The translations under genes were made by a program, and so were the position numbers. The notes beneath the pieces were generated by a model. That model was not told where the DNA came from. It did no database searches and worked only from the letters and a program-made list of their open reading frames with translations. From the NCBI GenBank assembly GCA_934178345.1, contig CAKPQG010000007.1, positions 9,817 through 73,816 of the forward strand: a DNA stretch of 64,000 nt, in the 5' to 3' direction. The stretch comes from an uncultured Dialister sp. GTDB taxonomy: Bacteria; Bacillota; Negativicutes; Veillonellales; Dialisteraceae. Every line of letters begins with the position of its first letter. Within the stretch, counting starts at the first letter, position 1. Positions 1-64,000 of this stretch are shown here, piece by piece.

Positions 1-1580
1 TGACGAAAGAGCTCGAGCTGCATAAAGACGATGAGAAGCTCATCGAGCAGTATGGCAAGGCGGAAGAACGATTTGAATTTTTAGGCGGCTACGACTATGA
101 GTCGATGACCAAGAAGATTCTGACCGGGCTCGGCTTCACGCAGGAAGACTGGGACAGAGATATCCATGCTTTCTCCGGCGGGCAGAAGGTCCGTATCAAT
201 CTCGCTGCCGCCTTCGTGCGCCATCCGGACTTCCTGCTCCTTGATGAACCGACGAACCACCTCGACATGGGCATGCTCGAGTGGCTCGAAGACTACCTGC
301 GCTCGTACAAGGGCGGGATCCTCATGATTTCCCATGACCGCTACTTCCTGGATGCAGCGGCGACGGGGATCATCGATCTGGAGAACCACCATATCCGCAG
401 CTTCCGCGGAGGCTACTCGCGCTACCTGGAGACAAAGACGAATCAGGACAAAGCGTACCAGAAGGCTTACGACAAGCAGCAGGAGCATATCAAAGAAACC
501 GAAGAGTACATCAGGCGCTACAAGGCAGGCATCAAGGCGAAGCAGGCACGCGGCCGCCAGTCGCAGCTGAACCGCCTCGAACGACTCGACAAGCCCGTCC
601 ATCAGGCGATGCTCCGTTTCCACTTCGACCCGCCGCAGGAATGCGCGGAGAAGGTGCTCGACATCGTGCGTGCGAAAGCCTCCTACAAGGATCACCTGAT
701 CTTTGAGGATCTGAACCTTCATATCAAGAAAGGCGAAGTCCTCGGCCTCATCGGGCCGAATGGCGCAGGCAAGACCACGCTCCTGAAGCTCATCACGGGA
801 GAAAAGACAGCAGACAGCGGCATCATCCAGCTCGGCAATAACGTGAAGATGGGCTACTACTCGCAGGAGCAGGAGCGCCTCCATCCCGAGCTTTCCGTCC
901 TTGATGAAGTGCGTGATACCTTCAATTTCGGGGAGAAGGAAGCCAGAAATATCCTCGGTATGTTCCTCTTCCGCGGCGATGACGTCTTCAAAGAGGTCGC
1001 CATGCTCTCCGGCGGAGAGAAGGCACGTCTCTCGCTCCTCTGTCTCTTCCTTGAGAAACCGAATTTCCTCATCCTCGACGAACCGACGAACCACCTCGAC
1101 ATCCCGACGAGAGAAATCATGGAGCAGGCCATCCAGGCCTTCGGCGGTACCTCGCTCGTCGTCTCGCATGACCGCTATTTCTTGGACAAGATCACGACCC
1201 GTATCGTAGAAATGGAACATGGCAAGCTCACCGAGTACCTCGGCAACTACAGCTACTACAAAGAGAAAAAGCTCGACCTTGAAGCCTTCGAAAAAGACCG
1301 CAGCGGGGAAGAGCCTGTAGAAGAAGAACCGGCGGAAGATAAGACTGCGCCTGAGAAAGAACACCAGAAGAAGCAGGAAGTCTCCGCTTCCGAAAAGGAA
1401 AAGCTCAGCCATGTGGAAATGGAAATCGGCCGCCTCGAAGCGACCGTCAAGATGTACACCGCGCAAATGAGCATGAATCCGAACAACTATGCAGATCTCG
1501 CCGCCGAGTACGATGAAGCACTGAAAAAGCTCGAAGCTCTCTATGAGAAATGGGATGAGCTCGCAGCGAAGATGGATTAA
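1..1580 (+). CDS. ABC-F family ATPase (ribosome-associated, Uup/YdiF-like); 5' end lies upstream of the window
   Basis: In-frame from position 3 with no stops. Two ABC signature regions (FSGGQKVRINLA, LSGGEKARLSLL), a GPNGAGKTTLL Walker A, an inter-domain linker and a C-terminal coiled-coil tail. Stop TAA at 1578-1580. Confidence 0.85.
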   Translation, partial: TKELELHKDDEKLIEQYGKAEERFEFLGGYDYESMTKKILTGLGFTQEDWDRDIHAFSGGQKVRINLAAAFVRHPDFLLLDEPTNHLDMGMLEWLEDYLRSYKGGILMISHDRYFLDAAATGIIDLENHHIRSFRGGYSRYLETKTNQDKAYQKAYDKQQEHIKETEEYIRRYKAGIKAKQARGRQSQLNRLERLDKPVHQAMLRFHFDPPQECAEKVLDIVRAKASYKDHLIFEDLNLHIKKGEVLGLIGPNGAGKTTLLKLITGEKTADSGIIQLGNNVKMGYYSQEQERLHPELSVLDEVRDTFNFGEKEARNILGMFLFRGDDVFKEVAMLSGGEKARLSLLCLFLEKPNFLILDEPTNHLDIPTREIMEQAIQAFGGTSLVVSHDRYFLDKITTRIVEMEHGKLTEYLGNYSYYKEKKLDLEAFEKDRSGEEPVEEEPAEDKTAPEKEHQKKQEVSASEKEKLSHVEMEIGRLEATVKMYTAQMSMNPNNYADLAAEYDEALKKLEALYEKWDELAAKMD

Positions 1581-1583
1581 AGA

Positions 1584-1609
1584 AAGACGCCTCTTGGGGC
1601 GTCTTTTTT
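1584..1609 (+). terminator. intrinsic terminator after the ABC-F gene
   Basis: GACGCC-tcttgg-GGCGTC hairpin followed by TTTTTT. Confidence 0.7.
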
Positions 1610-1610
1610 G

Positions 1611-1905
1611 ATGCGAAATGAGAAAGGGTGGTGCGGAGGAAACGCCATTTCAACAATAGCGCGAGCCAACCCCGCCTCGCTGCGCTCGGCAGCCCCTGGG
1701 GCGGCTCGCCCCTTGATTACGTTTGAAAGCTTCGATTGAATGAAAAATGAGAAATGGTGGTGCGGCGCATAAAAATATGAAAGCGCCGCAAAGTATAAAT
1801 AATGGCGATGCCATGAGCTGGCATTCCAGTTACCAGTCACTTGAGACTCCTACTCCCTAGCCACTCATCCCTGCTTTCAAACTTGTAGCTCCCGTATCGT
1901 CATTT
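1611..1905. repeat. mosaic intergenic repeat cluster
   Basis: Contains the GGTGGTGCGGCGCATAAAAAT box, a GCGCCGC box, CAGTCAC and TAGGGAT-type heptads, the AAGTTTGAAAGCAGGGATGAGTGGCTAGGGA box and the CGTCATTTCGAGCGTAGTCGAGAAATC box, all shared with other clusters. Confidence 0.85.
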
Positions 1906-2130
1906 CGAGCGTAGTCGAGAAATCTTTTTGGCACTCCTGTTTCCTTAGAACCCGTTGAACCTGTCTATCGCTCTTCACAAAAAAATTATTTCCCCACTCT
2001 TGCGTATTCGTGGTATAATAAATTGTATTTCCGAATATATGATAACTTGACGGTTTCACTATAGAGTGAAGTCATCATCAAAAAAGTGCGCCTAGGCGCA
2101 ATAGGTTGCCCGAGGGGGAAAAGGAAAGAA

Positions 2131-3951
2131 ATGAAAAGAGAAGATATCCGCAACATTGCCATCATCGCTCACGTCGACCATGGTAAGACGACTCTGGTCG
2201 ATGCCATGCTGAAGCAGAGCCACATTTTCAGAGATAACCAGAAGGTCGCAGAACGCGTCATGGACTCGAATCCACTGGAACGTGAACGCGGCATCACGAT
2301 CCTGGCGAAAAATACCTCTGTCATGCATGACGGTGTGAAGATCAATATCGTCGACACCCCAGGGCATGCGGACTTCGGCGGCGAAGTTGAACGTATCCTG
2401 AACATGGTCGATGGCGTACTGCTCCTCGTCGATGCTCATGAAGGCCCGATGCCGCAGACGAAGTACGTCCTGAGAAAAGCACTGGAACACAAGCTGAAGC
2501 CGATCGTCGTCATCAATAAGATCGACCGTCCGGATCAGCGTATTTCCGATGTCGAAGGCGAGATCCTCGAGCTCTTCATGGAACTTGATGCGGACGATGA
2601 CCAGCTCGATTTCCCGCTGCTCTATGCATCGGCTAGAAGCGGCATCGCCAAGCTCCACATGAATGATGAAGGCAAGAACCTTGACCCGCTCTTTGATGCG
2701 ATCCTGAAGTATATCCCATGCCCGGAAGGCGAACCGGATGCCGGCCTGCAGGTCATGGTCACCACGCTCGAAGCGGATGACTACCTCGGCAAGGTCGCTA
2801 TCGGCCGTGTGACCCGCGGTACCGCGAAGCAGGGGATGCCTGTCGCTATCACCGATGGCGAAAAGATCAGAAGCGACCATATCGGTCAGCTCTTCCACTG
2901 GCAGGGCATGAAACGTACGCCTGTCGATGAAGCAAAGGTCGGCGACATCATCGCTATGGCCGGCTTCAAAGATATCAATATCGGTGAAACGGTCGCTGAT
3001 GCGACGAACCCGGAAGCACTGCCGGCGATCCACATCGACGAACCGACCCTGTCCATGGTATTCCATGTCAATAAGAGCCCATTTGCCGGCCGTGAGGGTG
3101 ACTTCGTCACTTCCCGCCATATCCGTGCCCGTCTCTACAAGGAAATCGAAACGAACGTGGCTCTTCGTGTAGAAGACACGGAAACATCTGATGCATTCAA
3201 GGTTTCCGGCCGTGGCGAGCTCCACCTCTCCGTCCTGATCGAGACCATGCGCCGTGAAGGCTTCGAACTTGAAGTCTCCAAGCCGCAGGTCATTTTCAAG
3301 GAGATCAATGGACAGAAGTGCGAACCGCTCGAACGTCTGACCATCGAAGTACCGCAGGAATTCATGGGTGCTGTCATGGAAGGTCTTGGACCGAGAAAAG
3401 CAGAAATGATCTCCATGGAAGAACTCGCAGGCTATATGAAGATGGAATTCTCCATCCCGGCCCGCGGCCTCATCGGCTTCCGTAATGAACTCCTGACCAC
3501 CACCCGCGGTACAGGTATCCTCTACCATGTCTTCCAGGGCTATGCGCCATACAAGGGTGATATCCCGGGCAGAACCAGAGGCTCCCTCGTGGCTTTCGAA
3601 TCCGGCACCACCACCGCATACGGCCTGAACTCTGTCCTCGACCGGGGCGAGCTTTTCCTGGAACCGGGCGTCGAAGTCTATGAAGGCATGATCATCGGTG
3701 AAAATACCCGTGATCAGGATATGGATGTCAACCCATGCAAAAAGAAACATCTGACCAACACCCGTGCCTCCGGCTCTGATGATGCCATCAAGCTGCCGCC
3801 ATGCCGCAAGTTCACGCTGGAAGGGGCGCTCGAATGGATCAATGATGATGAACTCGTCGAAGTCACTCCGGAAAACATCCGTATGAGAAAGATGGTTCTT
3901 TCCCGTCAGGCTAGATATAAGAGTGCCAATGTAAAGAAAAGCCAGCAGTAA
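2131..3951 (+). CDS. typA: translational GTPase TypA/BipA
   Basis: N-terminal [11 protein letters not shown]1 motif, [20 protein letters not shown], and an EF-G-like domain architecture. RBS GGAAAGG before ATG 2131. Confidence 0.9.
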
Positions 3952-3960
3952 TCGCTGAAT

Positions 3961-3993
3961 AAAAAAACGAACCCGCAAGGGTTCGTTTTTTTA
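3961..3993. terminator. bidirectional intrinsic terminator
   Basis: AAAAAAACGAACCCGCAAGGGTTCGTTTTTTT: A-run, GC hairpin, T-run. Confidence 0.75.
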
Positions 3994-4335
3994 TTTGGAG
4001 AAGAAGGAGGAAAATGAGGAATGAAGAATGGTGGTGCGGCGCATCATACAATGAAAGCGCTGCGGATTATTGGAATCACGTAAAATGCGTCGCCCCTTGG
4101 AGAAGGGGCAGGCCGAAGGCCAGGGATAGACTGCCTCGAAGAGGCAGATTTCTGCAGAACGGCCAGTAGGCCTCTTGCGGATCACTGAAAAACGATTCAC
4201 GCAGATGGGATGCTGGCAGCTACGTAGAGTTGTGCCCCTGCGGGGCACTCTATCCGGCGCCTTTGGCGCGACCCCTCTCCAGGGGTCTGCTCAGCTCGCG
4301 AGGATTTCCTAATCCCTAGCTACCAGTCACCAGTC
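3994..4335. repeat. mosaic intergenic repeat cluster
   Basis: GGTGGTGCGGCGCATCA box, GCGCTGCGG, GGACTGGTGACTGGTAGCTAGGGATTAGGAAATCC heptads. Confidence 0.8.
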
Positions 4336-4336
4336 C

Positions 4337-5933
4337 CTAATTTTTTCCATTCATCACCATCACGTCTCCCGCTTCGAGTACGGTATCTCCTTTCGGGATG
4401 ATGACTTCTCCTTGTCTTAGGATGAGAACGACAAGATGACCGTGGGGGAGGCGGAGAGAGGAGAGGCTCTTCTGGTAATAGCGGCTCTTCTTCGTGACAT
4501 GGATTTCCGAGAGGGCAAGGCCTGTGACAGGAGCGACGCTCAAAGCAGAAAGGACCAGCGTATCTCCGGCAGAGAGTCTCGTGTCGCCATTCGGGATGAT
4601 CTTCTCGGTGCCGCGGGAAAGAAGGATGGCGAGCGTTTCAGGAGGGAATGCGATCTCTGAGAGTGCCTGCCCGCACCACGCATGCCCGGCGGGCAGGGTG
4701 AACTGGATGAATTGTACCGGCATCTCTTCCGTGTAGTCCGTGAAGGATTTCATGACATCGCTCTCATGATCGATCATAGAGAGCTTCTTCGCTGCGAGCG
4801 GCAGAAGCGCGCCCTGAAAGAGGATGGAAAGAAGAACGATGAAGAAGGTGACATGGAAGACGATGTCATTCACCGGCGCCTGCGTATAAGCGACGATGGC
4901 AAAGACGATGGCGGAAGCCCCGCGAAGGCCTGCGAAGGAGATCAGAGCGCTTGCGGCAGCGGGCGTTTTGAAAGGGGCAAGGAGAGCGAAGACGCCGAGA
5001 GGCCTTGCCACGAAGGTCAGGAAGAGCGCGATGAGGAAGGCAGGCCATGCGATCTCAGGGAGCTTCGATGGCGTGGAGAGAAGCCCCAGCAGGAAGAAGA
5101 TCATCATGGAGAGAAGATTCGTTGCGCCATTGAAGAAATGAACAATCGAGCGCTTTCCGGGGAAATCGCTGTTTCCTAAAATGATGCCGGCAATATAGGC
5201 GGAGAGGTAGCCATTTCCATCCAGCATTGCGGGAGCGGCATAGGCAAAGATAGCGATGGCGGTCAAAAGCACCATGTCGAAGCCGCCTGCGAGATAGTCG
5301 GTCTTTTTCAGCGCCCACTTCGAGATGGCTGCGATGCCGAAGCCGAAGGCAAGCCCGAAAACGATCTGCGCTGCGAGAAGCATGAGCGTCCCCCAAAGGT
5401 CAGCGGAACCATGCATGAGAGAAATGCAGATGATCGTCATCATGTAAGCGGCGGGATCGTTACTGCCGCTCTCTACTTCCAGGAGCGAGGCGGTGTGATA
5501 CTTGAGATTCAGCCTTTTCGCACGGAGGATGGAGAAGACGGATGCAGCATCCGTCGAGGCGATGACCGACCCCATGAGGAAGCTCAGAAGCCATGGTTCG
5601 CCTAGGATGAAGTGGATGAATCCGCCTGTCAAAAGGGCTGTCACGACGACGCCCGCACTCGAAAGTACGATCGCAGGGGCGGCGACAGGCTTTGCCATAG
5701 ACCAGTTCGTCCCGAAGCCTCCGTAGAACATGATAAAGATGAGTGCGGTCGAGCAGATCTCTTCGGCAAAGTTGTAGTTTTCAAAAGCAATATTGATAGG
5801 ACCATCCGAGCCGAAAAACATACCGAGCAGGATAAAGGCGAGAAGCACAGGGATGCCGAGCTTGTCCGAGACACGGTTCAAAAACACACAGGCAAAGATC
5901 ACAATGGCCGTCAAGAGCAGGAAAGAAGTCATA
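4337..5933 (-). CDS. monovalent cation:proton antiporter (CPA1/NhaP-type K+/H+) with a C-terminal TrkA-C (RCK_C) domain
   Basis: About 12 TM N-terminal transporter domain, then a soluble C-terminus with TrkA-C-like repeats (GDTLVLSA..., GDVMVMNG). ATG at 5933 preceded by GGAGA. Confidence 0.75.
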
Positions 5934-5989
5934 GGCGGTCTCCTTTTACAACAAGTGGAAAATTGATTTTCTTTATTGTATCGGAAAGA

Positions 5990-6340
5990 GAGAGAAAGAA
6001 CAATGGTGGAAGCCGTTTCATGTGTATCGTCATTTCGAGCGAAGTCGAGAAATCCTCCTTGCAGACCGATAAAGGACGCGCGAAAGTAGAAAGAGGCAGC
6101 ACACAGGTGTTGTTTTCTTGGGATGACGACACGGAGAAACCGTATTTTCAACAAGCGCGCGACCAACCCCGTCTCGCTGCGCTCGACTGCCCCTTCCAAA
6201 GGAAGGGGCGAGAATGGTGAATGACGTTCCATCCCCCTAGTCCCTAGTCACAAGTCCCTAGTCACCAGTTACCATTCACTCCCTAATCCCTAACTTTCTT
6301 TTTTGCGCTATAATAGAGACAGGTGTAAAAATAAAAGGAG
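5990..6340. repeat. mosaic intergenic repeat cluster
   Basis: CGTCATTTCGAGCGAAGTCGAGAAATC box, a GCGC box and CCCTAGTCCCTAGTCAC heptads. Confidence 0.8.
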
Positions 6341-6348
6341 GAACCATC

Positions 6349-6954
6349 ATGAAAGCTGATTGTGCAAACTGCCCGCATCATGCCTGCTATACCCGTGGGG
6401 CGAATTGTACGGGTGTGAAAGAAGAGGAGATCCGTAAGGCCTATACCGAAGAAGAACGGAAAATCATGGAGGCGGCGGCCTATGTTGAAGGGACATACTA
6501 CAGCGACATCTGCCGTCTGCAGGAGACCGCTGAATTTGCCAAACGGATGGGCTACAAGAAGCTCGGCCTGGCCTTCTGCATCGGTCTTCATGAAGAAGCC
6601 AGATACATCGTGAAATACTTTCGCCAGCAGGGCTTCGAGGTCTACTCCCTCTGCTGCAAGAACTGTTCCTTTGCGAAGAAAAACTTCGGCTTAAAGCAGG
6701 TGCATCCGGAAGCGGAGCATGAAGCGATGTGCAATCCGAAGTTTCAGGCAAGGTTTCTGGCAGAAAAAGGCGTGGATCTCAATATCATCTGCGGCCTTTG
6801 CGTGGGACATGACACGATCTTCACCTCGAATGCGGTAGGACCTGTCACATCTCTTGTCGTGAAAGACAGACTCCTCGCGCACAATCCTCTGGGGGCGATC
6901 TACTCGAGATACTGGAGAAAGAAACTGCATATTCAGGACGAGGATGAGATATAA
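6349..6954 (+). CDS. Cys-rich metal-binding protein, probable DUF1847 family
   Basis: MKADCANCPHHACYTRGANCTG N-terminus, internal CCKNCSF and ICGLCVGHD motifs; AAGGAGG RBS. Confidence 0.6.
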   Translation: MKADCANCPHHACYTRGANCTGVKEEEIRKAYTEEERKIMEAAAYVEGTYYSDICRLQETAEFAKRMGYKKLGLAFCIGLHEEARYIVKYFRQQGFEVYSLCCKNCSFAKKNFGLKQVHPEAEHEAMCNPKFQARFLAEKGVDLNIICGLCVGHDTIFTSNAVGPVTSLVVKDRLLAHNPLGAIYSRYWRKKLHIQDEDEI

Positions 6955-6955
6955 T

Positions 6956-7545
6956 TTGGAGGTTCAGGGTTCAGGGTTCAGGGTTCAGGGTTAGTCTCGA
7001 GGGCGTGCTGCCCCTTGATGGGGAATGAAATCTTTGCTCGAATTAGGGATTAGGAATGAAGGATCTAAGCACCGCGGAGTTTTAGAATATACGTTATTCA
7101 CGTAAGATGAGAAACCTGTGAACCTTTTGAACCTTCAGAAACCGTTTAACCTATGAAGCTTCATAAATAAGGGATAAGAATAGCCTGCTTTCAAACTTGA
7201 AGTATATAGAGCGATGCACTTACTTCGATTTTTCCCTCCTTCCTCTGGAAGTAGGGAAAAGGGGGATGAGTAGCCCATCTACCCCCTTCCTATGGAAGGG
7301 GGGATGCCCGAAGGGCGGGGGTTGGCCGAAGGCGAAAAAGAGCGAAGCCAACCTCCGGCGCTACGCGCCACCTCCTTCCAGAGGAAGGAGGGAGAAGGGG
7401 ATAGAAGAAGTGTAACAACGCTCATCTTAAGGAAGCGCCGCGGAGTATAGATGGTGGCAATGTCACTTTCGGGCATCGCTTCATAGATACTCGCGGAGAA
7501 GCCGCTACCACAACCCTGAACCTTGAACCCATCAACCTGAACCCT
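6956..7545. repeat. mosaic intergenic repeat cluster, including (GGTTCAG)4-5 and (GAACCTNTT)n tandems
   Basis: Four tandem GGTTCAG copies at 6961-6995; modules shared with the other clusters. Confidence 0.85.
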
Positions 7546-7552
7546 GAATCGT

Positions 7553-7582
7553 TTGACATGCAGGCAGCCTGCGCCGTACAAT
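7553..7582 (+). promoter_or_regulatory. sigma-70-type promoter for the YczE-like gene
   Basis: TTGACA, 18-nt spacer, TACAAT, about 25 nt before the RBS. Confidence 0.5.
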
Positions 7583-7607
7583 AGACATACTGTAAAGGAG
7601 GAATAGC

Positions 7608-8255
7608 ATGTCTGTTGTCAGCCGTTGGCTGCTTTTTTTAGTGGCCTTATGGATCCAGTCTGCCGGCATTGTGCTGGTGGTGAAAAGTTTTCTCGGGACT
7701 TCTCCGATTTCCAGTCTGCCCTATGTCATGAGCGAGACTTTTCCCTTCACGCTCGGAGAGACGACCTTTGCGGTCAATATGCTCTTCCTTTTGGGACAGA
7801 TGCTGATATTGAAAAAGAAATTTCCGAAGGTGCAGCTGCTGCAGGCGCCTATGACGATGATTTTTGCTGCCTTCATCGACCTCTGCATGCAGGCTTTCGG
7901 GAATATCACGCCGGACGCTTACTGGCAAAAGCTCATCATTCTCTTGCTCGGCGCGTCCATGGTTTCTCTGGGGGTGGCACTTCAGGGCATCGCGGACGTT
8001 CTGAAGCTTCCGGGGGAGGGACTGGTCTATACCGTTTCCGACACCTATCACCTAGACTTCGGTAAGGTCAAGATCGTAAACGATGGGATCCTCGTGACGC
8101 TCGCCATCTGCCTCTCCTATGTGGAAATCGGGAGCATCGAGGGCGTCCGTGAAGGCACGCTGATTTCCGTCTTCATCACCGGCATCATCGCCCGCTTCTT
8201 CCTCCGCCACCTCGGCGGCTGGGAAGAGGGGAGACGTGTGCTGAGGATCAGTTAG
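7608..8255 (+). CDS. YczE/YyaS/YitT-family small membrane protein
   Basis: 215 aa, 5-6 TM segments, an N-terminus typical of the YczE family; AAGGAGG RBS. Confidence 0.55.
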   Translation: MSVVSRWLLFLVALWIQSAGIVLVVKSFLGTSPISSLPYVMSETFPFTLGETTFAVNMLFLLGQMLILKKKFPKVQLLQAPMTMIFAAFIDLCMQAFGNITPDAYWQKLIILLLGASMVSLGVALQGIADVLKLPGEGLVYTVSDTYHLDFGKVKIVNDGILVTLAICLSYVEIGSIEGVREGTLISVFITGIIARFFLRHLGGWEEGRRVLRIS

Positions 8256-8305
8256 AAGGGAAATTTTTCAGGTCGGTAAGGTGTGGCGAACAATTTCATC
8301 GCTAA

Positions 8306-8342
8306 ATAAAAAGAGATTCCGAAAATCGGAATCTCTTTTTGC
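8306..8342. terminator. bidirectional terminator between convergent genes
   Basis: AAAAAGAGATTCCGAAAATCGGAATCTCTTTTT. Confidence 0.75.
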
Positions 8343-8352
8343 TTGCGGGAAA

Positions 8353-9318
8353 CTATTTCAATTCGACAGCGGAAGAAATCTTCGTCTCCTTCTCTGCTTC
8401 TTCGTCCTTGCCTACACAGTAGGAGGCGAAGAGAGAGCCGGACACATTGTGCCAGACGGAGAAGATCGCGCCTGCGATGCCGCCGGCCGCGGTGAAGTAC
8501 ATGAGAGCCAGCGTGGAAGCCAGACCGGAATTCTGCATGCCGACCTCGATGGTCATCGCGCGGGTCTGCGCCTTATTGAGACCGAAGCGGCGGGCACAGA
8601 AATTGCCGAGCAGCATGCCGCAAAGGTTATGCAGGATGACGACGGCGAGGATCACAAAGCCATTATCCAGGATCGTGCGGCCGGAGAGGGAGACCACGCA
8701 GCCGACCGTGATGATGACGACCAGCGCTGAGAACATCGGCATGATCGCATTCACCTTCTTCACCTGACGCGGGAAGAAAGTGTTGATGCCGACACCGATG
8801 AGGAGCGGCAGCAGCACCATTTTCACGATGGACATCATCATGGACATGAAATCGATATCGACCCAGGCACCGGCAATGAGCCATACCAGAAATGGCGTGA
8901 CAAATGGCGCAAGGATGGTATTCACCATCGTCATGGATACGGACAGAGCGACGTCCGCTTTGGCGATGTAGGAAATGACATTCGAAGCCGTGCCGCCGGG
9001 GCAGCAGCCGACCAGGACGACGCCGATCGCGATTTCCGGCGGAAGAGCAAAGAGGTGAATCAGTGCGAAAGCAGCGGCCGGCATGATGACGAACTGCAGC
9101 ACCGTGCCGATCGCTACATTCTTCGGCTGCTTGAATACATTCTTGAAATCACCGGGGGTGAGGCTCATGCCCATACCGAACATGATGATGCCGAGCAGTG
9201 TCGGGATCTTCGGTGCGAATGGCTTCATCACTTCCGGCCAGAAAATACTGAAAATGCCGATCAGCACGACGCCGATGGACATGTATTTCGTACAAAAACG
9301 AACGATGAGAGAAAGCAT
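8353..9318 (-). CDS. bile acid:sodium symporter (BASS) family transporter
   Basis: 321 aa, about 10 TM, BASS-like motifs (GCCPGGTASNV, MQNSGLA); AAGGAG RBS. Confidence 0.75.
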   Translation of the reverse strand: MLSLIVRFCTKYMSIGVVLIGIFSIFWPEVMKPFAPKIPTLLGIIMFGMGMSLTPGDFKNVFKQPKNVAIGTVLQFVIMPAAAFALIHLFALPPEIAIGVVLVGCCPGGTASNVISYIAKADVALSVSMTMVNTILAPFVTPFLVWLIAGAWVDIDFMSMMMSIVKMVLLPLLIGVGINTFFPRQVKKVNAIMPMFSALVVIITVGCVVSLSGRTILDNGFVILAVVILHNLCGMLLGNFCARRFGLNKAQTRAMTIEVGMQNSGLASTLALMYFTAAGGIAGAIFSVWHNVSGSLFASYCVGKDEEAEKETKISSAVELK

Positions 9319-9335
9319 AGAGTAGCTCCTTTTCC

Positions 9336-9712
9336 AAAAGGGTTCAGGGTTAGCTCATGGGACGTGCCGTCCCTTGGTTGTTTGCGAAAAAGGGAGAGCG
9401 GGTTCTATAGGTTCAGAGGGTTCAACGGGGGCGGTGCGGCGCATAAAAATAATGAAGCGCCGCGGAGTTTTGATAGCGCTTCGCGCCGTCGTCATTTCGA
9501 GCGTAGCCGAGAAATCTCTATGGCAGAGCGCTCATTGCCTGATGTGAGACAGCACCAAGACATCGTTTCCCCTCAGTGCATACACGCTGATTTCCGCAGT
9601 GCAGTAGAGATCGAGGGCTACGCTCGGGATGACGATGCCGGAGAATCCCAGTCACCAGTCACTAGTCACCAGTCACTAGTCACTCCTAATCCCCAAACCC
9701 AAAAGCGAATTA
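9336..9712. repeat. mosaic intergenic repeat cluster containing one copy of the palindromic CGTCATTTCGAGCG module
   Basis: GGTTCAGGGTTAG, GGTGCGGCGCATAAAAAT, GCGCCGCGGAG, the CGTCATTTCGAGCGTAGCCGAG...CTCGGGATGACGATG module, and (CAGTCACY)4. Confidence 0.85.
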
Positions 9713-10558
9713 TCCCAAAATCACATTATCGATGAGTCTTGTCTTGCCGAAACGGACTGCAAGGGCGAGGAGGACTTTCCCTTCGATCGTTTCACCGACT
9801 TCCGGAAGGCCTGGCATGCCGTACATTTCTACATAGTCGATATCGCTCATCGGTTCGGCTTCGATTTCTTTCGTCACCTGATCGATCAGTTTCTGCTTAT
9901 TTCTTTCACCAGCTTCGAAGGCTTCTTTCGCATGTGCAAGGCTTCTGGAGAGGACGAGAGCCGCGGTGCGTTCTTCCTTGGAAAGATAGACATTTCTGGA
10001 AGACTTCGCGAGGCCGTCCGCTTCACGGACGATCGGCATCAGGCGGAGCTCCACATTCATGAAGAGGTCTTCCACCATACGCTGGAGCACCTGTGTCTGC
10101 TGGGCATCCTTCAGACCATAGTAAGCACGGTCGCATTCCGTCAGATTGAAGAACTTCGTGCAGACAGTCGCTACGCCGCGGAAATGGATCGGGCGCGTGC
10201 GGCCGCAGAGAACCTTCGTGATCGGGCCGGTGACTTCCACCCATGTCATATCCTTATGCGGATACATTTCAGCGGGAGACGGAGCGAAGAGGAGATCCGC
10301 GCCAGCCGCTTCTGCGACCTTCGCATCGGCTTCGAGCGTTCTCGGGTACGCTTCGTAGTCTTCGTTCGGTCCGAACTGGGTCGGATTGACAAAGACAGAA
10401 GTGATGACGAAATCATTTTCCTTGGAAGCGGCCGCGATCAGGGACGCATGTCCTTCATGAAGCGCGCCCATGGTGGTCACAAGACCGATGGATTTCCCAT
10501 CCTTCTTGCACTGGTGGACGTACTCTTTCAGTTCTTTGATGGTGTGGATGACTTTCAT
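9710..10558 (-). CDS. panC: pantoate--beta-alanine ligase
   Basis: MKVIHTIKEL...GLVTTMGALHEGH (HIGH-like) and SSRN motifs; ATG 10558 with a GGAAGGAA RBS. A sigma-70 promoter (TTGATT-17-TAATAT) sits about 190 nt upstream on the minus strand. Confidence 0.88.
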   Translation of the reverse strand: MKVIHTIKELKEYVHQCKKDGKSIGLVTTMGALHEGHASLIAAASKENDFVITSVFVNPTQFGPNEDYEAYPRTLEADAKVAEAAGADLLFAPSPAEMYPHKDMTWVEVTGPITKVLCGRTRPIHFRGVATVCTKFFNLTECDRAYYGLKDAQQTQVLQRMVEDLFMNVELRLMPIVREADGLAKSSRNVYLSKEERTAALVLSRSLAHAKEAFEAGERNKQKLIDQVTKEIEAEPMSDIDYVEMYGMPGLPEVGETIEGKVLLALAVRFGKTRLIDNVILG

Positions 10559-11092
10559 GATAATTCCTTCCCGGAAGCAGGGCTTCCCCTCAAATGCTTG
10601 GGGGTGCGGACTTTTTTCCATCAAAAAAACCGCACCCAAAATGAATGCGGTTTCAGAAGCATGCCTCCTGCAGTCAGCGCTGGCTGCTATGCACAGAAGG
10701 GCAAATAAAAAATACATCCCAGAGGGATGCATCCTGATTTGAAATCTCTGCATTCGTCTCGGTTATAAAAATCCAAGCGATATTAAAGTTTGACAGATAG
10801 AAAATCAATGCAGCGCCCATTGGCCTTTCCTCGATACAGCTCAGCTGATACTGCTCGAATGGCCGGGACTTTTTGCTGCCGTCCTGATTTCTTTCAGACT
10901 CCCTTCGGGATATCCATAGAGCATGGGCGGATCTCACGTTTCTGTCAGAGAAAGAATACTCTATCAGGGGGGGATTGTCAAGAGGAAAGGGGGATGATGT
11001 ACGCGTTCTGTCTTCCTCCGCGAATCTTTGGGCATACGATCATTGTGTACAGAGGTACAAATCAAGCTGCCATTTTTCTTTTAGCGGCGTTT

Positions 11093-12820
11093 TTATTTAG
11101 CCGTGATCGCTCTTGTCCCAAAGAGTGTCTTAAACCGATCCGGTGTATCGTCATAGTGATCGGAGGTGATGTCGTTCTCTGGTTCATAGAAATCGGGGAG
11201 GCGGATGCCCATCAGGGCGAGCTGGGTGTCGAAGACGAGGTCATTGGTCCAGCGGCTCTTTTGGCGGGCGGCAAGATTTTCCATGAGCTTTGGGTGAGAG
11301 GAGAGGTAGGTGTCGGAAAAGGCCATGTAGAGGGGAATGTAGGTCATCTCGGGGACGTAGATGGTGGGATTATGGTCGAGGTGCAGGTCGATCGCTTCGC
11401 CATGGTCAGAGAAGTAGAGGAGGGTCTGGAAGTCGGGGCGGGCAGCGAGTGTCTCATACAGTTTTTCCATCACGTAGTCGTGGAAGAGGATGGTATCGTC
11501 ATATTGGTCGCGATAGGGATCGTCGCTGTGGATCTTCTCGTAGCTGTTGGGATGGTGATAGGCGTAGGGCATGTGGCTTCCCATGTAGTGCAGGATGACG
11601 AGGGTCTTCTCGCTGCTCTTCATGCGTGTGAGCTCTTCAATGAGGGCATCGTCGTAGACGTCAAGGTCAGCGGTGGTGCCGAGGTGACTGTTTCGCCAGT
11701 GCTGCTCGTCGGCTTCGGAGGCGATGATGGTGGTCGGGGTATCCCATGCGCTGAAGCGGACCTGGTTGCTGATCCATACGGTGTGAAATCCGGCGGCTTT
11801 GGCGGCTTCGATGAGGGAGGGGGCGTCTGCAAGGGGAATGTCGTTATACTGGTTCTTCGCTGTCAGAGCATAGGAGAGCGCGGGGACGGTCTGCACGTAG
11901 CAGCTGTAGGCGTCATCAAAGAAGAGAAAGTGCGGGTCGTTTCTGCGAGAAGAAAGCCATGGGGTGGTCGGACGCGGGTAGCCGTAGACGCTCATGTGCT
12001 CGCTGTTCTCTGATTCGCCGATGGCAAGGACGTAGAGTCCGGGAGCCGAGGAAATCGTGAGATCCGTGAGACGGCTTGTGCGTTCTTTGGATTTCTGCTC
12101 AAAGTCAGCGTAGGCTTTCCTATAGTCCTGCACGCCGATCCACGGCGTGATGATGGGATTGCTGTAGGAAAGGGTGAGGCTGACGGGAGCCGCAAGGAGG
12201 AGAGTCAGGCGTGGAAGGAGAGAGGGGCAGGTGAAGATCTCACCTGTGCTGCTTTTTCTGGAAATCAGGAAGAGTGCGCCGAAGTAGAGCGGAAGGAATA
12301 GCAGCAGGGGAAGGGAGAGGTGCCCGGAGAGGTATCCGGCGGCTTCGCTGACATTTGTCTGCAGGAGAGCGAGAAGCGTTTCCGCCTCAGGGAAGCTGCC
12401 TGTCAGGAAGTAGCAGACCCATGTCACGAGGGCGGGAAGCGTCATGAGAAAGCCGGCAAGGAAGACATAGCAGGCTCTGCCTGTGACGGAGCGCGCGGGC
12501 GGCGAAAGAAGTGCGAGGATGCCCCATGCGGCAGCAGAGAAGGCGAGGGAGTCGTAGAAATCCCAGACAGGGGTGAGGAGGCCGGTCAGAAAGCGGATGG
12601 AAATCGCGGAAAAGGCGAAGAAAAGGAGCGGCAGCTGCCAGAGTGCGGGGCGGTAGAAGGTGAAGAGGAGGGACAGCGTCACGCAGGTGAAAAAGATGGA
12701 AGCGTCGTTCCATGGCGGGAAGACTTCGCGCGTCACGGCCAGGTGGAGTCCGTAGATAAGGGCAAAGAGAGCAAGCCCGATGGCCGCAAAGCGGAGAAAT
12801 GAATGTAGAATGGGACGCAA
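11093..12820 (-). CDS. phosphoethanolamine transferase (EptA/LptA-like; N-terminal 5-TM domain plus sulfatase-fold domain)
   Basis: Hydrophobic N-terminus then an alkaline-phosphatase-superfamily domain (HYMGSH, FSDHGE). TTG start with an AAGGAG RBS. Confidence 0.7.
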   Translation of the reverse strand: MRPILHSFLRFAAIGLALFALIYGLHLAVTREVFPPWNDASIFFTCVTLSLLFTFYRPALWQLPLLFFAFSAISIRFLTGLLTPVWDFYDSLAFSAAAWGILALLSPPARSVTGRACYVFLAGFLMTLPALVTWVCYFLTGSFPEAETLLALLQTNVSEAAGYLSGHLSLPLLLFLPLYFGALFLISRKSSTGEIFTCPSLLPRLTLLLAAPVSLTLSYSNPIITPWIGVQDYRKAYADFEQKSKERTSRLTDLTISSAPGLYVLAIGESENSEHMSVYGYPRPTTPWLSSRRNDPHFLFFDDAYSCYVQTVPALSYALTAKNQYNDIPLADAPSLIEAAKAAGFHTVWISNQVRFSAWDTPTTIIASEADEQHWRNSHLGTTADLDVYDDALIEELTRMKSSEKTLVILHYMGSHMPYAYHHPNSYEKIHSDDPYRDQYDDTILFHDYVMEKLYETLAARPDFQTLLYFSDHGEAIDLHLDHNPTIYVPEMTYIPLYMAFSDTYLSSHPKLMENLAARQKSRWTNDLVFDTQLALMGIRLPDFYEPENDITSDHYDDTPDRFKTLFGTRAITAK

Positions 12821-12829
12821 GGGAGACTC

Positions 12830-13470
12830 CTTTTGGTATAATGGGGTAGGGTTCAGGGGTAGCCCGTGGGGCGTGCTGCCCTTTGATTGGGGATGAAAGC
12901 TTTGCTCGAATGAGGAATTAGGAATGAGGAATTAGGAATGGTGGTGCGGCGCATAAAAATCAGAAGCGCCGCGGAGTTGTGATAGCGCTTCGCGCGCATC
13001 GTCATTTCGAGCGTAGCCGAGGGTCTTTATTGCAGAACGTTCATCGCCTGATATGAGGCAACACCAGGACATCGTTTTCCCTCGGCGCATACACGCTGAT
13101 TCCCGCAATGCACTAAAGATCCCTCGGCTGCGCTCGGGATGACGATGCCGGAGAATCCCAGTCACGCCTAATCCCCAATCCCTAATCCCTAGCCACTCAT
13201 CCCTGTTTTCAAACTTAGCCTCTGGGCGTGCCGCCCTTTGATTACGTGCGAAAGAGGTTCAGTGGGGGAGCAGGTTCGGAGGGTAGGGCGGGGATGGTGC
13301 GGCGCATAAAAACATAGAAGCGCCGCGGAGTATAGATGGTGGCGATGCCCGAAGGCGGTATTCAAGTCACCAGTCACTAGTCACTAGTCGCTCGAGGCTC
13401 CTAATCCCTAGCTACTAATTTTTAGTCACCAGTCACTCACCCCTGATTTCTAGGACTACCCCCCAAAAAA
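12830..13470. repeat. mosaic intergenic repeat cluster with a palindromic CGTCATTTCGAGCG module copy
   Basis: GGGTTCAGGGG, (AGGAATT)n, GGTGGTGCGGCGCATAAAAAT, GCGCCGCGGAG, the 210-bp module, and TAGGGAT/CAGTCAC heptads. Confidence 0.85.
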
Positions 13471-13518
13471 CATTAAACCATCATTTAATACATTCCATTA
13501 TACCAAAGAGGACGAGCT

Positions 13519-14121
13519 ATGGATGAAAAAATGAAAGAACTGGATGCGCTCTTCGATTTCTTTCGTGAAATCGACAAGGAGAAGCTGATTGAGAGGAAGA
13601 CGTATGTGACAGGAGCGGTGCGCTGGGAGAATGATGCGGAGCATGCATGGCACATGGCGCTGATGACGGTGCTTCTTTCTGAGTATAGCAATGAGCCCAT
13701 CGACGTCTTGAAGACGGTGACGATGCTGCTCATTCATGACCTCGTGGAGATCGATGCGGGGGATACGTATGCGTACAGCGGCGTATCGAAAGAAGAGCAG
13801 CATGCCAAGGAAGAGAAAGGGGCAGCGCGGATTTTCGGGATGCTGCCGAAGGAGAAGGGGGCGAAGCTCTATGCTCTATGGCAGGAATTTGAGGCCGGTG
13901 AGACGGCGGAGGCGCGCTTTGCACACGCGATGGATAATATCCAGCCGATGATGCTGAATGACTACACGGATGGGAAAGCGTGGCGGCAGTTCGGCGTATC
14001 GCTTTCCAAGATTTATAAAAGAAATGAGCTGACGCCGAAGGGCTCCCGCGTCCTTTGGAAGTATGCGAAAGAAAAAATCCTCGCGCCGAATGTGGCTAAG
14101 GGAAGGATCCGGGACGAATGA
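13519..14121 (+). CDS. HD-domain hydrolase (YfbR-like 5'-deoxynucleotidase family)
   Basis: H...HD...D metal motifs (AEHAWHMALM, IHDLVEIDAGD). Confidence 0.65.
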   Translation: MDEKMKELDALFDFFREIDKEKLIERKTYVTGAVRWENDAEHAWHMALMTVLLSEYSNEPIDVLKTVTMLLIHDLVEIDAGDTYAYSGVSKEEQHAKEEKGAARIFGMLPKEKGAKLYALWQEFEAGETAEARFAHAMDNIQPMMLNDYTDGKAWRQFGVSLSKIYKRNELTPKGSRVLWKYAKEKILAPNVAKGRIRDE

Positions 14122-14309
14122 GAAACCGCCCGTTAGGGGGATAGGCCGCGGAAGACAGCACACCCTCTTGGAGAGTGTGCTATACTTATAGCTGTTCCAT
14201 AGACGGGAAAGGGGCATGAAGGGGGTTGCTTCTTAGAGAGAGGGCACGAGAACTTTTTCCCGCGCTGATGTGTGATGGTTGACGGGCGCTGCTTGATCGA
14301 GGGATAGGT

Positions 14310-15254
14310 ATGGGTTGTCTTTTTAGTCTTTTTAAAGGCTTGCTTTATACAGCATTGCTTGCGCTGCTTTTGGCGGGGGGATTTGCCGGAAATATGGCGT
14401 ATGAAGAGCTTTTTCACGCGCCGTGGGACCAGATCCTTGGGATCGAGAATCACCGGCGGGATCTTTCTCAGATACATGCGATGGAGAATCGCTACGGCTG
14501 GCAGTCGGTGACGGTGCCCTCAGAGGATGGCACACGGCTCAAAGGCTCGTACATTGAGAGTGGAAATCGAAACCACCGCGCCGTCATCCTGCTGCACGGT
14601 CTGTACCAGAACCGTGCCATGTGCGTGCCATATGCGGATATTTACCGTGAGATGGGCTACTCCGTCCTGATGGTCGACCTGCGCGGGCATGGCGAGAGCG
14701 GGGGCGAGTACCCGGACTGGGGCGTGCATGATATCGAAGACTTGAATGCGTGGGTCGATTTCCTGAAAGCAAAAGACCCCTCTATGCAGATCGGCATCCA
14801 TGGGATCTCACTTGGCGCAGCGATGGCGCTCCTCTATAGCGGCAGCAAAGAGGGCGCGGCGATGAAATTCTATGTCGCAGACAGCTCCTATGCGAGCCTG
14901 ATGGAGCTGGGCCGTGAAAAGATCATGCACTACACAGGCGATGACCGTCTCGTGCTCGGTATGGATGTCTTGAATCCATTCTTTCAGGCGGCGCTCTTCG
15001 TGCATGACAGGAAACTTCTCCGCGACCTCGATCCCCTGACGCAGTCCGCAAAGGCTCGCTCGCCGCTTCTCATCCTCCACGGGAAATCCGATACGCTCAT
15101 CCCCTACGGCGCCGCAGAAGACCTCTTCTCCGAAGCCGGCAGCCCCAGAAAGGAGCTCTATCTTTTCCAAGGCGCCGGTCACACGATGGAAATGGCCACC
15201 AACGGCCCTGCGTATCGTGAGCATGTCCAGAAATTTGTGAAAAGTTTACAGTAG
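14310..15254 (+). CDS. alpha/beta-hydrolase-fold protein with an N-terminal membrane anchor
   Basis: GxSxG nucleophile elbow (GISLGAA), a HGxxE region, a C-terminal His; hydrophobic N-terminus. Confidence 0.7.
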   Translation: MGCLFSLFKGLLYTALLALLLAGGFAGNMAYEELFHAPWDQILGIENHRRDLSQIHAMENRYGWQSVTVPSEDGTRLKGSYIESGNRNHRAVILLHGLYQNRAMCVPYADIYREMGYSVLMVDLRGHGESGGEYPDWGVHDIEDLNAWVDFLKAKDPSMQIGIHGISLGAAMALLYSGSKEGAAMKFYVADSSYASLMELGREKIMHYTGDDRLVLGMDVLNPFFQAALFVHDRKLLRDLDPLTQSAKARSPLLILHGKSDTLIPYGAAEDLFSEAGSPRKELYLFQGAGHTMEMATNGPAYREHVQKFVKSLQ

Positions 15255-15285
15255 CTTGATGGAGTTGTGGTAGAATAGAAGAAAA

Positions 15286-15333
15286 GGGAAACGCTGATTA
15301 AATCTGACTTTGCAATTGAATCAGCGTTTCCAT
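15286..15333. mobile_element. short-form MITE-like element (TIR pair only)
   Basis: GGGAAACGCTGATTAAATC and GATTGAATCAGCGTTTCC inverted repeats separated by about 10 nt. The same termini occur on the 167-bp copies. Confidence 0.6.
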
Positions 15334-15449
15334 GGTTCAGGGATTTGCGGCTGAGGATAGGCTTGACTGGTGGCTGAAATGGGATACATGGCGCCACCTC
15401 TGCTAAACCCGATGAACCCGATGACCCATTTTTCCGGGAGGCGATACAC

Positions 15450-15836
15450 ATGCAGAATGCAAATACTTTGGAAGCCATGGAAGTGGCACGGCAGCTGATT
15501 CTGGTGCTGAAGGGCACCGTTGAAAGCCTGCAGATGAATCTGTCACAGGAACGTGATGATAATGAAGGACTGAAGCTCACCATCGAGTCTTTGGAAGACG
15601 AAAATGCGCGCCTTCAGGAAGAACTATTCAAAGTCCAGGCGGGTGCCGTCGAAGAGAAGGATACAGCAAAGGAGAGCCAAGCCGAAGCCATCGGTGAGAA
15701 GCTCGCCTTCTACTACAAGGATATGAAACGGATCGATCCGAAGAAGCTCACCGCAGAAGACGGCGAGACACTGTACAACATCCTCGACTACACCTTCAAA
15801 GCATTGAAGAAGGCCGGCGTGAAAATGGAGAAATAA
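15450..15836 (+). CDS. hypothetical coiled-coil protein (128 aa)
   Basis: GGGAGG RBS, heptad-rich acidic sequence, followed by a terminator. Confidence 0.5.
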   Translation: MQNANTLEAMEVARQLILVLKGTVESLQMNLSQERDDNEGLKLTIESLEDENARLQEELFKVQAGAVEEKDTAKESQAEAIGEKLAFYYKDMKRIDPKKLTAEDGETLYNILDYTFKALKKAGVKMEK

Positions 15837-15839
15837 AGG

Positions 15840-15877
15840 AAAGTGATGCTACTTGCGGGCGGCATCACTTTTTTGGT
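15840..15877 (+). terminator. intrinsic terminator
   Basis: AGTGATGC-tacttgcgggcg-GCATCACT followed by TTTTTT. Confidence 0.7.
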
Positions 15878-15879
15878 GA

Positions 15880-16395
15880 CTAAGTGGCTAGTGGCTGGTG
15901 ACTAGTGACTGGTGACTGGTGACTTGTGACTGGTAGCTAGGGATTAGTGGCTAGGGATTAGGATTGCGATATGAGAAAACCGCTAGTTTCAAACCTCCGC
16001 GGCGCTTCCATATTTTTATGCGCCGCACCACCCCCGTTGAACCTTCTGAACCTGTTGAACCCGCTCCCCCTCTTTTGCAAACAATCAAGGAACGAGCCGC
16101 CCACGGGCTAACCCTGAACCCTGAAGTTTGAAAGCAGGGATGAGTAGCTAGGGATTAGGGATTGGGGATTAGGAGTGACTAGTGACTGGTGACTAGTGAC
16201 TTGAATACCGCCTTCGGGCATCGCCCTATTTATACTCTGCGGCGAAGCCGCCACCTTCATTCCTCATTCCTAATTCCTAATTTATGCGAAGCTTTCATCC
16301 CCAATCAAAGGGCGGCACGCCCCCGAGGCTAACCCTGAACCCTGAACCCTGAACCCTGAACCCTGAACCCTAAATAACCTTGTCAAGCAAAACCC
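15880..16395. repeat. mosaic intergenic repeat cluster with about 1.5 copies of the roughly 255-bp composite unit
   Basis: Heptad blocks, GCGGCGCTTCCATATTTTTATGCGCCGCACCACC, (GAACCTNTT)n, CAAAGGGCGGCACGCCC, and (CCCTGAA)5 at 16329-16372. Confidence 0.85.
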
Positions 16396-16396
16396 C

Positions 16397-16425
16397 TTGA
16401 CAAGAGCATTTTTCTCATGTATAAT
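16397..16425 (+). promoter_or_regulatory. sigma-70 promoter of the ylxM-ffh operon, with a palindrome over the -35
   Basis: TTGACA, 17-nt spacer, TATAAT. CTTGTCAAG...CTTGACAAG inverted repeat spans the -35. Confidence 0.6.
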
Positions 16426-16448
16426 AGCATCCGTTGTGGTGATGAACT

Positions 16449-16772
16449 ATGTCTATTGAAAACATCGTAGAGAAGGGAGAGCTTCTGGACTGTTACGGAG
16501 AGCTCCTGACGAAGAGGCAGAAGGATTGCCTCGACTTATACTATAATGAAAATCTCACGCTCGCTGAGATTGCTGACTATTTCCATATTTCCCGTCAGGC
16601 GGTCCATGATGCGATGCGTCATGGAGAAGAGCAGCTGCTTTCCTATGAGGCGGCGCTCCACACCTGTTCCCTTCGCAAAAAGAGAGAGCAGGCCGCCCTT
16701 CGGCTTCTGCATTTCATTCCCCAGGCAGAGCGGGGAGAGGCAGAGAGTCTTTTGAAAGTGATGACAGAATGA
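16449..16772 (+). CDS. ylxM: YlxM/UPF0122 putative DNA-binding protein
   Basis: Conserved position immediately upstream of ffh; sigma-70 region-4-like HTH (LTLAEIADYFHISRQAVHDA). Confidence 0.75.
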   Translation: MSIENIVEKGELLDCYGELLTKRQKDCLDLYYNENLTLAEIADYFHISRQAVHDAMRHGEEQLLSYEAALHTCSLRKKREQAALRLLHFIPQAERGEAESLLKVMTE

Positions 16773-16782
16773 AGGTGACCAG

Positions 16783-18153
16783 ATGCCATTTGAAAATTTA
16801 GGAGACAAGCTGCAGTCTGCATTCAAAGATCTCCGAGGGAAAGGCAAACTTTCCGAAAGTGACATTGATGGGGCGCTTCGTGAGGTCCGCCGCGCACTGT
16901 TGGAAGCCGATGTCAATTTCAAGGTGGCGAAAGATTTCATCGCTCACGTCCGTGAAAAGGCGATGGGGGAAGAAGTCTTCGGCAGCCTGAAGCCTGACCA
17001 GACAGTCATCAAGATCGTCAAAGACGAGCTGACGGAGCTTCTGGGCGGGACACAGAGCAAGATCTCGCTGTCTTCTTCCGGCATGACGATCATCATGCTG
17101 GTCGGTCTGCAGGGCGCCGGCAAGACGACGACTGCCGGCAAGCTGGCTCTGATGTTCAAGAAAAAAGGCCACCGCCCGATGATGGCAGCCTGCGACGTCT
17201 ATCGTCCGGCAGCGATCAAGCAGCTCGAAGTCTTGGGCGAGCAGACTGACGTCCCGGTCTACCGCATGCCGCCGAATGTGGATCCGGTCCACATCGCGCA
17301 GTACGCGATCGATACGGCCAAGGCATACAATCGTGATGTCGTCATCCTCGATACTGCAGGCCGGCTCACCATTGATGAAAAGCTGATGGCCGAGCTTCGC
17401 AACATCAAAGCGGAGGTTCATCCGCATGAGATTCTCCTCGTCCTTGACTCCATGACGGGTCAGGACGCAGTCAATACCGCCAAAGCCTTTGATGAAAATC
17501 TGGGCATCGACGGCACCATCCTGACGAAGATGGATGGCGACGCCAGAGGCGGTGCAGCGCTCTCTATCAAGACCGTCACCGGCAAGCCGATCAAGATGAT
17601 CGGTGTGTCCGAAAAACTCGACGGCGGCCTTGAGGATTTCTATCCGGACCGCATGGCCGGACGTATCCTCGACCTGGGCGACCTCGCTACGCTGATTGAG
17701 ACAGCCCAGAGAAATATGGATGAAGAATCCATGAAAGACGCAGCGGCGAAGGTGCGTAAAGGGGAATTTACCCTTGACGATTTCCTGAACCAGCTGAAAC
17801 AGGTGAGAAAGCTGGGGTCCTTCCAGAACATCCTCGGGATGCTTCCAGGGATGGGCAAATTCAAAGACCAGCTGAAGGACATCGACCTTGATGGCAAAGA
17901 AGTGAAGCACATCGAAGCCATCATCCTCTCCATGACTCCGCAAGAGCGTGCGAATGTGAAGATCCTGAACGGCAGCCGCCGCAAGCGTATCGCGCAGGGC
18001 GCCGGTGTCAAGATTCAGGATGTCAACCGCATGATGAAGCAGTTCGCTGATATGCAGAAGACCATGAAGAAAATGAAGGGTATGAACCCGAAAAAGTTAA
18101 ATCCATCCAAACTGGGCGGCCTTGGCGGTCTCTCAGGGATGTTCCGTAAATAA
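16783..18153 (+). CDS. ffh: signal recognition particle protein Ffh
   Basis: N and G domains (GLQGAGKTTT, DTAGR), a Met-rich M domain, and a basic C-terminus. Confidence 0.92.
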   Translation: MPFENLGDKLQSAFKDLRGKGKLSESDIDGALREVRRALLEADVNFKVAKDFIAHVREKAMGEEVFGSLKPDQTVIKIVKDELTELLGGTQSKISLSSSGMTIIMLVGLQGAGKTTTAGKLALMFKKKGHRPMMAACDVYRPAAIKQLEVLGEQTDVPVYRMPPNVDPVHIAQYAIDTAKAYNRDVVILDTAGRLTIDEKLMAELRNIKAEVHPHEILLVLDSMTGQDAVNTAKAFDENLGIDGTILTKMDGDARGGAALSIKTVTGKPIKMIGVSEKLDGGLEDFYPDRMAGRILDLGDLATLIETAQRNMDEESMKDAAAKVRKGEFTLDDFLNQLKQVRKLGSFQNILGMLPGMGKFKDQLKDIDLDGKEVKHIEAIILSMTPQERANVKILNGSRRKRIAQGAGVKIQDVNRMMKQFADMQKTMKKMKGMNPKKLNPSKLGGLGGLSGMFRK

Positions 18154-18183
18154 TCGAGATCATTTCAAGGAGGTGAAATATCA

Positions 18184-18447
18184 ATGTTAAAAATTCGTCT
18201 GACCCGTATGGGCGCTAAGAAGAATCCATTCTACCGCATTATCGTTATCGACTCCAAAGCAGCTAGAAACGGCGCACCGACCGATACCATCGGCTGGTAC
18301 GACCCGGCTAAACTGGACGCTCCGGTAAAGATCGATGAAGAAAAGGTTCTGTCCTGGCTTGGAAAAGGCGCACAGCCGACCGACACTGTTCGTTCCATTC
18401 TGAGAAAGAACGGCATCCTCGCTAAGTTTGCAGAAGCAAAGAAATAA
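18184..18447 (+). CDS. rpsP: 30S ribosomal protein S16
   Basis: MLKIRLTRMGAKKNPFYRIIV N-terminus; AAGGAGG RBS. Confidence 0.92.
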   Translation: MLKIRLTRMGAKKNPFYRIIVIDSKAARNGAPTDTIGWYDPAKLDAPVKIDEEKVLSWLGKGAQPTDTVRSILRKNGILAKFAEAKK

Positions 18448-18459
18448 GGAGGACGCAAG

Positions 18460-18687
18460 ATGAAGGAATTGGTGGAAACACTGGTTAAGGCTCTCGTCAA
18501 AAATCCTGATGCCGTCACTGTCACCATTCTTCAGAAAGGCAGCCTGGAAATCTACCAGGTCCACGTCGCTCCTGAAGACATGGGCAAAGTGATCGGTAGA
18601 AAAGGCCGGATTGCGAATGCCATCCGCACCGTAGTCAAAGCAGGGGCTCTGCGTGAAAATCGCAAAGTCGCTGTCGATATTATCTAA
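18460..18687 (+). CDS. KH-domain RNA-binding protein (YlqC-like)
   Basis: GRKGRIANAIR KH motif (GxxG) and conserved position after rpsP. Confidence 0.75.
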   Translation: MKELVETLVKALVKNPDAVTVTILQKGSLEIYQVHVAPEDMGKVIGRKGRIANAIRTVVKAGALRENRKVAVDII

Positions 18688-18697
18688 GGGGTGCCCT

Positions 18698-19105
18698 ATG
18701 GATGAAATGCAGATCCTTGTCCCTGTCGCTGTGAAGTCCAAGCTGACAGAGGCACTGAAGACCACTTTGCTGAATGAAATCAATACGAACCTGTCCCGTG
18801 TCGAACATGACATGGCTCAGCTTGAATTTCAGGCAAACGGCCGCATCGCTGAACAGGCTAAAGTCAATATCCAGGCAGCTTCCCAGCTCCGTGCTTCCTT
18901 TGAAGCCCAGAAGGCGCAGATGCAGCAGGTGAAGGAAAAGCTGACCAACGATAAAGAACACCTGGAAAAGCTGGCTATCGGTGCGGAACTCAACCGCGCA
19001 CCGATCAACCGTCTCGTGACCATTCATGTCGGTGACGATATGAATAGCATCGTAGGCGGGGAAATCCTGGTTGAAGACGGCAAGATTATTGCTTTCCGTG
19101 AATGA
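18698..19105 (+). CDS. YlqD-family protein
   Basis: Position between the KH protein and rimM, as in the B. subtilis ylqD synteny. Coiled-coil-like sequence; RBS AAGGGG. Confidence 0.55.
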   Translation: MDEMQILVPVAVKSKLTEALKTTLLNEINTNLSRVEHDMAQLEFQANGRIAEQAKVNIQAASQLRASFEAQKAQMQQVKEKLTNDKEHLEKLAIGAELNRAPINRLVTIHVGDDMNSIVGGEILVEDGKIIAFRE

Positions 19106-19106
19106 T

Positions 19107-19604
19107 ATGAAATCCGATGTCAATGTACTCATCGGCCGAATCGTAGCCCCGCATGGTGTGCGGGGTGATTTGCGTATGTTCCCCGATATCGATCGGCCGG
19201 AAGTGATCCGTTCGCTGGAGTATCTCTGGATCGGGGGAAAAAGATATCGGCTCATGTCCTGCCGCCCGCACAAGAATATCTATATTCTCCATGTGGAAGG
19301 CGTAGAAGACAGAAACCAGACCGAGCTCATGCGTGGTATGGAAGTCGAAGTGCCTGCCTCGGCGCTGCCAAAGCGGACAGACGGCACCTACTACTACCAC
19401 GAGCTTTTAGGACTTAAAGTCGTGACTGAAGAGGGTGAGCTTGTCGGTATCCTGAAGGAGATCATCGAGACCAAGGCAAATAACGTGTACAGCGTCATTT
19501 CCGAAGAGGGAAAGGAAATCCTGATCCCTGCGATCCCGCCCTGTATCCTTCATGTGGACCCCGCAGGCGGCACCATGACAGTCAAGCTTTTGGAATGGGA
19601 GTAA
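19107..19604 (+). CDS. rimM: 16S rRNA processing protein RimM
   Basis: [18 protein letters not shown]-terminal RimM motif and a PRC barrel C-terminus. Confidence 0.85.
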
Positions 19605-19608
19605 GTCC

Positions 19609-20349
19609 ATGAAAATCGATATCTTATCACTGTTTCCAGAATTCATAGAAGCCTTCTTCCATCAGAGCATGATCAAACGTGCTCTGGAAGGCGGCCTCAT
19701 GGAGATGGCAGTGACGAATCCCAGAGATTTCACCAAGAGCCGGCATGGACAAGTCGATGACACGATCTGTGGAGGTGGGGCTGGGATGCTGATGATGTGC
19801 CAGCCTCTTTTTGATGCCGCCCATCATGTGCTGCCGGAAAAAGGGCCGCGTGACCGTGTGATCTTCCTGTCGCCGGCCGGCATGCCCTTCACGCAGGACA
19901 AAGCAAAACAGCTGTATCGCGACTATGACCATCTGGTGCTCATCTGCGGGCACTACGAAGGCGTTGATCACCGCGTCGAAGAGCATCTTGCGGATGAGCT
20001 TATCTCCATCGGCGACTATGTCCTGACGGGCGGCGAGCTCGGCGCGATGGTCATCGCAGATGCCGTGGCCCGCATGGTGCCCGGCGTCTTAGGCGATGCG
20101 GGAAGCGCACAGAGCGACTCTTTCTATGAGCCGATCCTCGAGTATCCGCAGTACACCAAGCCGGCTGATTACAACGGCTGGAAAGTGCCGGATGTGCTGC
20201 TCTCCGGCCATCATGCAAACATTGCGAAATGGCGCAGGAAAGAAGCACTGAGGCGCACCTTGAAGTGCCGCCCGGATCTCTTAGAGAAGCTCACACTGAC
20301 CAAGACCGATCAGAAGCTCATGCGAGAAATAGAAGAGGAGGAGAAGTAA
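19609..20349 (+). CDS. trmD: tRNA (guanine37-N1)-methyltransferase
   Basis: [12 protein letters not shown]-terminus, GGGAGM, and the SPOUT knot motif. Confidence 0.9.
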
Positions 20350-20930
20350 TGGCACCTGTGTATATCGGGCTCATCCACTATCCCATTTATAATAAGCACA
20401 TGGAAGTCGTCACTACAGCTCTGACCAACTATGACCTCCATGACATAGCCAGAACGGCAAAAACCTATGATGTGAAGCGCTACTTCATCGTGCATCCTGT
20501 CGAAGCACAGCGTGAAATGGCGAGCCGCATCATGAACCACTGGAAAACCGGCGGCGGCGTGCATTACAATATCAACCGGAAGGAAGCCTTCGAGGAAACG
20601 GAACTGGTCCCGACCCTGGAGGATGCCATCGCCTGGATCGAAAAAGAGACAGGCAAAAAACCGGCCATCGTGACCACGGACGCCCGGGTCTATCCAAATA
20701 CTGTTTCCTACACAGAAATGCGCAGGAAGATCCACGAAGAAGATACGCCGATCTTCATCCTCTTTGGTACAGGCTTCGGCATGACCAAGGAAATGATGAA
20801 ACAGTTCGACTACATCGTGGAACCCATCTACGGGGCGGGGACGTACAATCATCTGTGCGTGCGTAGCGCCGTAGCCATCATCCTCGACCGCCTTCTGGGC
20901 GAACCCTGGTGGAATCAAAAGGAGGAATAA
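20349..20930 (+). CDS. conserved hypothetical protein, possibly an uncharacterised SPOUT-like RNA methyltransferase
   Basis: Overlaps the trmD stop (TAATG). 193 aa with a YIGLIHYPIYNK N-terminus. The family assignment is from memory of trmD-adjacent SPOUT-like proteins and is not verified. Confidence 0.35.
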   Translation: MAPVYIGLIHYPIYNKHMEVVTTALTNYDLHDIARTAKTYDVKRYFIVHPVEAQREMASRIMNHWKTGGGVHYNINRKEAFEETELVPTLEDAIAWIEKETGKKPAIVTTDARVYPNTVSYTEMRRKIHEEDTPIFILFGTGFGMTKEMMKQFDYIVEPIYGAGTYNHLCVRSAVAIILDRLLGEPWWNQKEE

Positions 20931-20936
20931 CGTACT

Positions 20937-21671
20937 ATGTCCGGACATTCTAAGTGGGAAAATATTAAGCGCAAGAAAGGCAAGACTGATGCCATTCGCG
21001 CAAGGATCACCACTAAAATCTCCAAGGAAATTACCATCGCAGCCCGCATGGGCGGCGGTGATCCAGTCGGCAACATGCGTCTGAAGCTGGCCCTCACCAA
21101 GGCTAAACAGAACAATGTACCGAAGGAAAATATCCAGCGTGCCATCGCTAAAGGCGTCGGTGCTGCCAGCGGTGCAGGCTTCGATGAAGTCACCTACGAA
21201 GGCTACGGCCCGGGAGGTGCAGCTGTCATCGTCGAATGCAATACCGATAACAGAAACCGTGCAGCCGCAGATATCCGTCATGCATTCACCCATCACGGCG
21301 GCTCTGTAGGCACACCGGGATGCGTAGGCTGGATGTTCAAGAAAAAAGGCTCTATCATTGTAGCCAAAGACGCAGCCGATGAAGACACCGTCATGATGAT
21401 CGCTCTCGATGCGGGCGCTGACGATGTCACTACCGGCGAAGACAGCTATGAAATCACGACCTCTCCGGAAAACTTCCTGACGGTCTCCGAAGCCCTCGAA
21501 AAAGAAGGCATCGAAGCGGAAGCTTCCGAACTGGCTATGGTTCCAGACAACTATGTCAAGCTCGAAGGCGATGCTGCTCAGACCATGCAGCACCTCACCG
21601 ATGAACTGGAAGAACTCGATGATGTACAGGAAGTGTACACCAACGCAGAACTGCCGGAAGATGCGGAATAA
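20937..21671 (+). CDS. yebC: YebC/PmpR-family transcriptional regulator
   Basis: MSGHSKWENIKRKKG N-terminus diagnostic of the family; AAGGAGG RBS. Confidence 0.9.
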   Translation: MSGHSKWENIKRKKGKTDAIRARITTKISKEITIAARMGGGDPVGNMRLKLALTKAKQNNVPKENIQRAIAKGVGAASGAGFDEVTYEGYGPGGAAVIVECNTDNRNRAAADIRHAFTHHGGSVGTPGCVGWMFKKKGSIIVAKDAADEDTVMMIALDAGADDVTTGEDSYEITTSPENFLTVSEALEKEGIEAEASELAMVPDNYVKLEGDAAQTMQHLTDELEELDDVQEVYTNAELPEDAE

Positions 21672-21672
21672 T

Positions 21673-21703
21673 AAAAAAACCACCCGAGAGGGTGGCTTTT
21701 TTA
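21673..21703 (+). terminator. intrinsic terminator
   Basis: AAAAAAACCACCCGAGAGGGTGGCTTTTTT. Confidence 0.8.
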
Positions 21704-21714
21704 TTTGAGGGAAA

Positions 21715-22255
21715 TTTGCGCGGAATCCATGGAACCTGTTATCTCTTATAGTTTGAAGGCAGGGACTAGTGGCCAGGGGTTAGGAGTGACTAGTGACTGG
21801 TGACTGGTATTGCGGTTTCTCAATAACTGGCATTTAAGTCTACTTCCGAATCAAGTGAGGAGTGAGGAATGAAGGTACGGTGCATAAAAATCAGTAGCGC
21901 CGCGGAATTTTGATAGCGCTTCGCGTCGTCGTCATCTCGAGCGTAGCCGAGAGATCTCTATGGCAGTACGGGAATCAGCATGTATGCGCCATTTCATCAA
22001 CGACGTTTTTGTTCTGCATCTTTCTTTTATCTCGCACTGACTTCTTACCGTTGTGCAAGAAAGATCGAGGGCTTCGGTCGGAATGACGATACGAGAGTCC
22101 CGTTCATCTAAAATTTACGGCGCTTTCCTATTTTTATGCGCCGCACCACCACTCCTCACTCCTCACTAGATAGCATGAGGCTTTCAAGCGCCATCAAGGG
22201 ACAGCACGTCCCACGGATATCCCCCCACCCGGCTTGTGGGGGGCTTTTTTTATTG
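21715..22255. repeat. mosaic intergenic repeat cluster, variant using (GAGGAGT)n heptads, with a divergent copy of the palindromic module and a terminal GC hairpin plus T-run
   Basis: GCGCCGCGGAATTTTGATAGCGCTTCGCG; a GTCGTCATCTCGAGCGTAGCCGAGAGATC module; TTTTATGCGCCGCACCACCACTCCTCACTCC; CCCCCCACCCGGCTTGTGGGGGGCTTTTTTT. Confidence 0.8.
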
Positions 22256-22336
22256 GTAGACTTATTATGAATGAGAGACCGGAGAGACACTGATCCTGCA
22301 ATGGGGTCAGCGTTTCCTTTATCGTAAGGAGAGCCA

Positions 22337-23095
22337 ATGATGCTGGAAAAAGAGATCATGGACTATTGGACAAAACGGGCGCCGAGCTATTCGGAGATCA
22401 ATCAGAAAGAGCTCTGCGGACGGCAGAAGGATCTTTGGACGTCCTATATCATGCGGCGTGTACAGGATGCCATGCCGGAGAGAGAAGGGATCAAAGCGCT
22501 TGATATCGGGGCGGGGCCCGGTTTCTTCTCTATCATTCTGGAGATGGCGGGCTGCGAGGTGACGGCACTGGATCGGAATCCTGCCATGATGGCAGAGGCG
22601 AAGAAGAATGCAGGACCGCTCGCAGAGGGGATCCATTATGTCGAGGGTGATGCGGAAGATGTGCCGCTTCCCGCAGACAGCTACGATCTCATCGTGACGA
22701 GAAATCTCACATGGACGCTGCCGCATCCGAAAAAGGCGTATGCGAGCTGGCAGCGCGTCCTGAAAAAGGGCGGGATCCTCCTCAATTTCGATGCGAACTG
22801 GTACAACTACCTGTATAGCGAAGAAGACCGTGCCCTTTATGACAGGGACCGTGAGCAGGTCGCAGAAGCGGGGGCCTTTGACCGCTATATTTCGACCGAT
22901 GTTTTGGCCTGCGAACGCATCGCGCGACAGATGCCCCTTTCGCCCAAGAAACGTCCTGCCTGGGACCGGCAGGTACTTGAAGAGATGGGGATGCAGGTCA
23001 CACTGTATGAGAATATTTCCGAAGAGATCCTTCTTCCGGAGGAGCAGCTGAATTTTGCGGCGACGCCGTATTTTTGCATTGAAGCAAAAAAGTGA
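22337..23095 (+). CDS. class I SAM-dependent methyltransferase
   Basis: LDIGAGPGFF (motif I), acidic motif II and later motifs. AAGGAGAG RBS. Stop lies 4-10 nt before the next gene. Confidence 0.75.
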   Translation: MMLEKEIMDYWTKRAPSYSEINQKELCGRQKDLWTSYIMRRVQDAMPEREGIKALDIGAGPGFFSIILEMAGCEVTALDRNPAMMAEAKKNAGPLAEGIHYVEGDAEDVPLPADSYDLIVTRNLTWTLPHPKKAYASWQRVLKKGGILLNFDANWYNYLYSEEDRALYDRDREQVAEAGAFDRYISTDVLACERIARQMPLSPKKRPAWDRQVLEEMGMQVTLYENISEEILLPEEQLNFAATPYFCIEAKK

Positions 23096-23104
23096 TGGGT
23101 GCCT

Positions 23105-24019
23105 ATGGTGTGGATAGTCAAGAAAGGGATATCCTGCCTTCTCATTCTTCTCGGCGTGACATTTGTCACGTTTGCCCTGATGTATCTGGCAGGCGGAGAT
23201 GCCATTTCCTATTTCTATGAAAATCAGGGAACGGCAGTTTCTCAAGAGATCATGGATGCCATGCGAAAAAAATACGGGCTGGATCAGCCGTTTTTGCTGC
23301 AGTATGGGCATTGGCTGCTGCATGCGCTCATGGGAGATATGGGGGAAAGCTATGTGTCTGGGCGCGCGGTGCTTCCGCTCATCGCATCCAAGATCCCGCA
23401 TACCCTGTACCTTGCGGCGGTATCGATCGTCCTGACGCTGGTAGTGTCGATTCCGCTGGGGGTCCTTTCTGCTGTCAGGAAAGATGGCTGGTGTGACTCT
23501 CTGGCGGGCGGGTTGTCCTTCCTGGGAAATGCGATGCCGAATTTTTTCGTCGCGATCCTTCTGATATATCTGCTGGCTGTGAAGATGAAGTGGTTCCCCG
23601 CTGTATCTGTGGGGCGTTCGCCTTCGGTGGCCTTGCCGGCAGTGACGCTCGCGATCGCTATGAGTGCCAAGTATACGCGCCAGATCCGAGGGGTCGTACT
23701 GGCAGAGCTTCGAAAGGGCTACGTGATGGGGGCGAGAGCACGAGGGGTGAGTGAGGGGACGATCCTCTGTAAGAGTGTCATCCCGATGGCCAGTCCGGCG
23801 ATCGTCACACTGCTTGCGATCTCTATCGGCAGTCTCCTTTCCGGTACGGCCGTGGTGGAGACGATCTTCCTCTGGGATGGTGTGGGGAAGCTGGCAGTGG
23901 ATGCCATTATGCAGAGGGATTATCCGCTCATTCAGGCCTATGTGGTATGGATGGCCGGTATCTATATTTTGGTGAATGGCGCGGGTGATGGAGTATCGCG
24001 TCTGCTGGGGAAACGATGA
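23105..24019 (+). CDS. ABC transporter permease (DppB/OppB/NikB-type)
   Basis: 6 TM and the EAA-like loop of peptide/nickel permeases. Alternative GTG start at 23099. Confidence 0.8.
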   Translation: MVWIVKKGISCLLILLGVTFVTFALMYLAGGDAISYFYENQGTAVSQEIMDAMRKKYGLDQPFLLQYGHWLLHALMGDMGESYVSGRAVLPLIASKIPHTLYLAAVSIVLTLVVSIPLGVLSAVRKDGWCDSLAGGLSFLGNAMPNFFVAILLIYLLAVKMKWFPAVSVGRSPSVALPAVTLAIAMSAKYTRQIRGVVLAELRKGYVMGARARGVSEGTILCKSVIPMASPAIVTLLAISIGSLLSGTAVVETIFLWDGVGKLAVDAIMQRDYPLIQAYVVWMAGIYILVNGAGDGVSRLLGKR

Positions 24020-24867
24020 TTCCATCCGTGCTTCCCGGAGGAGAAATGATGAAAAAGATGAAATCGTCCCGCTCGCGCCTTTATTTGTCGGGAGTCCTCC
24101 TTTTGACGCTGATGCTGGGTGTGATGCTCGCTGAGTATCTCATCCCTTGGGATGCCTATGCCCAGGACTTATCGATGGCGCAGCAGCCGCCTTCTGCGGG
24201 GCACCTTCTGGGAACGGATCGATATGGGCGCGATATGCTTGCCCGTGTCCTTGTCGGAGGGCGCACCAGCATTTGGGGGGCGCTGGTGGTCGTCCTGCTT
24301 ATCACTGCCATCGGGACAGGGATAGGGACAGGAAGCGGATGGTATGGCGGACGGATCGAGCAGGCATGGATGGGACTATCGGATGTATTTCTCGCTTTTC
24401 CAGGACTGGTCCTTGCACTGGCCGTGGCAGGCGTTTCTGGCGGGGGCATGCTGCAGGCGGTCCTGGCGCTCGCGGCGATCGGTTGGCCTAAGTATGCCAG
24501 GCTGTCACGGCGCCTTACGGTTTCTTTGAAAGGGGAGCCTTATATCGACATTGCAAGGATGCGAGGGATCTCTTCCTGGAAGATCATGTACGATCATATA
24601 CTTCCGAATATGGCCGGCCCGATTTTGACGACGGCGGTACTGGATATCGGGACGATGATGATGGAGCTTGCGGCACTTTCCTTTTTGGGACTCGGCGTGA
24701 AGCCGCCGACACCGGAATGGGGCGCTATGATGAGTGAAGGACGTCGTTTTCTCCAGCTCTCACCATGGATGGTCATGGCGCCGGGGGCGGCCATGTGTCT
24801 GACGGTCGGACTTTTTCATCTTTTGGGAGAAGCGCTGAGAGATGCATTTGATCCCAGAGAAAGGTGA
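24016..24867 (+). CDS. ABC transporter permease (DppC/OppC/NikC-type)
   Basis: ATGA overlap with the previous gene; 6 TM; EAA motif region. Confidence 0.8.
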   Translation: MIPSVLPGGEMMKKMKSSRSRLYLSGVLLLTLMLGVMLAEYLIPWDAYAQDLSMAQQPPSAGHLLGTDRYGRDMLARVLVGGRTSIWGALVVVLLITAIGTGIGTGSGWYGGRIEQAWMGLSDVFLAFPGLVLALAVAGVSGGGMLQAVLALAAIGWPKYARLSRRLTVSLKGEPYIDIARMRGISSWKIMYDHILPNMAGPILTTAVLDIGTMMMELAALSFLGLGVKPPTPEWGAMMSEGRRFLQLSPWMVMAPGAAMCLTVGLFHLLGEALRDAFDPRER

Positions 24868-24952
24868 TAGAAGGGGGATAGCCTCATTTCCCCGCATGTA
24901 GGGATGCCTAGGGAGCACGGATCACCATGTATATGTATATAAGGAGAAGCTC

Positions 24953-26491
24953 ATGAATAGGATTTCTAAAGCAGTATTGACTGCACTTGTTTTCACATCG
25001 CTTGCACTTGGCGGTTGCGGCGGCGGAGAGAAGGCATCCGGCGAAAAGACCTTGGTCTATGCTACGACCGGGTATGGCCGTGAGATGGGAGATGCAGGAC
25101 TCGATCCACACGAGAATTATTCCGGATGGAGTACCGTGCGCTATGGCGTAGGGGAGACACTATTCCGCTTGTCCGATGCGATGACTCCGGAGCCATGGCT
25201 GGCGAAGCGTTTCGAATACGTCGATGACAGCACGGTGGATATAGAGCTCCGTGATGGGATTTCTTTTTCCAGCGGGCGAAAAATGGATGGAGAGGCCGTG
25301 AAGGAATGTCTGGAGGCACTGGTGGCGAAGAATCCAAGAGCGGCCTTTGATCTTAAAATCGATCGGATCGATGCCAAAGAAAACACGGTCCGCATTCACA
25401 CGAAGGAATCCTCACCGAGTCTCATTTTCTATCTTTGTGATCCCTATGCGGCCATTGTGGATATGAAAGCGGACAGGAAGGAAGGCCGGGTATCAGGGAC
25501 AGGCCCATATGTGGCGGACTCTGTGACGGATACAGAAATCCATCTGCACAAGAATACATCCTATTGGAATGGCAGTCCGAAAGTGGATCATCTGATCGTG
25601 AAGGCTGTCACCGATGGGGATGCGATGACGGCTGCGCTGCAGGCCGGAAATATCGATGCCACGTATGGACTGCCTTATGCCAGCTATCCGCTTTTTGAGG
25701 ATCCTTCGAAATTTCAGGTCTCCAAGGTGGCCACCAGCCGCAATTTCTTCGGTCAGGTCAATATGCATTCGCCCGTCATGCAGGATATACGCGTGAGAAA
25801 GGCGATCGACATGGCGATCGATCGCGATGGATTCGTGAATCATCTGCTGGCAGGACATGGAGAGGTAGCGGTCGGCCCCTTCCCGAAGGCTCTTCCGTTT
25901 GGTGCATCACATGTGCATGGCGTATCGCATCAGACGGAGGAAGCCAGAAAACTTCTGGAAGAGGCAGGCTGGAAGGATACCGATGGAAACGGCTATGTGG
26001 ATAAGGACGGGAAAGATCTGACCATCCGTTGGCTGACGTATCCGGGCCGCATGGAGCTTCCTGCACTTGCCGAGCTCGTGCAGGATGATCTGAAGCAGAT
26101 CGGGATCAAGGTGGATATCGAGTGCTCGGCAGATCATTTGAAAGTGCTGGAAGCAGGGAATTATGATGTGTATGCCAGCGCACTTGTCACGGCACCCACG
26201 GGGGATCCGGAGTATTTCTTCCATACCTGCGCGCTGGATCAGTCGACCAAGAACCGTGGCTTCTATCACAATGATCGGCTGGAAGCCCTTGCCAAAGAGA
26301 TGCACCAGACATTTGATATAGAGAAAAGAAATCAGCTCGCTATAGAGATGCAGCAGATCATTTTGGATGACCATGCATTTTACTTCATTTCTTATCTGCA
26401 GATGGGGATTTTGTCCCGCAAGGGCGTGACTGGTCTTGCCGCCCATCCTTCAGACTATTATGAAATCACTGCGGAGCTGGATGTACAATGA
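24953..26491 (+). CDS. ABC transporter substrate-binding lipoprotein (SBP family 5, peptide/nickel)
   Basis: Lipobox LALGGCGG; about 510 aa, typical family-5 length. Confidence 0.8.
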   Translation: MNRISKAVLTALVFTSLALGGCGGGEKASGEKTLVYATTGYGREMGDAGLDPHENYSGWSTVRYGVGETLFRLSDAMTPEPWLAKRFEYVDDSTVDIELRDGISFSSGRKMDGEAVKECLEALVAKNPRAAFDLKIDRIDAKENTVRIHTKESSPSLIFYLCDPYAAIVDMKADRKEGRVSGTGPYVADSVTDTEIHLHKNTSYWNGSPKVDHLIVKAVTDGDAMTAALQAGNIDATYGLPYASYPLFEDPSKFQVSKVATSRNFFGQVNMHSPVMQDIRVRKAIDMAIDRDGFVNHLLAGHGEVAVGPFPKALPFGASHVHGVSHQTEEARKLLEEAGWKDTDGNGYVDKDGKDLTIRWLTYPGRMELPALAELVQDDLKQIGIKVDIECSADHLKVLEAGNYDVYASALVTAPTGDPEYFFHTCALDQSTKNRGFYHNDRLEALAKEMHQTFDIEKRNQLAIEMQQIILDDHAFYFISYLQMGILSRKGVTGLAAHPSDYYEITAELDVQ

Positions 26492-27279
26492 GTGAGACGG
26501 AGGTACTTAGCTTCTCCCATGTCTCTATCGCGTACGGAGAACAGGTGGCTGCCCGAGATATTTCGTTTACGCTTTCCAGAGGTGAGTGTCTGACCATTGT
26601 CGGCGAATCTGGCAGTGGAAAGACGACGCTCTGTAAAGCTATACTGGGCCTGCTTTCCCCCGATGGGCGCATCACTGCCGGTGACATAGACTTCAAAGGG
26701 CAGTCCCTTTTGAAAATGAGCACGAAAGAAAGACGGAGCCTGCTGGGGAAGGAGATCACCACCATTTTTCAAGACACGAAGGACGCCTTTTGCCCCATTC
26801 GCACGGTGGGAAGTCAGATCCATGAGGCGATGGAAGCGCATGGCAGGACTTCGGCATCTTCACTTCGTGAAAAAGCCTTTTCTCTTATGCGGAAGCTGGG
26901 ACTGGAGGAAGCCATCCGGATCTGGGACAGCTATCCCTCTGAGCTTTCCGGCGGTATGATGCAGCGCGTGGGCATCGTGAGTGCGCTGCTGCCGGAGCCC
27001 GAGCTGATCTTGGCGGATGAGCCCACCAGTGCGCTCGATGTACTCGCCAGGCAGGAAGTGGTGAGAGAGCTTTTGCTGGTGAAAAAGGAGATCAAGGGCT
27101 CGCTTCTCTGCATCACGCATCAGATCGAGGTTGCAAGGCAGCTTGCGGATCAGGGGATGATCATCCGTCAGGGGCATATCGTAGAACAGGGGAGAGCGGA
27201 AGACCTATGGCAGCATCCGAAAGAAGACTACACGAAGCGGCTGCTCTTCGCGGGGCGTTCTTGCCGTCGTACCTTTTGA
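26488..27279 (+). CDS. ABC transporter ATP-binding protein (DppD/OppD-type)
   Basis: GESGSGKTT Walker A, LSGGMMQR signature, Walker B ILADEPTSALD. Confidence 0.85.
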   Translation: MSETEVLSFSHVSIAYGEQVAARDISFTLSRGECLTIVGESGSGKTTLCKAILGLLSPDGRITAGDIDFKGQSLLKMSTKERRSLLGKEITTIFQDTKDAFCPIRTVGSQIHEAMEAHGRTSASSLREKAFSLMRKLGLEEAIRIWDSYPSELSGGMMQRVGIVSALLPEPELILADEPTSALDVLARQEVVRELLLVKKEIKGSLLCITHQIEVARQLADQGMIIRQGHIVEQGRAEDLWQHPKEDYTKRLLFAGRSCRRTF

Positions 27280-27359
27280 TCTTTTGGGGAAATGATATCT
27301 CTCTGCAGGCACGGGCATTTTGTCAGCATTTTCTTACCATGCATTTGACTGGAGACGCC

Positions 27360-28115
27360 ATGGATATTCTACTGGAAGGGCGGGGCCTCACCCGAAGATT
27401 TCAAAAGAAAGGCCAGACCATCGAAGCCGTGCATGAGGTCAGCTTCACGTTGCAGAAAGGGACAGCGCTTGGGATCGTGGGAGCCTCGGGCTCTGGGAAA
27501 AGTACTCTGGCGAGGATGGCGGCGGGGCTGCTCTTGCCTTCCGAAGGAAAGCTCCTGTTCCATGGAAGCCCTTTGGAGGGAAAAAAGGGACTCAGTCATC
27601 TCTGGAAGCGGTTGCAGATGATTTTTCAGATGCCTCGTGAATCCTTCGATCCACGCTGGACACTGGAGGAAAGCATTAGGGAAGGATTGTCAGAGCAAGG
27701 AATCCAAGGGGCAGCTGCGGAGCTACATGTCAGGAAGGCCGCGGAAGCATGCCAGCTTCCTTTGAAGATCCTCTCGAAAAGACCGCACGAGGTCAGTGGC
27801 GGCGAATGTCAGCGGGCTGCCATCGCAAGAGCGCTCGTGCTGAAGCCGGAAATCTTTGTCTGTGATGAGATGACCAGCGCCTTGGATCCTTTGGTGCAGC
27901 AGGATATACTAGAGCTTTTGATCGCATTAAAAAAAGAGAAACAGCTTTCGTTCCTCTTCGTCAGTCATGATATTTCGCTCACGGAGCGGTTTTGTGACGC
28001 ACTCCTCATTATGCATCAGGGAATATGCGTCGAGCAGGGAGCCATGGAGGAGATCCTGCGTCATCCGAAGGAACTCTATACCCGCCGTCTGCTCGAAGCC
28101 GCTGGCGTAGGATAA
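27360..28115 (+). CDS. ABC transporter ATP-binding protein (DppF/OppF-type)
   Basis: GASGSGKST Walker A, VSGGECQR signature; GGAGA RBS before ATG 27360. Confidence 0.8.
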   Translation: MDILLEGRGLTRRFQKKGQTIEAVHEVSFTLQKGTALGIVGASGSGKSTLARMAAGLLLPSEGKLLFHGSPLEGKKGLSHLWKRLQMIFQMPRESFDPRWTLEESIREGLSEQGIQGAAAELHVRKAAEACQLPLKILSKRPHEVSGGECQRAAIARALVLKPEIFVCDEMTSALDPLVQQDILELLIALKKEKQLSFLFVSHDISLTERFCDALLIMHQGICVEQGAMEEILRHPKELYTRRLLEAAGVG

Positions 28116-28159
28116 AAGCAAAAAGGGGCTGTGAAGAAATGAATTCACATTTCTTCACA

Positions 28160-28460
28160 GCCCCTTTTTACTTTACTTTCATTTGGTTCAGGGTTCAAGG
28201 TTCAGGGCTCTCGTGGCGGCTTCGCCGCCTTATTTTAGAAGATGGTATTCTCGTATCGCAGCCTTCCCCTCTAGGGAATGCAATTAAGTTAAGCGGCAGA
28301 ACATCCTTGGCTCCCCATCGGGGGAGCTGCCCGGAGGGCTGAGGGGGCAGCACTACGGTATATCCAACATTGTTCGATGGCCGCTGGCATGCCCCTATTG
28401 CCTTCGGCACTTCCCCCGAAGGGGGGAAGCAAGTCATTACGGTGCTAACAATTTTGCGCT
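28160..28460. repeat. intergenic repeat cluster (variant module set)
   Basis: GGTTCAGGGTTCAAGGTTCAGGG, GGCGGCTTCGCCGCC, and CTCGTATCGCAGCCTTCCCCTCTAGGG shared with 34250-34300. Confidence 0.7.
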
Positions 28461-28467
28461 CCATATA

Positions 28468-28842
28468 TTACTTCATGAACATATCGATCGCCTGATTCAT
28501 GCGCGTGATGGCCTCCTGGTCATTCTCCTGCACCGCTTCCACGATGCAGTGCTCCATATGCTCCTTCAGGAGAAGCTTGCCGGTATTATTGATCTCCGCA
28601 CGCACTGCGGCGAGCTGGATCAGGACATCGGCGCAGTCCCTTTGGTTCTCGAGCATCTTCTTGATCGATTCCATATGGCCGATGGATCTGGATATCCGAT
28701 TCATGATCGCTTTGATCTTTTGCGGGTCATGCGTATGGCTGTGATTGTGATGATGTCCGTCATGGGTGTGCCCGATCACATGGGTGTGGACATGTCCATC
28801 GCCATGATCGTGGACAAAAACTTTATTCTTTGTATCTTCCAT
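28468..28842 (-). CDS. CsoR/RcnR/InrS-family metal-sensing repressor with a His-rich N-terminal extension
   Basis: Cys-25-His-4-Cys spacing (RDC...EHMEHC) matching the CsoR W-X-Y-Z metal-ligand fingerprint. N-terminal HDHGDGHVHTHVIGHTHDGHHHNHSHTHD tract. Confidence 0.75.
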   Translation of the reverse strand: MEDTKNKVFVHDHGDGHVHTHVIGHTHDGHHHNHSHTHDPQKIKAIMNRISRSIGHMESIKKMLENQRDCADVLIQLAAVRAEINNTGKLLLKEHMEHCIVEAVQENDQEAITRMNQAIDMFMK

Positions 28843-28915
28843 AAGAGGTTTTGATTCCTTTCACTTTTTGTAGGAAGCACGGATCCCATCTGATGAGCGA
28901 TCGAATCGGCGTTTC

Positions 28916-29082
28916 TTAGGGAAACACTGATTAAATCGTTGTCTGATTTCATTCTGGGATTTTTATACAGAGCAAGGAATCATCTGACGCGAATAGCGAG
29001 CTATTTAAGGAAGATGATGACGAAGCTATGTATAAAAATCCATATGAAATCCGGCTCTGCTATTTAATCAGCGTTTCCCTTA
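28916..29082. mobile_element. 167-bp MITE-like element (long form)
   Basis: Terminal inverted repeats TAGGGAAACACTGATTAAATCG and CTATTTAATCAGCGTTTCCCTTA. The interior is itself palindromic (GGATTTTTATACA...TGTATAAAAATCC). Near-identical inverted copy at 60969-61135. Confidence 0.8.
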
Positions 29083-29353
29083 TATTATACCCGATAAAAA
29101 AGGCGGTGGCTAGGGAACCGGGCATCGGCGTGTTCATAAGGAGCAGCAGTCCACATACAGAGGGCGATAGGCCTCCTATATGTATGCTTTTAACTCATTT
29201 CCAATGTCTTCTTCATATAGAATAAGCATACATGTTCCGGTTTGCATAAAAAAGTGTATACTATAAGAAGAAGGACGGATCAGAATTTCTTCGATCAAGA
29301 GATCCTGATCGTCCATCCTTCCGTATGATTCTATGCCAAAAGGAGGAGTCACT

Positions 29354-30523
29354 ATGTTCCGTTTCACATTACCAAGAGATATTTATTGTGGTCATGGAGC
29401 CATTGATGAGCTGTCTTTGCTGAAGGGTCACAAGAAAGCTTTCATTTGCACCGGTGGTCATTCCATGCGGGCAGGCGGTTTCCTTCAGAAGACTGAAAAA
29501 GTGCTGAAGGACGCAGGACTTGCCACCTATACGCTCGAAGGCATCACACCGGATCCATCCATCGAGGAAGTGCAGAAGGGCGCGAAGCTGATGGAAGAAT
29601 TCCAGCCGGACGTGATCGTGGCGATTGGCGGCGGTTCACCGATCGATGCAGCCAAGGCCATGTGGGTCTTCTATGAATATCCGAATCTGACATTCGATGA
29701 GATCAAAAAGCCATTCTCTTTGCCGCCGCTTCGTCAGAAGGCGATCTTCATCGCGATCCCATCCACATCGGGGACTGCGACAGAAGTCACAGCCTTCTCG
29801 GTCATCACGGACTACTCGACAGGCATCAAGTATCCGCTCGCCGATTTCAATCTGACGCCGGATCTAGCCATCCTTGACCTCGACATCCCGGCCACCATGC
29901 CGAAGAAACTCACCGCGCATACAGGCATGGACGCGCTGACACATGCGACCGAGTCCTACGTGTCGAAGTTTGCGAATGGCTTCACGGAACCGCTCTCCAA
30001 GCAGGCTGTCTCCGATATTTTTGACAACATCGTAGAGTCGTATCATGGAGACAAGGAAGCCAGAGGCAAAATGCATATCGCGCAGTGCCTTGCCGGTATG
30101 GCCTTCTCGAATGGTCTTCTGGGGATCACACATTCTCTCGCGCACAAGATCGGTGCCGTCTTCCATATCCCGCATGGGTGTGCGAATGCCATCCTGATGC
30201 CGTATGTCATTCAGTTCAATAAGAGGGCCTGCCTTTCGCGCTACGCCGACCTCGCCCGCGTGGCCGGCCTTCCGGGACGCACCGATGCACAGCTTGTCAT
30301 TTCCTATGAGGAAGCCATCCAGAAACTGAATCAGAAGATGGATATCCCGCTGACGCTCAAAGACTATGGGGTGCCCGAGGAGTTGTACCTTGCCAAGAAG
30401 GATGCCATCGCTGAGAATGCCGTCCTCGATGCCTGCACCCCGGAGAACCCGCGTGAGGCAGATGCGGAAGCTATGGCAAAGATCCTCGAATGTGCTTACT
30501 ATGGGAAGACTGTAAATTTCTGA
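29354..30523 (+). CDS. iron-containing (group III) alcohol dehydrogenase
   Basis: GGGSPIDAAK NAD motif and the His-rich metal-site motifs of Fe-ADH; AGGAGG RBS. Confidence 0.88.
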   Translation: MFRFTLPRDIYCGHGAIDELSLLKGHKKAFICTGGHSMRAGGFLQKTEKVLKDAGLATYTLEGITPDPSIEEVQKGAKLMEEFQPDVIVAIGGGSPIDAAKAMWVFYEYPNLTFDEIKKPFSLPPLRQKAIFIAIPSTSGTATEVTAFSVITDYSTGIKYPLADFNLTPDLAILDLDIPATMPKKLTAHTGMDALTHATESYVSKFANGFTEPLSKQAVSDIFDNIVESYHGDKEARGKMHIAQCLAGMAFSNGLLGITHSLAHKIGAVFHIPHGCANAILMPYVIQFNKRACLSRYADLARVAGLPGRTDAQLVISYEEAIQKLNQKMDIPLTLKDYGVPEELYLAKKDAIAENAVLDACTPENPREADAEAMAKILECAYYGKTVNF

Positions 30524-30560
30524 GAGATCGGCTTTAGCGAAAATGTGACTGCCAATAAAA

Positions 30561-30590
30561 AAGCACTGTGAGATCCACAGTGCTTTTTTG
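30561..30590 (+). terminator. intrinsic terminator
   Basis: AAGCACTGTG-agatc-CACAGTGCTTTTTT. Confidence 0.8.
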
Positions 30591-30673
30591 GTGCGAGCGA
30601 AGGGACTCGAACCCCCATGCACAAGGCGCAGGATCCTAAATCCTGTGCGTCTACCAATTCCGCCACGCTCGCA
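30589..30673 (-). tRNA. tRNA-Leu (anticodon TAG)
   Basis: Reverse complement gives GCGAGCGTGGCGGAATTGGTAGACGCACAGGATTTAGGATCCTGCGCCTTGTGCATGGGGGTTCGAGTCCCTTCGCTCGCACCA. Features: 7-bp acceptor stem, D-loop, anticodon loop tTTAGga, long variable arm, GTTCGAGTC T-loop, encoded CCA. Confidence 0.88.
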
Positions 30674-30958
30674 TGGCTTGCGATACCTATTATATAAGGT
30701 CAGGACCTTTTGGTCAATGGGGGCGAGGAGATGACTTTTGACGAGGGGAAAAACATATCATTCGATATTGAACTATTTGAATATTGTGATATAATACTAT
30801 ATAGAGAGATGTAAATATAGAAGGAAGAGAAATACGAATCCAATCACTTTCGATTTCAATCTTGTAAAATCGAAAGCTGCGATCGAATCGGCATTTCCTT
30901 CCTACAGGGAAGGCGCCATGCGTCTGAACTGTGAGTTTTCCCAAAGGAGGAAACGACT

Positions 30959-31123
30959 ATGAAAAAGTATGTATGCACGGTATGCGGATGGATTTACGAT
31001 GAAGCCAAAGGCGATCCGGACAATGGCATCGCCCCGGGAACCAAGTTTGAAGATCTGCCGGCAGACTATGTATGCCCGGTCTGCGGCGCCGGCAAGGATG
31101 AATTTGAAGTTTACGAAGGATGA
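30959..31123 (+). CDS. rubredoxin (54 aa)
   Basis: Two CxxCG knuckles (CTVCGW, CPVCGAG). AGGAGG RBS. Upstream promoter TTGAAC-16-TATAAT. Shorter than the 60-aa ORF-track cutoff. Confidence 0.85.
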
Positions 31124-31159
31124 TTGTTAATTATTGTTTCCGAAAGTAATAAACAATAC

Positions 31160-31188
31160 TTGACAATGGGAACGATTTGAGGTAATAT
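31160..31188 (+). promoter_or_regulatory. strong sigma-70 promoter (TTGACA-17-TAATAT) driving a short transcript
   Basis: Consensus -35, 17-nt spacer, near-consensus -10. No long ORF downstream before a GC hairpin at 31276-31300. Confidence 0.55.
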
Positions 31189-31194
31189 AGAATC

Positions 31195-31303
31195 GTAAAC
31201 AAAAGGAAATCACCATTGGCCGTGATGATTCCACTCATTGTTACAAATCTTTCTCAACAACTCCAAACACCTCTAAAAAGCCTCCCTTCGGGGAGGCTTT
31301 AGG
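31195..31303 (+). ncRNA. candidate small RNA (about 105 nt) or very small ORF transcript
   Basis: Bounded by the promoter above and the AAAAAGCCTCCC-ttcg-GGGAGGCTTT hairpin. A possible 29-aa TTG-start ORF with an AAAGGAA RBS is embedded. Confidence 0.35.
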
Positions 31304-31325
31304 CGTTTCATAGGGAAAACGAATG

Positions 31326-31372
31326 TAAAAAGGCGGTGTGACAAAACATACAGTTTTTGTCACACCGCCTTT
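31326..31372. terminator. bidirectional terminator downstream of mscL
   Basis: AAAAAGGCGGTGTGACAAAA-cataca-GTTTTTGTCACACCGCCTTT. Confidence 0.75.
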
Positions 31373-31390
31373 GCTGGCGAAAGAGACGTT

Positions 31391-31819
31391 TCAGAGTTGT
31401 GCTGTGCAGTGCGGGCAGCGGGTCGCATCATCTGCGATCGCTTCTTTGCAGTAGGGGCACTTTCTGATTTCCTTTGGCGGAGCTTTCGGGAAGAAATGAT
31501 TGATCTGCTTGATGGCGATAAAGATGACGAAAGCAATGATCAGGAAATCAATGACTGCATTCAGAAATTCTCCATAGGCGATGACCGGGACGCCGAGCTC
31601 TTTCGCTTCTGCGAGCGTGGAGACCGGAGTGCCGCCTAAGGTGATGAAAAGACTGGAGAAGTCGATACCGCCCAAAAGGTAGCCCAGCGGGGGCATGATG
31701 ACATTGCTGACCAGGGAAGAAACGATTTTTCCGAATGCAGCGCCGATGACGACACCGACTGCCATGTCTACCACATTGCCGCGAAGGGCAAAGTCTTTGA
31801 ATTCTTTGAGCATACCCAT
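31391..31819 (-). CDS. mscL: large-conductance mechanosensitive channel MscL with a C-terminal CxxC...CxxC zinc-ribbon extension
   Basis: [31 protein letters not shown]-terminus typical of MscL. C-terminal [18 protein letters not shown]. Confidence 0.85.
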
Positions 31820-31969
31820 GAGGGAACGTCTCCTTTCTAAAAAATAAAGAAATTATTTTCCATATCTTACCATAAGTGAAGGAACGTTGGGAAGAGTATA
31901 AAAATAGCGAATCGCCCAAAAGGAGAGACTCTGACAGGGGGGACACAGAGGAAAGAGATACTTGCTTTC

Positions 31970-32011
31970 CAGGGAAACACAGATTCTGCGATTGAATCAG
32001 CGTTTCCCTGG
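31970..32011. mobile_element. short-form MITE-like element (TIR pair), followed by a T-run
   Basis: CAGGGAAACACAGATT...GATTGAATCAGCGTTTCCCTG then TTTTTTTT. Confidence 0.55.
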
Positions 32012-32029
32012 GATTTTTTTTAGAGAAAT

Positions 32030-32058
32030 TTGACATATTCCTTTATCCATGCTATAGT
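32030..32058 (+). promoter_or_regulatory. strong sigma-70 promoter (TTGACA-17-TGcTATAGT)
   Basis: Consensus -35, 17-nt spacer, extended -10. Confidence 0.65.
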
Positions 32059-32063
32059 ATGTC

Positions 32064-32320
32064 CAATAAGCGATGAAGAAAAAGAGTACGCAGGGATTTC
32101 TTCTCATAGCGAGTCCGGACAGTGCAAGCGGGCAGAGAAACTTTGCTGAAGTGCGTTTCAGAGCCAGGAGACCGAAATGAAGTAGGCTCTTCCGGGGATT
32201 CCCGTTACAGGATCAGAGTCTGCTTGGACTTAGAGAGGCCGATGCGGTGACGCAGCGGTGAAATTGGGTGAGAATCACGAGTCTTTCGTCCCATGGGGGA
32301 GGAAGGGCTTTTTTGTTGCC
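32064..32320 (+). promoter_or_regulatory. candidate T-box riboswitch leader
   Basis: Stem-I base GCGATGAAGAAAAAGAGTA (GNUGA/AG-box K-turn pattern as in glyQS-type T-boxes). F-box-like CCGTTA at 32202-32207. Degenerate T-box-like AAATTGGGTGAGAATCACGAG at 32261-32280. Terminator hairpin GTCTTTCGTCCC-atg-GGGGAGGAAGGGC plus TTTTTT at 32281-32316. Confidence 0.45.
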
Positions 32321-32334
32321 TGAAATGGGCTGAG

Positions 32335-32530
32335 AGTGCATGGCTTTTTATACTGCGCGCGTATGAAAAGTTTGAAAGCAGGGATGAGTGGCTAGGGATT
32401 AGTAGCTAGGGATTAGGGGCGCAAAGTGCCTGGTGACTGGCGATTAGTGATTTGAATACTACTTTGGGGTATCATCCCCGTTGAACCTGTAGAACCTACA
32501 GAACCCATTGAACCTCTTTCCAACAGCACG
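32335..32530. repeat. mosaic repeat cluster inserted between the T-box-like leader and the transporter ORF
   Basis: AAGTTTGAAAGCAGGGATGAGTGGCTAGGGATTAG box, heptads, and (GAACCTNTA)n. Confidence 0.8.
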
Positions 32531-32571
32531 CCTCATGGGCTACTCGGTTATGACTAAAGGAGGAAAAAGAT

Positions 32572-33852
32572 ATGAATAAAAATGAGGATGTCAAAAACTT
32601 AGCACAGAGCGTGCTGAAAGAGCACCAGACCAAGAAGCAGGGACGGCAGTTTGTTCTCTGGATTCTGGCATTGGTCGTGGGGGCTGCCCTTGGTTGGCTT
32701 GGGATCAAGCCTTTGAATGAGCTCTTTAATTTTATCGCGACGGTCTTCACCCGTTTGTTCCAGTTTATCGCGGTACCGACGATCGCGCTCGCTGTCATCA
32801 CGACACTGGCTGCTCTCGGCGGCAAGAAGGAAACCGGCCGCATTTTTGCACACGCAGTCGTCTACACGCTTCTCACCACCGTCTTTGCAGCGGGCATCGG
32901 GCTTGCGATGTATCTCTGGGTGACACCGGGGAATCTGCCAACGGATCTGGCAAGTGCAGGGGCTTCGAGCGTGCCGCAGAAGCTGGGAACGGTCACCTAC
33001 TATGACCACATCCTGAATGTCATTCCGAATAACATTCTGCAGCCATTCCTGTCTGGCAATGTACTTGCTGTCATGCTGATCGCCGCATCCTTCGGCCTCG
33101 GGCTTGCCTTCATGCCGAAGACGGAGAATCGCGAAGTCCTCCTGAAGGGCATCCTTGGTTTTCAGGAGCTTCTCTTTACGCTGATCAAAGCGCTTCTCGC
33201 CATTCTTCCTGTCGGCATTCTGGCCTTTGCAGGGCAGCTCTCTGCCCAGATTGAAGCAGGGGTCATCGTAGGGGCGCTCGGGAAATATACGCTCGTCATC
33301 ATGGCCAGCAACGGGATCCAGTTCTTCCTCGTCCTGCCGCTCTTCCTCTTGGCTCGCGGACTGAATCCGATCGATGTTTTCAAGAAAATGTCTCCTGCCA
33401 TTGCGGTCGCTCTCTTCACCAAGAGCTCGGCAGGCACACTCCCTGTCACGCTGGCCTCGGCAGAGAAGAATCTCAAGGCGGATCCGGCGGTTTCCCGCTT
33501 CGTACTTCCGATCTGCACGACCATCAACATGAATGGATGTGCGGCCTTCATACTGATCACTTCGCTCTTCGTCATGCAGAATGCAGGGATTGAACTTTCG
33601 ATGACGACCATGCTCACATGGCTCATCGTCGCAGTACTCGCCGCTGTCGGCAATGCAGGCGTACCGATGGGATGCTACTTCCTGACGCTCTCTCTCATGA
33701 GCGGTATCGGCGCGCCGATCGGCATCATGGGGCTCATCCTTCCGATCTATACCATCATCGATATGATCGAGACGGCAGAGAATGTCTGGTCTGACTCCTG
33801 CGTCTGCGCGATGACGGATCATGATCTGAAAGGGAAATTGAATCACGAATAG
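32572..33852 (+). CDS. dicarboxylate/amino acid:cation symporter (DAACS family)
   Basis: 426 aa, multi-TM with DAACS-like re-entrant loop motifs (SSAGTLPVT, NMNGCAAF); AAAGGAGG RBS. Confidence 0.75.
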   Translation: MNKNEDVKNLAQSVLKEHQTKKQGRQFVLWILALVVGAALGWLGIKPLNELFNFIATVFTRLFQFIAVPTIALAVITTLAALGGKKETGRIFAHAVVYTLLTTVFAAGIGLAMYLWVTPGNLPTDLASAGASSVPQKLGTVTYYDHILNVIPNNILQPFLSGNVLAVMLIAASFGLGLAFMPKTENREVLLKGILGFQELLFTLIKALLAILPVGILAFAGQLSAQIEAGVIVGALGKYTLVIMASNGIQFFLVLPLFLLARGLNPIDVFKKMSPAIAVALFTKSSAGTLPVTLASAEKNLKADPAVSRFVLPICTTINMNGCAAFILITSLFVMQNAGIELSMTTMLTWLIVAVLAAVGNAGVPMGCYFLTLSLMSGIGAPIGIMGLILPIYTIIDMIETAENVWSDSCVCAMTDHDLKGKLNHE

Positions 33853-33890
33853 AAAAACCGCTGTCCGAATGGTTTCGGACAGCGGTTTTT
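33853..33890 (+). terminator. intrinsic terminator
   Basis: AAAAACCGCTGTCCGAA-tgg-TTTCGGACAGCGGTTTTT. Confidence 0.8.
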
Positions 33891-33894
33891 AGGT

Positions 33895-34430
33895 GAGGTT
33901 CAGGGTTAGCCCCGGGGGCGTGCCGCCCTTTGATCGGGGATGAAAGCTTCGCATAAATTAGGAATTAGGAATGCGGAATTAGGAATGAAGGTGGCGGCTT
34001 CGCCGCAGAGTATAAATAGGGCGATGCCCGAAGGCGGTATTTAAGTCACTAGTCACCAGTCACCAGTCACTCCTAATCCCCAATCCCTAATCCCTAGCTA
34101 CTCATCCCTGCTTTCAAACTTGTGGTGGCGGCTTCGCCGAGATCCTTCGACTCAGGTCGCAGCTGTTCTGGCATTCGTTATCTCACCTACGACGTTTCTC
34201 GCCGCTCAGAATGACGAAACGGGGCGATGCCCGAAGGTCTCTTGATAGCAGGTTTCTCTCGTATCGCCAGCCTTCCCCTCTAGGGGAAGATGCCCCGTAG
34301 GGGCGGATAGGGTGACTATGGTATGAAAGATCAATGATCGGATGTCTAATAGTTCCTAATCCCTAGCCACTAATCCCTAGCTACCAGTCACCAGTCACTA
34401 GTCACTCCTAATCCCCAATCCCTAGTTACT
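33895..34430. repeat. mosaic intergenic repeat cluster
   Basis: GGTTCAGGGTTAGCCCCGGGGGCGTGCCGCCCTTTGAT, (AATTAGG)n, GGTGGCGGCTTCGCCGC, GGGCGATGCCCGAAGGCGG hairpin box, and heptad blocks. Confidence 0.85.
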
Positions 34431-34431
34431 C

Positions 34432-35442
34432 TCATTGCTCTACTGCTTTTCGGAGCGCCATGAGATTTTCTTCCGGCGCGGACGGATTGACGACGCAACC
34501 GGGGCCCAGGATGAGGCCTTTGCCATCCACCTGCGCGATCGCGTCCTTGACGTGCGCTGTGATCTCTGCCGGCGACCCGTCGAGGATGATATCGTCATAC
34601 TTGAGGACACCGTCTACGAAGTAAGGTGCGGACTTGATGCCGGCTAAAAGGCACTTGTCTGTGAGGGCACGGGCTTCCGCCAGAGATGGGAAGGTATGGC
34701 GGTCATGCCAGTTGATGCAGTTGATGGGGTAGTCTGCGATTTCCTGAAAATAAATGTCTTCCCCATGGATGTGAGCGACATTGAACCAGGTTTTCTTGGC
34801 GTAGGAGCGGATGACCTGCAGGTCGTAGAAGGCACCGAATTCCTGAAATTCAGCGGGGGTAAGCATCGGGCGAACGGCATTCTGCGTGGCAAAGAAGAAG
34901 CCGTCGACGCCGGCATCGATGTTGTAGCTGACGAAGTCAAGCGTGGTCGCCGTGATGGCCGCGAGGGCATGGTGGACGGCTTTCGGGATGGTCTTGATGT
35001 CTTCCAGAAGGCGATCGCCTGCCATTTTCTTCAGGGTGGAGAATGGCGAGAAGATGGTCTGAATGATCGGCGTGCCGGCTTTTCTGCGCTTTGCGAGTTC
35101 GCGGGCAAATTCGATCTGCTTGCCGTAGGTACCCTGAATGGCAGGAATGGCACGGACAGTATCGTAGTCTTCTTCGCTCTGAATGGCGAATTTTTTCACA
35201 ATCGGTTCTTTGTGTGCGTCGCAGTAAATGGTGATCTGGTTTCCAAAGTCCTGCGTGCTGTACAGCCCGAAGGGCATCATTTTGATATAGTCGAAGTCAT
35301 ATTTTTCTGTGAGGTCGACTTCTGCCTCGGCAAGGGAAATCGGATCCTGGTCGAATGCGGAGAGGTGCATCCAGGCAGCGACCGGTACGCGGTCGACTTC
35401 TTTGCCGGCAAGGGCGGCTCTGACTCGTTCTTCTCTATTCAT
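34432..35442 (-). CDS. uroporphyrinogen-decarboxylase (URO-D)-fold protein, MtaA/CmuA-like methylcobamide methyltransferase family
   Basis: 337 aa; URO-D family length and motif pattern. ATG 35442 with an AAAGGAG RBS. Confidence 0.6.
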   Translation of the reverse strand: MNREERVRAALAGKEVDRVPVAAWMHLSAFDQDPISLAEAEVDLTEKYDFDYIKMMPFGLYSTQDFGNQITIYCDAHKEPIVKKFAIQSEEDYDTVRAIPAIQGTYGKQIEFARELAKRRKAGTPIIQTIFSPFSTLKKMAGDRLLEDIKTIPKAVHHALAAITATTLDFVSYNIDAGVDGFFFATQNAVRPMLTPAEFQEFGAFYDLQVIRSYAKKTWFNVAHIHGEDIYFQEIADYPINCINWHDRHTFPSLAEARALTDKCLLAGIKSAPYFVDGVLKYDDIILDGSPAEITAHVKDAIAQVDGKGLILGPGCVVNPSAPEENLMALRKAVEQ

Positions 35443-35499
35443 AAAGGGACTCCTTTCTGTACAAGAAATCATGGGATTAGCCATATTATAGCATAGGAG

Positions 35500-35955
35500 A
35501 GAAAGGGGAACATGGTATAATGAGCAATATATACTTTGCAGCGACGCTGCCGCTACAAGTTTGAAAGCAGGGATGAGTGGCTAGGGATTAGGAGTGACTA
35601 GTGACTGGTGACTAGTGACTAGGAAATTCCCGTATCGTCATTTCGAGCGCAGTCGAGGGATCTTTACTGCACTGCGGGAATCAGCGTGTATGCGCCGAGG
35701 GAAAATGATGCCCTGGTGCTGCCTCACATCAGACGATGAACGTTCTGCAATAAAGACCCTCGGCTACGCCCCTCTGACGACGGCGCGAAGTGCTATCAAA
35801 ATTCTGCGGCGCTTCCATATTTTTATGCGCCGCACCACCATTTCGCATTTCTCATTTCTAATTTCTCATTCAAGCGAGTCTTTCACCCACAATCAAAATG
35901 GCAGCACGCCCCACGGACTAACCCAGAACCCTGAACCCGACAGCCTTTAAATTTA
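35500..35955. repeat. mosaic intergenic repeat cluster with an inverted copy of the palindromic module
   Basis: AAGTTTGAAAGCAGGGATGAGTGGCTAGGGATTAGGAGTGACTAGTGACTGGTGAC; reverse-orientation CGTCATTTCGAGCGCAGTCGAGGGATCTTTACTGCA module; TTTTTATGCGCCGCACCACC. Confidence 0.85.
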
Positions 35956-35965
35956 GGAGCTTTTT

Positions 35966-37558
35966 ATGAAACTGTTGCACACGCGTTTCCCTTACCTATA
36001 TATATGCTTTTCTTTCTTCTTGGCGGCTGCGCTCTGGTACACGGTGAAGATAGACTGGCTGGATCAGAGAGGAGCACTCAAAGAAGCAGGGGACGCGCTT
36101 CTAAATTTTGAGGATGGGCCGATCCTTCTTCTGGGGACGGCGTTCTTTTCTCTTCTGTTGCCAAGGCTGACCGATTGCCTTTCTGGCTTTTCTTATGCGA
36201 GGAGAACGTCGGCGGATCGCACATGGTTTTTCCCTGCGTTCCTTCTGATGGCGCTTTGGCAGCTCCCCTTCCTTCTTTCGTTTTATCCGGCACCGGGGAT
36301 GAATGACACGGTTTTCATGATGGAGAATCCGCTCTATGCGAGCGTGCAGTTTCCATGGCTGTATTCGGTGATATACGGCTATGGGGCGAGCTGGGGGAAG
36401 GAGGCGCTGGGAAGCCGGGAGCCGGTCATCTTCCTCTTTTCTCTGCTGCAGCTTCTTTTGATTTCCTATGGGCTGACCGCCTTTGCCTTCTGGGTGAAAG
36501 GGCGCGTACATGTCCTCGCAGGATGGGGACTGTACGGGTACTTTCTCTTTTTTCCGATGGTGGGAAATTACAGCATCGCAGCGGTGCGCGATGGCCTTTT
36601 CTCGCTGGGGCTGCTCTTTTTTGTATGGCTCTTCCTTCGGCGCGCGGAAGGGGAGCACTGGGGGAGGGCGTCTCAGGGGATTCTTCTAGCGGCTCTTCTT
36701 TCGATGCTGCTTCGCAGCAATGGGCTCCTTGTCGCGCTCTTGGTATGCATGGCCCTCTTTTTTCTGGAGAAGCGGAAGGAGATCCTCCTCTTTTTTATGA
36801 TTTTTGCTTTGATTTCCATCGTCCCTGCACAGATCATCCAGCGCACCCATCACTGGGAACCGCTCTTTCAGGAGTCTATGGCGATCCCGCTCCAGCAGCT
36901 CGGGCGCACGATGGTGCTTGGCGGTGAGCGAAGCGAGGAAACGAAAACGCTGATGGAAAACCTTCTCACCGAAGAAGAGTGGAAGAAAGAATACTCACCC
37001 TATACCGTGGACTTTGTAAAGTGGCATGACCATTTCCATAGAAACTGGCTGAATGGGCAGAAAAAAGAATTCCTGTCGGCATGGGTGGATACAGGCCTTC
37101 GAAATCCGCGGATTTATGTCGAAGGCTGGCTGACAGAGACATATGCCCTTTGGAATCTGGATCCCTTCGAGTATGACGTGCAGTCGCGCTTCGGCTGGGC
37201 GCTATCGGATGAGAACACGAAAGATATGAAGCCGGCGGACAATGACCGCATGGCGACGGGGGATTTCCCGATGCCGCTTTGGCTCAAGGCGGGACTTGCG
37301 AATGTCTCGTATGAGGGAAGCCGGTTTGTTGGAACAGGCCTTTCCCTCTGGCTTACGCTCTTTTTGGGACTCCTCTGGATCAGACAGGAGAGAACAACGC
37401 TCCTCTTTGCACTGCTTCCCCTTTTGGCAAATACAGGGACGCTTCTTCTTTCAACGCCGGCCTCTTCCGTCTTTCGCTACTCGTTCGCTTACGTTCTGTG
37501 TTTGCCGGTGTTAGTCGCGGTCACCTTGTGTCATGGTACGAGAGAAAGTGAAGAGTAA
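35966..37558 (+). CDS. polytopic integral membrane protein (530 aa, 12 or more TM), uncharacterised; possibly a GT-C-like glycosyltransferase
   Basis: Hydrophobicity pattern and a large C-terminal periplasmic-like loop. GGAG RBS. No family confidently recognised. Confidence 0.5.
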   Translation: MKLLHTRFPYLYICFSFFLAAALWYTVKIDWLDQRGALKEAGDALLNFEDGPILLLGTAFFSLLLPRLTDCLSGFSYARRTSADRTWFFPAFLLMALWQLPFLLSFYPAPGMNDTVFMMENPLYASVQFPWLYSVIYGYGASWGKEALGSREPVIFLFSLLQLLLISYGLTAFAFWVKGRVHVLAGWGLYGYFLFFPMVGNYSIAAVRDGLFSLGLLFFVWLFLRRAEGEHWGRASQGILLAALLSMLLRSNGLLVALLVCMALFFLEKRKEILLFFMIFALISIVPAQIIQRTHHWEPLFQESMAIPLQQLGRTMVLGGERSEETKTLMENLLTEEEWKKEYSPYTVDFVKWHDHFHRNWLNGQKKEFLSAWVDTGLRNPRIYVEGWLTETYALWNLDPFEYDVQSRFGWALSDENTKDMKPADNDRMATGDFPMPLWLKAGLANVSYEGSRFVGTGLSLWLTLFLGLLWIRQERTTLLFALLPLLANTGTLLLSTPASSVFRYSFAYVLCLPVLVAVTLCHGTRESEE

Positions 37559-37669
37559 AGGTACGGTGCTAAAAACAAAAGCGCCGCAGAGCTTCATGCA
37601 AATATGGAACGAGCGGCATTTAGTCCCCAGTCACCCGTCCCCAGTCACTATTTTCCAAGGAGCTAAATC

Positions 37670-40537
37670 ATGAATGATTCTCAGAAAGCTGCTGTTTCCT
37701 CGACCGGCCCTACGCTCTTGATCGCGGGGCCGGGGACGGGGAAGACCTATACCATCATCCAGCGCGTGCTTTACCTCATCCGCGAGAAGAGAGTGAAGCC
37801 GGAAGAAATCATGCTGGTCACATACACGCAGAAGGCATCGAAGGAGCTGACGACGCGTCTCACGGATGTGATGACGAAGGCGGGCATCGAGGTGAATCTG
37901 CATGAGATGTACATCGGTACCTTTCATCACATTTGCCGAAAGATTCTGAAAGAATTTCAGGAGTATACGCATCTGCCGAAGAATTATCTGGCAGTGGACC
38001 AGTTCGAGCAGCAGTACATGGTGTATGAGCATCTTTCGGAATTTGCGGCCATCCCGGATTTCCGCCGTGTGGTACAGGATTCCTATCTGAAGCAGGGGGA
38101 GCTGGTGAGGATTTCTCCATGGCGCCAGTGTCAGACGCTCTGCCGCTATGTGAATGGTCTCTCCGAAGAGCTTCTCTTGCCGGAAGAGATGCGGCGGACC
38201 TGCGGGAATGCACTGGGCGGGCGCGTAGAAGTGCTCGCGCGGATGATGATGAAGTACACGCGGCTCGAAGAAGAGGGGCACTTCATTGATTTCTCCCGCC
38301 TGCAGAAGGAGACCTATGCGCTTCTTTCTTCCCATCCGGAGATCCTTGATTGGCTACAGAAACGGATCCGCTACATCATGATCGATGAGTATCAGGATAC
38401 GAATTTCATCCAAGAGCAGCTGATCCGTCTTCTGGGAGGCTCTTCGCAGCAGATTTTCGTGGTGGGGGATGATGACCAGAGCATTTATCGCTTCCGCGGG
38501 GCGTCCATCGGAAATATTCTGGGATTTTCGAAGACCTATGAGAAATGCCATACGTTCAAGCTGGATACGAATTATCGTTCGCATCCGGGCATTGTCCGCT
38601 TCTGCATGGACTGGATGCGCGGACTCAAAAGCTGGCGCGGAGCGGATGGGCGGATGTTCCGCTATGTGAAGGGGGACATTCATGCCGCGTCAGAGGAAAC
38701 GGGGACGCCCGTCCTTCGCATCACGGGGAAGGATCTTTCCGAGTGCCATGCGCGGATCGCTGATTTCATCGAAGGGCTGAAAGAACGGGGGCAGATCACG
38801 GACTATAACCAAGTGGCGGTACTCTGTTCGTCCGTGAAAAGCAATGCATCGCGCGCTTTGCAGCTGCAGCTTCGACGGAAGGGCATCGCCTCCTACGCGC
38901 CGCGGGCGGGCTGGTTCTTCAAGCGACAGGAAGTCGAGTGGCTGATCGGGACGCTCCTATTGCTCTTTCCCGGCTTTTCGGATTCCATGGAAAATCGGGA
39001 CGACATGCAGGAAACGAGGGGGATTCTCGATACATACTTCGAGTGCATGGGCGTCGCGCGGATGATGCTCGTGAAACCCGAGCACCGAGCGCTGAAAGAC
39101 TGGCTGGACCGCACGCGGAGTGTCATTTCCTATGAGAAGAAACTCCCCGCCTCTTTTTTGCACCTCGTCTACCAGATGCTCTCCTTTGCACCTTTTTCCG
39201 ACATTTTGGACAGTGCGGTCCGGGGTGAATCGAATGCAGCCAGAAATCTGTCCGCCATCACGCGCCTGATTGCCCGTTTTGGCTTCTTCCTGCCGGAGAA
39301 TCACGGGCATGGTGAGGAGACTGTGGAGGACGTGCATCTCTTCTTTTCCCGCTATCTGCGGCTGTGGTTTGAAAACGGTGTGAATGAGTACGAAGATGAA
39401 GAGCGCTATGCGCCCTCGGGCTCCGTATCCTTCCTGAATATCCACCAGGCAAAGGGGCTCGAGTACCCCGTTGTCATCGTGCCATCGCTCGACGAGAGGG
39501 CGCGCTGGGATGCGGAAAGTGACCTGATTTCCCGGGTGGTGGAAAAGGTGAGCGGACGAAAGCCTGCCGAGCCACCGAAGGAAATGAAAAATTTTGATTT
39601 ATGGCGCAAGTACTATACGGCCTTCTCCCGCGCGGAAACGCTCCTCGTCCTCGCATCTTCTCAAAAGAAGGGGGACACCTCGGAAGAATTTCAATGGATC
39701 ATGCCCGCTCTTCCAGCATATAATGCGAAAGAAGCAGACTACCACCACCTCACCTGCCGCCCTGTGGGACGGAATGTGTTCAAGCCGCGTTTCGCCTTTA
39801 CGTCGCAGATCGCCCTTTATGAAGAATGTCCGATGAAGTATCTCTGGCATCGCGTCTACGGCTTTGCAGGCACGCAGGGGAGCCATGCCATGTACGGCGA
39901 GCTTGTCCATGAGACGATCGAGGACATCCACCGCGCGGTCCTCCGCGGAGAGGCAGAACGCGTGACGCCACCTGCCATTTATGGATGGATGATGGCGAAT
40001 TACATTTCCCTGTCTGATAAAGAAAACAGCTGGCTCCCTGAGGCAAAACTGAAGCAGGCCTTTGCAGAAATTCGTGGATATGTGGATTTCCGGAAAGGAA
40101 ACTGGAATGATGCGCTCGCTGCCGAGTGTCCTCTTGAGCTGGTCAAAGATGACTACATTCTGAATGGCACCATCGACCTTCTCTCGGGAAATGGGGATCA
40201 GGTGCGGGTCATAGACTTCAAGACAGGGAAGAAACCGCCGATGGACAGTCCTCTTATGGAGAAATACCTGAGCCAGCTCAAGGTATATGCCTACCTCGTC
40301 GAAACAAAACTTGGGCGTTCCGTGGAAAAACTCGTCCTGTACTTCACCAGTGATGCCGAGGATCCATGCGTTGTTTTTCCTATGAGCAAAGAACGCGTGG
40401 AGAAGCGGATGGAAGAATTCGATGCGACGGCAAGGCGGATTCTGGCGCGTGATTTTGCGCGCCGCTGTGAAATGAAAAAGAACGAGCTCCCGACGGCGTG
40501 CCGGTTCTGCGACTTTAGAAAATATTGCAAGAGATGA
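37670..40537 (+). CDS. UvrD/PcrA-like SF1 helicase fused to a C-terminal PD-(D/E)xK (RecB/Cas4/AddB-type) nuclease domain with a 4-Cys cluster
   Basis: Helicase motifs (AGPGTGKTYT, DEYQDTN, VGDDDQSIYRFRGA, TNYRS). C-terminal IDLLSG...IDFKTGK nuclease core, and Cys at YEECP plus CRFCDFRKYC. Confidence 0.8.
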   Translation: MNDSQKAAVSSTGPTLLIAGPGTGKTYTIIQRVLYLIREKRVKPEEIMLVTYTQKASKELTTRLTDVMTKAGIEVNLHEMYIGTFHHICRKILKEFQEYTHLPKNYLAVDQFEQQYMVYEHLSEFAAIPDFRRVVQDSYLKQGELVRISPWRQCQTLCRYVNGLSEELLLPEEMRRTCGNALGGRVEVLARMMMKYTRLEEEGHFIDFSRLQKETYALLSSHPEILDWLQKRIRYIMIDEYQDTNFIQEQLIRLLGGSSQQIFVVGDDDQSIYRFRGASIGNILGFSKTYEKCHTFKLDTNYRSHPGIVRFCMDWMRGLKSWRGADGRMFRYVKGDIHAASEETGTPVLRITGKDLSECHARIADFIEGLKERGQITDYNQVAVLCSSVKSNASRALQLQLRRKGIASYAPRAGWFFKRQEVEWLIGTLLLLFPGFSDSMENRDDMQETRGILDTYFECMGVARMMLVKPEHRALKDWLDRTRSVISYEKKLPASFLHLVYQMLSFAPFSDILDSAVRGESNAARNLSAITRLIARFGFFLPENHGHGEETVEDVHLFFSRYLRLWFENGVNEYEDEERYAPSGSVSFLNIHQAKGLEYPVVIVPSLDERARWDAESDLISRVVEKVSGRKPAEPPKEMKNFDLWRKYYTAFSRAETLLVLASSQKKGDTSEEFQWIMPALPAYNAKEADYHHLTCRPVGRNVFKPRFAFTSQIALYEECPMKYLWHRVYGFAGTQGSHAMYGELVHETIEDIHRAVLRGEAERVTPPAIYGWMMANYISLSDKENSWLPEAKLKQAFAEIRGYVDFRKGNWNDALAAECPLELVKDDYILNGTIDLLSGNGDQVRVIDFKTGKKPPMDSPLMEKYLSQLKVYAYLVETKLGRSVEKLVLYFTSDAEDPCVVFPMSKERVEKRMEEFDATARRILARDFARRCEMKKNELPTACRFCDFRKYCKR

Positions 40538-40539
40538 TG

Positions 40540-41050
40540 TACAGGGATGAGTGTCTAGGGATTAGGAGCCTCGAGTGACTGGTAGCTAGGGATTAGTGGC
40601 TAGGGATTAGGTTTGCGATACGAGAAAACCGCTAGTTTCAAACCTCCGCGGCGCTTTTGATTTTTATGCGCCGCACCGACCCCTTTGAACCTTTTGAACC
40701 TATAGAACCCGATGAACCTCTTTCACACGCAATCAAAGGGCAGCAACGCCCCGAGGGGCTAACTCTGAACCCTGAACCCTGAAGTTTGAAAGCAGGTATG
40801 AGTGGCTAGTGACTAGTGATTGGTAGCTAGGGATTAGTAGCTAGGGATTAGGTTTGCGATACGAGAAAACCGCCAGTTTCAAACCTCTGCGGCGCTTCTA
40901 TTTTTTATGCGCCGCACCACCCCCTTTGAACCTCTTGAACCTATAGAACCCGCTGAACCTCTTTCGCACGTAATCAAAGGGCAGCACGCCCCGTGGTCTA
41001 ACCCTGAACCCCGAACCCCGAACCCTGAACCCCGAACCCTGAACCCTAAA
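40540..41050. repeat. direct tandem duplication (2 copies) of the roughly 255-bp composite repeat unit
   Basis: Unit: GATGAGTG...CTAGGGATTAG heptads, TTTGCGATACGAGAAAACCGCTAGTTTCAAACCTCCGCGGCGCTTYTGATTTTTATGCGCCGCACC, (GAACCTNTT)n, CAAAGGGCAGCACGCCCCG, (CCCTGAA/CCCCGAA)n. Copies at about 40545-40795 and 40796-41048. Confidence 0.85.
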
Positions 41051-41266
41051 TAATAAATATACGGTTATGATAAATGTGATACATAGCGCATATTATATCA
41101 TTACCCATCTATTCATATCATTTATTAAAACCATGATTGATACCAATTCATACAGACTATTGATTTTGCAGCTTTCACTGGTTAAAATAGTACTATCAAA
41201 CGCTAAAAGCGCATCAGAATGACGCGGTTATCGTGTTCATTCTATTTTATTGAGAGGGAGAATCTC

Positions 41267-44200
41267 ATGAGACGAATCCATAAAGTACTGGTAGCCAACC
41301 GCGGCGAGATCGCGATCCGCGTATTCCGAGCCTGCAGTGAAATGGGCATCCGCACCGTGGCTATCTATTCGAAAGAAGATATCCTGTCCCTGCACAGAAA
41401 CCGCGCAGACGAAGCCTACCTGGTCGGTGAAGGGGATAAGCCGATCGATGCCTACCTTGACATCGAAGACATCATCCGTATCTGTAAGGAGCATGACGTC
41501 GATGCCATTCATCCGGGCTACGGCTTCTTGGCTGAAAACGCGAAGCTCGCGCAGCGCTGCGAAGAAGAAGGCATCATTTTCATCGGGCCGAAGGTCGAAC
41601 ATCTCATCATGTTCGGCGACAAGGTGAATGCCCGCATTCAGGCAGAAAAAGCCCAGATCCCGATGATTCCGGGGACAAAGGGTGCGGTTCACAGCTTTGA
41701 CGAAGTGAAGGCTTTCGCAGAAACCTACGGATTCCCGGTCATGATCAAGGCTGTCAACGGCGGCGGCGGACGCGGCATGAGAAATGTCGACCGCATGGAA
41801 GATCTGGAAGAAGCGTACAGCCGTGCGCGCTCTGAAGCAAAGATGGCCTTCGGTGATGATGAAGTCTATGTCGAACGCTGCATCATGAATCCGAAGCACA
41901 TCGAAGTACAGGTCATGGGCGATGAACACGGCAATGTGGTGCATCTCTTCGAACGTGACTGCTCCATCCAGCGCCGTCACCAGAAGGTCATCGAAATGGC
42001 ACCGGCGTGGTCTCTTCCGAAGGCACTCAGAAAGAACATCTGCGATGCAGCTGTCAAACTGATGAAGAATGTCCACTATGTGAATGCCGGCACAGTCGAA
42101 TTCCTGGTCGATCAGGATGAAGAGCACTTCTATTTCATCGAAGTCAATCCGCGTGTCCAGGTCGAACACACCGTCACGGAAATGATCACCAATGTGGATA
42201 TCGTAAAGAGCCAGATTCTCATCGCAGAAGGCTATGCTCTTGACGGGCCGGAAATCGCCATTGGACAGCAGGATGAGATCTGGTACAAAGGCGTTGCGAT
42301 CCAGTGCCGTATCACCACGGAAGATCCGCAGAACAATTTCATGCCAGATACCGGCAAAATCATTGCTTATCGTTCCGGCGGCGGACCGGGCATCCGTCTC
42401 GATGCCGGCACGGCTTACACCGGTGCTGTCATTACCCCGTACTATGATTCTCTCCTCGTCAAAGTCACCGCGCATGCCCTTCATCCGAAGGACACCATCC
42501 ACAAGATGCTCCGCTGCCTCGAAGAATTCCGCATTTCCGGCGTGAAGACGAATATCTATTTCCTGCAGAACATGCTTCGTACCCGTGATTTCCAGGAAGG
42601 GCTCTGCGATGTCAACTACATCGACAGAAACCCGTGGCTCCTGCAGGAACCGGATATGATTTCCGACCGCGGCACGAAGCTGCTCTCCTACATTGGCGAC
42701 ATCACCGTCAATGGCTATGCCGGTGCCGGCCATCAGGAAAAACCGGATTTCAATCCGCTTCCGCTGCTCGATGCAGACAAGATCGAAGCGCCGAAAGGCA
42801 CCCGGCAGCTGCTCGATGAAATGGGACCGGAGAAATTCTCCAAGTGGGTCATGGACCAGAAGGAAGTCATGTTCATGGATACCACGTACCGCGATGCGCA
42901 CCAGTCTCTGCTCGCGACCCGTGTCAGAACCCATGACATCATGAATGCCATCCACTACACGGCTGTTCACGTCCCGCAGCTCTTCTCCTTTGAAAACTGG
43001 GGCGGCGCGACTTTCGACGTGGCTTATCGTTTCCTTGATGAAAGCCCGTGGGAACGCCTTCGCCAGATGAGAAAAGCTGCACCGAACATCCTCTTCCAGA
43101 TGCTGACCCGCGGTGCGAATACCGTCGGCTATACCAACTATCCGGAAAATGTTGTCCGCCACTTCATCGATCAGGCGGCTGACAATGGTGTCGATGTCTT
43201 CCGTATCTTCGACTGCCTGAACCAGCTCAGCCATATGACCGTTACCATCGACGAAGTCCGCAAGAAAGAAAAGCTCGCCGAAGCCTGCTTCTGCTACACT
43301 GGCGATATCATGGATACGAACCGTCAGAAGTACTCCCTGAAATACTACACCGACCTTGCGAAACAGATGCAGGATGCCGGTGCGAACATCATCGCCATCA
43401 AAGACATGGCGGGTCTCCTCAAGCCGGAAGCTGCCTATGCCCTGATTTCTGCGCTGAAAGATGCCGTCGATCTCCCGATCCATCTCCATAGCCATGAAGG
43501 CGGCGGATGCACCCTGTACTCCTATGCCAAAGCTGTCGAGGCTGGCGTCGATATCTTGGACGTGGCGACCAGCGCACTCTCTGGCGGCACCAGCCAGCCG
43601 TCTATGACATCTGTGTACTACGCGCTGCAGAACAATCCTCGCCAGCCGCAGCTGGATATCGATGCGCTTGAGACCATCGACCGCTACTGGCAGGGTGTCC
43701 GTCCGTACTATGCAGGCGTCGACTCTAAGATGACGAATCCGAATACGACCCTTTACCAGCATGAAATGCCTGGCGGACAGTACTCGAACCTGCGCCAGCA
43801 GGCAACGGCTGTCGGCCTTGGCGCCCAGTGGCCGGAAGTCTGCCGCATGTATGCGAAGGTCAATATGATGTTCGGCGATATCATCAAGGTCACCCCGTCC
43901 TCCAAAGTCGTCGGCGACATGACCCTCTTCATGGTACAGAACCATCTGACCGAGAAAGACATCTATGAAAAGGGTGATACCCTCGACTTCCCGCAGTCCG
44001 TTGTCGATTTCTTCGACGGCAAGCTCGGCATCCCGTATGGCGGCTTCCCGGAAAAACTCCAGCAGATCATCCTGCGCGGACAGAAGCCGCACCTCGAAAG
44101 CCAGCCGGAGAATGTCGACTTTGAAGAAGTCAAAATGGAAATGAAAGAGAAGCACATCCCGACCCGCGAAGAAGATGTCTCCTCCTACTGCATCTATCCG

Positions 44201-44695
44201 AAAGTCTTCTCCGACTACATGGATCGCTATCATAAATATGGCGACCTCTCGCTCCTCGATACGCCGACCTATTTCTTCGGCATGAAAGTCGGTGAAGAAA
44301 TCCGCATCAACATCGATGAAGGCAAGATGCTCCTCGTTCGCCTTGATAATGTCACGAAACCGGACCTGGAAGGCAACAGAGAGCTTCAGTTCGAGCTGAA
44401 CGGCATGCCGCGCGAGATCAAGATTCACGACGCTCATGTGGCAGAGTCTGCGAATACCTCCAGAAAAGCGGACAAGGACGTACCGGGTGAAGTCGGTGCG
44501 ACACTCTCCGGCTCCGTGGTAAAACTCCTCGTCGAAAAAGGCTCCTCTGTCAAGAAGGGCGACCCCGTCATCGTCACCGAAGCGATGAAGATGGAAACCA
44601 CCATCACCGCGCCGATGGATGGTATCGTGAGTGAGATCCATGTCAAGGCTGGTCAGCGCATCGAATCCGGCGACCTTCTCATGGTTATCGAATAA
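41267..44695 (+). CDS. pyc: pyruvate carboxylase
   Basis: Biotin carboxylase N-domain (MRRIHKVLVANRGEIAIR), carboxyltransferase TIM-barrel domain, C-terminal biotinyl domain (EAMKMET). Promoter TTGATT-17-TAAAAT at 41151-41179. Confidence 0.92.
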   Translation: MRRIHKVLVANRGEIAIRVFRACSEMGIRTVAIYSKEDILSLHRNRADEAYLVGEGDKPIDAYLDIEDIIRICKEHDVDAIHPGYGFLAENAKLAQRCEEEGIIFIGPKVEHLIMFGDKVNARIQAEKAQIPMIPGTKGAVHSFDEVKAFAETYGFPVMIKAVNGGGGRGMRNVDRMEDLEEAYSRARSEAKMAFGDDEVYVERCIMNPKHIEVQVMGDEHGNVVHLFERDCSIQRRHQKVIEMAPAWSLPKALRKNICDAAVKLMKNVHYVNAGTVEFLVDQDEEHFYFIEVNPRVQVEHTVTEMITNVDIVKSQILIAEGYALDGPEIAIGQQDEIWYKGVAIQCRITTEDPQNNFMPDTGKIIAYRSGGGPGIRLDAGTAYTGAVITPYYDSLLVKVTAHALHPKDTIHKMLRCLEEFRISGVKTNIYFLQNMLRTRDFQEGLCDVNYIDRNPWLLQEPDMISDRGTKLLSYIGDITVNGYAGAGHQEKPDFNPLPLLDADKIEAPKGTRQLLDEMGPEKFSKWVMDQKEVMFMDTTYRDAHQSLLATRVRTHDIMNAIHYTAVHVPQLFSFENWGGATFDVAYRFLDESPWERLRQMRKAAPNILFQMLTRGANTVGYTNYPENVVRHFIDQAADNGVDVFRIFDCLNQLSHMTVTIDEVRKKEKLAEACFCYTGDIMDTNRQKYSLKYYTDLAKQMQDAGANIIAIKDMAGLLKPEAAYALISALKDAVDLPIHLHSHEGGGCTLYSYAKAVEAGVDILDVATSALSGGTSQPSMTSVYYALQNNPRQPQLDIDALETIDRYWQGVRPYYAGVDSKMTNPNTTLYQHEMPGGQYSNLRQQATAVGLGAQWPEVCRMYAKVNMMFGDIIKVTPSSKVVGDMTLFMVQNHLTEKDIYEKGDTLDFPQSVVDFFDGKLGIPYGGFPEKLQQIILRGQKPHLESQPENVDFEEVKMEMKEKHIPTREEDVSSYCIYPKVFSDYMDRYHKYGDLSLLDTPTYFFGMKVGEEIRINIDEGKMLLVRLDNVTKPDLEGNRELQFELNGMPREIKIHDAHVAESANTSRKADKDVPGEVGATLSGSVVKLLVEKGSSVKKGDPVIVTEAMKMETTITAPMDGIVSEIHVKAGQRIESGDLLMVIE

Positions 44696-44715
44696 GAGAA
44701 ATACATAGCGCTTGA

Positions 44716-44746
44716 AAAACCGCTCTGCCAAAGCAGGGCGGTTTTT
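44716..44746 (+). terminator. intrinsic terminator
   Basis: AAAAACCGCTCTGC-caaa-GCAGGGCGGTTTTT. Confidence 0.7.
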
Positions 44747-44819
44747 GATCGTGAGAGCAACTAGGAGGCGCATTGATTTTCCTATCCTTTTTTTGCTAAA
44801 ATATAGGCAATAAAGGAGG

Positions 44820-45578
44820 ATGAAAACAGTGTTCACATTTTACAAAAATTCGCAGAAGGGGCAGGATCTTGTCGAGTATGCGCTAATGCTCGCGATCATC
44901 ATCGGTATCGGATGGGGGATCTACTCCCAGACAGGAGTCGCAGACTCGATCAAGAATGTGTTCGGAAATGCATCGAGCCTTATGGAGACGGCGAAGAAAC
45001 AGGGAGTGAACCTGAATTGGGATGAGATCTTGAAGCGTCTTCGTGAAGTGCAAAGCAAGGATGCTTATAACTCAGGAAATACGACATCGGGAATGAGTTA
45101 TAAGCGTGGGATGATTCAGTCTGGTTGGCTCACGGATGATGACAAGAAGGACAGCACGATCGGGAAGCTGGCTTCCGAACTGGGTGCGACCATGTGGACA
45201 TTTTATAATGGCGAAAATCAAGGAAAGTTGGGAACTGAAGGTGGCGGATTGTATTGGACGACGGAAGATCTGAAATCCGCTGAGTTGCATGCCGAGGGGA
45301 ATAACCCTTATAGCAAGGAAACCGTTCTTTCCTATCGCTATGATCCATTGACGGAGAAGTACTACGTACTTGAAAATCGAGCTTTTGTGAATCAGATCGG
45401 TAGAAATTGGGCCTTTAATAACAATGCTTTAGCGCAGGCACCGAGCGAATATGAAAAGCCTGCGGCAAACGTATTAGGCACCTACAGCACCTATGAGGAA
45501 GCACAGAAGAAGTATAACGAAGTGAAAGCCCAGCATGACGGCAACTATATCTATATGGGGACAACACAAACGAACTAA
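44820..45578 (+). CDS. Flp-type (class III prepilin signal) leader fused to a roughly 200-aa uncharacterised domain, paralogue 1
   Basis: N-terminus MKTVFTFYKNSQKG/QDLVEYALMLAIIIGIG matches the Flp/Fap prepilin G/xxxxEY motif plus a hydrophobic helix. 252 aa total. Confidence 0.7.
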   Translation: MKTVFTFYKNSQKGQDLVEYALMLAIIIGIGWGIYSQTGVADSIKNVFGNASSLMETAKKQGVNLNWDEILKRLREVQSKDAYNSGNTTSGMSYKRGMIQSGWLTDDDKKDSTIGKLASELGATMWTFYNGENQGKLGTEGGGLYWTTEDLKSAELHAEGNNPYSKETVLSYRYDPLTEKYYVLENRAFVNQIGRNWAFNNNALAQAPSEYEKPAANVLGTYSTYEEAQKKYNEVKAQHDGNYIYMGTTQTN

Positions 45579-45593
45579 GGAAGGAGGAAAAGC

Positions 45594-46349
45594 ATGCTTC
45601 ACCGGTTTCGTAAAGAAAAAGGAGCGAAAGGCCAGAACATGGTCGAGTACGCGCTGATACTTGCGATCGTCGTCGGTATCGGCTGGGGGATCTACGATCA
45701 GGTCGGTCTTAGTGGTTCCATCAAAGGGGTTTTCTCAGATGCGGGAAGTCTTCTGGAGGATGCGTCCAAGGCGGAAAAGGCAGCTTTTGATATCAAGCCG
45801 TCTATCGACAAGCTGAAGTCGCTCTACAACAAGTATAACCGTGGTGATGGAAACATGAATGCTGGAGACCAGAATACCAAACGTGGCATCCTGATGGATT
45901 TCTGGCTGGATGATACAGATAAGAAAGATGCAGACATCGCCAAGCTCACCTCTGAGCTGGGGGCGAAGCAGTGGACCTATTATCATGGCGAAGGACCGAA
46001 GTATCCGAATTCCATCAGCAGTGATTCCGTGGGACTTTACTGGAGCACGGAGAATTTATCGAAGGCGTCGCTGACAGAGTCGCCTGATAATTACAGCAAG
46101 GAGTCCGTGCTCTCTTACTACTATAATGGCAGCAACTACTATGTCATGAAGAATCGTGTGTGGATGGATCAGAAGCAGTATAATAATAACGGACAACCGG
46201 GGCTGGCGTCCAAGGGAAATGAGTATGGCAAGCCACCGGCAGAAATTGTCGGAAATGCGAGTGGCTACCGTACTTATGCAGAAGCTCAGCAGGCATTCAA
46301 GGATGCCGTTTCTGACAATGGCGGAAGCTTTATTTTCCAAAATCAATGA
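45594..46349 (+). CDS. Flp-type leader fusion protein, paralogue 2
   Basis: N-terminus ...KGAKG/QNMVEYALILAIVVGIG. About 40% identical to paralogue 1 through the C-terminal domain (shared W..DD.DKKD..I.KL.SELGA, GLYW.TE.L, KE.VLSY.Y motifs). AAGGAGG RBS. Terminator hairpins at 46370-46402 and 46470-46510. Confidence 0.7.
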   Translation: MLHRFRKEKGAKGQNMVEYALILAIVVGIGWGIYDQVGLSGSIKGVFSDAGSLLEDASKAEKAAFDIKPSIDKLKSLYNKYNRGDGNMNAGDQNTKRGILMDFWLDDTDKKDADIAKLTSELGAKQWTYYHGEGPKYPNSISSDSVGLYWSTENLSKASLTESPDNYSKESVLSYYYNGSNYYVMKNRVWMDQKQYNNNGQPGLASKGNEYGKPPAEIVGNASGYRTYAEAQQAFKDAVSDNGGSFIFQNQ

Positions 46350-46523
46350 TGAGTCAGTCAGGCATCATAAAAGCCGCCGAAGTGTTTCGGCGGCTTGCTT
46401 TCTGCAGGAGATTGTCGTACAATAACCATAGGAAAGGCGCTATCCGGAAACGGCTTCCGCCCTTGTTGAAAAGAACAGAGAAACCGCCAACGTTGGACCG
46501 TGAGGCGGTTTTTCTGTTGTGGG

Positions 46524-46592
46524 TTAGTACTTAGCTACGATCATGCAAAGAAGCAAGAGCAGCAGAAAGGCGAAGAAATCGTATTTCGTCAT
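46524..46592 (-). CDS. 22-aa hydrophobic small protein (MTKYDFFAFLLLLLLCMIVAKY)
   Basis: Strong GGAAGGGGGGTGG RBS 4-7 nt before the ATG. Extended -10 (TGcTATAAT) about 55 nt upstream on the minus strand. Single predicted TM helix. Confidence 0.45.
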   Translation of the reverse strand: MTKYDFFAFLLLLLLCMIVAKY

Positions 46593-46849
46593 ACTACCAC
46601 CCCCCTTCCGGAAAGGATGGGGCAGGCAAACCGCTACCGTGTCACATGATAGCGCCTTTAAATATTATAGCATACGCGCAGCCGGCATGTCTTGAAATCC
46701 AAACTGTTCAGTATAGTGAACAAATTTCCAAAAACGGAAAAAGTTTTCACTATACTGAATAGTTTTTTGATTTTTGGAAAACTTTTCAGTAGGAGTGAGG
46801 AGTGTCGGTCTTGTGCCTGAAATGTCATCTGAAGCCATTGAATCCATCC

Positions 46850-47110
46850 ATCTGAAGTTTGAAAGCAGGGATGATTAGTAGCCAGGGATTAGTGGCTAGG
46901 GATTAGGAGCCTCGAGCGACTGGTGACTAGTGACTTAAATACCGCCTTCGGGCATCGCCACCATCTATACTCCGCGGCGCTTCTATTTTTTTATGCGCCG
47001 CACCACCCCCTTTTAAACCCTCTGAACCTAAAGAACCCGCTGAACCTCTTTCGCACGCAATCAATGGGTGAAGCCGCCCCAAGGGCTAACCCTAAAACCT
47101 GAACCCATCA
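46850..47110. repeat. mosaic intergenic repeat cluster
   Basis: AAGTTTGAAAGCAGGGATGATTAGTAGCCAGGGATTAG, GCGGCGCTTCTATTTTTTTATGCGCCGCACCACC, (GAACCNNNN)n, and GGCTAACCCTAAAACCTGAACCC. Confidence 0.85.
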
Positions 47111-47263
47111 ACCTGAACCTTCACCTCATTTACATTCTATTTACAATCTAAACTCAAACCGTACACCATTCTCTCTTTCCTTTTTACATCCATCCCTTAG
47201 ACTACAAATATCAACGCAAGAGAAAACAAAAAATAAAAGGTATGTCTCTAAGGAGGACACAAA

Positions 47264-48145
47264 ATGAAACTCAAAAAAATGATGGCACTGGCACTGGCTT
47301 CTACCGCTTTGATCGCAGCAGCAGGCTGCGGTGGAAACAGCCAGCCGGCAAAGAGCGGTGCTGCTTCCGGCGCGAAGGTCACAGGACAGGTCACTTCTTC
47401 CGGTTCTTCCGCACTGCTTCCGCTGGTAAAGGATGCGGCTGCTAAGTTCAAGAGCAAGAATCCGGAAGTATCCCTGACACTGAATGCAGGCGGCTCCGGC
47501 ACAGGCTTGAAGCAGGTCGCTGAAGGCTCTGTCAACATCGGCAATTCCGATGTACCGGCTGAAAAGAAGCTGCCGGCTGAAAAAGCCAAAGGCCTCGTAG
47601 ACCATAAGGTCTGCACCATGACTGTTGCTACCATCATCAATAAAGATATCGCTGACAAAGTGAAGAGCCTGACCGCCCAGCAGCTGCAGGATGTCTTCAC
47701 TGCCAAAGTCACGAACTGGAAAGAGGTAGGCGGCCCGGATGAACCGATCGTCCTCGTCACCCGTCCGACCACCTCCGGCACCCGCGCTCTCTTCACGGAA
47801 TTGGCTCTCGCTGGTCAGGAAGAAGCATCCAACAAATCTCTGGAAACTGACGACAGCGGTACGCTGATCCAGAGCGTAGCACAGACCAAGGGTGCTATCG
47901 GCTATGTCGCTCTTCCGTACCTCGTCAACAACAAAGACGTAGCGGCTCTTGCCATCGACGGCGTGGCACCGACGCTGGAAAATACCTATAACGGCAAGTA
48001 CAAAGTCTGGGGATATGAACACATGTACACCAAGGGCGAACCGACCGGTGCCGTCAAAGCGTTCCTGGACTATATCCTCTCTGATGAATATGGCGTAGAG
48101 ATCGAAAAGCAGGGCTACGGCGTTTCCTCTAAGATGAAGAAATAA
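47264..48145 (+). CDS. pstS: phosphate ABC transporter substrate-binding lipoprotein
   Basis: Lipobox LIAAAGCGG; PstS-family motifs (SSGSSALLP, GSGTG); AAGGAGG RBS. Confidence 0.88.
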   Translation: MKLKKMMALALASTALIAAAGCGGNSQPAKSGAASGAKVTGQVTSSGSSALLPLVKDAAAKFKSKNPEVSLTLNAGGSGTGLKQVAEGSVNIGNSDVPAEKKLPAEKAKGLVDHKVCTMTVATIINKDIADKVKSLTAQQLQDVFTAKVTNWKEVGGPDEPIVLVTRPTTSGTRALFTELALAGQEEASNKSLETDDSGTLIQSVAQTKGAIGYVALPYLVNNKDVAALAIDGVAPTLENTYNGKYKVWGYEHMYTKGEPTGAVKAFLDYILSDEYGVEIEKQGYGVSSKMKK

Positions 48146-48149
48146 ATGG

Positions 48150-48610
48150 GGGGGAGGGTTAGCCCGTGGGGCGTGACGTCCACTGATTATGAATGAAAGC
48201 TTTGCTCGAATGAGGAATTAGGAATGAGGAATTAGGAATGAAGGTGGCGGCTTCGCCGCGAATATATATGGGGCGATGCCCGAAGGTGGTATTTAGTCAC
48301 CAGTCACTAGTCCCTAGCCACTCCTAATCCCCAATCCCTAATCCCTAGCCACTCATCCCTGCTTTCAAACTTCAAACTTCAAGGTTCAGGGTTAGCCTCT
48401 GGGCGTGTCGCCCCTTGCCTGTTTGCGAAAGAGGTTCAGCAGGTTCTATAGGTTCAACGGGGGTGGTGCGGCGCATAAAAATATGGAAGCGCCGCGGAGG
48501 TTTGAAACTAGCGGTTTTCTCGTATCGCAAACCTAATCCCTAGCTACTAATCCCTAGCTACCAGTCACCTGTAATGCCTGACTGCTAAGCTCAGCCCTTT
48601 GTCCAAACAA
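48150..48610. repeat. mosaic intergenic repeat cluster (about 1.7 inverted copies of the composite unit)
   Basis: Reverse-orientation versions of the same boxes as in 40540-41050 and 15880-16395. Confidence 0.85.
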
Positions 48611-48704
48611 ATTAAATACGATTTTGCAATAACGCTTACAGAATACGGGGAAAGTGGCTGCTTTGGGCAGCCGCCTTTCCCGTTTCTATCAAGGAGAATG
48701 ATTT

Positions 48705-49643
48705 ATGGTCCCGATTTTTGAAAAAGGAGTCAATATGGAGGGCAGCAGTACGAACCAGCATATGTTCCGAAGAGAATACTTTGGCAAAAGCCTCTCGACT
48801 CTCTGCGGCGGATTCCTGGTCGTCCTGACGATCGCCATCGGCTGTTTCCTCTTGGCGAAAGGCATGCTTTCGTTCACACAATTTCATCACTCAGTGAGTG
48901 AGTTTCTTTTCTCTCCGGTTTGGAAGCCGACGGATACCGAAGTCGGCGGCGGCCAGATCGGCGCGGCGATCTACATCTGGGGTTCTATCCTGACCTGCGC
49001 GGTCGCACTGGTCATTGCTATCCCCTTCAGCCTTTCCACGGCGATCTTCATGACACAGATTTCGCCCAAGATCGGGGAAAAGATCATTCGTCCGGCGGTA
49101 GAGATCTTCGTCGGGATCCCGTCTGTTGTTTACGGCTGGGTCGGGCTGGTCGTTCTGGTACCGCTCATCCAGAAGGTATTCGACCGCTCTCACGGGCAGT
49201 CGGTGCTGGCGGCAGCGATCGTGCTTTCCGTCATGATCTATCCGACGATCACTTCCGTCTCCGCCGATGCCATCCGCAGTGTGAATCAGAAGTATATCGA
49301 AGGCGCTTATGGCCTTGGCTCCACTCGCTGGCAGATGATTTATAAAGTGCTTCTCCCCGCTGCGATGTCGGGCATCCTGACAGCTATCGTGCTCGGCTTG
49401 GCCAGAGCTTTCGGCGAAGCACTCGCTGTCTCCATGGTCATCGGGAAGATGCGCGCATTCCCGAAGAGCCTGCTTGACCCGACGAATAACCTGACGTCTG
49501 CGATCGCCTCCGATATGGGCGGTGCGATGGATGGCGGCGAATTCAATGCAGCTCTCTGGTCCATGGCGCTCCTGCTCTTTATCGTGTCCCTTCTTTTCAT
49601 TCTGATCATCCATCTGATCGCTGCCAGAAAGGAGAAAATCTGA
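48705..49643 (+). CDS. pstC: phosphate ABC transporter permease
   Basis: 6 TM with a PstC-type EAA loop; AAGGAGA RBS. Confidence 0.85.
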   Translation: MVPIFEKGVNMEGSSTNQHMFRREYFGKSLSTLCGGFLVVLTIAIGCFLLAKGMLSFTQFHHSVSEFLFSPVWKPTDTEVGGGQIGAAIYIWGSILTCAVALVIAIPFSLSTAIFMTQISPKIGEKIIRPAVEIFVGIPSVVYGWVGLVVLVPLIQKVFDRSHGQSVLAAAIVLSVMIYPTITSVSADAIRSVNQKYIEGAYGLGSTRWQMIYKVLLPAAMSGILTAIVLGLARAFGEALAVSMVIGKMRAFPKSLLDPTNNLTSAIASDMGGAMDGGEFNAALWSMALLLFIVSLLFILIIHLIAARKEKI

Positions 49644-50569
49644 TGAACCCGAATTCTTCCCTTTCGGCAGACGAGCTTCGTCACGTGAGCGGCTCGCTCA
49701 AGCGGGCGCATATGTCTGACAATCTTGCAACGGCTGTCTTCTACGTGGTATCCGGAGCCTTCGTCCTGCTTCTCATCGCCTTTACGATGTATGTGGTCTG
49801 GGGCGGCATCAAAGCCTTCCGTCCTGAGATCTTCTCTTTTGAAGCAAATGGCATCGGAAATCAGTTTTTCAACACTGTCTATCTCGTTTTCCTCTCTCTT
49901 GTGATTTCTGTACCGATCGGTATCTTTGCCGGCGTGTACATGGCAGAATATGCGCCGGAAGGCCGCATCATCAATGCTCTTCGCATCGCCATCGAGACAT
50001 TGTCCTCTCTCCCTTCGATCGTAGTCGGCCTTTTTGGCTACCTGGTCTTCATCATCATGGTCGGATCCCAGTGGAACCTCTTCGCCGGGGCGTTGGCGGT
50101 GTCCGTCCTGTCTCTGCCGCTTATCACTGCGACCACCTATGATGCGCTGAAAGCACTGCCGCATGGATTCAAAGAAGGCAGCCTTGCACTGGGTGCGACC
50201 CACTTCGAGACGATCTGGAAGGTCATGCTGCCTGCAGCCATCGGACCGATAGTGACCGGCATCATTCTGGCAGCCGGCCGAGGATTCGGCGAAGCCGCTG
50301 CGCTCCTTTACACCGCAGGTATGAGCACCGATATCAGCTGGCAGGTATGGGATATCACCTCTCCGGTCTGCCCGCTGAATCCGTTCCGCCCGGGCGAAAC
50401 CCTGTCTTTGCAGGTCTGGGCGTCCCGCACTGAAGGCGTCGGAGGATCAGCCGTTGATATCGCAGCAGCAGCTTCCGCGGTTCTGATGCTCATGGTCTTG
50501 GCCTTTAGCATCGGAGCCCGCCTCATCAGTCACTACATTACTAAGAAAACAGAAGGAGAACATGCATAA
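49643..50569 (+). CDS. pstA: phosphate ABC transporter permease
   Basis: ATGA overlap with pstC; PstA-like TM pattern. Confidence 0.85.
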
Positions 50570-51387
50570 TGTACTATAATGGAAATTCCGTGGCGGTCCC
50601 GGCTCCTGCCGAAGCACCGGCCATCTCGGTCTATAACAATATCAGCTTTGACTGCAAGAATGTCGATCTTTACTACGGCTCTTTTCAGGCACTGAAGAGC
50701 ATCGATCTTCGCATTGAAAAGAACCAGATCACCGCGCTCATCGGACCGTCCGGCTGCGGGAAATCGACCTTCCTGCGCTCGCTGAACCGCATGAATGACC
50801 TCATCCCGTCCTGCCGTGTAGAAGGGGAGATCCTTCTGGCCGGTGTCGACGCCTATAAAGATATCGACCCGATCGTTCTTCGCCGTCATGTCGGCATGGT
50901 TTTCCAGCAGCCGAACCCCTTCCCGAAGAGTGTCTATGACAATGTTGCTTATGGTCCCCGACTGAAAGGGATCACCAAGAAAGCGGATCTGGATGAGATC
51001 GTAGAAAGCAGCCTGCGTCAGGCTGCCATCTGGGACGAACTGAAAGACCGCCTGCACAAGTCTGCTCTCGGTCTTTCCGGTGGTCAGCAGCAGCGTCTCT
51101 GCATCGCCAGAGCGCTTGCGGTAGAGCCGGATGTGCTTCTCATGGACGAAGCGACTTCCGCCCTCGACCCGATCTCCACCGCTCATATCGAAGAACTCGC
51201 TGTGAAGCTCAAGGAACGCTACACGGTCATCATGGTCACCCATAACATGCAGCAGGCACAGCGTATCGCTGACAAGACAGCCTTCTTCTATCTTGGCGAA
51301 ATGGTGGAATACGGTGAAACCAGACAGATTTTCGAGAATCCGCAGAAAGAAAGAACCATCCGCTACATTTCCGGTAACTTTGGTTGA
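50569..51387 (+). CDS. pstB: phosphate ABC transporter ATP-binding protein
   Basis: [12 protein letters not shown] Walker [10 protein letters not shown] signature, Walker [12 protein letters not shown]. Terminator-like hairpin at about 51420-51465. Confidence 0.9.
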
Positions 51388-51479
51388 TTTCATATGATAA
51401 AATAATAAGGAATACATCACCGGCGGGTCAGAGACGATCAAGGTCTCTGGCGTGCCGGCTTTTGGATAGGAGAAGTAAG

Positions 51480-51700
51480 CGGGAATACAGGCTTTCTTTT
51501 TTGTGAAACGCTTCTCGAAAAAGTGAGGAGTGAGGAATTAGGAGTGAGGAGTGTTGGAAGGGGCGCATAATTCATAAAGCGCCCCAATGCCCCTTTTTAT
51601 ATTTCACGGCGCCTCCTTATTTTATGCGCCGTACCTCCACTCCTAACTCCTCATTCCTAACTCCTAACTTCTCGCTTGCTATGGGATATAGCAAGATGAT
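51480..51700. repeat. mosaic intergenic repeat cluster (GAGGAGT-heptad variant)
   Basis: (GTGAGGA)n, TTATTTTATGCGCCGTACCTCCACTCCTAACTCC. Confidence 0.75.
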
Positions 51701-51724
51701 TTTCTCTTGCAACAGGAGGTTTCC

Positions 51725-52417
51725 ATGCCCTTAATTTACTGTGTAGAAGATGATGAAAGTATTCGCGAGCTGGTGAGCTATGCGCTCCGTGGACAGGGGT
51801 ACAAGGTCGAAGGCTTTGGCGATGCCAATGCGCTGTATGATGCATTGCAGAAAAATATACCTGACATGCTGCTCCTTGATATCATGCTCCCGGGAGAGGA
51901 TGGACTGACCATTCTGAAAAAAATGAGAGCGCCGGGGAGTGGAGCGATGCAGACGGTCCCGATCATCATGATGACAGCGAAAACGAGTGAGTTTGACATC
52001 GTAAAGGGGCTTGACTGCGGAGCGGATGACTATGTGACGAAGCCTTTCGGCATCATGGAACTGCTCTCGCGGATTCGTTCAGTCCTTCGCCGAGCTAAAA
52101 AAGCGACGGAGCCGAATAAGAAGCTGCTCTCTTATGGTCATATCGTCGTGGATCAGGAGCAGCACATCGTCACATCAGGCGGAAAAGAAATCCAGCTGAC
52201 ACTCAAGGAATTTGACTTGCTCTGCTATCTCCTGCTGAATAAGGGCATCGTCCTGTCTCGTGACCAGATCATGCAGTCTGTATGGGACTCTCCTTTTGAA
52301 ATGGAAAGCCGTACCATCGATATGCACATCATGAGCCTTCGTCAGAAGCTTGGAGAAGAAGGCTCCCTCATCCGCACGGTCCGAGGCGTCGGCTACAGAC
52401 TGGGGGATAGAAAATAG
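51725..52417 (+). CDS. OmpR/PhoB-family response regulator
   Basis: Receiver D-box (LLLDIMLPGEDG) plus winged-helix output (RTVRGVGYRL); AGGAGG RBS. Position after pstSCAB suggests a PhoP-like role. Confidence 0.85.
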   Translation: MPLIYCVEDDESIRELVSYALRGQGYKVEGFGDANALYDALQKNIPDMLLLDIMLPGEDGLTILKKMRAPGSGAMQTVPIIMMTAKTSEFDIVKGLDCGADDYVTKPFGIMELLSRIRSVLRRAKKATEPNKKLLSYGHIVVDQEQHIVTSGGKEIQLTLKEFDLLCYLLLNKGIVLSRDQIMQSVWDSPFEMESRTIDMHIMSLRQKLGEEGSLIRTVRGVGYRLGDRK

Positions 52418-52419
52418 GG

Positions 52420-52730
52420 GGGAGGCTTGGGGTTAGCCCAAGGGGCGGGGCGCCCATGGATTGCGGATGAAAGCCTCTCTCGAATGAGAAATGAGAAATG
52501 CGAAATGGTGGTGCGGCGCATAAAAATCAGAAGCGCCTCGGAGGTTTGAAATTAGCGATTTTCTCGTATCGCAAACCTAATCCCTAGCCACTAGTCACTA
52601 GCCACTAGCCACTAGCCACTAGTCACTAGTTACTAGTCACTAGTCACCAGTCACCAGTCACTCAAGGCCACTCATCCCTAATCCCAGATTTAGAACCTAT
52701 TACCTATGGGGGCATGCATAGGCGGCCATG
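52420..52730. repeat. mosaic intergenic repeat cluster with a roughly 10-copy (CACTAGY) heptamer tract
   Basis: Heptamer tract at 52588-52662; GGTGGTGCGGCGCATAAAAAT and GCGCCTCGGAG boxes. Confidence 0.85.
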
Positions 52731-52778
52731 CTACTCTATTTTATATTTCTGCTAATACAACTCACGTAGGAGAAACAC

Positions 52779-54716
52779 ATGAGAGGAAGAATTTATAAAA
52801 GTCTGCTCTTTATGGGCATCATATCCGTGGTCGTGACATTTATACTCTCGGCCATCTTATATTACCAGGGGATGCAGGAGCAGATCAGTGCAGAGCTCGG
52901 TCGCACGGCGCGTGTTGTTTCCGGTGCGATTTCCAGAGACAGGGAAGAGAGCAGCCTCGAGTATCTGGACTGGATTTTCAAAGACAATGAACGTGCCATT
53001 CACATTGTCTGGCTCGATACCGATGGCTCTGTCATCTATGACAGTGACCACAAAGAGGAGGATTACAAGGCAAGCGGCGAAGTGAAGGCGGCATTTGCGA
53101 CAGGCCGTGGACACGAAGTGCATAAGGACTCCTTTGACAAGCCGAAGAGCTATTATGCCGTCAGAGCAGATGACGGCACGGTACTCCGGCTTTCAAGCGG
53201 ACGCATGGTGAATTACAAGGGCTACTCCTCCTACCTGCCGGAGATCTTCATCTTCCTTCTGGTCTTCACCGTAGGCTGTCTGGCTGCGGCGGAACGGGAG
53301 ACGGAAAACATTTTGAAGCCCTTCCATCTTTTGGGAGAGCTCGTGCAGCGTATCATGAAGGGGGAAAAGGTAGACGCGCTGCCTCCTGAATATAAGGAGC
53401 TGCGTCCCCTCATCCGCAAGGTCGAAGAGCAGCACAAGGATATCGAGAACTATATGGAGGATATCGAAGAGGAAAGAAATACGATCCGCATCGTGGTCGA
53501 TACCATCGCAGACGGCATCATCCTTCTGAATGGCAGCCGTGAAATTATCGATTACAATAATGCGATCGAAGATATTTTCCATCCGAATGAGAACAAGCGC
53601 TTCCGTCGTATAGCAAGCCTGTATCATGATGAGGACTGGCTTCGCGTCATCGGCAAAGCCTACCACAGCGAGGGGAAGCAGGAGTACACCATGTGCCTCT
53701 TTGATAAGCCCTTCCGCATGGTCATGAATCGGATCGAACTCACTGACGGAGAATCCGGCCTTCTCATCGTACTTCGTGATATGACGGCCTCCTACATGGC
53801 TGAAAAAATGCGCCGCGAATTTTCCGCCAATGTTTCGCACGAGCTGAAGACACCGCTGACCTCCATCAGCGGGTTCGCAGAAATGATCGCCAATGGCATG
53901 TACCAGAAGCCGGAGGACGTGCGCCTCTTCGGCAGCCGCATCGTGAATGAATCCCAGCGGATGCTGACACTGATCGATACCATCATGCATCTTTCCAAGA
54001 TCGAGGAGACAGAGACCACCATCACATGGAAGACTGTCTCTGCGGACAGCCTGGTGCGGTATGCAGCCGATCTCATTTCTCCGCAGGCAGATGCCAAGCA
54101 TGTCAAGGTACATGTGGATACAGACCCGCTTTACACCTATGGCAATGCGGCACTTCTCTCCGAGCTTATCATGAATCTCCTGGATAATGCGGTGAAATAC
54201 AACCATGAAGGCGGGGATGTATACGCACGCCTCTCACCGGAAGGGGAAGACAAGATGATCCTCACGGTATCGGATACAGGTATCGGCATTCCGAAGGATA
54301 AGCAGGGGCGCGTCTTTGAGCGCTTCTACCGCGCCGAAGCGAGCCGCAACAAAGCGACCGGCGGCAGCGGACTCGGACTTGCCATCTGTAAGCATATCGT
54401 AGAAAAGCACAAGGGCATGCTCTCTATCGAAAGTACCGAAGGGGAAGGCACGACCGTCACCGTTATCCTGCCCAGAATGAGCGAAGGCGACGTGGATCGA
54501 GAGCAGGCCGAAGCCATGACGGCAAAGCAGGAAGCGGCAGATGCAGAGTCTGGTCGTCTCGCCGCCGAAGAAGCCGAAGAAGACAGAAAGGCCAGCGAAG
54601 CCGCGGGTGATGTCAAAGGCGAAAAGGCGGGAAAAGACGTACACCACAAGGTCAAGAAGCCGAAGAAAGAAAAGAAAGAGAAGGGACGGAAGAAGGAAGA
54701 AAAGAAGAAAAAGTGA
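52779..54716 (+). CDS. sensor histidine kinase (PhoR-like) with a C-terminal Lys/Glu-rich tail
   Basis: 2 TM, PAS, HisKA (SHELKTPL), HATPase_c (GGSGLGLAI). C-terminal KVKKPKKEKKEKGRKKEEKKKK. Confidence 0.85.
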   Translation: MRGRIYKSLLFMGIISVVVTFILSAILYYQGMQEQISAELGRTARVVSGAISRDREESSLEYLDWIFKDNERAIHIVWLDTDGSVIYDSDHKEEDYKASGEVKAAFATGRGHEVHKDSFDKPKSYYAVRADDGTVLRLSSGRMVNYKGYSSYLPEIFIFLLVFTVGCLAAAERETENILKPFHLLGELVQRIMKGEKVDALPPEYKELRPLIRKVEEQHKDIENYMEDIEEERNTIRIVVDTIADGIILLNGSREIIDYNNAIEDIFHPNENKRFRRIASLYHDEDWLRVIGKAYHSEGKQEYTMCLFDKPFRMVMNRIELTDGESGLLIVLRDMTASYMAEKMRREFSANVSHELKTPLTSISGFAEMIANGMYQKPEDVRLFGSRIVNESQRMLTLIDTIMHLSKIEETETTITWKTVSADSLVRYAADLISPQADAKHVKVHVDTDPLYTYGNAALLSELIMNLLDNAVKYNHEGGDVYARLSPEGEDKMILTVSDTGIGIPKDKQGRVFERFYRAEASRNKATGGSGLGLAICKHIVEKHKGMLSIESTEGEGTTVTVILPRMSEGDVDREQAEAMTAKQEAADAESGRLAAEEAEEDRKASEAAGDVKGEKAGKDVHHKVKKPKKEKKEKGRKKEEKKKK

Positions 54717-54719
54717 TTT

Positions 54720-54990
54720 GTGGCTGGTGACTAGGGACTGGGGGCTAGGGATTAGGAGTCTCAAGTGACTGGTGACTAGTGACTGGTAGCTAGGGATTAG
54801 TGGCTAGGGATTAGGTTTGCGATACGAGAAAATCGCTAATTTCAAACCTCCGCGGCGCTTCTGATTTTTATGCGCCGCACCACCATTCCTAATTCCTCAT
54901 TCCTAATTCCTCATTCGCGCAAAGCTTTCATTCATAATCAGTGGACGGAGCCGCCCGAGGGGCTAACCCTTGAATCCGACAACCTTTATT
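54720..54990. repeat. mosaic intergenic repeat cluster
   Basis: Heptads; TTTGCGATACGAGAAAATCGCTAATTTCAAACCTCCGCGGCGCTTCTGATTTTTATGCGCCGCACCACC; (ATTCCTA)n. Confidence 0.85.
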
Positions 54991-55173
54991 TTTTTACTTG
55001 ACGCGCACTGATTTCTGTAGTATCATATCTCTTGTAATTGATTGCAAGCAGAAGTCATCCGCTTCTCACCTTACATGGCGCAGGCTACTAAGGTTTACGT
55101 ATGAACTCAAGGCGGACGGCACATGCTGTCCGCCTTTACACTTGCAATGATTTCTATTTCGGAGGTGAAAAGA

Positions 55174-55683
55174 ATAGGTAAGGAACTTCGCATCAATGAA
55201 CAGATCCGCGCCAGAGAGGTGCGTGTTGTCAGCGATGCAAATGAACAATTGGGGATCATGACGCTCCATGAAGCGATTCGCATGGCGGAAGAAAAAGGAC
55301 TTGATCTCGTAGAGGTGGCACCGAATGGCCGTCCACCCGTATGCCGTATCATGAACTATGGCAAATACAGATATGAACAGCAGAAACGTGATAAAGAAGC
55401 CAAGAAGAAACAGAAGGTATTCCAGATCAAAGAAGTCAAGCTTCGTCCAAACATCGAAGACCATGATTTCTTTGTCAAACTGAAGAATGCGCAGCGTTTC
55501 TTAGGTGATGGAAACAAAGTCAAAGTGACCATCATGTTCCGTGGCAGAGAAATGACCCATCCAGAACTTGGACAGGATGTTCTCGACCGTTTCGCTAAAG
55601 AACTGGGTGATACCGTTGTTCGCGAAAAGCCACCGAAATTAGAAGGGCGCAACATGACAATGATCGTTGCCCCAAAAGCATAA
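55174..55683 (+). CDS. infC: translation initiation factor IF-3
   Basis: [13 protein letters not shown]...[14 protein letters not shown] motifs. A probable non-ATG start (ATA at 55174, 6 nt after GGAGGTG) is consistent with infC autoregulation. The ORF is open back to 55123. Confidence 0.8.
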
Positions 55684-55699
55684 CAAAGGAGAGTACAAA

Positions 55700-55897
55700 A
55701 TGCCGAAAATGAAAACCCGTCGCGCTGCGGCAAAACGTTTTACTGAAACCGGATCCGGTCAGTTCAAGAGAAACAAAGCATTCAAGAGCCACATTCTCGA
55801 AAAGAAGTCCCCGAAGAGAAAGAGAAACTTCAGAAAAGCAGCACTGGTTTCCAAGTCTGATTACAAACGTGTAGCAAGATTGCTTCCAAACGGCTAA
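55700..55897 (+). CDS. rpmI: 50S ribosomal protein L35
   Basis: [15 protein letters not shown]-terminus; AAGGAGAG RBS. Confidence 0.9.
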
Positions 55898-55915
55898 TAA
55901 GGAGGATATAAGAGA

Positions 55916-56266
55916 ATGGCAAGAGTAAAAAGCGGCGTTACCGCTCATGCAAGACATAAGAAGATTCTGAAACTGGCTAAGGGCTACAGAGGTGCTCGTC
56001 ACACCCAGTTCAGAAAAGCAAACGAACTGGTCATGAAGGCTCTCTACTATGCTAGAAGAGACCGTAGATCCAAGAAGAGAGAATTCCGTAAGCTCTGGAT
56101 CGTTCGTATCAATGCAGCAGCTCGTCAGAACGGCCTGACCTACAGCAAGCTCATCGCTGGCCTGACCCGTGCTGGCATCGAAGTGAACCGTAAGATGCTC
56201 TCCGAACTCGCTATCAGCGATCCGGCTGGCTTCACCCAGATCTGCGAAGCAGCTAAAAACGCTTAA
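55916..56266 (+). CDS. rplT: 50S ribosomal protein L20
   Basis: [20 protein letters not shown]-terminus; AAGGAGG RBS. Confidence 0.92.
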
Positions 56267-56267
56267 T

Positions 56268-56312
56268 CCATAAAAATCCGTCTATGACGATCTGTCACGG
56301 ACGGATTTTTAT
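56268..56312 (+). terminator. intrinsic terminator
   Basis: AAAAATCCGTC-tatgacgatctgtcac-GGACGGATTTTTATTTT. Confidence 0.75.
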
Positions 56313-56439
56313 TTTGGGCAAAGGGCGCTTAACCGGAAGAATAAAAAGTGATGGGGGCTCTGTGAAGCCTCTTCCGCGATCCATCGAAATAGAGCCGGTC
56401 ATTTTATGCTATAATGACAGCAAAGATCCAAGCGAGGTG

Positions 56440-57549
56440 ATGCCAATGACTATACAACAAACGCTCACGCTCCTTTCCATGAAGGGGCTGCTTCATGAGG
56501 ATGAATCGCTGACCATCGCAGGCGGGGAAGAGGCAGCGTCGATCTCCCTGACTTTGCCGCACCTTCTCATCTTGAAGAATGTGACAGAGGAGGGAAGGGC
56601 CATTCTGTCATCGAGGCTTTCTATGCTGTATGAGAAGGAGAGCGCACTCATCCTTCTCTCTTCGGAAGGCCATATTCATAGGCTTACTATCGATGAATTC
56701 CAGCATGACCAGGGGAAGGAGCCATTCCTCTTTCTTTTTGACAGTCGCAAAGCGAGGGGGAAAGAACCTACGCCATTCACGTTGTCTCCGCTCGAAGAGA
56801 CAATGGATGCGCTGCTGGCACCCGGCGGCTGCCCCTGGGATCGCGCGCAGGATCATACATCGCTTCGCACCTATTTCCTGCAGGAGGTCTATGAAGTGAT
56901 CGATGCGATCGATAAGGGCGATATGGTGAACCTGAAAGAAGAGCTGGGCGATGTGCTGCTGCAGATCGTCTTTCATGCGCGCCTTGCGGAGAAGGAAGGC
57001 TTCTTCACCATGCAGGATGTCGTAGACGGCATCAATGAGAAAATGATCCGCCGGCATCCCTTTGTTTTCAAGAAAATCACAGTGGAAGAGACCAAAAAGC
57101 TCCTTGGGGACTGGGAAACACGGAAAAGATTGGAAAAAAACCGTAAATATCTGCTTTCCGGCGTCTCAAAAGACTTGCCAAGTCTGCTTTTAGCATGTAT
57201 AATTCAAAGGAAAGTTGGTTCCCATGGACTGACAGAAGCCCTCGAGGGTGGCGCACTTCCTGTGTCTTGTGCTGAAGAAATCAAGGCAGCCGTAGACGGG
57301 AAGGGAGCTGTCGATAAAGAGCTTTCGGCGGGGCGTTTCCTTTTTGCGTTAGACCGTGTAATAAATGCAGAAGGGGTAGAGCCTGAACTGGCTCTCCATC
57401 GCTACGCCAGATATGTCATGGATCAGCTGAGAGCCTTTGAAAAGGGCCTTTTCCAGAGAGGGAAGAGCCTGATGGACATCTCGCCCGAGGAGGCTCAGGT
57501 CTTGTGGCAGGATTTCTGCCGAAAGACGGATACATCAGCGCTCCCCTAG
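56440..57549 (+). CDS. mazG: MazG-family nucleoside triphosphate pyrophosphohydrolase with an uncharacterised roughly 150-aa N-terminal extension
   Basis: Central EExGE (LKEELGDVLLQIVFHARLAEKEG) and MazG tandem-domain pattern. Start placed after the rplT terminator (ATG 56440 or 56446). Confidence 0.7.
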   Translation: MPMTIQQTLTLLSMKGLLHEDESLTIAGGEEAASISLTLPHLLILKNVTEEGRAILSSRLSMLYEKESALILLSSEGHIHRLTIDEFQHDQGKEPFLFLFDSRKARGKEPTPFTLSPLEETMDALLAPGGCPWDRAQDHTSLRTYFLQEVYEVIDAIDKGDMVNLKEELGDVLLQIVFHARLAEKEGFFTMQDVVDGINEKMIRRHPFVFKKITVEETKKLLGDWETRKRLEKNRKYLLSGVSKDLPSLLLACIIQRKVGSHGLTEALEGGALPVSCAEEIKAAVDGKGAVDKELSAGRFLFALDRVINAEGVEPELALHRYARYVMDQLRAFEKGLFQRGKSLMDISPEEAQVLWQDFCRKTDTSALP

Positions 57550-57635
57550 CCCATTGGAGCTGAGAAGCGGTGTGCCTTGTGCACCACTCTTCTTTGTTGG
57601 CAAAAGCCATCATTATTAAAGGAGGATGTTTAGTT

Positions 57636-57953
57636 ATGAACAAAACAGAACTCATCACTGCTGTCGCTCAGGAAGCAGAAATGACCAAGAAAGATGCTGA
57701 AAAAGCAGTCAAGGCTGTCATCGATGTCGTATCCGGTGCTCTTGCCAAAGGCGAAAAAGTCCAGCTGATCGGCTTTGGTACTTTCGAAGTCCGTGAACGT
57801 AAAGCTCGTGAAGGCCATAACCCGTCCACGCAGGAAGTCATCAAGATCCCGGCTTCCAAGACTCCGGCTTTCCGCGTTTCCAAACAGCTGAAAGAAAAAG
57901 TCAATGTAAAACCGGCTAAAAAAACCAGAGCTAAGAAAGCAGCTAAGAAATAA
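57636..57953 (+). CDS. hup: HU-family DNA-binding protein with a Lys/Ala-rich C-terminal tail
   Basis: MNKTELITAVA...GFGTFEVRERKAREGHNP HU core, then KPAKKTRAKKAAKK; AGGAGG RBS. Confidence 0.88.
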   Translation: MNKTELITAVAQEAEMTKKDAEKAVKAVIDVVSGALAKGEKVQLIGFGTFEVRERKAREGHNPSTQEVIKIPASKTPAFRVSKQLKEKVNVKPAKKTRAKKAAKK

Positions 57954-57965
57954 GATGGTACAGGA

Positions 57966-58006
57966 GATCCCCTTGCGGCATGAGCCGTGAGGGGATTTTT
58001 TTGATT
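57966..58006 (+). terminator. intrinsic terminator
   Basis: ATCCCCTTGCGGCATGAGCCGTGAGGGGATTTTTTT. Confidence 0.75.
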
Positions 58007-58043
58007 TAGACTGTGGTTCGAATCAGAGTCACACGACGTTCCT

Positions 58044-58110
58044 AATCCCTGGGGAAACGCTGATTCAGTCGCAGAGGCAGATTTTACAAGAACTTTTATA
58101 CATGATTTCG
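58044..58110. mobile_element. truncated copy (5' half) of the 167-bp MITE-like element
   Basis: GGGGAAACGCTGATTCAGTCGCAGAGGCAGATTTTACAAGAACTTTTATACATGATTTCGTCAT aligns to the left half of copy 60969-61135, then diverges. Confidence 0.5.
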
Positions 58111-58217
58111 TCATGCCCTTTCTTGAATAGCTCGATACGACTTGTACCCCAAGCCCCGCCCATTTGCGCCTTTATGATATAATCGAAAGTGGAAACGTAT
58201 AGAAAGGGAGAAACGAA

Positions 58218-59321
58218 ATGGAGATCGCTCGTAAGTTTTACATCATGACGGCCAGCATCGGGACGGGGCACAGCCAGGCGGCGCGTGCGATCGCGGAAGC
58301 AATCCAGCGCACGCATCCTGCGGACTCGGTGCAGGTGCTCGACTTCGTGTCCAGCAATCTCTTCTCCATCGACCATATCATCAAGGACGGCTATCTCAAA
58401 ATGATCGATGCCTTCCCGGAGATGTATGACCATCTCTACAGTGATTCGCAGAGTAGCCGCTTCGGGCAGCTCTCGCAGAAGATGCTATCCCTTTCCTTTA
58501 AGCGCAGGATGAAGAATCTCATCATGACCACGAAGCCGGACGCGATGATCTTCACGCATCCTTTCCCGGCAGGGGCGGCAGACCTTCTGAAGGCGGAAGG
58601 CTCGATCTCGATCCCGCTGCTCGGCGTGATCACGGATTTCGATATTCACCAGCTCTGGATCGACCGCTATCTTGACGGGTATTGTGTCGCGACGCCGGAT
58701 CTGAAGGACCTACTGGAGACGTATGATATTGATGGCAGCCGCATCCATGTGACAGGTATCCCGGTGCGCCGCGCTTTTTATGAGAAAGCGAAGGAGAGAG
58801 AGCCCTTTGAAAAAGGGACGGTACTCGTCATGGGCGGTGGTCTCGGGCTCGGTAATGTCGTGGATAATATCGCCCGTCTGGATGAAGTGGAAGAAATCTC
58901 GAAATTCATTGTCGTGACCGGGAAGAATATCAGTCTGTACGAAAAAGTGGCTGCTCTTGCCGAGAAGCTAAAGCATCCTGTGGAGCTTCACAGTTATACA
59001 AATAAAGTGGCGGAGATGATGGCAAGGAGCGAGATCCTTGTGACAAAGCCGGGTGCGCTTACGTGCACAGAGGCGATGGTGATGCATCTCCCCATGGTGC
59101 TTGTCAATACGCTGCCCGGGCAGGAGCGTGCGAACGCCATGCATATGAAGAACCTTGGCTGCGCGGAATGGGTGAAGCGGGGGGAACTCGCAGACTCAGT
59201 GCGCGCTATCCTTCGTGATCCGCTCGTTCGGAAGAAAATGGCAGATGCTTGCAGCGTCGCTCCGAGCAGCAGTGCGGATCAGGTGGCGAAGGTATTATAC
59301 GATTTGGCAGGAAAGCAGTGA
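58218..59321 (+). CDS. diacylglycerol glycosyltransferase (MGDG synthase/UgtP-like, GT28 family)
   Basis: N-terminal MTASIGTGHSQAARAIAEA typical of MGDG synthase/UgtP; C-terminal GT-B Rossmann domain. Confidence 0.75.
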   Translation: MEIARKFYIMTASIGTGHSQAARAIAEAIQRTHPADSVQVLDFVSSNLFSIDHIIKDGYLKMIDAFPEMYDHLYSDSQSSRFGQLSQKMLSLSFKRRMKNLIMTTKPDAMIFTHPFPAGAADLLKAEGSISIPLLGVITDFDIHQLWIDRYLDGYCVATPDLKDLLETYDIDGSRIHVTGIPVRRAFYEKAKEREPFEKGTVLVMGGGLGLGNVVDNIARLDEVEEISKFIVVTGKNISLYEKVAALAEKLKHPVELHSYTNKVAEMMARSEILVTKPGALTCTEAMVMHLPMVLVNTLPGQERANAMHMKNLGCAEWVKRGELADSVRAILRDPLVRKKMADACSVAPSSSADQVAKVLYDLAGKQ

Positions 59322-59389
59322 CGGATGACCGGTAGCATTGCCTGCTTTTCTCTGCTTCACTGCTCTCGATTCTGAAAGATGTGATACAC

Positions 59390-60700
59390 ATGGACTCTTT
59401 ATTCGACATGTCCCCGGAGGCGGGGAAGCGGTATGCCCCCTTGGCGGATCGCATGCGCCCCAGGCGGCTTGAAGACATCGTCGGACAGGACGGTGCCGTT
59501 GGACGGCAGTCATTCCTTTATCGCATGATAGAGCGGGATACGATCCCATCTCTTCTTCTTTTTGGCCCGCCAGGATGCGGGAAGACGACGATCGCATCGG
59601 TCATTGCAGAAATGACGAAGAGCTGTTTCGTCAAGGTGAATGCGACCTCGAGCGGGATCAAAGAAATCCGGGATGTGGTTTCCAAGGCGAAAGAGGAGCT
59701 TTCGTATTACCAGCGGCGGACGATCGTTTTCATCGATGAAATCCACCGGTTCAATAAGGGGCAGCAGGATGTGCTTCTGCCTTATGTGGAGGATGGGACA
59801 TTCATCCTCATCGGTGCGACGACGGAGAATCCTTATTTTGAAATCAATGGGCCGCTGCTCTCCCGTCTGCGGCTGATCCATCTGAAGCGACTTACTGATG
59901 AAGCGATCATCTCGGTGCTTCATCGCGCGCTCGATGATGAAAAGAATGGACTGGCCATTCATCGCTATACGGCAAAACCAGAGGCACTCTCTCTCATTGC
60001 TGCCTATGCCTCCGGGGATACGCGCGTCGCGCTGAATCTCTTGGAACAGTCGACATCCATGCTGAGGGATGGAGGCTCTCTGACAGAAAAGGAAATCGGC
60101 GAGGTGGCAGGTGTTCAGATCTCCAGCTATGATAAGCAGGGGGACTATCATTACAATATCGTCTCTGCCTTCATCAAGAGCATGCGAGGGAGTGATCCTG
60201 ATGCAGCGCTGCACTATCTGGCGCGCATGATCGATGGAGGGGAGAAGACGTCTTTCATTTCACGCCGCATCATGATTTGTGCGGCGGAAGATGTAGGCCT
60301 TGCGGATCCGCGAGCGCTGCAGGTGGCGGTATCAGCGGCGCAGGCGGCGGAAATGGTCGGCTTTCCTGAGTCGCAGATCATCCTTGCGGAAGCCGTGCTC
60401 TATATTTGCCTCGCGCCGAAGAGCAACAGCGCCTGCTCTGGCATTTTTGCCGCCGAAGGGGAGGAAAAGACAAGAAAGGACTGGTCCATCCCCGCGCACC
60501 TCATGGACTCGCACTACAGCGGAGCGAAGAAAATGGGGCTTGGCATCGGATATAAGTATCCTCACGATTTCGGTGGATGGGTAGAGCAGCAGTATCTTCC
60601 TGATGAGCTCGTAGGACACCAGTACTACAAGCCCCGCCCGCTCGGGCAGGAAGGCGACATGGTGCGCGCCTGGTGGGCGAGAAGAAAGGGAAGTAAGTGA
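59390..60700 (+). CDS. rarA: replication-associated recombination protein A (RarA/MgsA AAA+ ATPase)
   Basis: GPPGCGKTT Walker A, FIDEIHRFNK Walker B/sensor, MgsA C-terminal domain. Confidence 0.88.
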   Translation: MDSLFDMSPEAGKRYAPLADRMRPRRLEDIVGQDGAVGRQSFLYRMIERDTIPSLLLFGPPGCGKTTIASVIAEMTKSCFVKVNATSSGIKEIRDVVSKAKEELSYYQRRTIVFIDEIHRFNKGQQDVLLPYVEDGTFILIGATTENPYFEINGPLLSRLRLIHLKRLTDEAIISVLHRALDDEKNGLAIHRYTAKPEALSLIAAYASGDTRVALNLLEQSTSMLRDGGSLTEKEIGEVAGVQISSYDKQGDYHYNIVSAFIKSMRGSDPDAALHYLARMIDGGEKTSFISRRIMICAAEDVGLADPRALQVAVSAAQAAEMVGFPESQIILAEAVLYICLAPKSNSACSGIFAAEGEEKTRKDWSIPAHLMDSHYSGAKKMGLGIGYKYPHDFGGWVEQQYLPDELVGHQYYKPRPLGQEGDMVRAWWARRKGSK

Positions 60701-60704
60701 CTGG

Positions 60705-60968
60705 TGACTGGAATGCCAACTCATGGCACCACCATTTCGCATTTCTCATTTCTCATGCAATCGAGGCTTTCAAACGTAATCAAGGGGCGAGCCGCCCCAC
60801 GGACTAAGTTTGAAAGCAGGGACGAGTAGCTAGGGATTAGGGATTGGGGATTAGGAGTGACTGGTGGCTGGTGACTGGGATTTCTCCGGCATCGTCATCC
60901 CGAGCGCAGCCGAGGATCTTTACTGCACTGCGGGAATCAGTGTGTATGCGCCGAGGGAAAAAGATGTC
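60705..60968. repeat. mosaic repeat cluster (left part) containing a palindromic-module copy that is interrupted by a MITE
   Basis: GGTGGTGCCATGA, heptads, CATCGTCATCCCGAGCGCAGCCGAGGATCTTTACTGCACTGCGGGAATCAGTGTGTATGCGCCGAGGGAAAAAGATGTCC up to the MITE insertion point. Confidence 0.8.
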
Positions 60969-61135
60969 CTAGGGAAACGCTGATTAAATCGCAGAGTCGA
61001 ATTTCATATGGATTTTTATACATAGCTTCGTCATCATCTTCCTTAAATAGCTCGCTATTCGCGTCAGATGATTCCTTGCTCTGTATAAAAATCCAAGAAT
61101 GAAATCTGACAACGATTTAATCAGTGTTTCCCTAG
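60969..61135. mobile_element. 167-bp MITE-like element, inverted relative to copy 28916-29082, nested inside a palindromic-module repeat
   Basis: TIRs CTAGGGAAACGCTGATTAAATCG and CGATTTAATCAGTGTTTCCCTAG. The interior is about 95% identical to the reverse complement of the 28916-29082 copy. Flanking sequence continues the interrupted module. Confidence 0.85.
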
Positions 61136-61370
61136 TGCTGCCTCCCATCAGGCGATGACCGTTCTGCAATAAAGACCCTCGGCTACGCTCGAAATGACGA
61201 TGCGCCGCGCGAAGCGCTATCAAAATTCCGCGGCGCTTCTGATTTTTATGCGCCGCACCTTCATTCCTAATTCCTCATTCCTAATTCCTCATTCAAGCAG
61301 AGCTTTCATATACAATCAAGGGACAGCACGTCCCCGGGGCTAACCCTGCACCTGCACCTAATAAAGGAGA
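61136..61370. repeat. mosaic repeat cluster (right part, continuation of the interrupted module)
   Basis: TGCTGCCTCCCATCAGGCGATGACCGTTCTGCAATAAAGACCCTCGGCTACGCTCGAAATGACGATG; GCGCCGCGCGAAGCGCTATCAAAATTCCGCGGCGCTTCTGATTTTTATGCGCCGCACC; (TTCCTAA)n. Confidence 0.8.
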
Positions 61371-61385
61371 CATAACCATTTATCC

Positions 61386-63878
61386 ATGAAAAAGAAGACA
61401 GCAAGCCGGAGACGGACGACGAGAGTGACAAAGAGCGGGGAGAAGAGCTATGAGATCACAGGTGTGATTCTCTTCCTCTTCGGCCTTTTCATTCTCTTTA
61501 GTCTTTTTAGCGACAGTACCGGTTTTTTCGGAGATATTACGAATAAAGGTAGCCATTTCCTCTTCGGATTCGGCGCGCCTTTCTGCGCCCTTTTGATGAT
61601 GTTTTTCGGTGGGCGCTATGCCGTGACATCGAAAGGAATTTCCTGGGACAGGCGCGTTGCGCTGGTCATCCTGCTGGTGCTGCTCCTCTTCATGGCGGTG
61701 CATCATTTTCTGGTCCCTTTTGGAAGAGAAATGGATATCCAGTCGATCCTCACCTATGGCGGGATCGTCGGGGCGGGATTCTGCGTCTTTTTCCATGACG
61801 CGATGGGATACTGGGGGACGACGCTGGTGCTCCTCGGGGCCATCGTGATCGATGTGCTTCTGCTGACGCACTGGTCACTCTCCAAGGGCGCGCAGAAAGT
61901 GGGCTCGAAGGCGCAGGTGCTCGGAAAGAAAACAGGCGAGAAGATCGAAGCCGCAGCCATGCGGCTCAGGGAAAAGAAAGCGGCGCTGGATGCTGCCAGA
62001 AGTGCTGCTCGGCTGGAAGTACTTGATGATAAGCCGACGGAGTTCATTTACAAGAAGAATGAAGAAAATGCGGTAGAACTGATGGAAGAGGAGCCTCCGG
62101 CAGAAGATATGGCGGTCCCTGCGCAGATGCCGGATGCGGAAGAGCCACCGATTTCCGTAGAAGAGCCTATCGAAGAAATCCCTCCGGAAGCGGACGAAGA
62201 AGCGCAGGAAGAGCCGCTGATGCCGGAGGAGCCGGTCGAAGAGATCGAAGAACCACCGATGCCACCGCTACCGGAAACGGAGGAGGAAGCGGCAGAAGAA
62301 CCACTGGAAGAACCGGTAGAAGAGATGCCCGGGGAAGAGAAGCCGGAGGAGGACATTCATCCGATACCGGTAGCGCCCGTCTCAGCAGACCCGGCGCATC
62401 CGGCACCTGCGGCTGAAGAAGGGCCGGTGTACCAGTTTCCTCCGCTGTCGCTTCTTCATGCGGGAACAAATGCAGGGCAGGGAGAGGCCGATGCAGGACA
62501 GAAGGCGGCGCTCATCGAGTCGACGCTTGCCAGCTTCGGGGTCCGGGCGAAGGTCGTTCACTACAGCGTGGGGCCGACGGTGACGCGTTTCGAACTCAAG
62601 CCGGAAATGGGCGTCCGCGTGAGCAAGATCGAAGGGCTTTCGAATGAGCTCGCCATGGCTCTTGAGGCGACACATATCCGCATCGAAGCCCCGATCCCGG
62701 GGAAATCTGCGGTCGGCATCGAGATCCCGAATACGAAGGCGGCGTCTGTGCCGCTTCATGATGTGCTTGCCAGCGATGCCTTTCAGCATGGCAAGGGCCA
62801 TATCCTTGTGGCTCTGGGGAAGGGCATCACCGGGAAGACCGTTGTGACCGATCTGGCGAAGGCGCCGCATCTTCTGATCGCAGGCTCGACCGGCAGCGGC
62901 AAGAGCGTGTGCATCAATTCCATCATCACGAGCATCATTTACCATAGCCGCCCTGACGAAGTGAAGCTCATGCTCATCGATCCAAAGGTGGTCGAGCTCT
63001 CTGTCTATAACGGCATCCCGCATCTGCGCACGGAAGTCGTGACCGATATGAAGAAGGCGCAGGGGACGCTGAATTGGGCTGTCCGTGAAATGGAAGCCCG
63101 TTACCAGCTCTTTGCCGGGGCGAAGGTGCGAAATATCGAAGGGTATAATAAGATGTACCCTGATAAAAAGATGCCCTATATTTTACTGATCGTCGATGAA
63201 TTTGCCGACCTCATGAATGTCGCGGCCAAAGAAGTCGAAGTCCTGATCCAGCGTCTGACGCAGAAGGCGCGTGCCGCCGGCATCCATCTGATCCTTGCGA
63301 CACAGAGACCGTCAGCCGATGTCATCACCGGCGTCATCAAATCCAACATTCCGAGCCGTATCGCCTTCATGGTCGAGTCGGGGCTCAATTCCCGCATCAT
63401 TCTCGATGAGGGAGGGGCAGAATCTCTGCTCGGCAAGGGCGATATGCTCTTCAAGCAGGCAGGAGCGCTCAGTACTGTCCGTATTCAGGGGGCGTTCATC
63501 TCGGACGAAGAGGTCGAGGATGTGGTGAACTATGTCAGGGCAGAGTGCATCCGTCAGGAAAGCCATGTCGTCTATGAGCCGATCGATCTTTCTATCCCGG
63601 AAAAAACAGAGAAAGAGGAGGAAATGGTCGAAGAGCAGGATGATCTCATGCCGGAGGCTTCGGAATGGGTGCTCGATACGAAGCGCGCTTCTGTCTCCGC
63701 TCTACAGCGCCGATTCCGCATCGGTTATACCCGGGCCGGCCGTCTCATGGATACCATGGAACGCCTCGGCATCGTCGGCCCCGCAGAAGGGGCAAAGCCA
63801 AGAGATATTCTGGTCAATAAGGAGCAGCTGGCCGGTATTTTGGCTGGTGGAAAGAATGAGGAGAATGGTGACGAGTGA
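61386..63878 (+). CDS. ftsK: DNA translocase FtsK/SpoIIIE
   Basis: N-terminal 4-TM domain, Pro/Glu-rich linker, motor domain (GSTGSGKS Walker A), C-terminal gamma winged-helix domain. Confidence 0.9.
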   Translation: MKKKTASRRRTTRVTKSGEKSYEITGVILFLFGLFILFSLFSDSTGFFGDITNKGSHFLFGFGAPFCALLMMFFGGRYAVTSKGISWDRRVALVILLVLLLFMAVHHFLVPFGREMDIQSILTYGGIVGAGFCVFFHDAMGYWGTTLVLLGAIVIDVLLLTHWSLSKGAQKVGSKAQVLGKKTGEKIEAAAMRLREKKAALDAARSAARLEVLDDKPTEFIYKKNEENAVELMEEEPPAEDMAVPAQMPDAEEPPISVEEPIEEIPPEADEEAQEEPLMPEEPVEEIEEPPMPPLPETEEEAAEEPLEEPVEEMPGEEKPEEDIHPIPVAPVSADPAHPAPAAEEGPVYQFPPLSLLHAGTNAGQGEADAGQKAALIESTLASFGVRAKVVHYSVGPTVTRFELKPEMGVRVSKIEGLSNELAMALEATHIRIEAPIPGKSAVGIEIPNTKAASVPLHDVLASDAFQHGKGHILVALGKGITGKTVVTDLAKAPHLLIAGSTGSGKSVCINSIITSIIYHSRPDEVKLMLIDPKVVELSVYNGIPHLRTEVVTDMKKAQGTLNWAVREMEARYQLFAGAKVRNIEGYNKMYPDKKMPYILLIVDEFADLMNVAAKEVEVLIQRLTQKARAAGIHLILATQRPSADVITGVIKSNIPSRIAFMVESGLNSRIILDEGGAESLLGKGDMLFKQAGALSTVRIQGAFISDEEVEDVVNYVRAECIRQESHVVYEPIDLSIPEKTEKEEEMVEEQDDLMPEASEWVLDTKRASVSALQRRFRIGYTRAGRLMDTMERLGIVGPAEGAKPRDILVNKEQLAGILAGGKNEENGDE

Positions 63879-63879
63879 C

Positions 63880-64000
63880 TGCTGGCTGGCAGCGTTTCCC
63901 CAGAGATTAGGAGCGCTCGGTCACGGGTGATTTGAGACTGGCATGCCACTCTCGGGTATTGCCATATTATATTTGTGGTGAAGCCGCCGCCACTATTTTT
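63880..64000. repeat. start of another repeat cluster, truncated by the window end
   Basis: GGTGAAGCCGCCGCCAC box. Confidence 0.5.

Follow-up and report, generated by a model that had tools for sequence, protein, structure and literature searches.

Lineage-specific mosaic repeats with nested MITEs in the intergenic DNA of a gut Dialister

About half of the intergenic DNA in a 64-kb stretch (hereafter the window) from the gut Dialister species complex, a common human-gut bacterium, consists of clustered repeats. With a probability of roughly 0.55, we regard these clusters as lineage-specific, non-coding and non-autonomous selfish mosaic repeats of the BOX/BIME type, whose diversity would stem from slippage and ectopic recombination. 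Their appearance is that of rapidly evolving genomic parasites and not of a new kind of machinery. A first-pass annotation, which proposed an active, possibly trans-mobilised element system or a structural or regulatory role, is supported in part.

Abundance, placement and dispersal

The initial estimate of 7-8 kb of repeat DNA holds, since 6,695 bases (6.7 kb), in about 24 blocks, score as repeated when the window is compared with itself by BLAST, and 7,168-7,669 bases (up to 7.7 kb) have BLAST matches at other positions in other Dialister genomes. Repeat DNA makes up about 11% of the window and, within the intergenic fraction, about 50% (6.4 kb of 12.9 kb); only 296 repeat bases lie inside genes. 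Of the 28 intergenic regions of 100 bp or more, 21 contain at least 50 bp of repeat, so that the description 'nearly every intergenic region' was a slight overstatement: seven long spacers are repeat-free, among them 10869-11092, 14122-14309, 30673-30958, 37559-37669 and 44696-44819. The 15-mer TTTATGCGCCGCACC is observed 15 times against 0.00 expected (100 shuffles), and TRF detects 44 period-7 arrays against 0-3 per shuffle (20 shuffles). TTTTATGCGCCGCACCACC and GCGCCGCGGAG are present 10 and 9 times in the window, each GC hairpin four times, and the A-box 35-mer in three exact copies, or about 12 when mismatches are allowed. The tetranucleotide CTAG is 36-fold denser in repeats (9.4 per kb) than elsewhere (0.26 per kb), an enrichment for which our preferred explanation does not account.

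Unit placement is shown to be restricted to dispensable space, namely the interval from a stop codon or terminator to the next promoter or ribosome-binding site, operon spacers and one 5'UTR. The two units at 15873..16375, for example, lie precisely between an upstream terminator (15846-15872) and the -35/-10 elements of the ffh operon promoter (about 16398-16426).

The high local density is all that speaks for a purely regional origin by local duplication or faulty assembly, an extremely improbable reading that is refuted by dispersal across genomes and independent assemblies. The modules recur at 57 loci taken from elsewhere in the genome and from other Dialister genomes; they are present at unrelated loci in at least seven Dialister species genomes, and the 2.52-Mb chromosome of isolate i34-0019-2H8 carries them at 12 scattered positions. 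The repeats of the region itself are carried by about 25 independent assemblies, including long-read polished contigs of 2.4-2.5 Mb and an isolate genome. Short-read contigs end at the clusters, which such breaks did not create. Confinement to this region, named in the first-pass annotation as the finding that would count against its view, is thus contradicted by dispersal genome-wide and across the Dialister clade. The family is lineage-specific and confined to this one clade.

Ordered units and nested MITEs

Every module named at the outset was recovered, on both strands and at the kind of place described; the 'unique boxes', taken for independent modules, proved to be fixed parts of one ordered unit. 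This base unit of about 190-230 bp starts with the A-box (AAGTTTGAAAGCAGGGATGAGT), followed by (TAGGGAT/TAGTGGC)n and (GTGACTR)n heptamers. Its middle is one of a few GC hairpin linkers (the UUCG-type CCGCCTTCGGGCATCGCC, GCGGCGAAGCCGC, or GCGGCGC-14 nt-GCGCCGC), after which come either (ATTCCTN/ACTCCTN)n heptamers or n copies of the nonamer GAACCTNNT. An E-box with a GGGGC-5 nt-GCCCC hairpin and an (ACCCTGA)n array complete the unit. Units are either solitary or stacked head to tail, both orientations are represented (Table 1), and no Rfam family matches them.

Table 1. Repeat clusters of the window (window coordinates).
Position	Strand	Composition	Context or remark
1648..1937	-	one reverse unit (B4 box 1759-1774, A-box 1863-1881) and half M1 MITE end (1898-1933)	ABC-F/typA spacer
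4000..4339	-	partial reverse unit (GAGGAAT heptamers, B4 box 4033-4048), GC-rich insert, terminal CCTAATC/AGTCACC array	convergent typA/nhaP spacer, past typA terminator
6235..6293	-	heptamer arrays alone (CCCTAGT / AGTCACC)	divergent nhaP/DUF1847 spacer
6950..7199	-	partial reverse unit: GGTTCAG x4.6 (6961-6992), E-box hairpin (7000-7021), GAACCTNNT-type nonamers (7110-7167)	
7346..7549	.	GC-rich palindromic insert, B5 box (7432-7445), hairpins, AACCCTG array (7512-7548)	immediately upstream of DUF6198 gene
9338..9703	-	reverse unit with M1 MITE (about 9484-9640)	between minus-strand genes SBF and panC
12835..13450	-	two reverse units head to tail, the first with M1 MITE (about 12985-13150)	divergent sulfatase/HD spacer
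15286..15332	.	M2 mini version, 47 bp, TIRs only; then degenerate unit remnant to about 15430	
15873..16375	+	two forward units head to tail (15873-16125, 16125-16375)	ffh operon
21750..22217	+	forward unit, inverted B4/B5 box, M1 MITE (about 21925-22095)	yebC/ubiE spacer
28114..28454	-	terminator, GGTTCAG array (28185-28207), B2 hairpin (28212-28230), GC-rich palindromic element (about 28230-28454; 19-nt inverted arms)	
28914..29082	.	M2 MITE, complete	
32368..32520	+	truncated forward unit: A-box, TAGGGAT/GTGACTR arrays, nonamers	T-box leader (32064-32296) to SDF transporter start (32572)
33896..34431	-	reverse unit (33896-34121); M3-type element (34124-34250) and GC-rich fragment; second AGTCACY/CCTAATC arrays (34357-34431)	
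35535..35942	+	forward unit with M1 MITE (about 35625-35790)	divergent URO-D/DUF6020 spacer
40541..41055	+	two forward units head to tail (40541-40790, 40790-41055)	helicase-nuclease stop codon +4 nt to pyruvate carboxylase promoter region
46852..47119	+	one forward unit: A, heptamers, B1, B5/B4, nonamers, E-like, AACCYTG array	adjoins -35 of pstS promoter-like site (47120-47147)
48149..48572	-	two reverse units	pstS-pstC spacer
51518..51676	.	small palindromic unit: GAGGAGT-type arm, hairpins GGGGCGC..GCGCCCC and ACGGCGC..GCGCCGT, ACTCCTN arm	arms 42 nt, 81% complementary
52418..52685	-	one reverse unit with 11-copy CTAGTCA/CTAGCCA array (52584-52662)	response regulator/histidine kinase spacer
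54708..54986	+	one forward unit	upstream of infC-rpmI-rplT promoter-like site (54998-55026)
58048..58137	+	truncated M2-type MITE: left TIR and ~70 bp	downstream of hup terminator
60695..61365	+	partial unit and full forward unit; M1 (about 60885-61230) in unit, M2 (60972-61132) in M1	three-level nesting

At least two true MITE families are nested in these units, at preferred positions and down to three levels; MITE lengths form discrete classes (40-60 and 140-160 bp). The palindromic module of about 210 bp reported initially is real, with 5-6 copies in the window and terminal inverted repeats (TIRs) of 25 nt; M1 TIRs, also of 25 nt, are 84% complementary in the copy at about 9484-9640. A complete M2 measures about 165 bp, has a 19-nt TIR (AGGGAAACRCTGATTAAAT; 95% complementary) and lacks a transposase of its own. 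It duplicates TA at CTAG, and both filled and empty alleles exist among strains: at 60695..61365, strains L120 and L128 are without M2 and have a single TA at CCTAGT. With its TIRs, TA target duplication and filled and empty alleles, M2 is a genuine trans-mobilised element. Transposases encoded elsewhere would move these MITEs in trans and, because of the TA/CTAG target, the enzyme acting on M2 may be IS630/Tc1-like.

Strain-level turnover and the question of mobility

The proposal that the system is active is borne out on the strain time scale. Between strains with identical Ffh or L20 proteins (nucleotide identity 93.5-99.8%), repeat content differs at eight of nine comparable spacers: heptamers vary in copy number, units number 0, 1 or 2, modules are swapped at breakpoints that fall within shared boxes or arrays of heptamers, and MITEs are present or missing. 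In the pstS-pstC spacer, sister strains carry 0, 1 or 2 units whose mosaic breakpoints fall on the E-box and the B4 box, and other strains have 1 or 2 units in the sulfatase/HD spacer. The yebC/ubiE site is empty, or holds one reverse unit or gene islands, in sister strains, and the T-box/SDF site has an unrelated 90-bp allele in other strains. An extra segment of about 310-335 bp in cluster 33896..34431, bracketed by direct heptamer arrays of about 45 bp, is missing in L144 and L147, and a newly expanded CTGAAGT/CTAATGT array was also seen. Alleles without a unit differ by replaced sequence and show no precise gap.

In agreement with the first reading, Pfam domains revealed no transposase or RAYT on any window ORF scanned or annotated (for three housekeeping ORFs at 105-6232 the scan was direct, and precomputed Pfam assignments were available for the same genes in sister strains). 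Because neither a target-site duplication (TSD) nor an autonomous unit copy was found, and no linked multi-copy ORF occurs in about 0.5 Mb of repeat-bearing DNA, trans-mobilisation, which stands for at least one nested MITE, is unproven for the heptamer-and-box units; nor was a clean insertion junction found for whole units. A dedicated enzyme, a RAYT or another, could be encoded in single copy elsewhere in the genome. Changes in the units are better explained by slippage and recombination at shared boxes or heptamer arrays. In our preferred explanation, units would spread and be rearranged for the most part through slippage during replication, together with gene conversion or ectopic homologous recombination, for which heptamer arrays of 20-80 bp and conserved boxes would serve as homology handles; purifying selection would keep the units within neutral intergenic space.

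A REP/REPIN-type origin, which we consider quite unlikely, would make the E-box, B4/B5, B1 and B2 hairpins recognition sites of a domesticated transposase of the HUH/Y1 type (RAYT, IS200/IS605-like) whose single gene lies elsewhere in the genome; units would be excised and inserted as single-stranded DNA, with heptamers as passengers or slippage products. Each genome does contain hundreds of short GC-rich imperfect palindromes with conserved flanks, the mosaic layout is BIME-like, no DDE transposase is associated, and units without TIRs or TSDs are what HUH-mediated movement predicts. However, the window lacks a RAYT/Y1 domain, the hairpins are not arranged in inverted REP doublets, and their foot has no conserved GTAG-like tetranucleotide. 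Furthermore, the observed breakpoints fall in heptamer arrays and boxes and not beside hairpins, and unit orientation is unbiased relative to replication direction as deduced from GC skew (44:50), whereas IS200/IS605-type insertion is strand-biased.

Transcription, host effects and known relatives

Orientation tracks transcription and not replication, 60 clusters being co-oriented with flanking tandem genes and 34 opposed (about 64%). Units in the T-box 5'UTR are necessarily transcribed, and those in the pstS-pstC spacer of the pst operon probably so; many clusters start a few nucleotides past a stop codon with no terminator between. Units inside the T-box 5'UTR and the pstS-pstC spacer argue against the general insulator or terminator role suggested in the first-pass annotation, and a promoter or terminator function is not borne out, as no such consensus was found inside units.

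Recruitment of the units by the host as cis-acting RNA or DNA elements is unlikely overall, albeit the more credible alternative. They might act as co-transcribed 3'- or 5'-UTR structures that set mRNA stability or processing and differential operon expression (as do REP in malE-malF, or BOX), or as arrays to which a nucleoid protein or a single-strand nucleic-acid-binding protein attaches in 7-nt register, so that they would punctuate or insulate transcription units. Clusters stay at the same orthologous spacers across lineages about 6% diverged, and this persistence, like the 60:34 orientation, could reflect function rather than neutrality. High conservation of the hairpin boxes also speaks against the selfish-repeat reading, although their covariation is not significant. 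As sense RNA, ATTCCT-type units fold far more strongly than shuffles (z = -3.5 and -3.0), and REP, BIME, ERIC, Correia and BOX provide precedents for host function (PMC3049150). Nevertheless, spacer content varies despite identical flanking proteins, including heptamer types and unit-less alleles, and a third of clusters lie in the opposite orientation. Over 21 units no consistent sense/antisense folding asymmetry was detected, arm lengths do not covary, and the E-box hairpin shows no significant compensatory change. Since the family is limited to one Dialister clade, no conserved cellular process depends on it. If the clusters are selfish repeats, host effects would be incidental: co-transcribed units would place structured RNA in UTRs, both 3' and 5', which may account for the mild orientation preference.

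Pneumococcal BOX elements and enterobacterial (E. coli) BIMEs are the closest functional analogues of the Dialister clusters. BOX displays the same behaviour, with modular, length-variable arrays, nesting, a T-box composite and a parasitic distribution (PMC3049150), and the microsatellite part of the Dialister repeats resembles cyanobacterial heptamer (STRR-type) arrays. The repeats had been described as going well beyond ordinary REP/BIME content, which is true of their density and heptamer content; the difference is not one of kind.

An ordered repeat unit in Dialister intergenic DNA

The intergenic repeats of the window belong to a real and dense repeat system that extends through the genomes and across the clade of Dialister. 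The window has a G+C content of 53%. Its genes are of the housekeeping kind, the majority of them on the plus strand, and include those for an ABC-F protein, TypA, a Na+/H+ exchanger, PanC and a sulfatase-family protein, the ffh-rpsP-rimM-trmD operon, yebC, an oligopeptide ABC system, Fe-ADH, tRNA-Leu, mscL, an SDF (sodium:dicarboxylate symporter) transporter, an UvrD/PD-(D/E)XK helicase-nuclease, pyruvate carboxylase, pstSCAB with a two-component system, infC-rpmI-rplT, hup and ftsK. Compared with itself, the window contains 6,695 repeated bases in about 24 blocks; compared with loci from unrelated positions in other genomes, it contains 7,168-7,669. On a curated gene map the intergenic DNA totals 12.9 kb, of which 6.4 kb is repeat; inside genes there are only 296 repeat bases. 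The local density of the repeats is about 11% of the window DNA. The 15-mer TTTATGCGCCGCACC (the B4 box) is present 15 times and in none of 100 shuffles, and period-7 tandem arrays number 44, compared with 0-3 in shuffles; just one of the 44 lies outside clusters, the repeat-bearing blocks of single spacers. Self-comparison, cross-genome comparison and shuffles all bear out the repeats described in the first-pass annotation, and every module that it named was found, on both strands. Its further statement that they lie between nearly all genes has to be narrowed: of the 28 spacers that measure 100 bp or more, 21 contain at least 50 bp of repeat, but seven long spacers are repeat-free.

All clusters were read side by side, with nine modules mapped and mismatches allowed, and one ordered unit was found throughout. 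In forward orientation it consists of an A-box, heptamers, a linker, heptamers or 9-mers, an E-box and a terminal (ACCCTGA)n array; the linker exists in three versions. The E-box and the B4/B5, B1 and B2 boxes are short GC-rich imperfect palindromes, highly repeated and extragenic. Complete units without insertions (33 distinct) measure 150-250 bp and are solitary or stacked head to tail. In the ATTCCT and ACTCCT subtypes each of the two heptamer arms is an inverted repeat of the other (25-42 nt, about 80% complementary); no such arms are found in the nonamer subtype. Symmetry of the two arms was considered and rejected, as left and right copy numbers are uncorrelated (rho 0.27, p 0.13).

Modules of the repeat unit and positions of repeat features in the window
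Feature	Position in window	Sequence or remark
A-box		AAGTTTGAAAGCAGGGATGAGT; first module of forward unit
Left heptamers		(TAGGGAT / TAGTGGC)n then (GTGACTR)n; between A-box and linker
Linker, version 1		B1 AATACCGCCTTCGGGCATCGCC (C(UUCG)G-type hairpin) + B2 CTGCGGCGAAGCCGCCACC
Linker, version 2		B3 AGGTTTGCGATACGAGAAAACCGCTAGTTTCAAACCT + B5/B4 hairpin CCGCGGCGC-14 nt-GCGCCGCACCACC
Linker, version 3		B1 + B5/B4
Right arrays		(ATTCCTN, ATTTCTC or ACTCCTN)n, or 9-mers (GAACCTNNT)n; after linker
E-box		..CTTTCA.....AATCAAGGGGCRGCACGCCCC..GGGCTA; before terminal (ACCCTGA)n
Head-to-tail stack	12835-13215-13450	
Head-to-tail stack	15873-16125-16375	cluster between canonical terminator and ffh-operon promoter
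Head-to-tail stack	40541-40790-41055	promoter-like site 0-20 nt from right end of cluster
Head-to-tail stack	48149-48375-48572	
Cluster	46852-47119	promoter-like site 0-20 nt from right end
Cluster	54708-54986	promoter-like site 0-20 nt from right end
T-box leader (+)	32064-32296	90.3 bits against Rfam gathering score of 93; E = 2.9e-20
Unit behind T-box leader	32368-32520	between leader terminator and RBS of SDF gene
SDF gene, start	32572	
M2, 45-bp TIR-only derivative	15286-15332	
M2, complete	28914-29082	alone
M2 in M1	60972-61132	the M1 itself inside a unit
Further GC-rich palindromic inserts	4060-4300, 7215-7400, 28230-28454, 34124-34330	recur in other genomes

Read on one strand, all heptamers share, by eye, the loose purine-rich pattern TRGNRRY, which suggests that the heptamer families derive from one another by mutation and re-expansion. 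A possible case of such a birth is seen in L147, a locus of another strain (about 3720-4113, orthologous to window 33853-34431): an array of about 12 copies that changes stepwise from CAGAAGT through CTGAAGT and CTGATGT to CTAATGT, heptamers absent from the window, takes the place of part of a hairpin box and looks like a new family in the making, by mutation in steps followed by expansion.

Non-repeat DNA strongly avoids the tetranucleotide CTAG (15 sites in 56.7 kb, or 0.26 per kb), which is 36-fold concentrated within the repeats (69 sites in 7.3 kb, or 9.4 per kb), because several heptamers, such as GACTAGT and GCTAGGG, contain it. Restriction avoidance, repair bias and foreign origin are possible causes of this contrast.

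An exact-match scan with the box TTTATGCGCCGCACCA, using one genome per species, returned at least 106 stretches, 57 of which, among those listed, carry at least three different modules. Among the matches listed, all 57 multi-module loci are from Dialister genomes, some in bins labelled otherwise, and include the isolate i34-0019-2H8, UMGS543, UMGS571, UBA10667, B5_5, Map_127_009 and one Hadza MAG. On the 2.52-Mb chromosome of i34-0019-2H8 the listed matches span 0.25-2.46 Mb. Confinement of the repeats to this region can be dismissed, since modules lie at unrelated positions in at least seven Dialister genomes and around an entire chromosome. Listed matches in other phyla consist of the GC-rich 16-mer alone, without any further module, and are single chance matches. 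The full set of Dialister repeats was also noted in eight loci of a bin labelled Fusicatenibacter saccharivorans (H07641-L1: L001, L005, L012, L014, L017, L074, L085 and L105) and in two loci of a Paludibacteraceae-labelled bin (H07622-L1: L056 and L064). The repeat-bearing contigs of these bins have a G+C content of 46-57% and are probably mis-binned Dialister.

A cyanobacterial origin, prompted by the heptamers, was ruled out: panC is unfused, HIP1 occurs only six times and matches lead to Dialister. The assembly collection indexes the window Ffh protein, named 'Dialister sp.' at NCBI, in 2,055 blocks and the L20 protein in 17,511. A phage or plasmid vector was likewise rejected. The phage collection searched with the repeats gave no match, and in IMG/VR the repeats are found on one of 14 matching contigs (L141, UViG_3300045988_103942), at the contig end; this contig probably represents a Dialister prophage together with flanking host sequence, its repeat part being host DNA. 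A full-text literature search for Dialister repeats and the heptamer strings found the family undescribed, as far as the searched collection reaches.

Nested MITEs and the search for a mobilising enzyme

Two kinds of miniature elements (MITEs) are nested in the units. The palindromic module of about 210 bp listed in the first-pass annotation is real and corresponds to M1, which has 25-nt terminal inverted repeats (TIRs; CGTCATTTCGAGCGTAGCC..) and arms that are 84% complementary. Its 35 copies in the loci compared form a single size class and always adjoin the GCGCCGCGGAG box; no clean filled/empty allele pair for M1 alone was recovered from them. Judged by this structure, M1 appears to be a true miniature transposon.

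The second element, M2, is non-coding and about 165 bp long, with 19-nt TIRs AGGGAAACRCTGATTAAAT that are 95% complementary and ends reading GGGAAACGCTGATTAAATC; its size classes are about 45 bp and 140-165 bp. Comparison of the filled allele CCTA-M2-TAGTGC (window and L119) with the empty allele CCTAGTGC, in the context ..GATGTCCTAGTGC.. (L120 and L128), reveals that TA is duplicated upon insertion at CTAG, which makes this tetranucleotide, so concentrated in the repeats, a target of M2 as well. Duplication of TA at CTAG is a signature of IS630/Tc1-type transposition. M2 resembles IS630/Tc1-mariner-type MITEs (e.g. Correia-like) in its TIRs, small size, TA duplication and polymorphism between strains, a likeness that is limited to M2 and excludes the heptamer-box units. 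No TIR pair enclosing a transposase ORF, and hence no autonomous M2 partner, was found in the loci compared; pairs spanning more than 400 bp bracket housekeeping genes only.

The search for an enzyme acting on the units was equally negative. No transposase, integrase or Y1/HUH domain was detected on any ORF scanned or annotated in the window and the sister-strain annotations, nor was a RAYT gene found in either. All-against-all clustering of the 1,124 ORFs of repeat-bearing loci (about 0.5 Mb) yielded no family present in three or more loci, and so no linked transposase. One A-box/E-box pair spanning 2 kb (L033) was considered as an autonomous copy and encloses a TrkA-like (potassium-uptake) gene. 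An IS1182-like insertion sequence (DUF772 + DDE_Tnp_1) is located upstream of the sulfatase gene in L109 and L112 (about 1100-2990); as a partner it was rejected, its ends being unlike any repeat module. Gene content to the left of the sulfatase gene differs by strain, the window having panC/SBF there. An integron cassette array with attC sites was also considered and dropped, because the flanking genes are housekeeping operons (ffh-rpsP-trmD, pstSCAB, infC-rpmI-rplT) with their own promoters and terminators; no integrase accompanies them.

Turnover between strains and transcriptional setting

Exact-sequence anchors in Ffh, PstB, L20 and MscL gave access to about 25 independent assemblies of this region, including long-read polished contigs and an isolate genome, which share 93.5-99.8% identity with the window in coding DNA. 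A search for Ffh homologues returned near-identical proteins only, and orthologous spacers of other species were reached instead via the L20 anchor. Spacer length differs at eight of nine comparable spacers. Single heptamers are gained or lost almost everywhere, MITEs are present or absent by strain, and whole units vary in number: one or two upstream of ffh and in the sulfatase/HD spacer; none, one or two between pstS and pstC. At the latter site the two-unit and one-unit alleles are related by a replacement that ends in the E-box and the B4 box. The SDF/URO-D spacer can carry an extra segment of about 335 bp between two direct copies, each of about 45 bp, of an AGTCACY-CCTAATC array, and entire spacers may be swapped, a unit-bearing allele standing against unrelated unit-free sequence within conserved flanks. 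The outer ends of clusters are usually constant across strains and the interior is variable.

No target-site duplication was found at the AAGTTTGAAAG and GGCTA(ACCCTGA)n ends of units in 31 distinct flank pairs. Together with the kinds of change observed, this points to replication slippage and to homologous or ectopic recombination via the repeats, rather than to cut-and-paste transposition of units. No clean de novo arrival of a unit was seen among the strain alignments; within the recombination model, arrival at a new site is a step that we infer. The first-pass annotation had proposed an active element system, and had suggested comparing strains for presence and absence at each site. Such polymorphism does exist, and activity is upheld for the nested MITEs and by the rapid turnover; for the units themselves, which lack target-site duplications, it is unproven.

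Strain-specific islands were observed at several repeat-bearing spacers. At the site equivalent to window 21672-22336, L107 has a BREX system (brxA/B/C, pglX-like; 14889-16062) after yebC, and L109 a D12 methyltransferase/HTH island (14889-17934) flanked by direct repeats of about 70 bp that include half an M2. In L145 a conjugative-element segment (6864-12429; T4SS coupling protein, TrbL-like) lies beside the rubredoxin gene, at the site where the window has tRNA-Leu (about 30523-30958).

Clusters occupy the space from the stop codon or terminator of one gene to the promoter or RBS of the next, and no promoter or terminator consensus was found inside units. One unit is inserted behind a T-box leader, ahead of the SDF transporter gene that this leader, from its position, should control; L144, L147 and L149 have in this interval an unrelated 90-bp allele without a unit. 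Two further units lie between pstS and pstC in the window. Tolerance of units in both places argues against a general terminator or insulator role, which the first-pass annotation had offered as an alternative to mobility and which finds no support here.

In a larger and independent sample, the window and 57 further loci, gene calling relied on a codon model derived from the window. Clusters flanked by tandem genes there share the orientation of these genes in a ratio of 60:34, and relative to the replication direction inferred from GC skew their orientation is 44:50. This modest bias, which is linked to transcription, would be consistent with mild selection acting on the transcribed form; it is inconsistent with strand-specific insertion of the IS200/IS605 kind. 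The sense RNA of two ATTCCT-type units folds more stably than shuffles (z = -3.5 and -3.0; antisense of one, -0.06), but as a general argument sense-strand structure was rejected, there being no consistent sense/antisense asymmetry over 21 units. Compensatory evolution of the E hairpin is not significant either (covariation score 0.100 versus 0.082, with 39 of 500 shuffles as high), and a known RNA family was discounted after an Rfam gathering search of the whole window and E-value searches of two cluster regions gave no match to a unit.

Two other features of this part of the window were noted. Adjacent paralogous genes of about 250 aa each (44820-45578 and 45594-46349), without Pfam match in any strain annotation, share an identical 54-bp stretch (44871-44924 and 45642-45695). 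Upstream of the pst operon (46700-46800), and outside the repeat family, there are a long perfect inverted repeat, TTCAGTATAGTGAA ... TTCACTATACTGAA, and a second one, GGAAAAAGTTTTC / GGAAAACTTTTC; these may be an operator.

Interpretation and relation to known repeat systems

We favour, at slightly better than even odds (about 0.55), the reading that these are parasitic repeats shaped by slippage and recombination. A more speculative proposal, which we consider unlikely, is that the heptamer arrays are the working part of a transposase-independent mode of spreading in which modules are copied between unlinked spacers. Arrays of 3-11 identical heptamers would be long enough for RecA pairing and would act as portable homology handles, and ectopic gene conversion would then copy whole box-and-hairpin modules from one intergenic site to another, unlinked one. 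In a variant, a putative protein of the OB-fold or cold-shock type that binds single strands with a 7-nt footprint may read the arrays in DNA or RNA; if true, this would account for the constant period as well as for the orientation bias linked to transcription. The homology-handle principle, if true, could also explain why cyanobacteria, Beggiatoaceae and some Bacteroidetes have heptamer arrays of several families.

Whether parasitic or not, the repeats have practical consequences. This Dialister lineage is among the most frequently assembled human-gut bacteria, and its short-read contigs break at clusters: many ffh contigs have lengths near 5.36 kb or 8.3 kb (8.29 kb), which are those of the unique segments between neighbouring clusters (16375-21750 and 13450-21750). 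The repeats thus set a limit on how well this taxon can be binned and on the quality of its MAGs. Clusters that differ among strains with identical housekeeping proteins could be high-resolution markers, in the manner of BOX-, REP- or STRR-PCR. Units are located in 5'UTRs, in operon spacers and directly upstream of core-gene promoters (ffh, pst and infC operons, ftsK, pyruvate carboxylase), and their alleles may shift expression of these genes between strains. With thousands of metagenomes and several long-read genomes, the rise and turnover of multi-family heptamer arrays and mosaic repeats could be measured in natural populations; to our knowledge, the rise and turnover of the cyanobacterial STRRs has been an open question since about 1990.

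Among known systems, REP/BIME sequences share with the Dialister repeats GC-rich imperfect palindromes and short conserved motifs in regular order, hundreds of copies per genome and a strictly extragenic location, between terminators and promoters and inside operons. In Dialister, however, inverted REP doublets (REPINs) and alternating Y/Z units are absent; different hairpins are embedded in fixed order in a 200-bp unit, with heptamer arrays that BIMEs lack. Unlike REPIN/RAYT systems, the Dialister repeats also show no replication-strand bias (44:50).

The cyanobacterial STRR1-3 consensus sequences are reportedly CCCCAGT, TTGGTCA and CAACAGT, as Mazel and colleagues are said to have described in 1990. 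TAACTGA heptamer repeats are known from Beggiatoaceae, cyanobacteria and Bacteroidetes (MacGregor, 2015, PMC4679880). These systems resemble the Dialister repeats in having several tandem heptamer families mixed in the same spacers, variable copy number and MITEs alongside, but the Dialister arrays have fixed places within a larger unit that also holds hairpin boxes, and they are found in another phylum and in the small (2.5 Mb) genome of an anaerobic gut bacterium. Tandem dimers of the four heptamers are absent from the window. 'BrickBuilt' of Porphyromonas gingivalis is a MITE containing a minisatellite with a 23-nt repeat and small TIRs, in about 19 copies per genome (PMC4596501). It is likewise intergenic and species-restricted, with leader and tail modules around an internal tandem array of variable length; in contrast, Dialister units have several heptamer arrays each, no clear TIRs or target-site duplication, and a frequency of about one box per 4 kb.

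In function and architecture, judged by published description, the nearest relatives appear to be the pneumococcal BOX elements. BOX elements (boxA-boxB(n)-boxC) are part of the BOX/RUP/SPRITE repeat community of Streptococcus pneumoniae; they have terminal modules and a variable tandem middle, are strain-polymorphic and nested with RUP and SPRITE, are restricted to one species group, and are judged parasitic with incidental effects on co-transcribed genes; one is embedded between T-box leaders (Croucher et al., 2011, PMC3049150). The Dialister units likewise combine fixed terminal modules with variable internal tandem modules and length polymorphism; they too are extragenic, found in both orientations, clustered, inserted into one another and partly self-complementary when transcribed, and have a T-box 5'UTR insertion of their own (32064-32520). 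BOX, RUP and SPRITE together make up a few per cent of the pneumococcal genome, and the local figure of about 11% in Dialister seems higher. The variable parts also differ, being 7-nt (and 9-nt) microsatellites of several families in Dialister and the 45-bp boxB in BOX; Dialister units have alternative hairpin linkers and stack head to tail, and they reside in a Negativicute of Gram-negative type with 53% G+C. The Dialister repeats are a new family within the known mosaic extragenic repeats, characterised by ordered units with several heptamer microsatellites as variable parts, and further distinguished by nested active MITEs, an unusually high local density and the small genome of a gut anaerobe.

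Follow-up and report, generated by a model that had tools for sequence, protein, structure and literature searches.

The repeat module studied here occupies positions 12998..13147 (+) of the window, by which we mean the whole 64-kb stretch of Dialister DNA under analysis, and consists of two inverted, CGTC-tagged hairpins that point their tags outward around a spacer. Its left arm hairpin (13000..13026, +) is made up of the CGTC tag, an ATTTC stem, GA, GCGTAGC and CGA, and its stem can pair only via G.T because the 3' half is one base short (GAG-GGTC). The right arm hairpin (13118..13144, minus strand) matches the 27-nt motif described below perfectly, reading CGTCATCCCGAGCGCAGCCGAGGGATC on the minus strand, and the two CGTC tags of this copy are found at 13000-13003 (+) and 13141-13144 (minus strand). 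The spacer in between (13027..13117, about 91 nt, no strand assigned) belongs to this repeat family alone; the 'inner arms', which prolong the long hairpin, form its two ends, and two small stems lie within the spacer.

Module copies in the window

By repeat finding, BLAST and alignment, we mapped five full module copies, one decayed copy and one lone arm on the two strands of the 64-kb window. The module is delimited by ATCGTCAT...ATGACGAT and measures about 150 bp, and its 22-nt outer arm, CGTCATTTCGAGCGTAGCCGAG, occurs at nine sites in the window at up to three mismatches, against zero expected from shuffled sequence. The first-pass annotation, which had singled out the copy at 12998..13147, had proposed a recurrent palindromic module of 210 bp at five sites, with inverted outer and inner arms that could form a long hairpin. 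Repeat finding and alignment confirm the five sites, and the length has to be corrected to the 150-bp unit, the surplus being conserved flanking modules of a larger mosaic. The hairpin was also borne out: as a single strand, 12996-13149 folds into one long hairpin at -43.4 kcal/mol with DNA parameters (z = -7.7) and at -85 kcal/mol as RNA (z = -10.6).

The copies differ in the state of their arms. At 9488..9637 (+), the left arm (9490-9516) is perfect and the right arm (9608-9634) carries a local inversion of CGAGGG to CCCTCG. The copy at 35633..35782 (-) lies in inverted orientation with one intact arm (35636-35662) and one degenerate arm (CA-GAGGGGCG), while the copy at 60891..61201 (-), with arms at 60893-60919 (+) and 61173-61199 (-), is split by a nested element. 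Both arms are still recognisable in a divergent copy at 21928..22090 (+), which has a different and longer spacer and a compensated CT/AG stem in its left arm (21930-21956). The decayed copy (about 6026..6130, +) retains an intact left arm (6028-6054) and a related spacer, its right arm being cut down to ..TTGGGATGACGAC, and the lone arm hairpin at 1898..1924 (+) is a perfect 27-mer for which no partner was detected. Since several arms show such small local inversions or deletions, many copies are decaying. The same rewrites recur across genomes: both the change from CGAGGG to CCCTCG and that from CATTTCGAGCG to CA-GAGGGGCG (here at 35757-35783) belong to a set seen also in the loci L031, L002 and L095, and these recurrent inversions and rewrites may result from template switching inside the hairpin.

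Genomic context and strain comparison

All five full copies are intergenic, and four of them sit between Pfam-supported genes. Two lie between co-directional genes (panC/SBF and mgsA/ftsK) and two in divergent regions (sulfatase/HD and URO-D/DUF6020); the genes flanking the fifth copy, at 21928-22090, have no Pfam match. Both orientations relative to the genes are found. The module is one cassette of mosaic intergenic arrays, which are built from at least 20 short repeat families in the window, and the sequence immediately outside both tags is conserved between copies.

Mosaic DNA of this kind fills most intergenic regions of the window, for example 12850-13450, 15880-16350, 40530-41010, 52430-52700 and 54700-54980, a repeat density that is unusual for a genome of about 2.5 Mb. 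Its families include heptamer arrays (GGGATTAG, GTGACTR), which resemble cyanobacterial STRR repeats, a GGTGCGGCGCATAAAAAT..GAAGCGCCGC hairpin and an AGCCC..GGGCG..CCCTTTGATT module. A tRNA-Leu gene at 30589-30672 (-) is the sole Rfam or ARAGORN match in the window.

Among the matches listed, full modules that are 69-93% identical to the 12990 copy and share its flanking heptamer repeats were found in Dialister assemblies only, including that of an isolate, Dialister sp. i34-0019-2H8. This restriction led us to discard a cyanobacterial origin, which the heptamer repeats had at first suggested, and the window probably comes from a Dialister species. Two short contigs of a 'Fusicatenibacter saccharivorans' assembly (L002, L031) probably represent mis-binned Dialister DNA, because they carry Dialister-type modules and heptamer repeats. 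Exact window proteins are also encoded on many human-gut metagenome contigs, and a BLAST search with a consensus dimer found nothing similar in plasmids or phages.

Across strains of one species, the intergenic region at 12990 is 99-99.9% identical; the module is kept, and a clean presence/absence polymorphism was not found at this locus. In strain L200 (1960-2260, compared with 12840-13260 of the window), the outer mosaic modules are kept next to a different upstream gene, and a different inner cassette replaces the CGTC dimer together with its neighbouring hairpin. This swap of a whole cassette points to recombination between mosaic units rather than to excision. Our search for orthologous filled and empty sites among the Dialister pieces returned none orthologous to the window, and their copies are therefore dispersed family members.

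The arm is a hairpin common to many phyla

The outer arm is a 27-nt hairpin of the form CGTC-AT-yy-C-GA-GCG-N-AG-Y-C-GA-G-rr-AT-C. In its fold, the CGTC tag is followed by a 5-bp Watson-Crick stem starting with A-T and T-A, two tandem G.A mismatches and a G-C pair; the apical part consists of a bulged pyrimidine and a C-G(N)A-G mini-hairpin, and a conserved C follows the stem. The A-T then T-A stem start is present in all intact arms of the window. GCGNAGC is a classical DNA mini-hairpin, known for its very high stability (PMC13037366). Read on the other strand, the mismatches turn into pyrimidine-pyrimidine oppositions, and the structure is therefore specific to the strand that reads CGTC.

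A motif scan with CGTCATYYCGAGCGYAGYCGAG, using one genome per species, returned at least 115 stretches from more than 10 phyla. Among the matches listed are Alphaproteobacteria, Gammaproteobacteria, Clostridia, Dialister, Thermomicrobiales, Bacteroidota, Verrucomicrobiota, Planctomycetota, Acidobacteriota, Gemmatimonadota, Eremiobacterota, Cloacimonadota and others. In some of these genomes the motif forms tandem arrays (L068:3154-3625; L064:2953-3079; L026:6984-7064); a Thermoanaerobaculia genome, for one, has five dimer units of 111 nt in a row, and an Eremiobacterota genome has single hairpins of the motif with a 29-34-nt period.

The stem covaries across this taxonomic range. Outside the Dialister-type loci, the yy/rr positions are Watson-Crick compensated in 125 of 133 copies among the matches listed, a count composed, again among these matches, of TT-AA (17/18), TC-GA (28/30), CT-AG (6/8) and CC-GG (74/77) stems. 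The rr part, which follows CGAG, was not included in the search pattern. As an ascertainment control we collected 120 copies from the same listed loci that do not match the pattern and aligned the 104 distinct ones. In this alignment the proposed pairs form in 85.4% of cells, compared with 73% in shuffles (0/500), and 104 cells carry double changes, compared with 33 in shuffles; when the partners are slid against each other, pairing drops to 47% or less. Pair 7-24 occurs as CG (47), UA (27), GC (12) and AU (3), pair 12-19 as GC (79) and CG (10), and the stem start is AU at pair 5-26 in 67 of 104 sequences and UA at pair 6-25 in 81 of 104. Across the 120 non-pattern copies, G10.A21, A11.G20, C13-G17 and G14.A16 hardly vary, position 15 tolerates any base, position 18 holds a pyrimidine, and the tag and tail are likewise retained (G2 in 108 copies, T3 in 103, C4 in 108 and C27 in 105).

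Compensatory changes, for which the first-pass annotation had suggested a test, are seen in the arm hairpin across phyla; the 12 Dialister-type copies are too alike to reveal covariation of their own, with a mean column identity of 91%. Their inner arms contain one compensated pair (UA in six copies, CG in four). The functional core is the self-folding motif of the outer arm, which the first-pass annotation had not recognised, and not the 150-bp palindrome.

We found no paper containing the literal arm sequence, and Rfam searches of the window and nine ssn loci at gathering and permissive thresholds gave chance-level matches only, with no fitting family. Cores of hammerhead and other ribozymes, the K-turn, attC, sso/CS-6 and rRNA or tRNA fragments were rejected, as the conserved positions do not fit.

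Hairpins beside Ssn-type genes in other bacteria

Hairpins of a related kind are linked to a small nuclease. SsnA, a 94-aa single-domain GIY-YIG nuclease, binds its target NTS (CGTCATTCCCGCGMAVGCGGGAATCYRG) only as ssDNA, ignores RNA, and cleaves it slightly upstream, at a distance of a few nucleotides. Cleavage depends on the three bases (GTC) that precede the palindrome, and binding on the C that follows it (PMC11893778, Chenal et al. 2025). Among ssn homologues, 71% have an SRM nearby and 42% have SRMs on both sides, and in Neisseria the Ssn system lowers transformation by repeat-carrying DNA (PMC11893778).

For our own linkage test, 80 metagenome loci were picked by GIY-YIG protein similarity alone, independently of that study. 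P0001-like proteins of these loci are presumably members of cd10448, as judged from their size, single domain and context. With a general detector (GTCAT and a 5-bp stem ending AT), a hairpin was present within 150 nt of the gene in 69 of the 80 loci. Density amounted to 8.7 hairpins per kb within this distance, 0.3-1 per kb further off and 0.76 per kb beside other ORFs; the strict 27-mer, at up to five mismatches, reached 1.67 per kb within 150 nt of the ORF and 0.06 per kb beyond 1.5 kb. The linkage is orientation-specific: the nearest upstream hairpin was on the plus strand in 35 loci and on the minus strand in seven, the nearest downstream hairpin was on the minus strand in 44 loci and on the plus strand in eight, and hairpins on both sides with tags outward were seen in 27 of 72 loci. 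Of the 149 hairpins beside Ssn-type genes, 137 have a C directly after the stem. Some gene predictions run through hairpins, as in the ...LRFAQNDE tail of P0012.

The architecture of the Dialister arm is frequent in this collection. A GA..GA internal loop occurs in 64 of the 149 hairpins, and 34 of these have CG(N)AG as well. The arm variant of the window flanks Ssn-type genes in other phyla (L055, L161, L164), with exact window arm variants at L161 and L164; at L055, the GIY-YIG gene is bracketed by an inverted hairpin pair whose members share a rare AT/AT stem variant. In the motif loci among the matches listed, small GIY-YIG genes numbered just two, and both adjoin the motif. Our 80-locus result reproduces the published association of motif and ssn gene and extends it to the GA-type class.

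The published SRM pattern, HGTCWYN(0-2)YYVSBRHN(0-5)WNVSBRGN(0-2)RNCYNB, has no site in the window and leaves both the window arms and the L161 flank unmatched, while the canonical NTS matches. It detects 13 of the 149 hairpins beside Ssn-type genes and none of the 64 GA-type ones, so that SRM surveys may undercount.

Search for a partner gene in Dialister

A tblastn search of the window together with 14 Dialister-type loci from the motif scan, some 160 kb in total, detected no Ssn-type gene, and a canonical ssn gene was not found in about 190 kb of Dialister-type DNA. A protein search with the Ssn-type protein of L164, the gene of which is flanked by an exact Dialister-type arm, named no Dialister relative. 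When the Dialister-type loci L196-L207 were read through precomputed gene calls, the only GIY-YIG gene was a YhbQ-like one. The role of partner is not supported for its product (P0121), which shares just 28% identity with the Ssn-type protein; the gene is syntenic and without flanking hairpins, and it lies in a conserved acetyltransferase-GIY-DUF2232 operon. In repeat-poor Dialister species, the YhbQ-like gene overlaps its operon neighbours.

In the repeat-rich Dialister clade, 300-360 nt of inserted repeats part this gene from its neighbours (L196:2198-3135 compared with L205:1501-1785), and at L027 and L197 an arm-like hairpin with a 50-nt loop insertion is located about 130 nt upstream of it.

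No recurrent protein or transposase-like ORF was found within 300 nt of the motif at 115 loci, among the matches listed, which is what one would predict were most copies remote from the enzyme gene.

Discussion

We interpret the module as a non-coding, tags-outward dimer of CGTC-tagged, Ssn-type DNA hairpins around a lineage-specific spacer of about 91 nt, a reading that we regard as probable. It builds on direct observations, namely the anatomy of the module, the absence of a coding signal, the covariation across phyla and the orientation-specific linkage to Ssn-type genes in other bacteria. By its fold, the arm belongs to the superfamily of CGTC-tagged REPs, with the anatomy of an Ssn-related motif. 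The module is neither a decayed gene nor a riboswitch-like RNA.

Three other explanations deserve consideration. The similar peptides predicted from different copies (...RHPERSRGIF.ALRESACMRRGK...) raise the question whether the module encodes, or once encoded, a small protein, and a 50-codon stop-free frame does pass through the 12990 and 35633 copies, with an ORF at 35615-35950 traversing one copy. When 12 full copies were aligned (four of the window, eight of related genomes), these two copies were the only stop-free ones, the proposed frame being broken by stops or frameshifts in the remaining 10. Copy lengths range from 148 to 152 nt, with differences that are not multiples of 3, a conserved start codon is lacking, and variable columns are spread evenly over codon positions 1, 2 and 3 (21/48, 21/46 and 27/47; chi-square p = 0.35), so that the synonymous bias for which the first-pass annotation had proposed to look is absent. 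The same arm 'peptides' moreover accompany the hairpin wherever it is present, whatever its orientation and even in unrelated phyla. With stops, frameshifts and no codon-position bias there is thus no coding signal; we reject the repeat-encoded protein, whose probability is close to nil, in favour of what the first-pass annotation itself had preferred, a non-coding palindromic repeat in which the peptide likeness merely mirrors DNA identity. That the module is an ordinary MITE, with terminal inverted repeats moved by the DDE transposase of an IS elsewhere, seems very improbable to us. Its inverted termini, its size of about 150 bp, its dispersal over many intergenic sites and an AT dinucleotide to either side of the tags would suit such an element, but its 'terminal repeats' are a self-folding motif of more than 10 phyla, unlike IS-specific ends, the conservation of the flanks between copies leaves a target-site duplication undefinable, and the 115 motif loci, among the matches listed, have no recurrent transposase nearby. 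A true MITE, for comparison, is nested in one module copy and looks quite different. This 164-nt MITE-like insertion (60971..61134), which is not part of the module family, is 97% identical to the reverse complement of 28917-29080 and has ends of its own (TAGGGAAACRCTGATTAAATCG); the uninterrupted relative L031 reads CCTAGTG at the insertion site, which suggests a TAG/CTAG target duplication. The element is also present in L027 (about 7083-7230) and L107. Kinship between the module centre and the MITE termini, hinted at in the first-pass annotation, is not supported, because the only common stretch, the 9-mer ACGCTGATT, is frequent (11 sites in the window, also outside both families); its arrangement relative to GGGAA differs between the two.

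Somewhat less improbable, yet still unlikely, is that the module acts at the RNA level in the manner of classical REPs, as a transcribed long hairpin that stabilises or terminates neighbouring mRNAs or is processed by double-strand-specific RNases, with no nuclease partner. The very stable RNA fold speaks for this, as do arm positions that pair only in a G.U-compatible manner (in mixed-stem dimers and in the 13000 arm) and the case that Di Nocera et al. make for the transcription of many REPs (PMC3733652). Against it, copies occur in both orientations relative to genes, and divergent promoter regions hold two of the five. The module has neither a terminator-like T tract nor a promoter match, and it corresponds to no Rfam family. 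A mini-hairpin of the GNA type with sheared G.A pairs is typical of DNA, the pyrimidine-pyrimidine mismatches of the opposite strand leave only the CGTC-reading strand able to form the structure, and SsnA, the only tested partner of related hairpins, ignores RNA.

For the dimer of Ssn-type DNA hairpins, a mechanism can be proposed by analogy with SsnA. Each arm folds on its own as a single strand with the CGTC tag unpaired, and the arms of this genome may be, or may once have been, substrates of an Ssn-type nuclease whenever the DNA is single-stranded, as in replication, repair or DNA uptake. A small single-domain GIY-YIG nuclease could then cut a few nucleotides upstream of GTC. The dimers might represent gene-less derivatives of a hairpin-ssn-hairpin unit, related to it as REPINs are to RAYT genes.

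A further-reaching proposal, which we put forward as speculative and consider rather doubtful, is that the arms constitute a distinct class of Ssn-type hairpins, marked by the 5-bp covarying stem, the tandem sheared G.A pairs and the C-G(N)A-G mini-hairpin, and with a separate, conserved Ssn specificity. This Dialister lineage would then contain a few hundred copies, as extrapolated from seven sites in 64 kb, which would be either orphans after loss of the nuclease or substrates of the housekeeping YhbQ-like GIY-YIG protein. If this separate specificity is real, it could yield a new tool for cutting ssDNA, and a cognate enzyme for the exact 27-mer, if one exists, would offer ready-made new specificity for ssDNA tools. 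Three aspects go beyond the literature that we found: the variant with G.A mismatches and a mini-hairpin is very widespread and clearly covaries; it escapes the published SRM pattern; and a common lineage of the human gut (Dialister, Negativicutes) carries many copies in dense mosaic arrays, with no canonical partner gene seen in the Dialister-type DNA examined.

Comparison with known systems

CGTC-tagged REPs are defined by a terminal tag that stays unpaired (CGTC, or TGTC or CCTC) next to a stem whose first bases are AT, and occur mainly as tags-outward ('HH') dimers with conserved spacers of 20-100 bp (PMC3733652, Di Nocera, De Gregorio & Rocco 2013). They include Neisseria dRS3 and Rickettsia RPE-4/-6; that survey covered five phyla, listed no Firmicutes or Negativicutes and reported no dedicated enzyme (PMC3733652). 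The window module shares with them the CGTC tag, the A-T/T-A stem start, its multiple copies and its intergenic location, and its five tags-outward dimers, with a spacer of about 91 nt, are arranged in the same way. Both have two folding options, a pair of small hairpins or a single large hairpin, and in both there are dimers with two different arm stem variants. The arm itself differs: the CGTC-tagged REP families have a continuous 8-9-bp stem and a 4-5-nt loop, whereas the window arms, set against the text descriptions of four such families, combine a 5-bp stem with tandem G.A mismatches, a bulged pyrimidine and a GNA triloop, and retain only the first base of the CCA tail.

Window arms and the NTS/SRM hairpins of ssn systems alike present (C/T)GTC, a hairpin starting with AT, and then C, and the arms preserve both of the determinants mapped for SsnA, namely the base triplet ahead of the palindrome and the C behind it. 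In other bacteria, this hairpin class brackets small single-domain GIY-YIG genes with tags outward, at frequencies near those published for SRMs. The window departs from ssn systems in that no ssn gene was found in the Dialister DNA examined. The related repeats have been tied to site-specific ssDNA nucleases that limit recombination of incoming DNA in Neisseria (PMC11893778).

REPIN/RAYT systems resemble the module in that hairpin doublets exist in hundreds of dispersed copies and the enzyme gene is bracketed by the same hairpins. They differ in the tag, GTAG instead of CGTC, and in the enzyme, an HUH/Y1 tyrosine transposase instead of a GIY-YIG protein. We rejected membership of the module in this system, given its CGTC tag and the lack of a recurrent transposase-like ORF within 300 nt at the 115 loci among the matches listed.

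Intergenic mosaic elements of Neisseria consist of repeat units flanked by dRS3 inverted repeats, and dRS3 is the CGTC-1 REP and the core of NTS. These elements and the module have in common a unit of 50-150 bp bracketed by inverted CGTC-type hairpins, and the units of both are embedded in arrays of other short intergenic repeats. Spacers and hosts are unrelated. A module of this kind is already known, and what distinguishes the Dialister repeat, namely its GA-type arm, the breadth of phyla in which this arm is found, its escape from the SRM pattern and its abundance in a gut Negativicutes lineage, makes it a noteworthy variant rather than a new category.

Follow-up and report, generated by a model that had tools for sequence, protein, structure and literature searches.

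The Correia elements of Neisseria (CREE), the enterobacterial ERIC sequences and the pneumococcal RUP elements are intergenic hairpin MITEs of ∼100–160 bp with TA-containing targets. They are co-transcribed with neighboring genes, and compensatory changes preserve their stems, while their terminal inverted repeat (TIR) sequences and presumed transposase families are unlike those of the elements reported here. MITEs associated with the IS5 family of insertion sequences (ISs) have been described as BrickBuilt, MITE239 and MITEPgRS in Porphyromonas gingivalis and as the ISNme1-linked ATR element in Neisseria (PMC4596501).

Here, we describe a repeat family from an uncultured Dialister sp., a member of a genus common in the human gut. 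The family was recognized within a 64,000-nucleotide stretch of one contig (the window, in which position 1 is the first letter). We consider it very likely that these repeats constitute a MITE family that arose from insertion sequences of the IS5 family (IS5 group) and depends on them. The family is newly documented in the genus and is of an ordinary kind, IS5-linked MITEs being already known in other bacteria, and the general understanding of MITEs is unchanged by it. A full-text literature search for MITEs together with Dialister returned no relevant paper, and a literature search with the TIR strings returned no paper.

Long copies, reduced forms and the conserved hairpin

The window carries two long copies of 159 bp each. 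Copy 1 occupies 28920–29078 on the plus strand, between a csoR-like gene (minus strand) and an Fe-ADH gene (plus strand), and copy 2 occupies 60973–61131 on the minus strand, between mgsA and ftsK (both plus strand). Together they form the longest inverted repeat of the window, 28917–29080 against 60971–61134 (164 nt, 97% complementary). An earlier note, made from the letters of the window, had described two near-identical long copies in opposite orientation, which is correct, and had put their identity at ∼95%, which is slightly too low: by BLAST the copies are 96.95% identical over 164 nt (i.e. 97%), with five mismatches in the 159-bp core. The same note had given the copies a length of 167 bp and 22-bp TIRs. 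Both figures need to be reduced, because the outer 4 nt on each side are the target-site duplication; the element proper measures 159 bp and its TIR, GGAAACRCTGATTAAATCG, 19 bp, the ‘TAG’ formerly counted with it being part of a 4-bp YTAR duplication. The two ends agree at 18 of 19 positions. The whole long copy is an imperfect palindrome and is non-coding; the longest ORFs overlapping the MITE encode 42–65 aa, with none above 65 aa, and are not conserved features.

Matches to the 22-mer TIR pattern (≤3 mismatches) numbered seven in the window against 0.00 in 100 shuffles, and matches to the 13-nt core GGAAACGCTGATT (≤2 mismatches) numbered 17 against an expectation of 2.0±1.4. Family members in the window were called with a profile HMM (nhmmer) built from 17 copies. 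The profile recovered the two full copies, the half copy, the short forms and remnants, so the MITE-like family proposed in the earlier note is real; the tally for the 64-kb window is two long copies, one half copy, three short forms and further remnants.

The half copy, at 58053–58137 on the minus strand, consists of the B-end half with one TIR only (model positions 75–159; nhmmer E 9.4e-19; BLAST 78% over 86 nt). Its neighbors are hup (HU) and the MGDG-synthase gene, and the intergenic length around it is unchanged in four other strains. A truncated copy had been reported here before, and it exists, with its limits moved from 58044–58110 to those given by the profile. Two short forms built of the TIR pair likewise exist, with revised extents. 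The 45-bp form at 15287–15331 comprises the TIR pair and a 19-nt spacer, flanked by AAAG and ATGG, and the 35-bp form at 31973–32007, upstream of mscL (minus strand), is a GC-rich stem followed on the plus strand by a run of eight T. The latter was found in six of six related strains examined (as read from the core-motif pairs and the element list). Neither form has a recognizable target duplication at its flanks, and both look old. A near-consensus promoter-like site (TTGACA-17-TATAGT with an upstream TG) is present at 32030–32058 on the plus strand, 23 nt downstream of the 35-bp form and upstream of a dicarboxylate-symporter gene.

A third, decayed short form of 44 bp (GGAAGCACGGAT...AATCGGCGTTTCT) at 28873–28916 abuts the left end of copy 1. 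Its right arm matches the core at 28904–28916, and weak nhmmer hits fall at 28877–28915; the TIR-like ‘fragment’ previously listed at 28890–28915 is present, but it is the right arm of this form. A B-end remnant, detected as a profile hit at 30860–30898 on the plus strand, lies upstream of the rubredoxin gene, and in the same context, between the rubredoxin and Fe-ADH genes, an intact short form of 46 bp, bordered by TTAT on both sides, occurs in two related loci (L118 and L120). A possible decayed short form at 22281–22317 matches the core in its right arm (GGTCAGCGTTTCC) only. The 43-bp short forms of related Dialister loci (e.g. L047) correspond to the first 18 nt of the long form joined to its last 25 nt, a composition that fits their being internal-deletion derivatives, presumably formed at a short repeat. 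We take the 35-bp and 45-bp forms of the window, like its half copy and solo ends, for insertions that have undergone further deletion or decay.

Further copies had been proposed as a check on the family, and a collection-wide TIR scan found at least 17 distinct long copies in Dialister assemblies, which are 77–97% identical and lie in different flanks. A 400-bp ‘long variant’ in one locus (L034) was rejected, as it reflected an N-run in the record and no real variant. By exact-protein look-up, the MscL and MGDG-synthase proteins of the window were found on many long human-gut metagenome contigs. The MscL cluster includes a protein assigned by NCBI to Dialister sp., and together with the scan this places the window in a gut Dialister (Veillonellaceae). 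Seven short contigs (L004, L018, L019, L021, L068, L107 and L113), from Dialister assemblies or from gut bins with Dialister-type MITE variants, end within or at a MITE or variant copy, a pattern that fits the breaking of short-read metagenome assemblies by these repeats. Dialister-type copies also occur in several bins labelled as other genera (Fusicatenibacter, Agathobacter and Alistipes ‘cleanbin’ assemblies), which may contain mis-binned contigs.

Folded as single-stranded DNA, copy 1 reaches −33.4 kcal/mol (z −6.9 versus shuffles). Aligned with one another, the 17 distinct long copies have a mean column identity of 90%, and the central 30 nt are the best-conserved part, even in diverged copies. 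A hairpin of 59 pairs accommodates the alignment with 97% of cells paired. Both sides have changed in 16 of these 59 pairs, compared with 3–7 when the partners were slid by 1–3 columns, and none of 500 column shuffles reached the observed values. Much of the covariation separates two subfamilies, so that the independent events are fewer than the cell counts suggest; three diverged copies (L117, L046 and L022) contribute further compensated pairs. At the level of the aligned copies, compensatory changes are shown to keep the MITE hairpin. The upkeep of 59 pairs goes beyond the needs of a transposition that uses the TIRs only, which hints at an additional constraint. An Rfam scan of the window returned only a tRNA-Leu above the gathering score. 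In a local E-value search nothing scored better than a plant miRNA-precursor model, whose 26.5 bits fall short of its gathering score of 117.

Insertion sites, target duplications and neighboring genes

Copy 2 provided a direct comparison between filled and empty alleles, a check that had been suggested beforehand and that bore out a target duplication. The copy is bounded by CTAG on the left (60969–60972) and on the right (61132–61135). Three human-gut metagenome relatives (L123, L124 and L126) have the empty site, gatgtcCTAGtgctg, with a single CTAG, while the window and L125 have the filled site, gatgtcCTAG[GGAAAC...159 bp...GTTTCC]CTAGtgctg. Copy 2 is thereby shown to be a precise 159-bp insertion accompanied by a duplicated CTAG. 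Copy 2 is the one copy for which a clean empty site was obtained, and because CTAG is palindromic, this site alone cannot tell a 4-bp from a 2-bp (TA) duplication.

The flanks of copy 1 are imperfect, TTAG (28916–28919) on one side and CTTA (29079–29082) on the other, and its site is polymorphic. One related locus (L122) is identical to the window, another (L117) has a 79%-identical copy with TTAT/TTAT flanks, and three (L118, L120 and L121) are without the long copy. L121 was considered as an empty allele for copy 1 and rejected; the region is mosaic and the comparison unclean, and it was not counted as evidence of a duplication. Since presence of the MITE differs between near-identical strains, its insertions can be used as strain markers.

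To a broader survey of flanks, all DNA fetched contributed 58 distinct elements of 61–450 bp bounded by the core. Identical 4-nt flanks were found in 28 of the 58, compared with none for the next 4 nt outward (the shifted control), and 15 of these 28 pairs are non-palindromic. The consensus YTAR was fitted by 39 left flanks and 40 right flanks of the 58 elements.

The genes flanking the copies in the window are all ordinary housekeeping genes, encoding a CsoR-type repressor, Fe-ADH, MscL, HU, MGDG synthase, MgsA and FtsK. Just outside copy 1, a promoter-like site (TAGCCA-17-TATAAT) lies at 29112–29084 on the minus strand, identified as a consensus match only. The sequence matching this site adjoins the csoR start in L121, which lacks the elements, so that in the window strain the 5′ leader of csoR would include copy 1 and the short form beside it. 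Judging from this position, copy 1 may alter the expression of csoR, a metal-responsive repressor.

The surroundings of copy 1 also differ in gene content between strains. A difference in oligopeptide ABC-transporter genes adjoins the copy: where the window has genes for SBP_bac_5 and two ABC ATPases (∼24953–28115), L118 and L120 (13457–14250) have them missing or replaced by two small ORFs. Beside the rubredoxin gene, the corresponding region is replaced in L119 (11578–20429, syntenic with window ∼20000–30500) by a segment of a conjugative element encoding a TraG/VirD4-like coupling protein, TrbL, PrgI and a DNA methylase, among others. The tRNA-Leu gene at 30589–30672 is the likely integration site of this segment.

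A different reading of the family is that the repeats are structured elements serving the host (an sRNA, an mRNA-stability hairpin or a terminator family), which would be conserved in place rather than mobile. The long hairpin with its covariation agrees with this, as do the strong conservation of the central 30 nt in diverged copies, the GC-rich stem and T-run of the 35-bp form, and the placement of copy 1 within the csoR leader if the promoter-like site at 29112–29084 is used. We nevertheless consider it very unlikely, because near-identical strains differ in whether they have a given copy, and the insertion signature is precise. Furthermore, both orientations of the copies are seen, and they are not significantly biased with respect to the direction of flanking genes (six antisense and two sense in co-directional contexts, based on crude ORF calls). 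The family has no Rfam match, and simple scans flagged no promoter or terminator inside the elements. Within a mobile MITE family, individual copies may have acquired a secondary, co-opted role.

IS5-family insertion sequences with the same ends

The earlier note had suggested looking for an IS whose ends share the TIR. Full-length candidates were sought as core motifs paired in inverted orientation 0.6–3.5 kb apart, and a metagenome scan for a TIR followed by the motif P-[FY]-Y-P was also performed. The terminal core GGAAACRCTGATT was found in five full-length IS5-family ISs of ∼1.2 kb, from Cupriavidus, Lachnospiraceae and metagenomes, with none in Dialister. Two of them, a 1207-bp element from Cupriavidus (L039) and a 1212-bp element with GTAG/GTAG flanks from a Lachnospiraceae genome (L101), each contain one ORF of ∼330 aa. 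Its product matches NCBIfam NF033581 ‘IS5 family transposase’ (E 1e-105 and 1e-90, respectively) and the Pfam domains DDE_Tnp_1 and DUF772. Two more came from the metagenome scan, namely a 1209-bp IS with TTAA/TTAA flanks (L127) and a 1202-bp IS (L128) whose transposase-proximal end is identical to the MITE A-end at 25 of 26 positions; their transposases are 51–60% identical to those of L039 and L101 (tblastn). The fifth, a 1234-bp IS with perfect core repeats on the P0091 contigs, encodes a transposase 75% identical to that of L101 (homology search; precomputed Pfam domains). Ten non-Dialister TIR loci were also tried as ISs and rejected: the adjoining ORFs encode transporters, UvrC, kinases and the like, with no transposase among them, and these loci are therefore small elements rather than ISs.

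Three features agree in placing the MITE in the IS5 group: the sequence of its ends, the length of the autonomous elements and the duplication of 4 bp at YTAR. An IS5-type DDE transposase supplied in trans would bind both MITE ends and insert the element at YTAR-like tetranucleotides by staggered cuts, the repair of which would duplicate 4 bp. Mobilization in trans is what we infer for the Dialister copies. The earlier statement that the window holds no cognate transposase agrees with tblastn searches using two IS5 transposases, which detected no IS5-type transposase in the window or in any fetched Dialister locus. Two homology searches with IS5 transposases returned >8000 clusters each, and among the matches listed, most of which carried no source name, no source-named homologue was from Dialister; the metagenome scan yielded more TIR-bearing IS5 elements, none attributable to Dialister. 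Because no transposase was found in the genus, its source would be either an unsampled resident IS or a transient one. Beyond ∼20–26 nt, the MITE interior resembles none of the full-length IS ends. The MITE thus has only its ends in common with these ISs, as do the IS5-linked MITEs of P. gingivalis (PMC4596501), and simple internal deletion from a full-length IS is at most a possible origin.

These elements and the flank survey bear on a second alternative, in which the repeats are a MITE of the Tc1/mariner-IS630 type with a TA duplication and an element reading GGGAAAC...GTTTCCC. TA does flank nearly all copies, and the filled and empty alleles of copy 2 formally fit a 161-bp element with a TA duplication, given the palindromic CTAG. 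A 2-bp duplication does not, however, predict the 15 elements with identical non-palindromic 4-nt flanks (TTAG/TTAG, CTAA/CTAA, GTAG/GTAG and CTTA/CTTA), and every full-length IS found with the terminal core encodes an IS5-family transposase. An IS630-type origin is accordingly highly improbable.

We regard as extremely improbable a third alternative, that the repeats are REP/REPIN-like hairpins spread by a domesticated Y1 (RAYT) transposase that acts on single-stranded hairpins, with the short forms as REPINs and the solo motifs as REP singlets. The hierarchy of singlet, inverted doublet and long hairpin is similar, the hairpin is strongly conserved by compensatory changes, and G-U type pairs occupy more columns than A-C type mismatches (as counted in the pair tables), which hints weakly at a strand-specific fold. 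REP/RAYT mobilization nonetheless proceeds without target duplication, whereas the MITE shows 4-bp duplications and a clean empty site. The motif, moreover, is the terminal repeat of DDE-type IS5 elements and spans phyla, while REPs are species-specific. Lastly, the chance that a single segmental duplication or an error of assembly gave rise to the two long copies is negligible. Only their high identity speaks for it, whereas their flanks diverge directly beyond the 4-nt duplication, both copies are reproduced in independent metagenome assemblies and many other copies lie at other loci; a duplication including flanks had been raised in the earlier note, and the differing flanks together with the clean empty site exclude it.

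Related repeats and comparison with known systems

The IS5-clade core is also found at the ends of many MITE families whose interiors are unrelated, in Proteobacteria, Verrucomicrobiota, Desulfovibrionaceae, Spirochaetes and Firmicutes (at L002, L017, L032, L038, L062, L071, L074, L077, L096 and other loci). Several of these are ∼159–161 bp long, and most form palindromes around a small central hairpin, ATAS-N2-4-STAT. Their agreement in size and architecture may reflect either convergence or inheritance. Many unrelated MITE families across bacterial phyla have, by this account, been seeded by one conserved IS5-clade end sequence.

The smallest units observed were 27-bp palindromes, GGAAAYGCTGATTWAATCAGCRTTTCC, which consist of two overlapping 13-nt terminal cores. 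They occur in Oscillospiraceae, Alistipes and Clostridia assemblies (L043 2968–2994, L052 2070–2096, L066 4001–4027, L086 439–465 and L116 4448–4474), flanked by identical 4-mers (CTAG, CTAA or TTAG). Should they prove mobile, these palindromes would be transposable units of extremely small size and would rank with the smallest so far described; alternatively, they are deletion remnants of larger MITEs. A wider proposal would combine two ideas: that the hairpin is under selection, either as a single-stranded intermediate in transposition or maintenance or through transcripts acting on neighboring genes (as in the csoR leader), and that IS5-clade ends sustain mobility in palindromes as short as 27 bp, flanked by 4-bp duplications, in several phyla. 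We put this forward as an unlikely conjecture.

Repeats of other kinds are abundant in the window. Copy 2 is nested in a palindromic repeat at 60882–61220, with arms CATCGTCATCCCGAGCGCAGCCGAGG... and ...CCTCGGCTACGCTCGAAATGACGATG, and this host repeat is itself multicopy. Nearly all intergenic regions of the window are mosaics of short repeat modules unrelated to the MITE (e.g. 15874–16400, 40530–41050, 52480–52700, 54720–54960 and 60700–61380). Among them are tandem heptamer arrays of GTGACTA, GGGATTA, AACCCTG, GAATGAG and CATTTCT (49 TRF rows in all), a GCGCCGC hairpin, a AGTTTGAAAGCAGGGATGAG module and a TCGTCATTTCGAGCG... palindromic module. Near-identical strains vary in the copy number of the heptamers and in the modules they contain. 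STRR-like heptamer arrays are classically cyanobacterial, and their occurrence in Dialister seems unusual.

Among characterized elements, an IS5-family element of E. coli, annotated as ISKpn26 family, resembles the relatives of the Dialister MITE in several respects. It is 1195 bp long, close to the 1.2 kb of the ISs that bear the MITE's TIR, and its transposase is 53% identical to that of L039 and 46% identical to that of L101. It is flanked by TTAG/TTAG, i.e. the same 4-bp duplication at a YTAR target, and its ends, GGAAGGTGCGAAYAAG, start with GGAA and agree with the MITE TIR at 8 of 16 positions. The MITE differs in being 159 bp long, in lacking a transposase and in forming a hairpin throughout, and its TIR belongs to a different clade from the E. 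coli ends. Agreement in the ends is also seen with ISBmu23-like elements, IS5 elements of Ralstonia and Cupriavidus, and Lachnospiraceae IS5 elements (L101 and P0001), which share the core GGAAACRCTGATT(A/C)AAT as well as the 4-bp duplication. Unlike the MITE, these are autonomous 1.2-kb ISs from other taxa, with unrelated interiors, and none was found in Dialister.

The IS5-linked MITEs of P. gingivalis and Neisseria offer a parallel in kind: they too are non-autonomous, with IS5-family TIRs and unrelated interiors, and are intergenic, multicopy and often nested or decayed (PMC4596501). Their TIRs are of another IS5 subgroup (GAGACC...), and their duplications are variable or absent (PMC4596501). 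BrickBuilt, furthermore, contains a minisatellite (PMC4596501), whereas the Dialister MITE is a compact 159-bp hairpin with a 4-bp YTAR duplication.

Follow-up and report, generated by a model that had tools for sequence, protein, structure and literature searches.

We propose that the leader of an amino-acid transporter gene in a gut Dialister is a functional class-I (transcription-attenuating) tRNA-Cys T-box governing a monocistronic SDF/DAACS amino-acid:cation symporter, a reading to which we assign a probability of about three in four. Its architecture is known from other T-boxes except for one unusual feature, an additional base within the UGG that pairs with the tRNA 3′ end and normally does not vary. 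An interrupted-UGG variant in the acceptor-binding bulge of a functional Cys T-box is what we regard as new.

Results

A T-box leader upstream of an SDF/DAACS transporter gene

The window, by which we mean the whole 64,000-nt stretch of Dialister DNA analyzed here, was examined with the Rfam T-box covariance model RF00230. Model positions 1-219 aligned to positions 32064-32296 of the forward strand with a score of 90.3 bits and an E-value of 2.4e-18 (64-kb window). Since the Rfam gathering cutoff for this model is 93 bits, 2.7 bits higher, the leader is not listed in a default gathering scan, whose sole entry for the whole window is a tRNA-Leu; the T-box was recovered by an E-value threshold instead. 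Orthologous leaders from Dialister scored 81.1-98.0 bits, some of them above the cutoff, and a T-box lies directly 5′ of the orthologous transporter gene in every Dialister lineage sampled. The preliminary description of this locus had proposed a T-box leader ahead of a DAACS transporter and had called for a covariance-model scan and a comparison of orthologous loci; the scan returned a significant full-length match, though under the gathering cutoff, and both analyses upheld the proposal. Among non-Dialister orthologs, no T-box or other riboswitch was found 5′ of the gene with Rfam models at 27 loci, and a Dialister leader HMM together with a T-box motif regular expression found no T-box at 75 of 75 loci. 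Among the loci sampled, the T-box in this ortholog group is confined to Dialister. Matches to TPP and ZTP models at two loci (L020 and L067) lay on the opposite strand or downstream and are unrelated, while matches to miRNA models and HCV_SLVII in the leader and spacer are chance or palindrome artefacts. A literature search returned nothing specific on Cys T-boxes of Negativicutes.

The features of the locus are collected in Table 1. The promoter, Stem I base, F-box, T-box sequence, terminator, open reading frame and repeat-bearing spacer that had been described from the letters of the DNA were all found at or near the positions given for them. Of these, the consensus promoter was placed exactly, and its TTGACA and -10 core are invariant in five Dialister leaders. 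The hairpin that precedes it looks like a terminator or insulator and is context, outside the switch. Strains L002 and L083 lack this hairpin, which corresponds to a gap in the L083 alignment. The miRNA-model matches at this hairpin are spurious and driven by its palindrome.

Table 1 Features of the T-box-transporter locus, in coordinates of the window.
Feature	Position	Strand	Basis or remarks
Strong hairpin with U8 tract	31967-32020	+	adjoins the -35 hexamer; fold -26 kcal/mol, z -5.3
Sigma-70-type promoter, TTGACA-17-TATAGT with upstream TG	32030-32058	+	11/12 positions match
T-box leader (Stems I, II, IIA/B, III and antiterminator)	32064-32296	+	RF00230
Stem I	32070-32164	+	covariance-model alignment, pair list, helices 1-5
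Specifier UGC (Cys), with purine G32155 and helix UUUC 3′ of it	32152-32154	+	covariance-model alignment
Stem II (32167-32173 paired with 32186-32192), S-turn loop GAAAUGAAGUA	32167-32207, including Stem IIA/B	+	
Stem IIA/B element with F-box CCGUUA	F-box 32202-32207	+	covariance-model alignment
Stem III, 8 pairs, GUGA loop	32239-32258	+	compensatory change in 8/8 pairs, 95.8% paired
Antiterminator: helix A1 (UGGG/CCCA), 8-nt bulge UGAGAAUC (32269-32276), helix A2 (ACGA/UCGU)	32265-32293	+	-5.6 kcal/mol alone
Intrinsic terminator: hairpin 32279-32310, U6 tract 32309-32314	32279-32314	+	-19.7 kcal/mol
Strain-specific spacer, mosaic of dispersed repeat modules	32328-32557	+	strain comparison
Ribosome-binding site AGGAGG, 8 nt 5′ of ATG	32558-32563	+	sequence
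SDF/DAACS-family transporter, 426 aa, regulated gene, monocistronic	32572-33852	+	PF00375
Perfect 17-bp hairpin and T-run ending the transporter transcript	33853-33890	+	inverted repeat
Downstream repeat clusters of the same repeat family	33900-34425	.	presence/absence varies between strains

Architecture and covariation of the leader

The structure of the leader is supported by covariation. When nine diverged leaders were aligned, 92.4% of the cells in the predicted helices were paired and compensatory changes were present in 24 of the 44 pairs; none of 500 shuffles was as good, and controls in which the structure was slid along the alignment were 34-53% paired. In Stem I, the base GCGAUGAAGAAAAAGAGUA at 32070-32088 aligns to the T-box consensus gCgaUGAaagGGAaaAGUA, and the K-turn at the base (GCGAUGA...GAGC), a specifier loop with its AGUA/GAA S-turn, an AG bulge (AGCGAG) and a distal loop were all identified, with helices 1-5 being 78-100% paired and carrying compensatory changes. 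Stem II (helix 6) is 92% paired with compensatory changes in four of its seven pairs, and has the GAA...AGUA S-turn loop; the F-box is in the Stem IIA/B element. The register of Stem II is shifted by 1 nt from that of the covariance model, which has two A·C mismatches, and the shifted register fits all nine leaders. Stem III is flanked by AGAGG on its 5′ side and AA on its 3′ side, in agreement with the RRRxG...AA motif defined previously (PMC7583486). The Stem I base had earlier been likened to that of glyQS-type T-boxes, but the leader has Stems II, IIA/B and III and so is not of that type.

The T-box sequence AAAUUGGGUGAGAAUCACGAG lies at 32261-32281. The 5′ arm of the terminator, previously called at 32281-32316 and here recovered as the hairpin and U-tract of Table 1, overlaps the 3′ half of the antiterminator such that the two structures are mutually exclusive, and an equivalent terminator is present in every bulge class described below. 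The minimum-free-energy fold of the whole leader was uninformative (z -1.6) and was dominated by the terminator form.

By these features the leader resembles class I T-boxes of full architecture, such as those of the B. subtilis tyrS type. It shares with them the K-turn, the specifier-loop S-turn, the AG bulge, the distal loop, the Stem II S-turn, the F-box, the RRRxG...AA flanks of Stem III, a specifier followed by a purine, the T-box sequence, the mutually exclusive antiterminator and terminator, and the U-tract. It differs in three respects. The usual bulge is the 7-nt UGGNACC, whereas that of the leader is the 8-nt UGAGAAUC; helix A2 ends in an A-U pair where the consensus has the G-U that acts as the steric sensor (PMC7583486); and the score of 90.3 bits falls short of the 93-bit cutoff. 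We counted all three against a functional reading.

The specifier is UGC

The covariance model aligns its GAA-a-uuc-a-CCcu with GAA-G-UGC-G-UUUC of the leader, placing UGC-G at 32152-32155. The sequence GAAGUGC(R) is invariant across all Dialister leaders examined, such that a UGC followed by a purine is found in every one of them. TBDB expects a specifier 2-4 nt before the loop ends on its 3′ side (PMC7778990), and by this rule UGC sits in the canonical frame. The preliminary description had instead looked for the specifier, as AUG or GUA, in GAAAUGAAGUAGG (32174-32186). This stretch is the S-turn loop of Stem II, and the covariance alignment together with nine orthologous leaders puts the specifier UGC at 32152-32154. 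A cysteine codon in this position points to tRNA-Cys as the probable ligand. Neither the window nor any of the retrieved Dialister loci yielded a tRNA-Cys gene; the tRNAs near the locus are those for Leu, Val, Glu and Asn.

The acceptor-binding bulge carries an interrupted UGG

In known T-boxes the bulge is 7 nt long and the UGGN at its 5′ edge has been described as invariant (PMC7583486), and only 48 of about 23,500 T-boxes in TBDB are without UGGN (PMC7778990). In the window the 8-nt bulge has its UGG interrupted or the second G of it replaced, and the same bulge is present in 58 of 58 class-1 leaders examined. The covariance alignment and the orthologous leaders both confirmed the degenerate UGGN (UGAG) that had been pointed out before. 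Four classes of bulge were found: UGAGA (class 1, as in the window), UGGA (class 2), UGGUA (class 3) and UGUGA (class 4). Class 2 is the canonical UGGAAAC and class 3 is UGGUAAUC, each in a sister lineage. Class 4 is UGUGAAUC and comes from a second species-level lineage (L166), in which the T-box scores 96.8 bits and the transporter is 86% identical. The covariance model treats the U of L166 and the A of the window as an insertion at one shared position inside UGG. A search of metagenomes with a bulge pattern that left two positions free gave 120 matches, of which 34 were excluded as non-T-box leaders (no HMM match, other contexts); in the 86 Dialister-type leaders these positions held AG, UG or GU only, each fixed per lineage.

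How these bulges might pair depends on the tRNA. We take the discriminator of Dialister tRNA-Cys to be U73 from the general identity elements of tRNA-Cys. An A able to pair with U73 is kept in four of four bulge classes, although it is available in all of them only if the 8-nt classes extrude one nucleotide. UGGA is a possible reading of all four classes, the 8-nt ones having one nucleotide more, and UGAGAAUC is best read from its sequence as UG(A)GA, with predicted pairs U-A76 and G-C75, an extruded nucleotide, and then G-C74 and A-U73. Against this reading, class 3, when read canonically, has U as its N and so a mismatch to U73, unless another base is extruded.

The 8-nt bulges of classes 1, 4 and 3 (UGAGAAUC, UGUGAAUC and UGGUAAUC) can be aligned without gaps, as would be expected if a functional Cys T-box formed a continuous 4-bp acceptor helix from U-A76, G-C75, A·C74 (or, for class 4, U·C74) and G·U73, its deliberate weakness serving to set the induction threshold. 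There is also precedent for wobble at the discriminator position in Trp T-boxes (PMC7778990). Nevertheless, bulge position 3 is A or U depending on the lineage and neither pairs with C74, while the conserved G-A that comes next would, with position 3 extruded, bring back all four Watson-Crick pairs. Moreover, a helix with only half of its four pairs canonical would have very little pairing energy. We consider the continuous helix unlikely for these reasons and favor the extruded base.

The bulge also bears on the frame of the specifier, which could conceivably be GUG (Val) or GCR (Ala), with the transporter serving a different amino acid. Small neutral amino acids are among the substrates of the SLC1/DAACS family. 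In the +1 frame, GCG and GCA are both Ala codons, the U of class 3 UGGU would pair with A73 of tRNA-Val or tRNA-Ala, and TBDB itself considers the -1 and +1 frames (PMC7778990). However, the geometry of codon, purine and helix gives UGC-R in all leaders, the G/A variation falls where T-boxes conserve a purine, and GUG would precede a C rather than a purine. The canonical UGGA of class 2 fits U73 of tRNA-Cys, and UGC is the codon of Cys T-boxes (PMC2940859). A specifier in another frame is therefore quite improbable, and we retain UGC.

The leader is under constraint

Within the UGAG clade, leaders differ at 2-7 positions per 250-254 nt (p = 0.008-0.028). The corresponding divergence is 0.18-0.22 in the upstream intergenic region, 0.19-0.22 in the downstream spacer and 0.11-0.22 at synonymous sites (pS), and divergence in the leader is thus 8-10 times lower than in its flanks and at synonymous sites (Fisher p about 1e-8). 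Among 27 haplotypes from 58 leaders, there was no variable site in the specifier, the F-box or the T-box sequence, and four variable sites changed a G-U pair or a mismatch to a Watson-Crick pair. What the conservation test establishes is that the leader is constrained, whatever the cause.

These results bear on the suggestion, made in the preliminary description, that the riboswitch may be decaying. In such a case, the G-to-A change in UGG would abolish acceptor pairing, the terminator would be constitutive or leaky, and the switch would be locked off and in the process of being lost. Known T-boxes hardly ever depart from UGG (PMC7583486, PMC7778990), the score is slightly under the Rfam cutoff and the spacer is repeat-invaded in the window strain, all of which would fit a switch in decay. 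Yet the leader has been conserved next to non-coding flanks and synonymous sites that diverged by about 20%, its bulge is shared without exception by 58 leaders of 27 haplotypes, with a related form fixed in a second lineage, and strains without the repeat insertion share the same bulge. In addition, the transporter ORF is intact and under strong purifying selection with a dN/dS of 0.01-0.03 within the clade, which is hard to reconcile with a gene silenced by a terminator of -19.7 kcal/mol. We therefore regard decay as very unlikely and a working T-box as the better explanation.

A strain-specific repeat mosaic separates the leader from the gene

The spacer between terminator and gene is a mosaic with a 35-nt module at 32368-32402, heptamer and 14-mer arrays at 32380-32452 and GAACCT-type units at 32476-32520, and these modules recur from four to at least nine times in the window. 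In L083 and in four assemblies of the same species, the spacer is unrelated and 112-126 nt long, and all that the L081 spacer has in common with the window is 32314-32327 and 32558-32571. A repeat cluster between terminator and ORF had been recognized earlier. It is indeed absent from other strains of the species, but it extends over 32328-32557 rather than 32335-32530, and instead of being simply inserted it has taken the place of some 85 nt of ancestral spacer.

A possibly rewired riboswitch had also been suggested. In such a case, the mosaic would supply a promoter or terminator of its own and uncouple the transporter from the T-box in the window strain. The 230 nt of foreign sequence between the terminator and the ribosome-binding site, and the dispersal of such repeats through intergenic regions, would fit this. 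No promoter-like or terminator-like site was found on the + strand of 32316-32571, though, and the segment folds no better than shuffled controls (z = -0.9). The ribosome-binding site, which is conserved in strains of the same species, is unpaired in the minimum-free-energy fold, and a weak TPP match to the same segment is no better than chance (20.3 bits, E 0.21). The T-box, moreover, is equally conserved in strains with and without the insertion. Rewired expression is thus hardly credible. The mosaic is more probably a neutral, strain-specific passenger that would merely lengthen the 5′ UTR.

The spacer repeats belong to a genome-wide family of heptamer repeats. There are about 60 arrays with a period of 7, 14 or 21, built on units such as GTGACTG/A, TAGGGAT, AACCCTG and GAATKAG, and the repeats are far above chance (49 matches with 2.5 expected and 68 with 0.8 expected). 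In the clusters downstream of the transporter gene, 34046-34121 is an inverted copy of 32368-32443, with 80% complementarity. A literature search found no report of heptamer repeats in Dialister. In cyanobacteria, short tandemly repeated heptamers are known as STRR. Beggiatoaceae likewise have heptamer repeats, of the unit TAACTGA (PMC4679880). The Dialister repeats resemble both in forming intergenic, tandem 7-nt clusters of several types that are dispersed through the genome, and differ from them in unit sequence, in phylum and in the addition of longer, non-heptamer modules.

The transporter and its probable substrate

The ORF previously assigned to the DAACS family holds up as such, with a match to PF00375 (TC 2.A.23) of 297.7 bits over residues 30-417, the full-length domain. 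Its transcript would end at the hairpin that follows the gene, which is conserved in L001, L081 and L082 and is probably a bidirectional terminator. The subfamily is widespread in Negativicutes, with orthologs of 70-83% identity in Veillonella, Selenomonas, Megasphaera and Phascolarctobacterium.

The protein has the fold of the SLC1/DAACS structures, matching GltPh, GltTk, a bacterial aspartate transporter (9bgz), EAAT1-3 and ASCT1/2 over nearly its full length (E 1e-44 to 1e-29). Equivalents of GltPh Asp394, Thr398, Asn401 and Asp405 are kept in the motif DMIETAENVWSD. In contrast, the Arg that binds the side-chain carboxylate (GltPh Arg397) is replaced by Glu (DMIET versus DMART), and the NMDGT of characterized homologs is NMNGC. 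No NCBIfam equivalog was matched, as DctA, GltP and SstT scored 80-110 bits against cutoffs of 308-638. We counted both the binding-site residues and these low scores against our reading of the transporter. By analogy with other Cys-regulated uptake genes, its most likely role would be the import of cysteine, cystine or a related sulfur-amino-acid source.

Discussion

The proposed switch would operate as follows. Transcription would start about 6 nt past the -10 hexamer (32053-32058). Stem I would then offer the specifier UGC to the GCA anticodon, and Stems II, IIA/B and III would complete the scaffold for tRNA binding. Uncharged tRNA-Cys would stabilize the weak antiterminator, allowing RNA polymerase to read through such that the transporter is made, while with charged tRNA the far more stable terminator would form instead. 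The switch most likely turns on an amino-acid transporter when tRNA-Cys is uncharged.

A comparable arrangement is known in C. perfringens, where the Na+/H+ symporters cysP1 (CPE0947) and cysP2 (CPE0967) are induced 7- to 15-fold on cysteine limitation via Cys T-boxes, with premature termination shown by Northern blot (André et al. 2010, PMC2940859). They share with the Dialister locus a UGC specifier, a terminating T-box, a monocistronic secondary amino-acid symporter and uptake induced when tRNA-Cys is uncharged (PMC2940859). The cysP1 and cysP2 T-boxes have the canonical AATTAGAGTGGAACC (UGGA), unlike the Dialister bulge (PMC2940859), and C. perfringens belongs to Clostridia while Dialister belongs to Negativicutes. 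The tie of the Dialister transporter to the cyst(e)ine symporters TcyP, CysP1 and CysP2 would be one of regulatory analogy only.

The bulge is the point at which the functional reading is most exposed. The second G of UGG, the usual partner of C74, is off its canonical position in a UGGN that is otherwise invariant, and this weighs against function. T-box structural work views the stacking of UGGN as stabilizing helix A1 (PMC7583486), and the acceptor helix has been thought to need an uninterrupted UGGN stacked directly on A1. The TBDB entries without UGGN (48 of about 23,500) resemble the Dialister T-boxes in having a predicted specifier and no canonical UGGN, and they are not described further (PMC7778990), whereas the Dialister form is fixed, under purifying selection and present in two lineages as UG-N-GA. 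We put at even odds the specific proposal that a clade of gut Dialister species keeps, under purifying selection, T-boxes with an 8-nt bulge and a tetranucleotide interrupted by one nucleotide, in the form of UG-A-GA, UG-U-GA and possibly UGG-U-A.

The repeat mosaics indicate that heptamer repeats enter and leave 5′ UTRs between strains while the adjacent riboswitch is undisturbed. As the leader scores just below the Rfam cutoff, it goes unannotated by standard pipelines in an abundant gut species. The Cys specifier gives a substrate hypothesis, cysteine or cystine uptake, for an uncharacterized SDF subfamily. [quoted passage not shown]

A T-box leader with a cysteine specifier upstream of the transporter gene

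The transporter ORF is preceded, in order, by a promoter, a 250-nt structured leader, a terminator and a 258-nt spacer. This promoter is the sole good plus-strand one found by promoter scan within 31300-34500. Since the neighbouring MscL gene is divergent and the URO-D-family gene convergent, the transporter gene is monocistronic; a perfect 17-bp hairpin lies at its end. Another, very stable hairpin sits directly upstream of the T-box promoter, where no upstream plus-strand gene ends. The related loci L002 and L083 lack this hairpin, which could serve as an insulating terminator or be a hairpin element that is mobile. The MscL homolog is extended at its C-terminus by a segment whose CxxC...CxxC motif resembles a zinc ribbon (22.6 bits against Zn_ribbon_3, under the cutoff of 27). 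The place that the MscL gene takes in this species, just ahead of the T-box and transporter, is occupied in several other Dialister species by a Val-Glu-Asn-Val tRNA cluster.

A T-box had been proposed here from the sequence alone in a preliminary description. An Rfam search at an E-value threshold matched RF00230 over 219 of 219 model positions with 90.3 bits (E = 3e-20 locally, 2.4e-18 across the whole window). The score narrowly misses the curated cutoff, by 2.7 bits; a default Rfam scan of the window listed tRNA-Leu alone. The anatomy in the Table was taken from the covariance-model alignment and a pair list derived from it. On its 3′ side the specifier loop has the sequence GAA-G-UGC-G, which identifies the specifier as UGC (Cys), in the canonical frame of the T-box database TBDB (PMC7778990). 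The stretch previously thought to hold the specifier, GAAAUGAAGUAGG, is instead the S-turn loop of Stem II, and the leader is a class-I, Stem II-containing T-box rather than the glyQS type to which its Stem I base had been likened. The flanks of Stem III are those described by Zhang (PMC7583486). The antiterminator alone folds at -5.6 kcal/mol.

Coordinates of the leader, its surroundings and related features
Feature	Position	Strand	Details
MscL homolog	31391-31819	-	
Hairpin, then U8	31967-32020	+	-26 kcal/mol, z -5.3
Promoter	32030-32058	+	TTGACA-17-TATAGT, extended -10 TG
RF00230 match	32064-32296		
Stem I	32070-32164		K-turn base GCGAUGA/GAGC, helix GAAA/UUUC, AGUA/GAA S-turn, AG bulge, distal loop
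Specifier	32152-32154		UGC, then purine
Stem II S-turn loop	32174-32186		
F-box	32202-32207		CCGUUA
Stem III	32239-32258		GUGA loop, RRRxG...AA flanks
Antiterminator bulge	32269-32276		8 nt, between A1 (UGGG/CCCA) and A2 (ACGA/UCGU)
Terminator	32279-32314		U6 tract, overlaps antiterminator, -19.7 kcal/mol
35-nt repeat module	32368-32402		
Transporter ORF	32572-33852	+	426 aa, full-length SDF/DAACS, PF00375, 297.7 bits
Atypical binding-site motifs	residues ~322-327, 395-407		In transporter
RF00558 match (ribosomal protein L20 leader)	55040-55147	+	Full-length, 46.7 bits, E 4.6e-06
Heptamer clusters (examples)	6235-6292, 9648-9695, 12908-13436, 15874-16371, 21786-22167, 33956-34424, 35557-35938, 40543-41047, 46855-47052, 48208-48568, 51522-51669, 52483-52680, 54720-54916, 60697-61294		GTGACTG/A, TAGGGAT, AACCCTG, GAATGAG/GAATTAG, AGTGAGG, CATTTCT
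tRNA cluster	L003 608-1188; L005 1-598; L092 8917-9403; L166 6123-6891		Val-Glu-Asn-Val
Class 4 T-box	L166 4224-4463	-	96.8 bits
Palindrome	L004 2249-2328		80 nt, near-perfect

The source organism is a gut Dialister species; the transporter of L001 (uncultured Dialister sp. UMGS543) is 99% identical to that of the window. Rfam detected a T-box (81-98 bits) immediately in front of the orthologous gene in each Dialister lineage tested. None was detected in 27 orthologous loci outside the genus (Phascolarctobacterium, Selenomonas, Megasphaera, Veillonella, Anaerovibrio, Acidaminococcus, Fibrobacter and others), and both a leader HMM and a T-box motif search gave the same distribution over all 91 loci. 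Among nine diverged Dialister leaders, 92.4% of cells were paired in the T-box structure and 24 of 44 pairs showed changes on both sides. The observed pairing was matched in 0 of 500 shuffles, and sliding the partner 1-3 columns as a control gave 34-53% paired. GAAGUGC(R) is invariant across Dialister leaders, and Stem III is wholly rebuilt in sequence between lineages with its pairing kept. The element belongs to the T-box family by descent and is predicted to work as its members do; it departs from their formal definition on two counts, the Rfam cutoff (narrowly) and the canonical UGGN in a 7-nt bulge. The RF00558 match elsewhere in the window, under its cutoff of 58.7 bits, is probably a second real cis-regulatory RNA missed by a curated cutoff in this genome.

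The acceptor-binding bulge

In the literature, T-boxes are described as having UGGN, without exception, at the 5′ border of a bulge of 7 nt (PMC7583486), and only 48 of ~23,500 T-boxes in TBDB were without it (PMC7778990). The degenerate UGGN, the most interesting point of the preliminary description, was borne out, as the window's leader carries the 8-nt bulge UGAGAAUC (class 1). Class 2 leaders (L003, L004, L087) have the canonical 7-nt UGGAAAC, and the D. succinatiphilus group has the 8-nt UGGUAAUC (class 3). A metagenome scan with the two critical bulge positions left free yielded class 4, a second Dialister lineage with the 8-nt UGUGAAUC in L166 and ten other contigs; this bulge was seen in L094, L105, L110, L130, L133, L154, L155 and L170. 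The class 4 T-box scores above the Rfam cutoff, and an SDF transporter, 86% identical, begins 77 nt downstream of it. The free positions in the 86 Dialister-type leaders from the scan were AG (53), GU (22) or UG (11), and nothing else.

The covariance model places the class 1 A and the class 4 U as an insertion at one common spot inside UGG. The discriminator base of tRNA-Cys is generally U73. Neither A nor U, the two forms of the variable nucleotide, can pair with C74, and the following G-A is constant; the simplest reading of these sequences is therefore UG(x)GA, in which x would be extruded and A paired with U73. Class 3 can be read likewise, as UGG(U)A, or as a canonical UGG followed by a U·U mismatch at the discriminator. 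Alternatively, class 1 may pair without a break, in a helix that includes A·C and G·U. In the transporter tree, class 1 lies beside or within class 2 and classes 4 and 3 branch earlier, so the interrupted form either was present in the ancestor and reverted to the canonical one in class 2, or arose more than once.

Selection on the leader

The leader had been suspected of decay. We compared the members of the UGAG clade (the window, L001, L081/L082, L002 and L083). Their transporters differ by 0.11-0.22 at synonymous sites (dN/dS 0.01-0.03), the intergenic DNA ahead of the promoter by 0.18-0.22 plus indels and the spacer downstream of the terminator by 0.19-0.22, whereas just 2-7 differences (0.008-0.028) occur in the 250-nt leader (leader versus spacer, Fisher's exact test, p ~1e-8). 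The 58 class 1 leaders from genomes and metagenomes vary at 16 sites of the 233-nt T-box and form 27 haplotypes. The specifier, F-box and T-box sequence contain no variable site, and four of the 16 sites change a G-U pair or mismatch to a Watson-Crick pair. Such low divergence relative to flanks and synonymous sites, with invariant key motifs, shows the leader, including its odd bulge, to be under purifying selection rather than decaying.

The repeat cluster in the spacer

That a repeat cluster was inserted in the spacer proved correct, as four same-species assemblies and one 96%-identical relative have an unrelated spacer of 112-126 nt. Homology stops at 32327 and restarts at 32558, just upstream of the ribosome-binding site, so ~85 nt were replaced by ~230 nt. 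The replacement is a mosaic of dispersed modules: a 35-nt module with at least 9 copies in the window (94-100% identity), heptamer and 14-mer arrays, and GAACCT-type units. A partly inverted, also strain-polymorphic copy of the cluster lies downstream of the transporter gene. A plus-strand scan found no promoter-like or terminator-like site in the replacement segment. Its fold is no better than that of shuffled sequence (z -0.9), and the ribosome-binding site stays unpaired. Spacers range from 54 to 318 nt across Dialister lineages, so the stretch evidently tolerates insertions, and we regard the cluster as a neutral passenger. In L004, from another Dialister species, a palindrome matching miRNA models on both strands lies between T-box terminator and ORF; it is a different insertion in the same place.

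Tandem-heptamer clusters mixed with longer conserved modules occur at ~25 intergenic sites of the window, and their presence differs between strains. TAGGGATTAG had 49 matches against 2.5 expected and GTGACTGGTGACT 68 against 0.8. They resemble cyanobacterial STRR and the TAACTGA repeats of Beggiatoaceae; a literature search found no description of heptamer repeats in Dialister.

The transporter and its likely substrate

The transporter scored below the NCBIfam equivalog cutoffs for DctA, GltP and SstT alike. Where GltPh-type proteins have an Arg that binds the carboxylate of the substrate's side chain, the Dialister transporter has Glu (DMIET versus DMART), and the NMDGT of the family is NMNGC. 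These substitutions argue against aspartate or glutamate as substrate; the transporter probably departs from every characterised DAACS member in its substrate and ion coupling. Experimental precedent for a Cys T-box upstream of a secondary symporter comes from Clostridium perfringens, where expression of cysP1 and cysP2 rises 7- to 15-fold when cysteine is limiting and a Northern blot showed that transcription terminates prematurely in the cysP2 leader (PMC2940859). On this analogy, the Dialister transporter is expected to take up cysteine, cystine or a related source of sulfur.

The preliminary observation is confirmed and its interpretation partly right: it holds for the T-box, the odd bulge and the inserted repeat cluster, and fails for the specifier and for decay. 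As a regulatory scheme this is ordinary and has known precedent; for specialists on T-boxes, an interrupted acceptor-binding site kept by selection would be a modest but genuine surprise.
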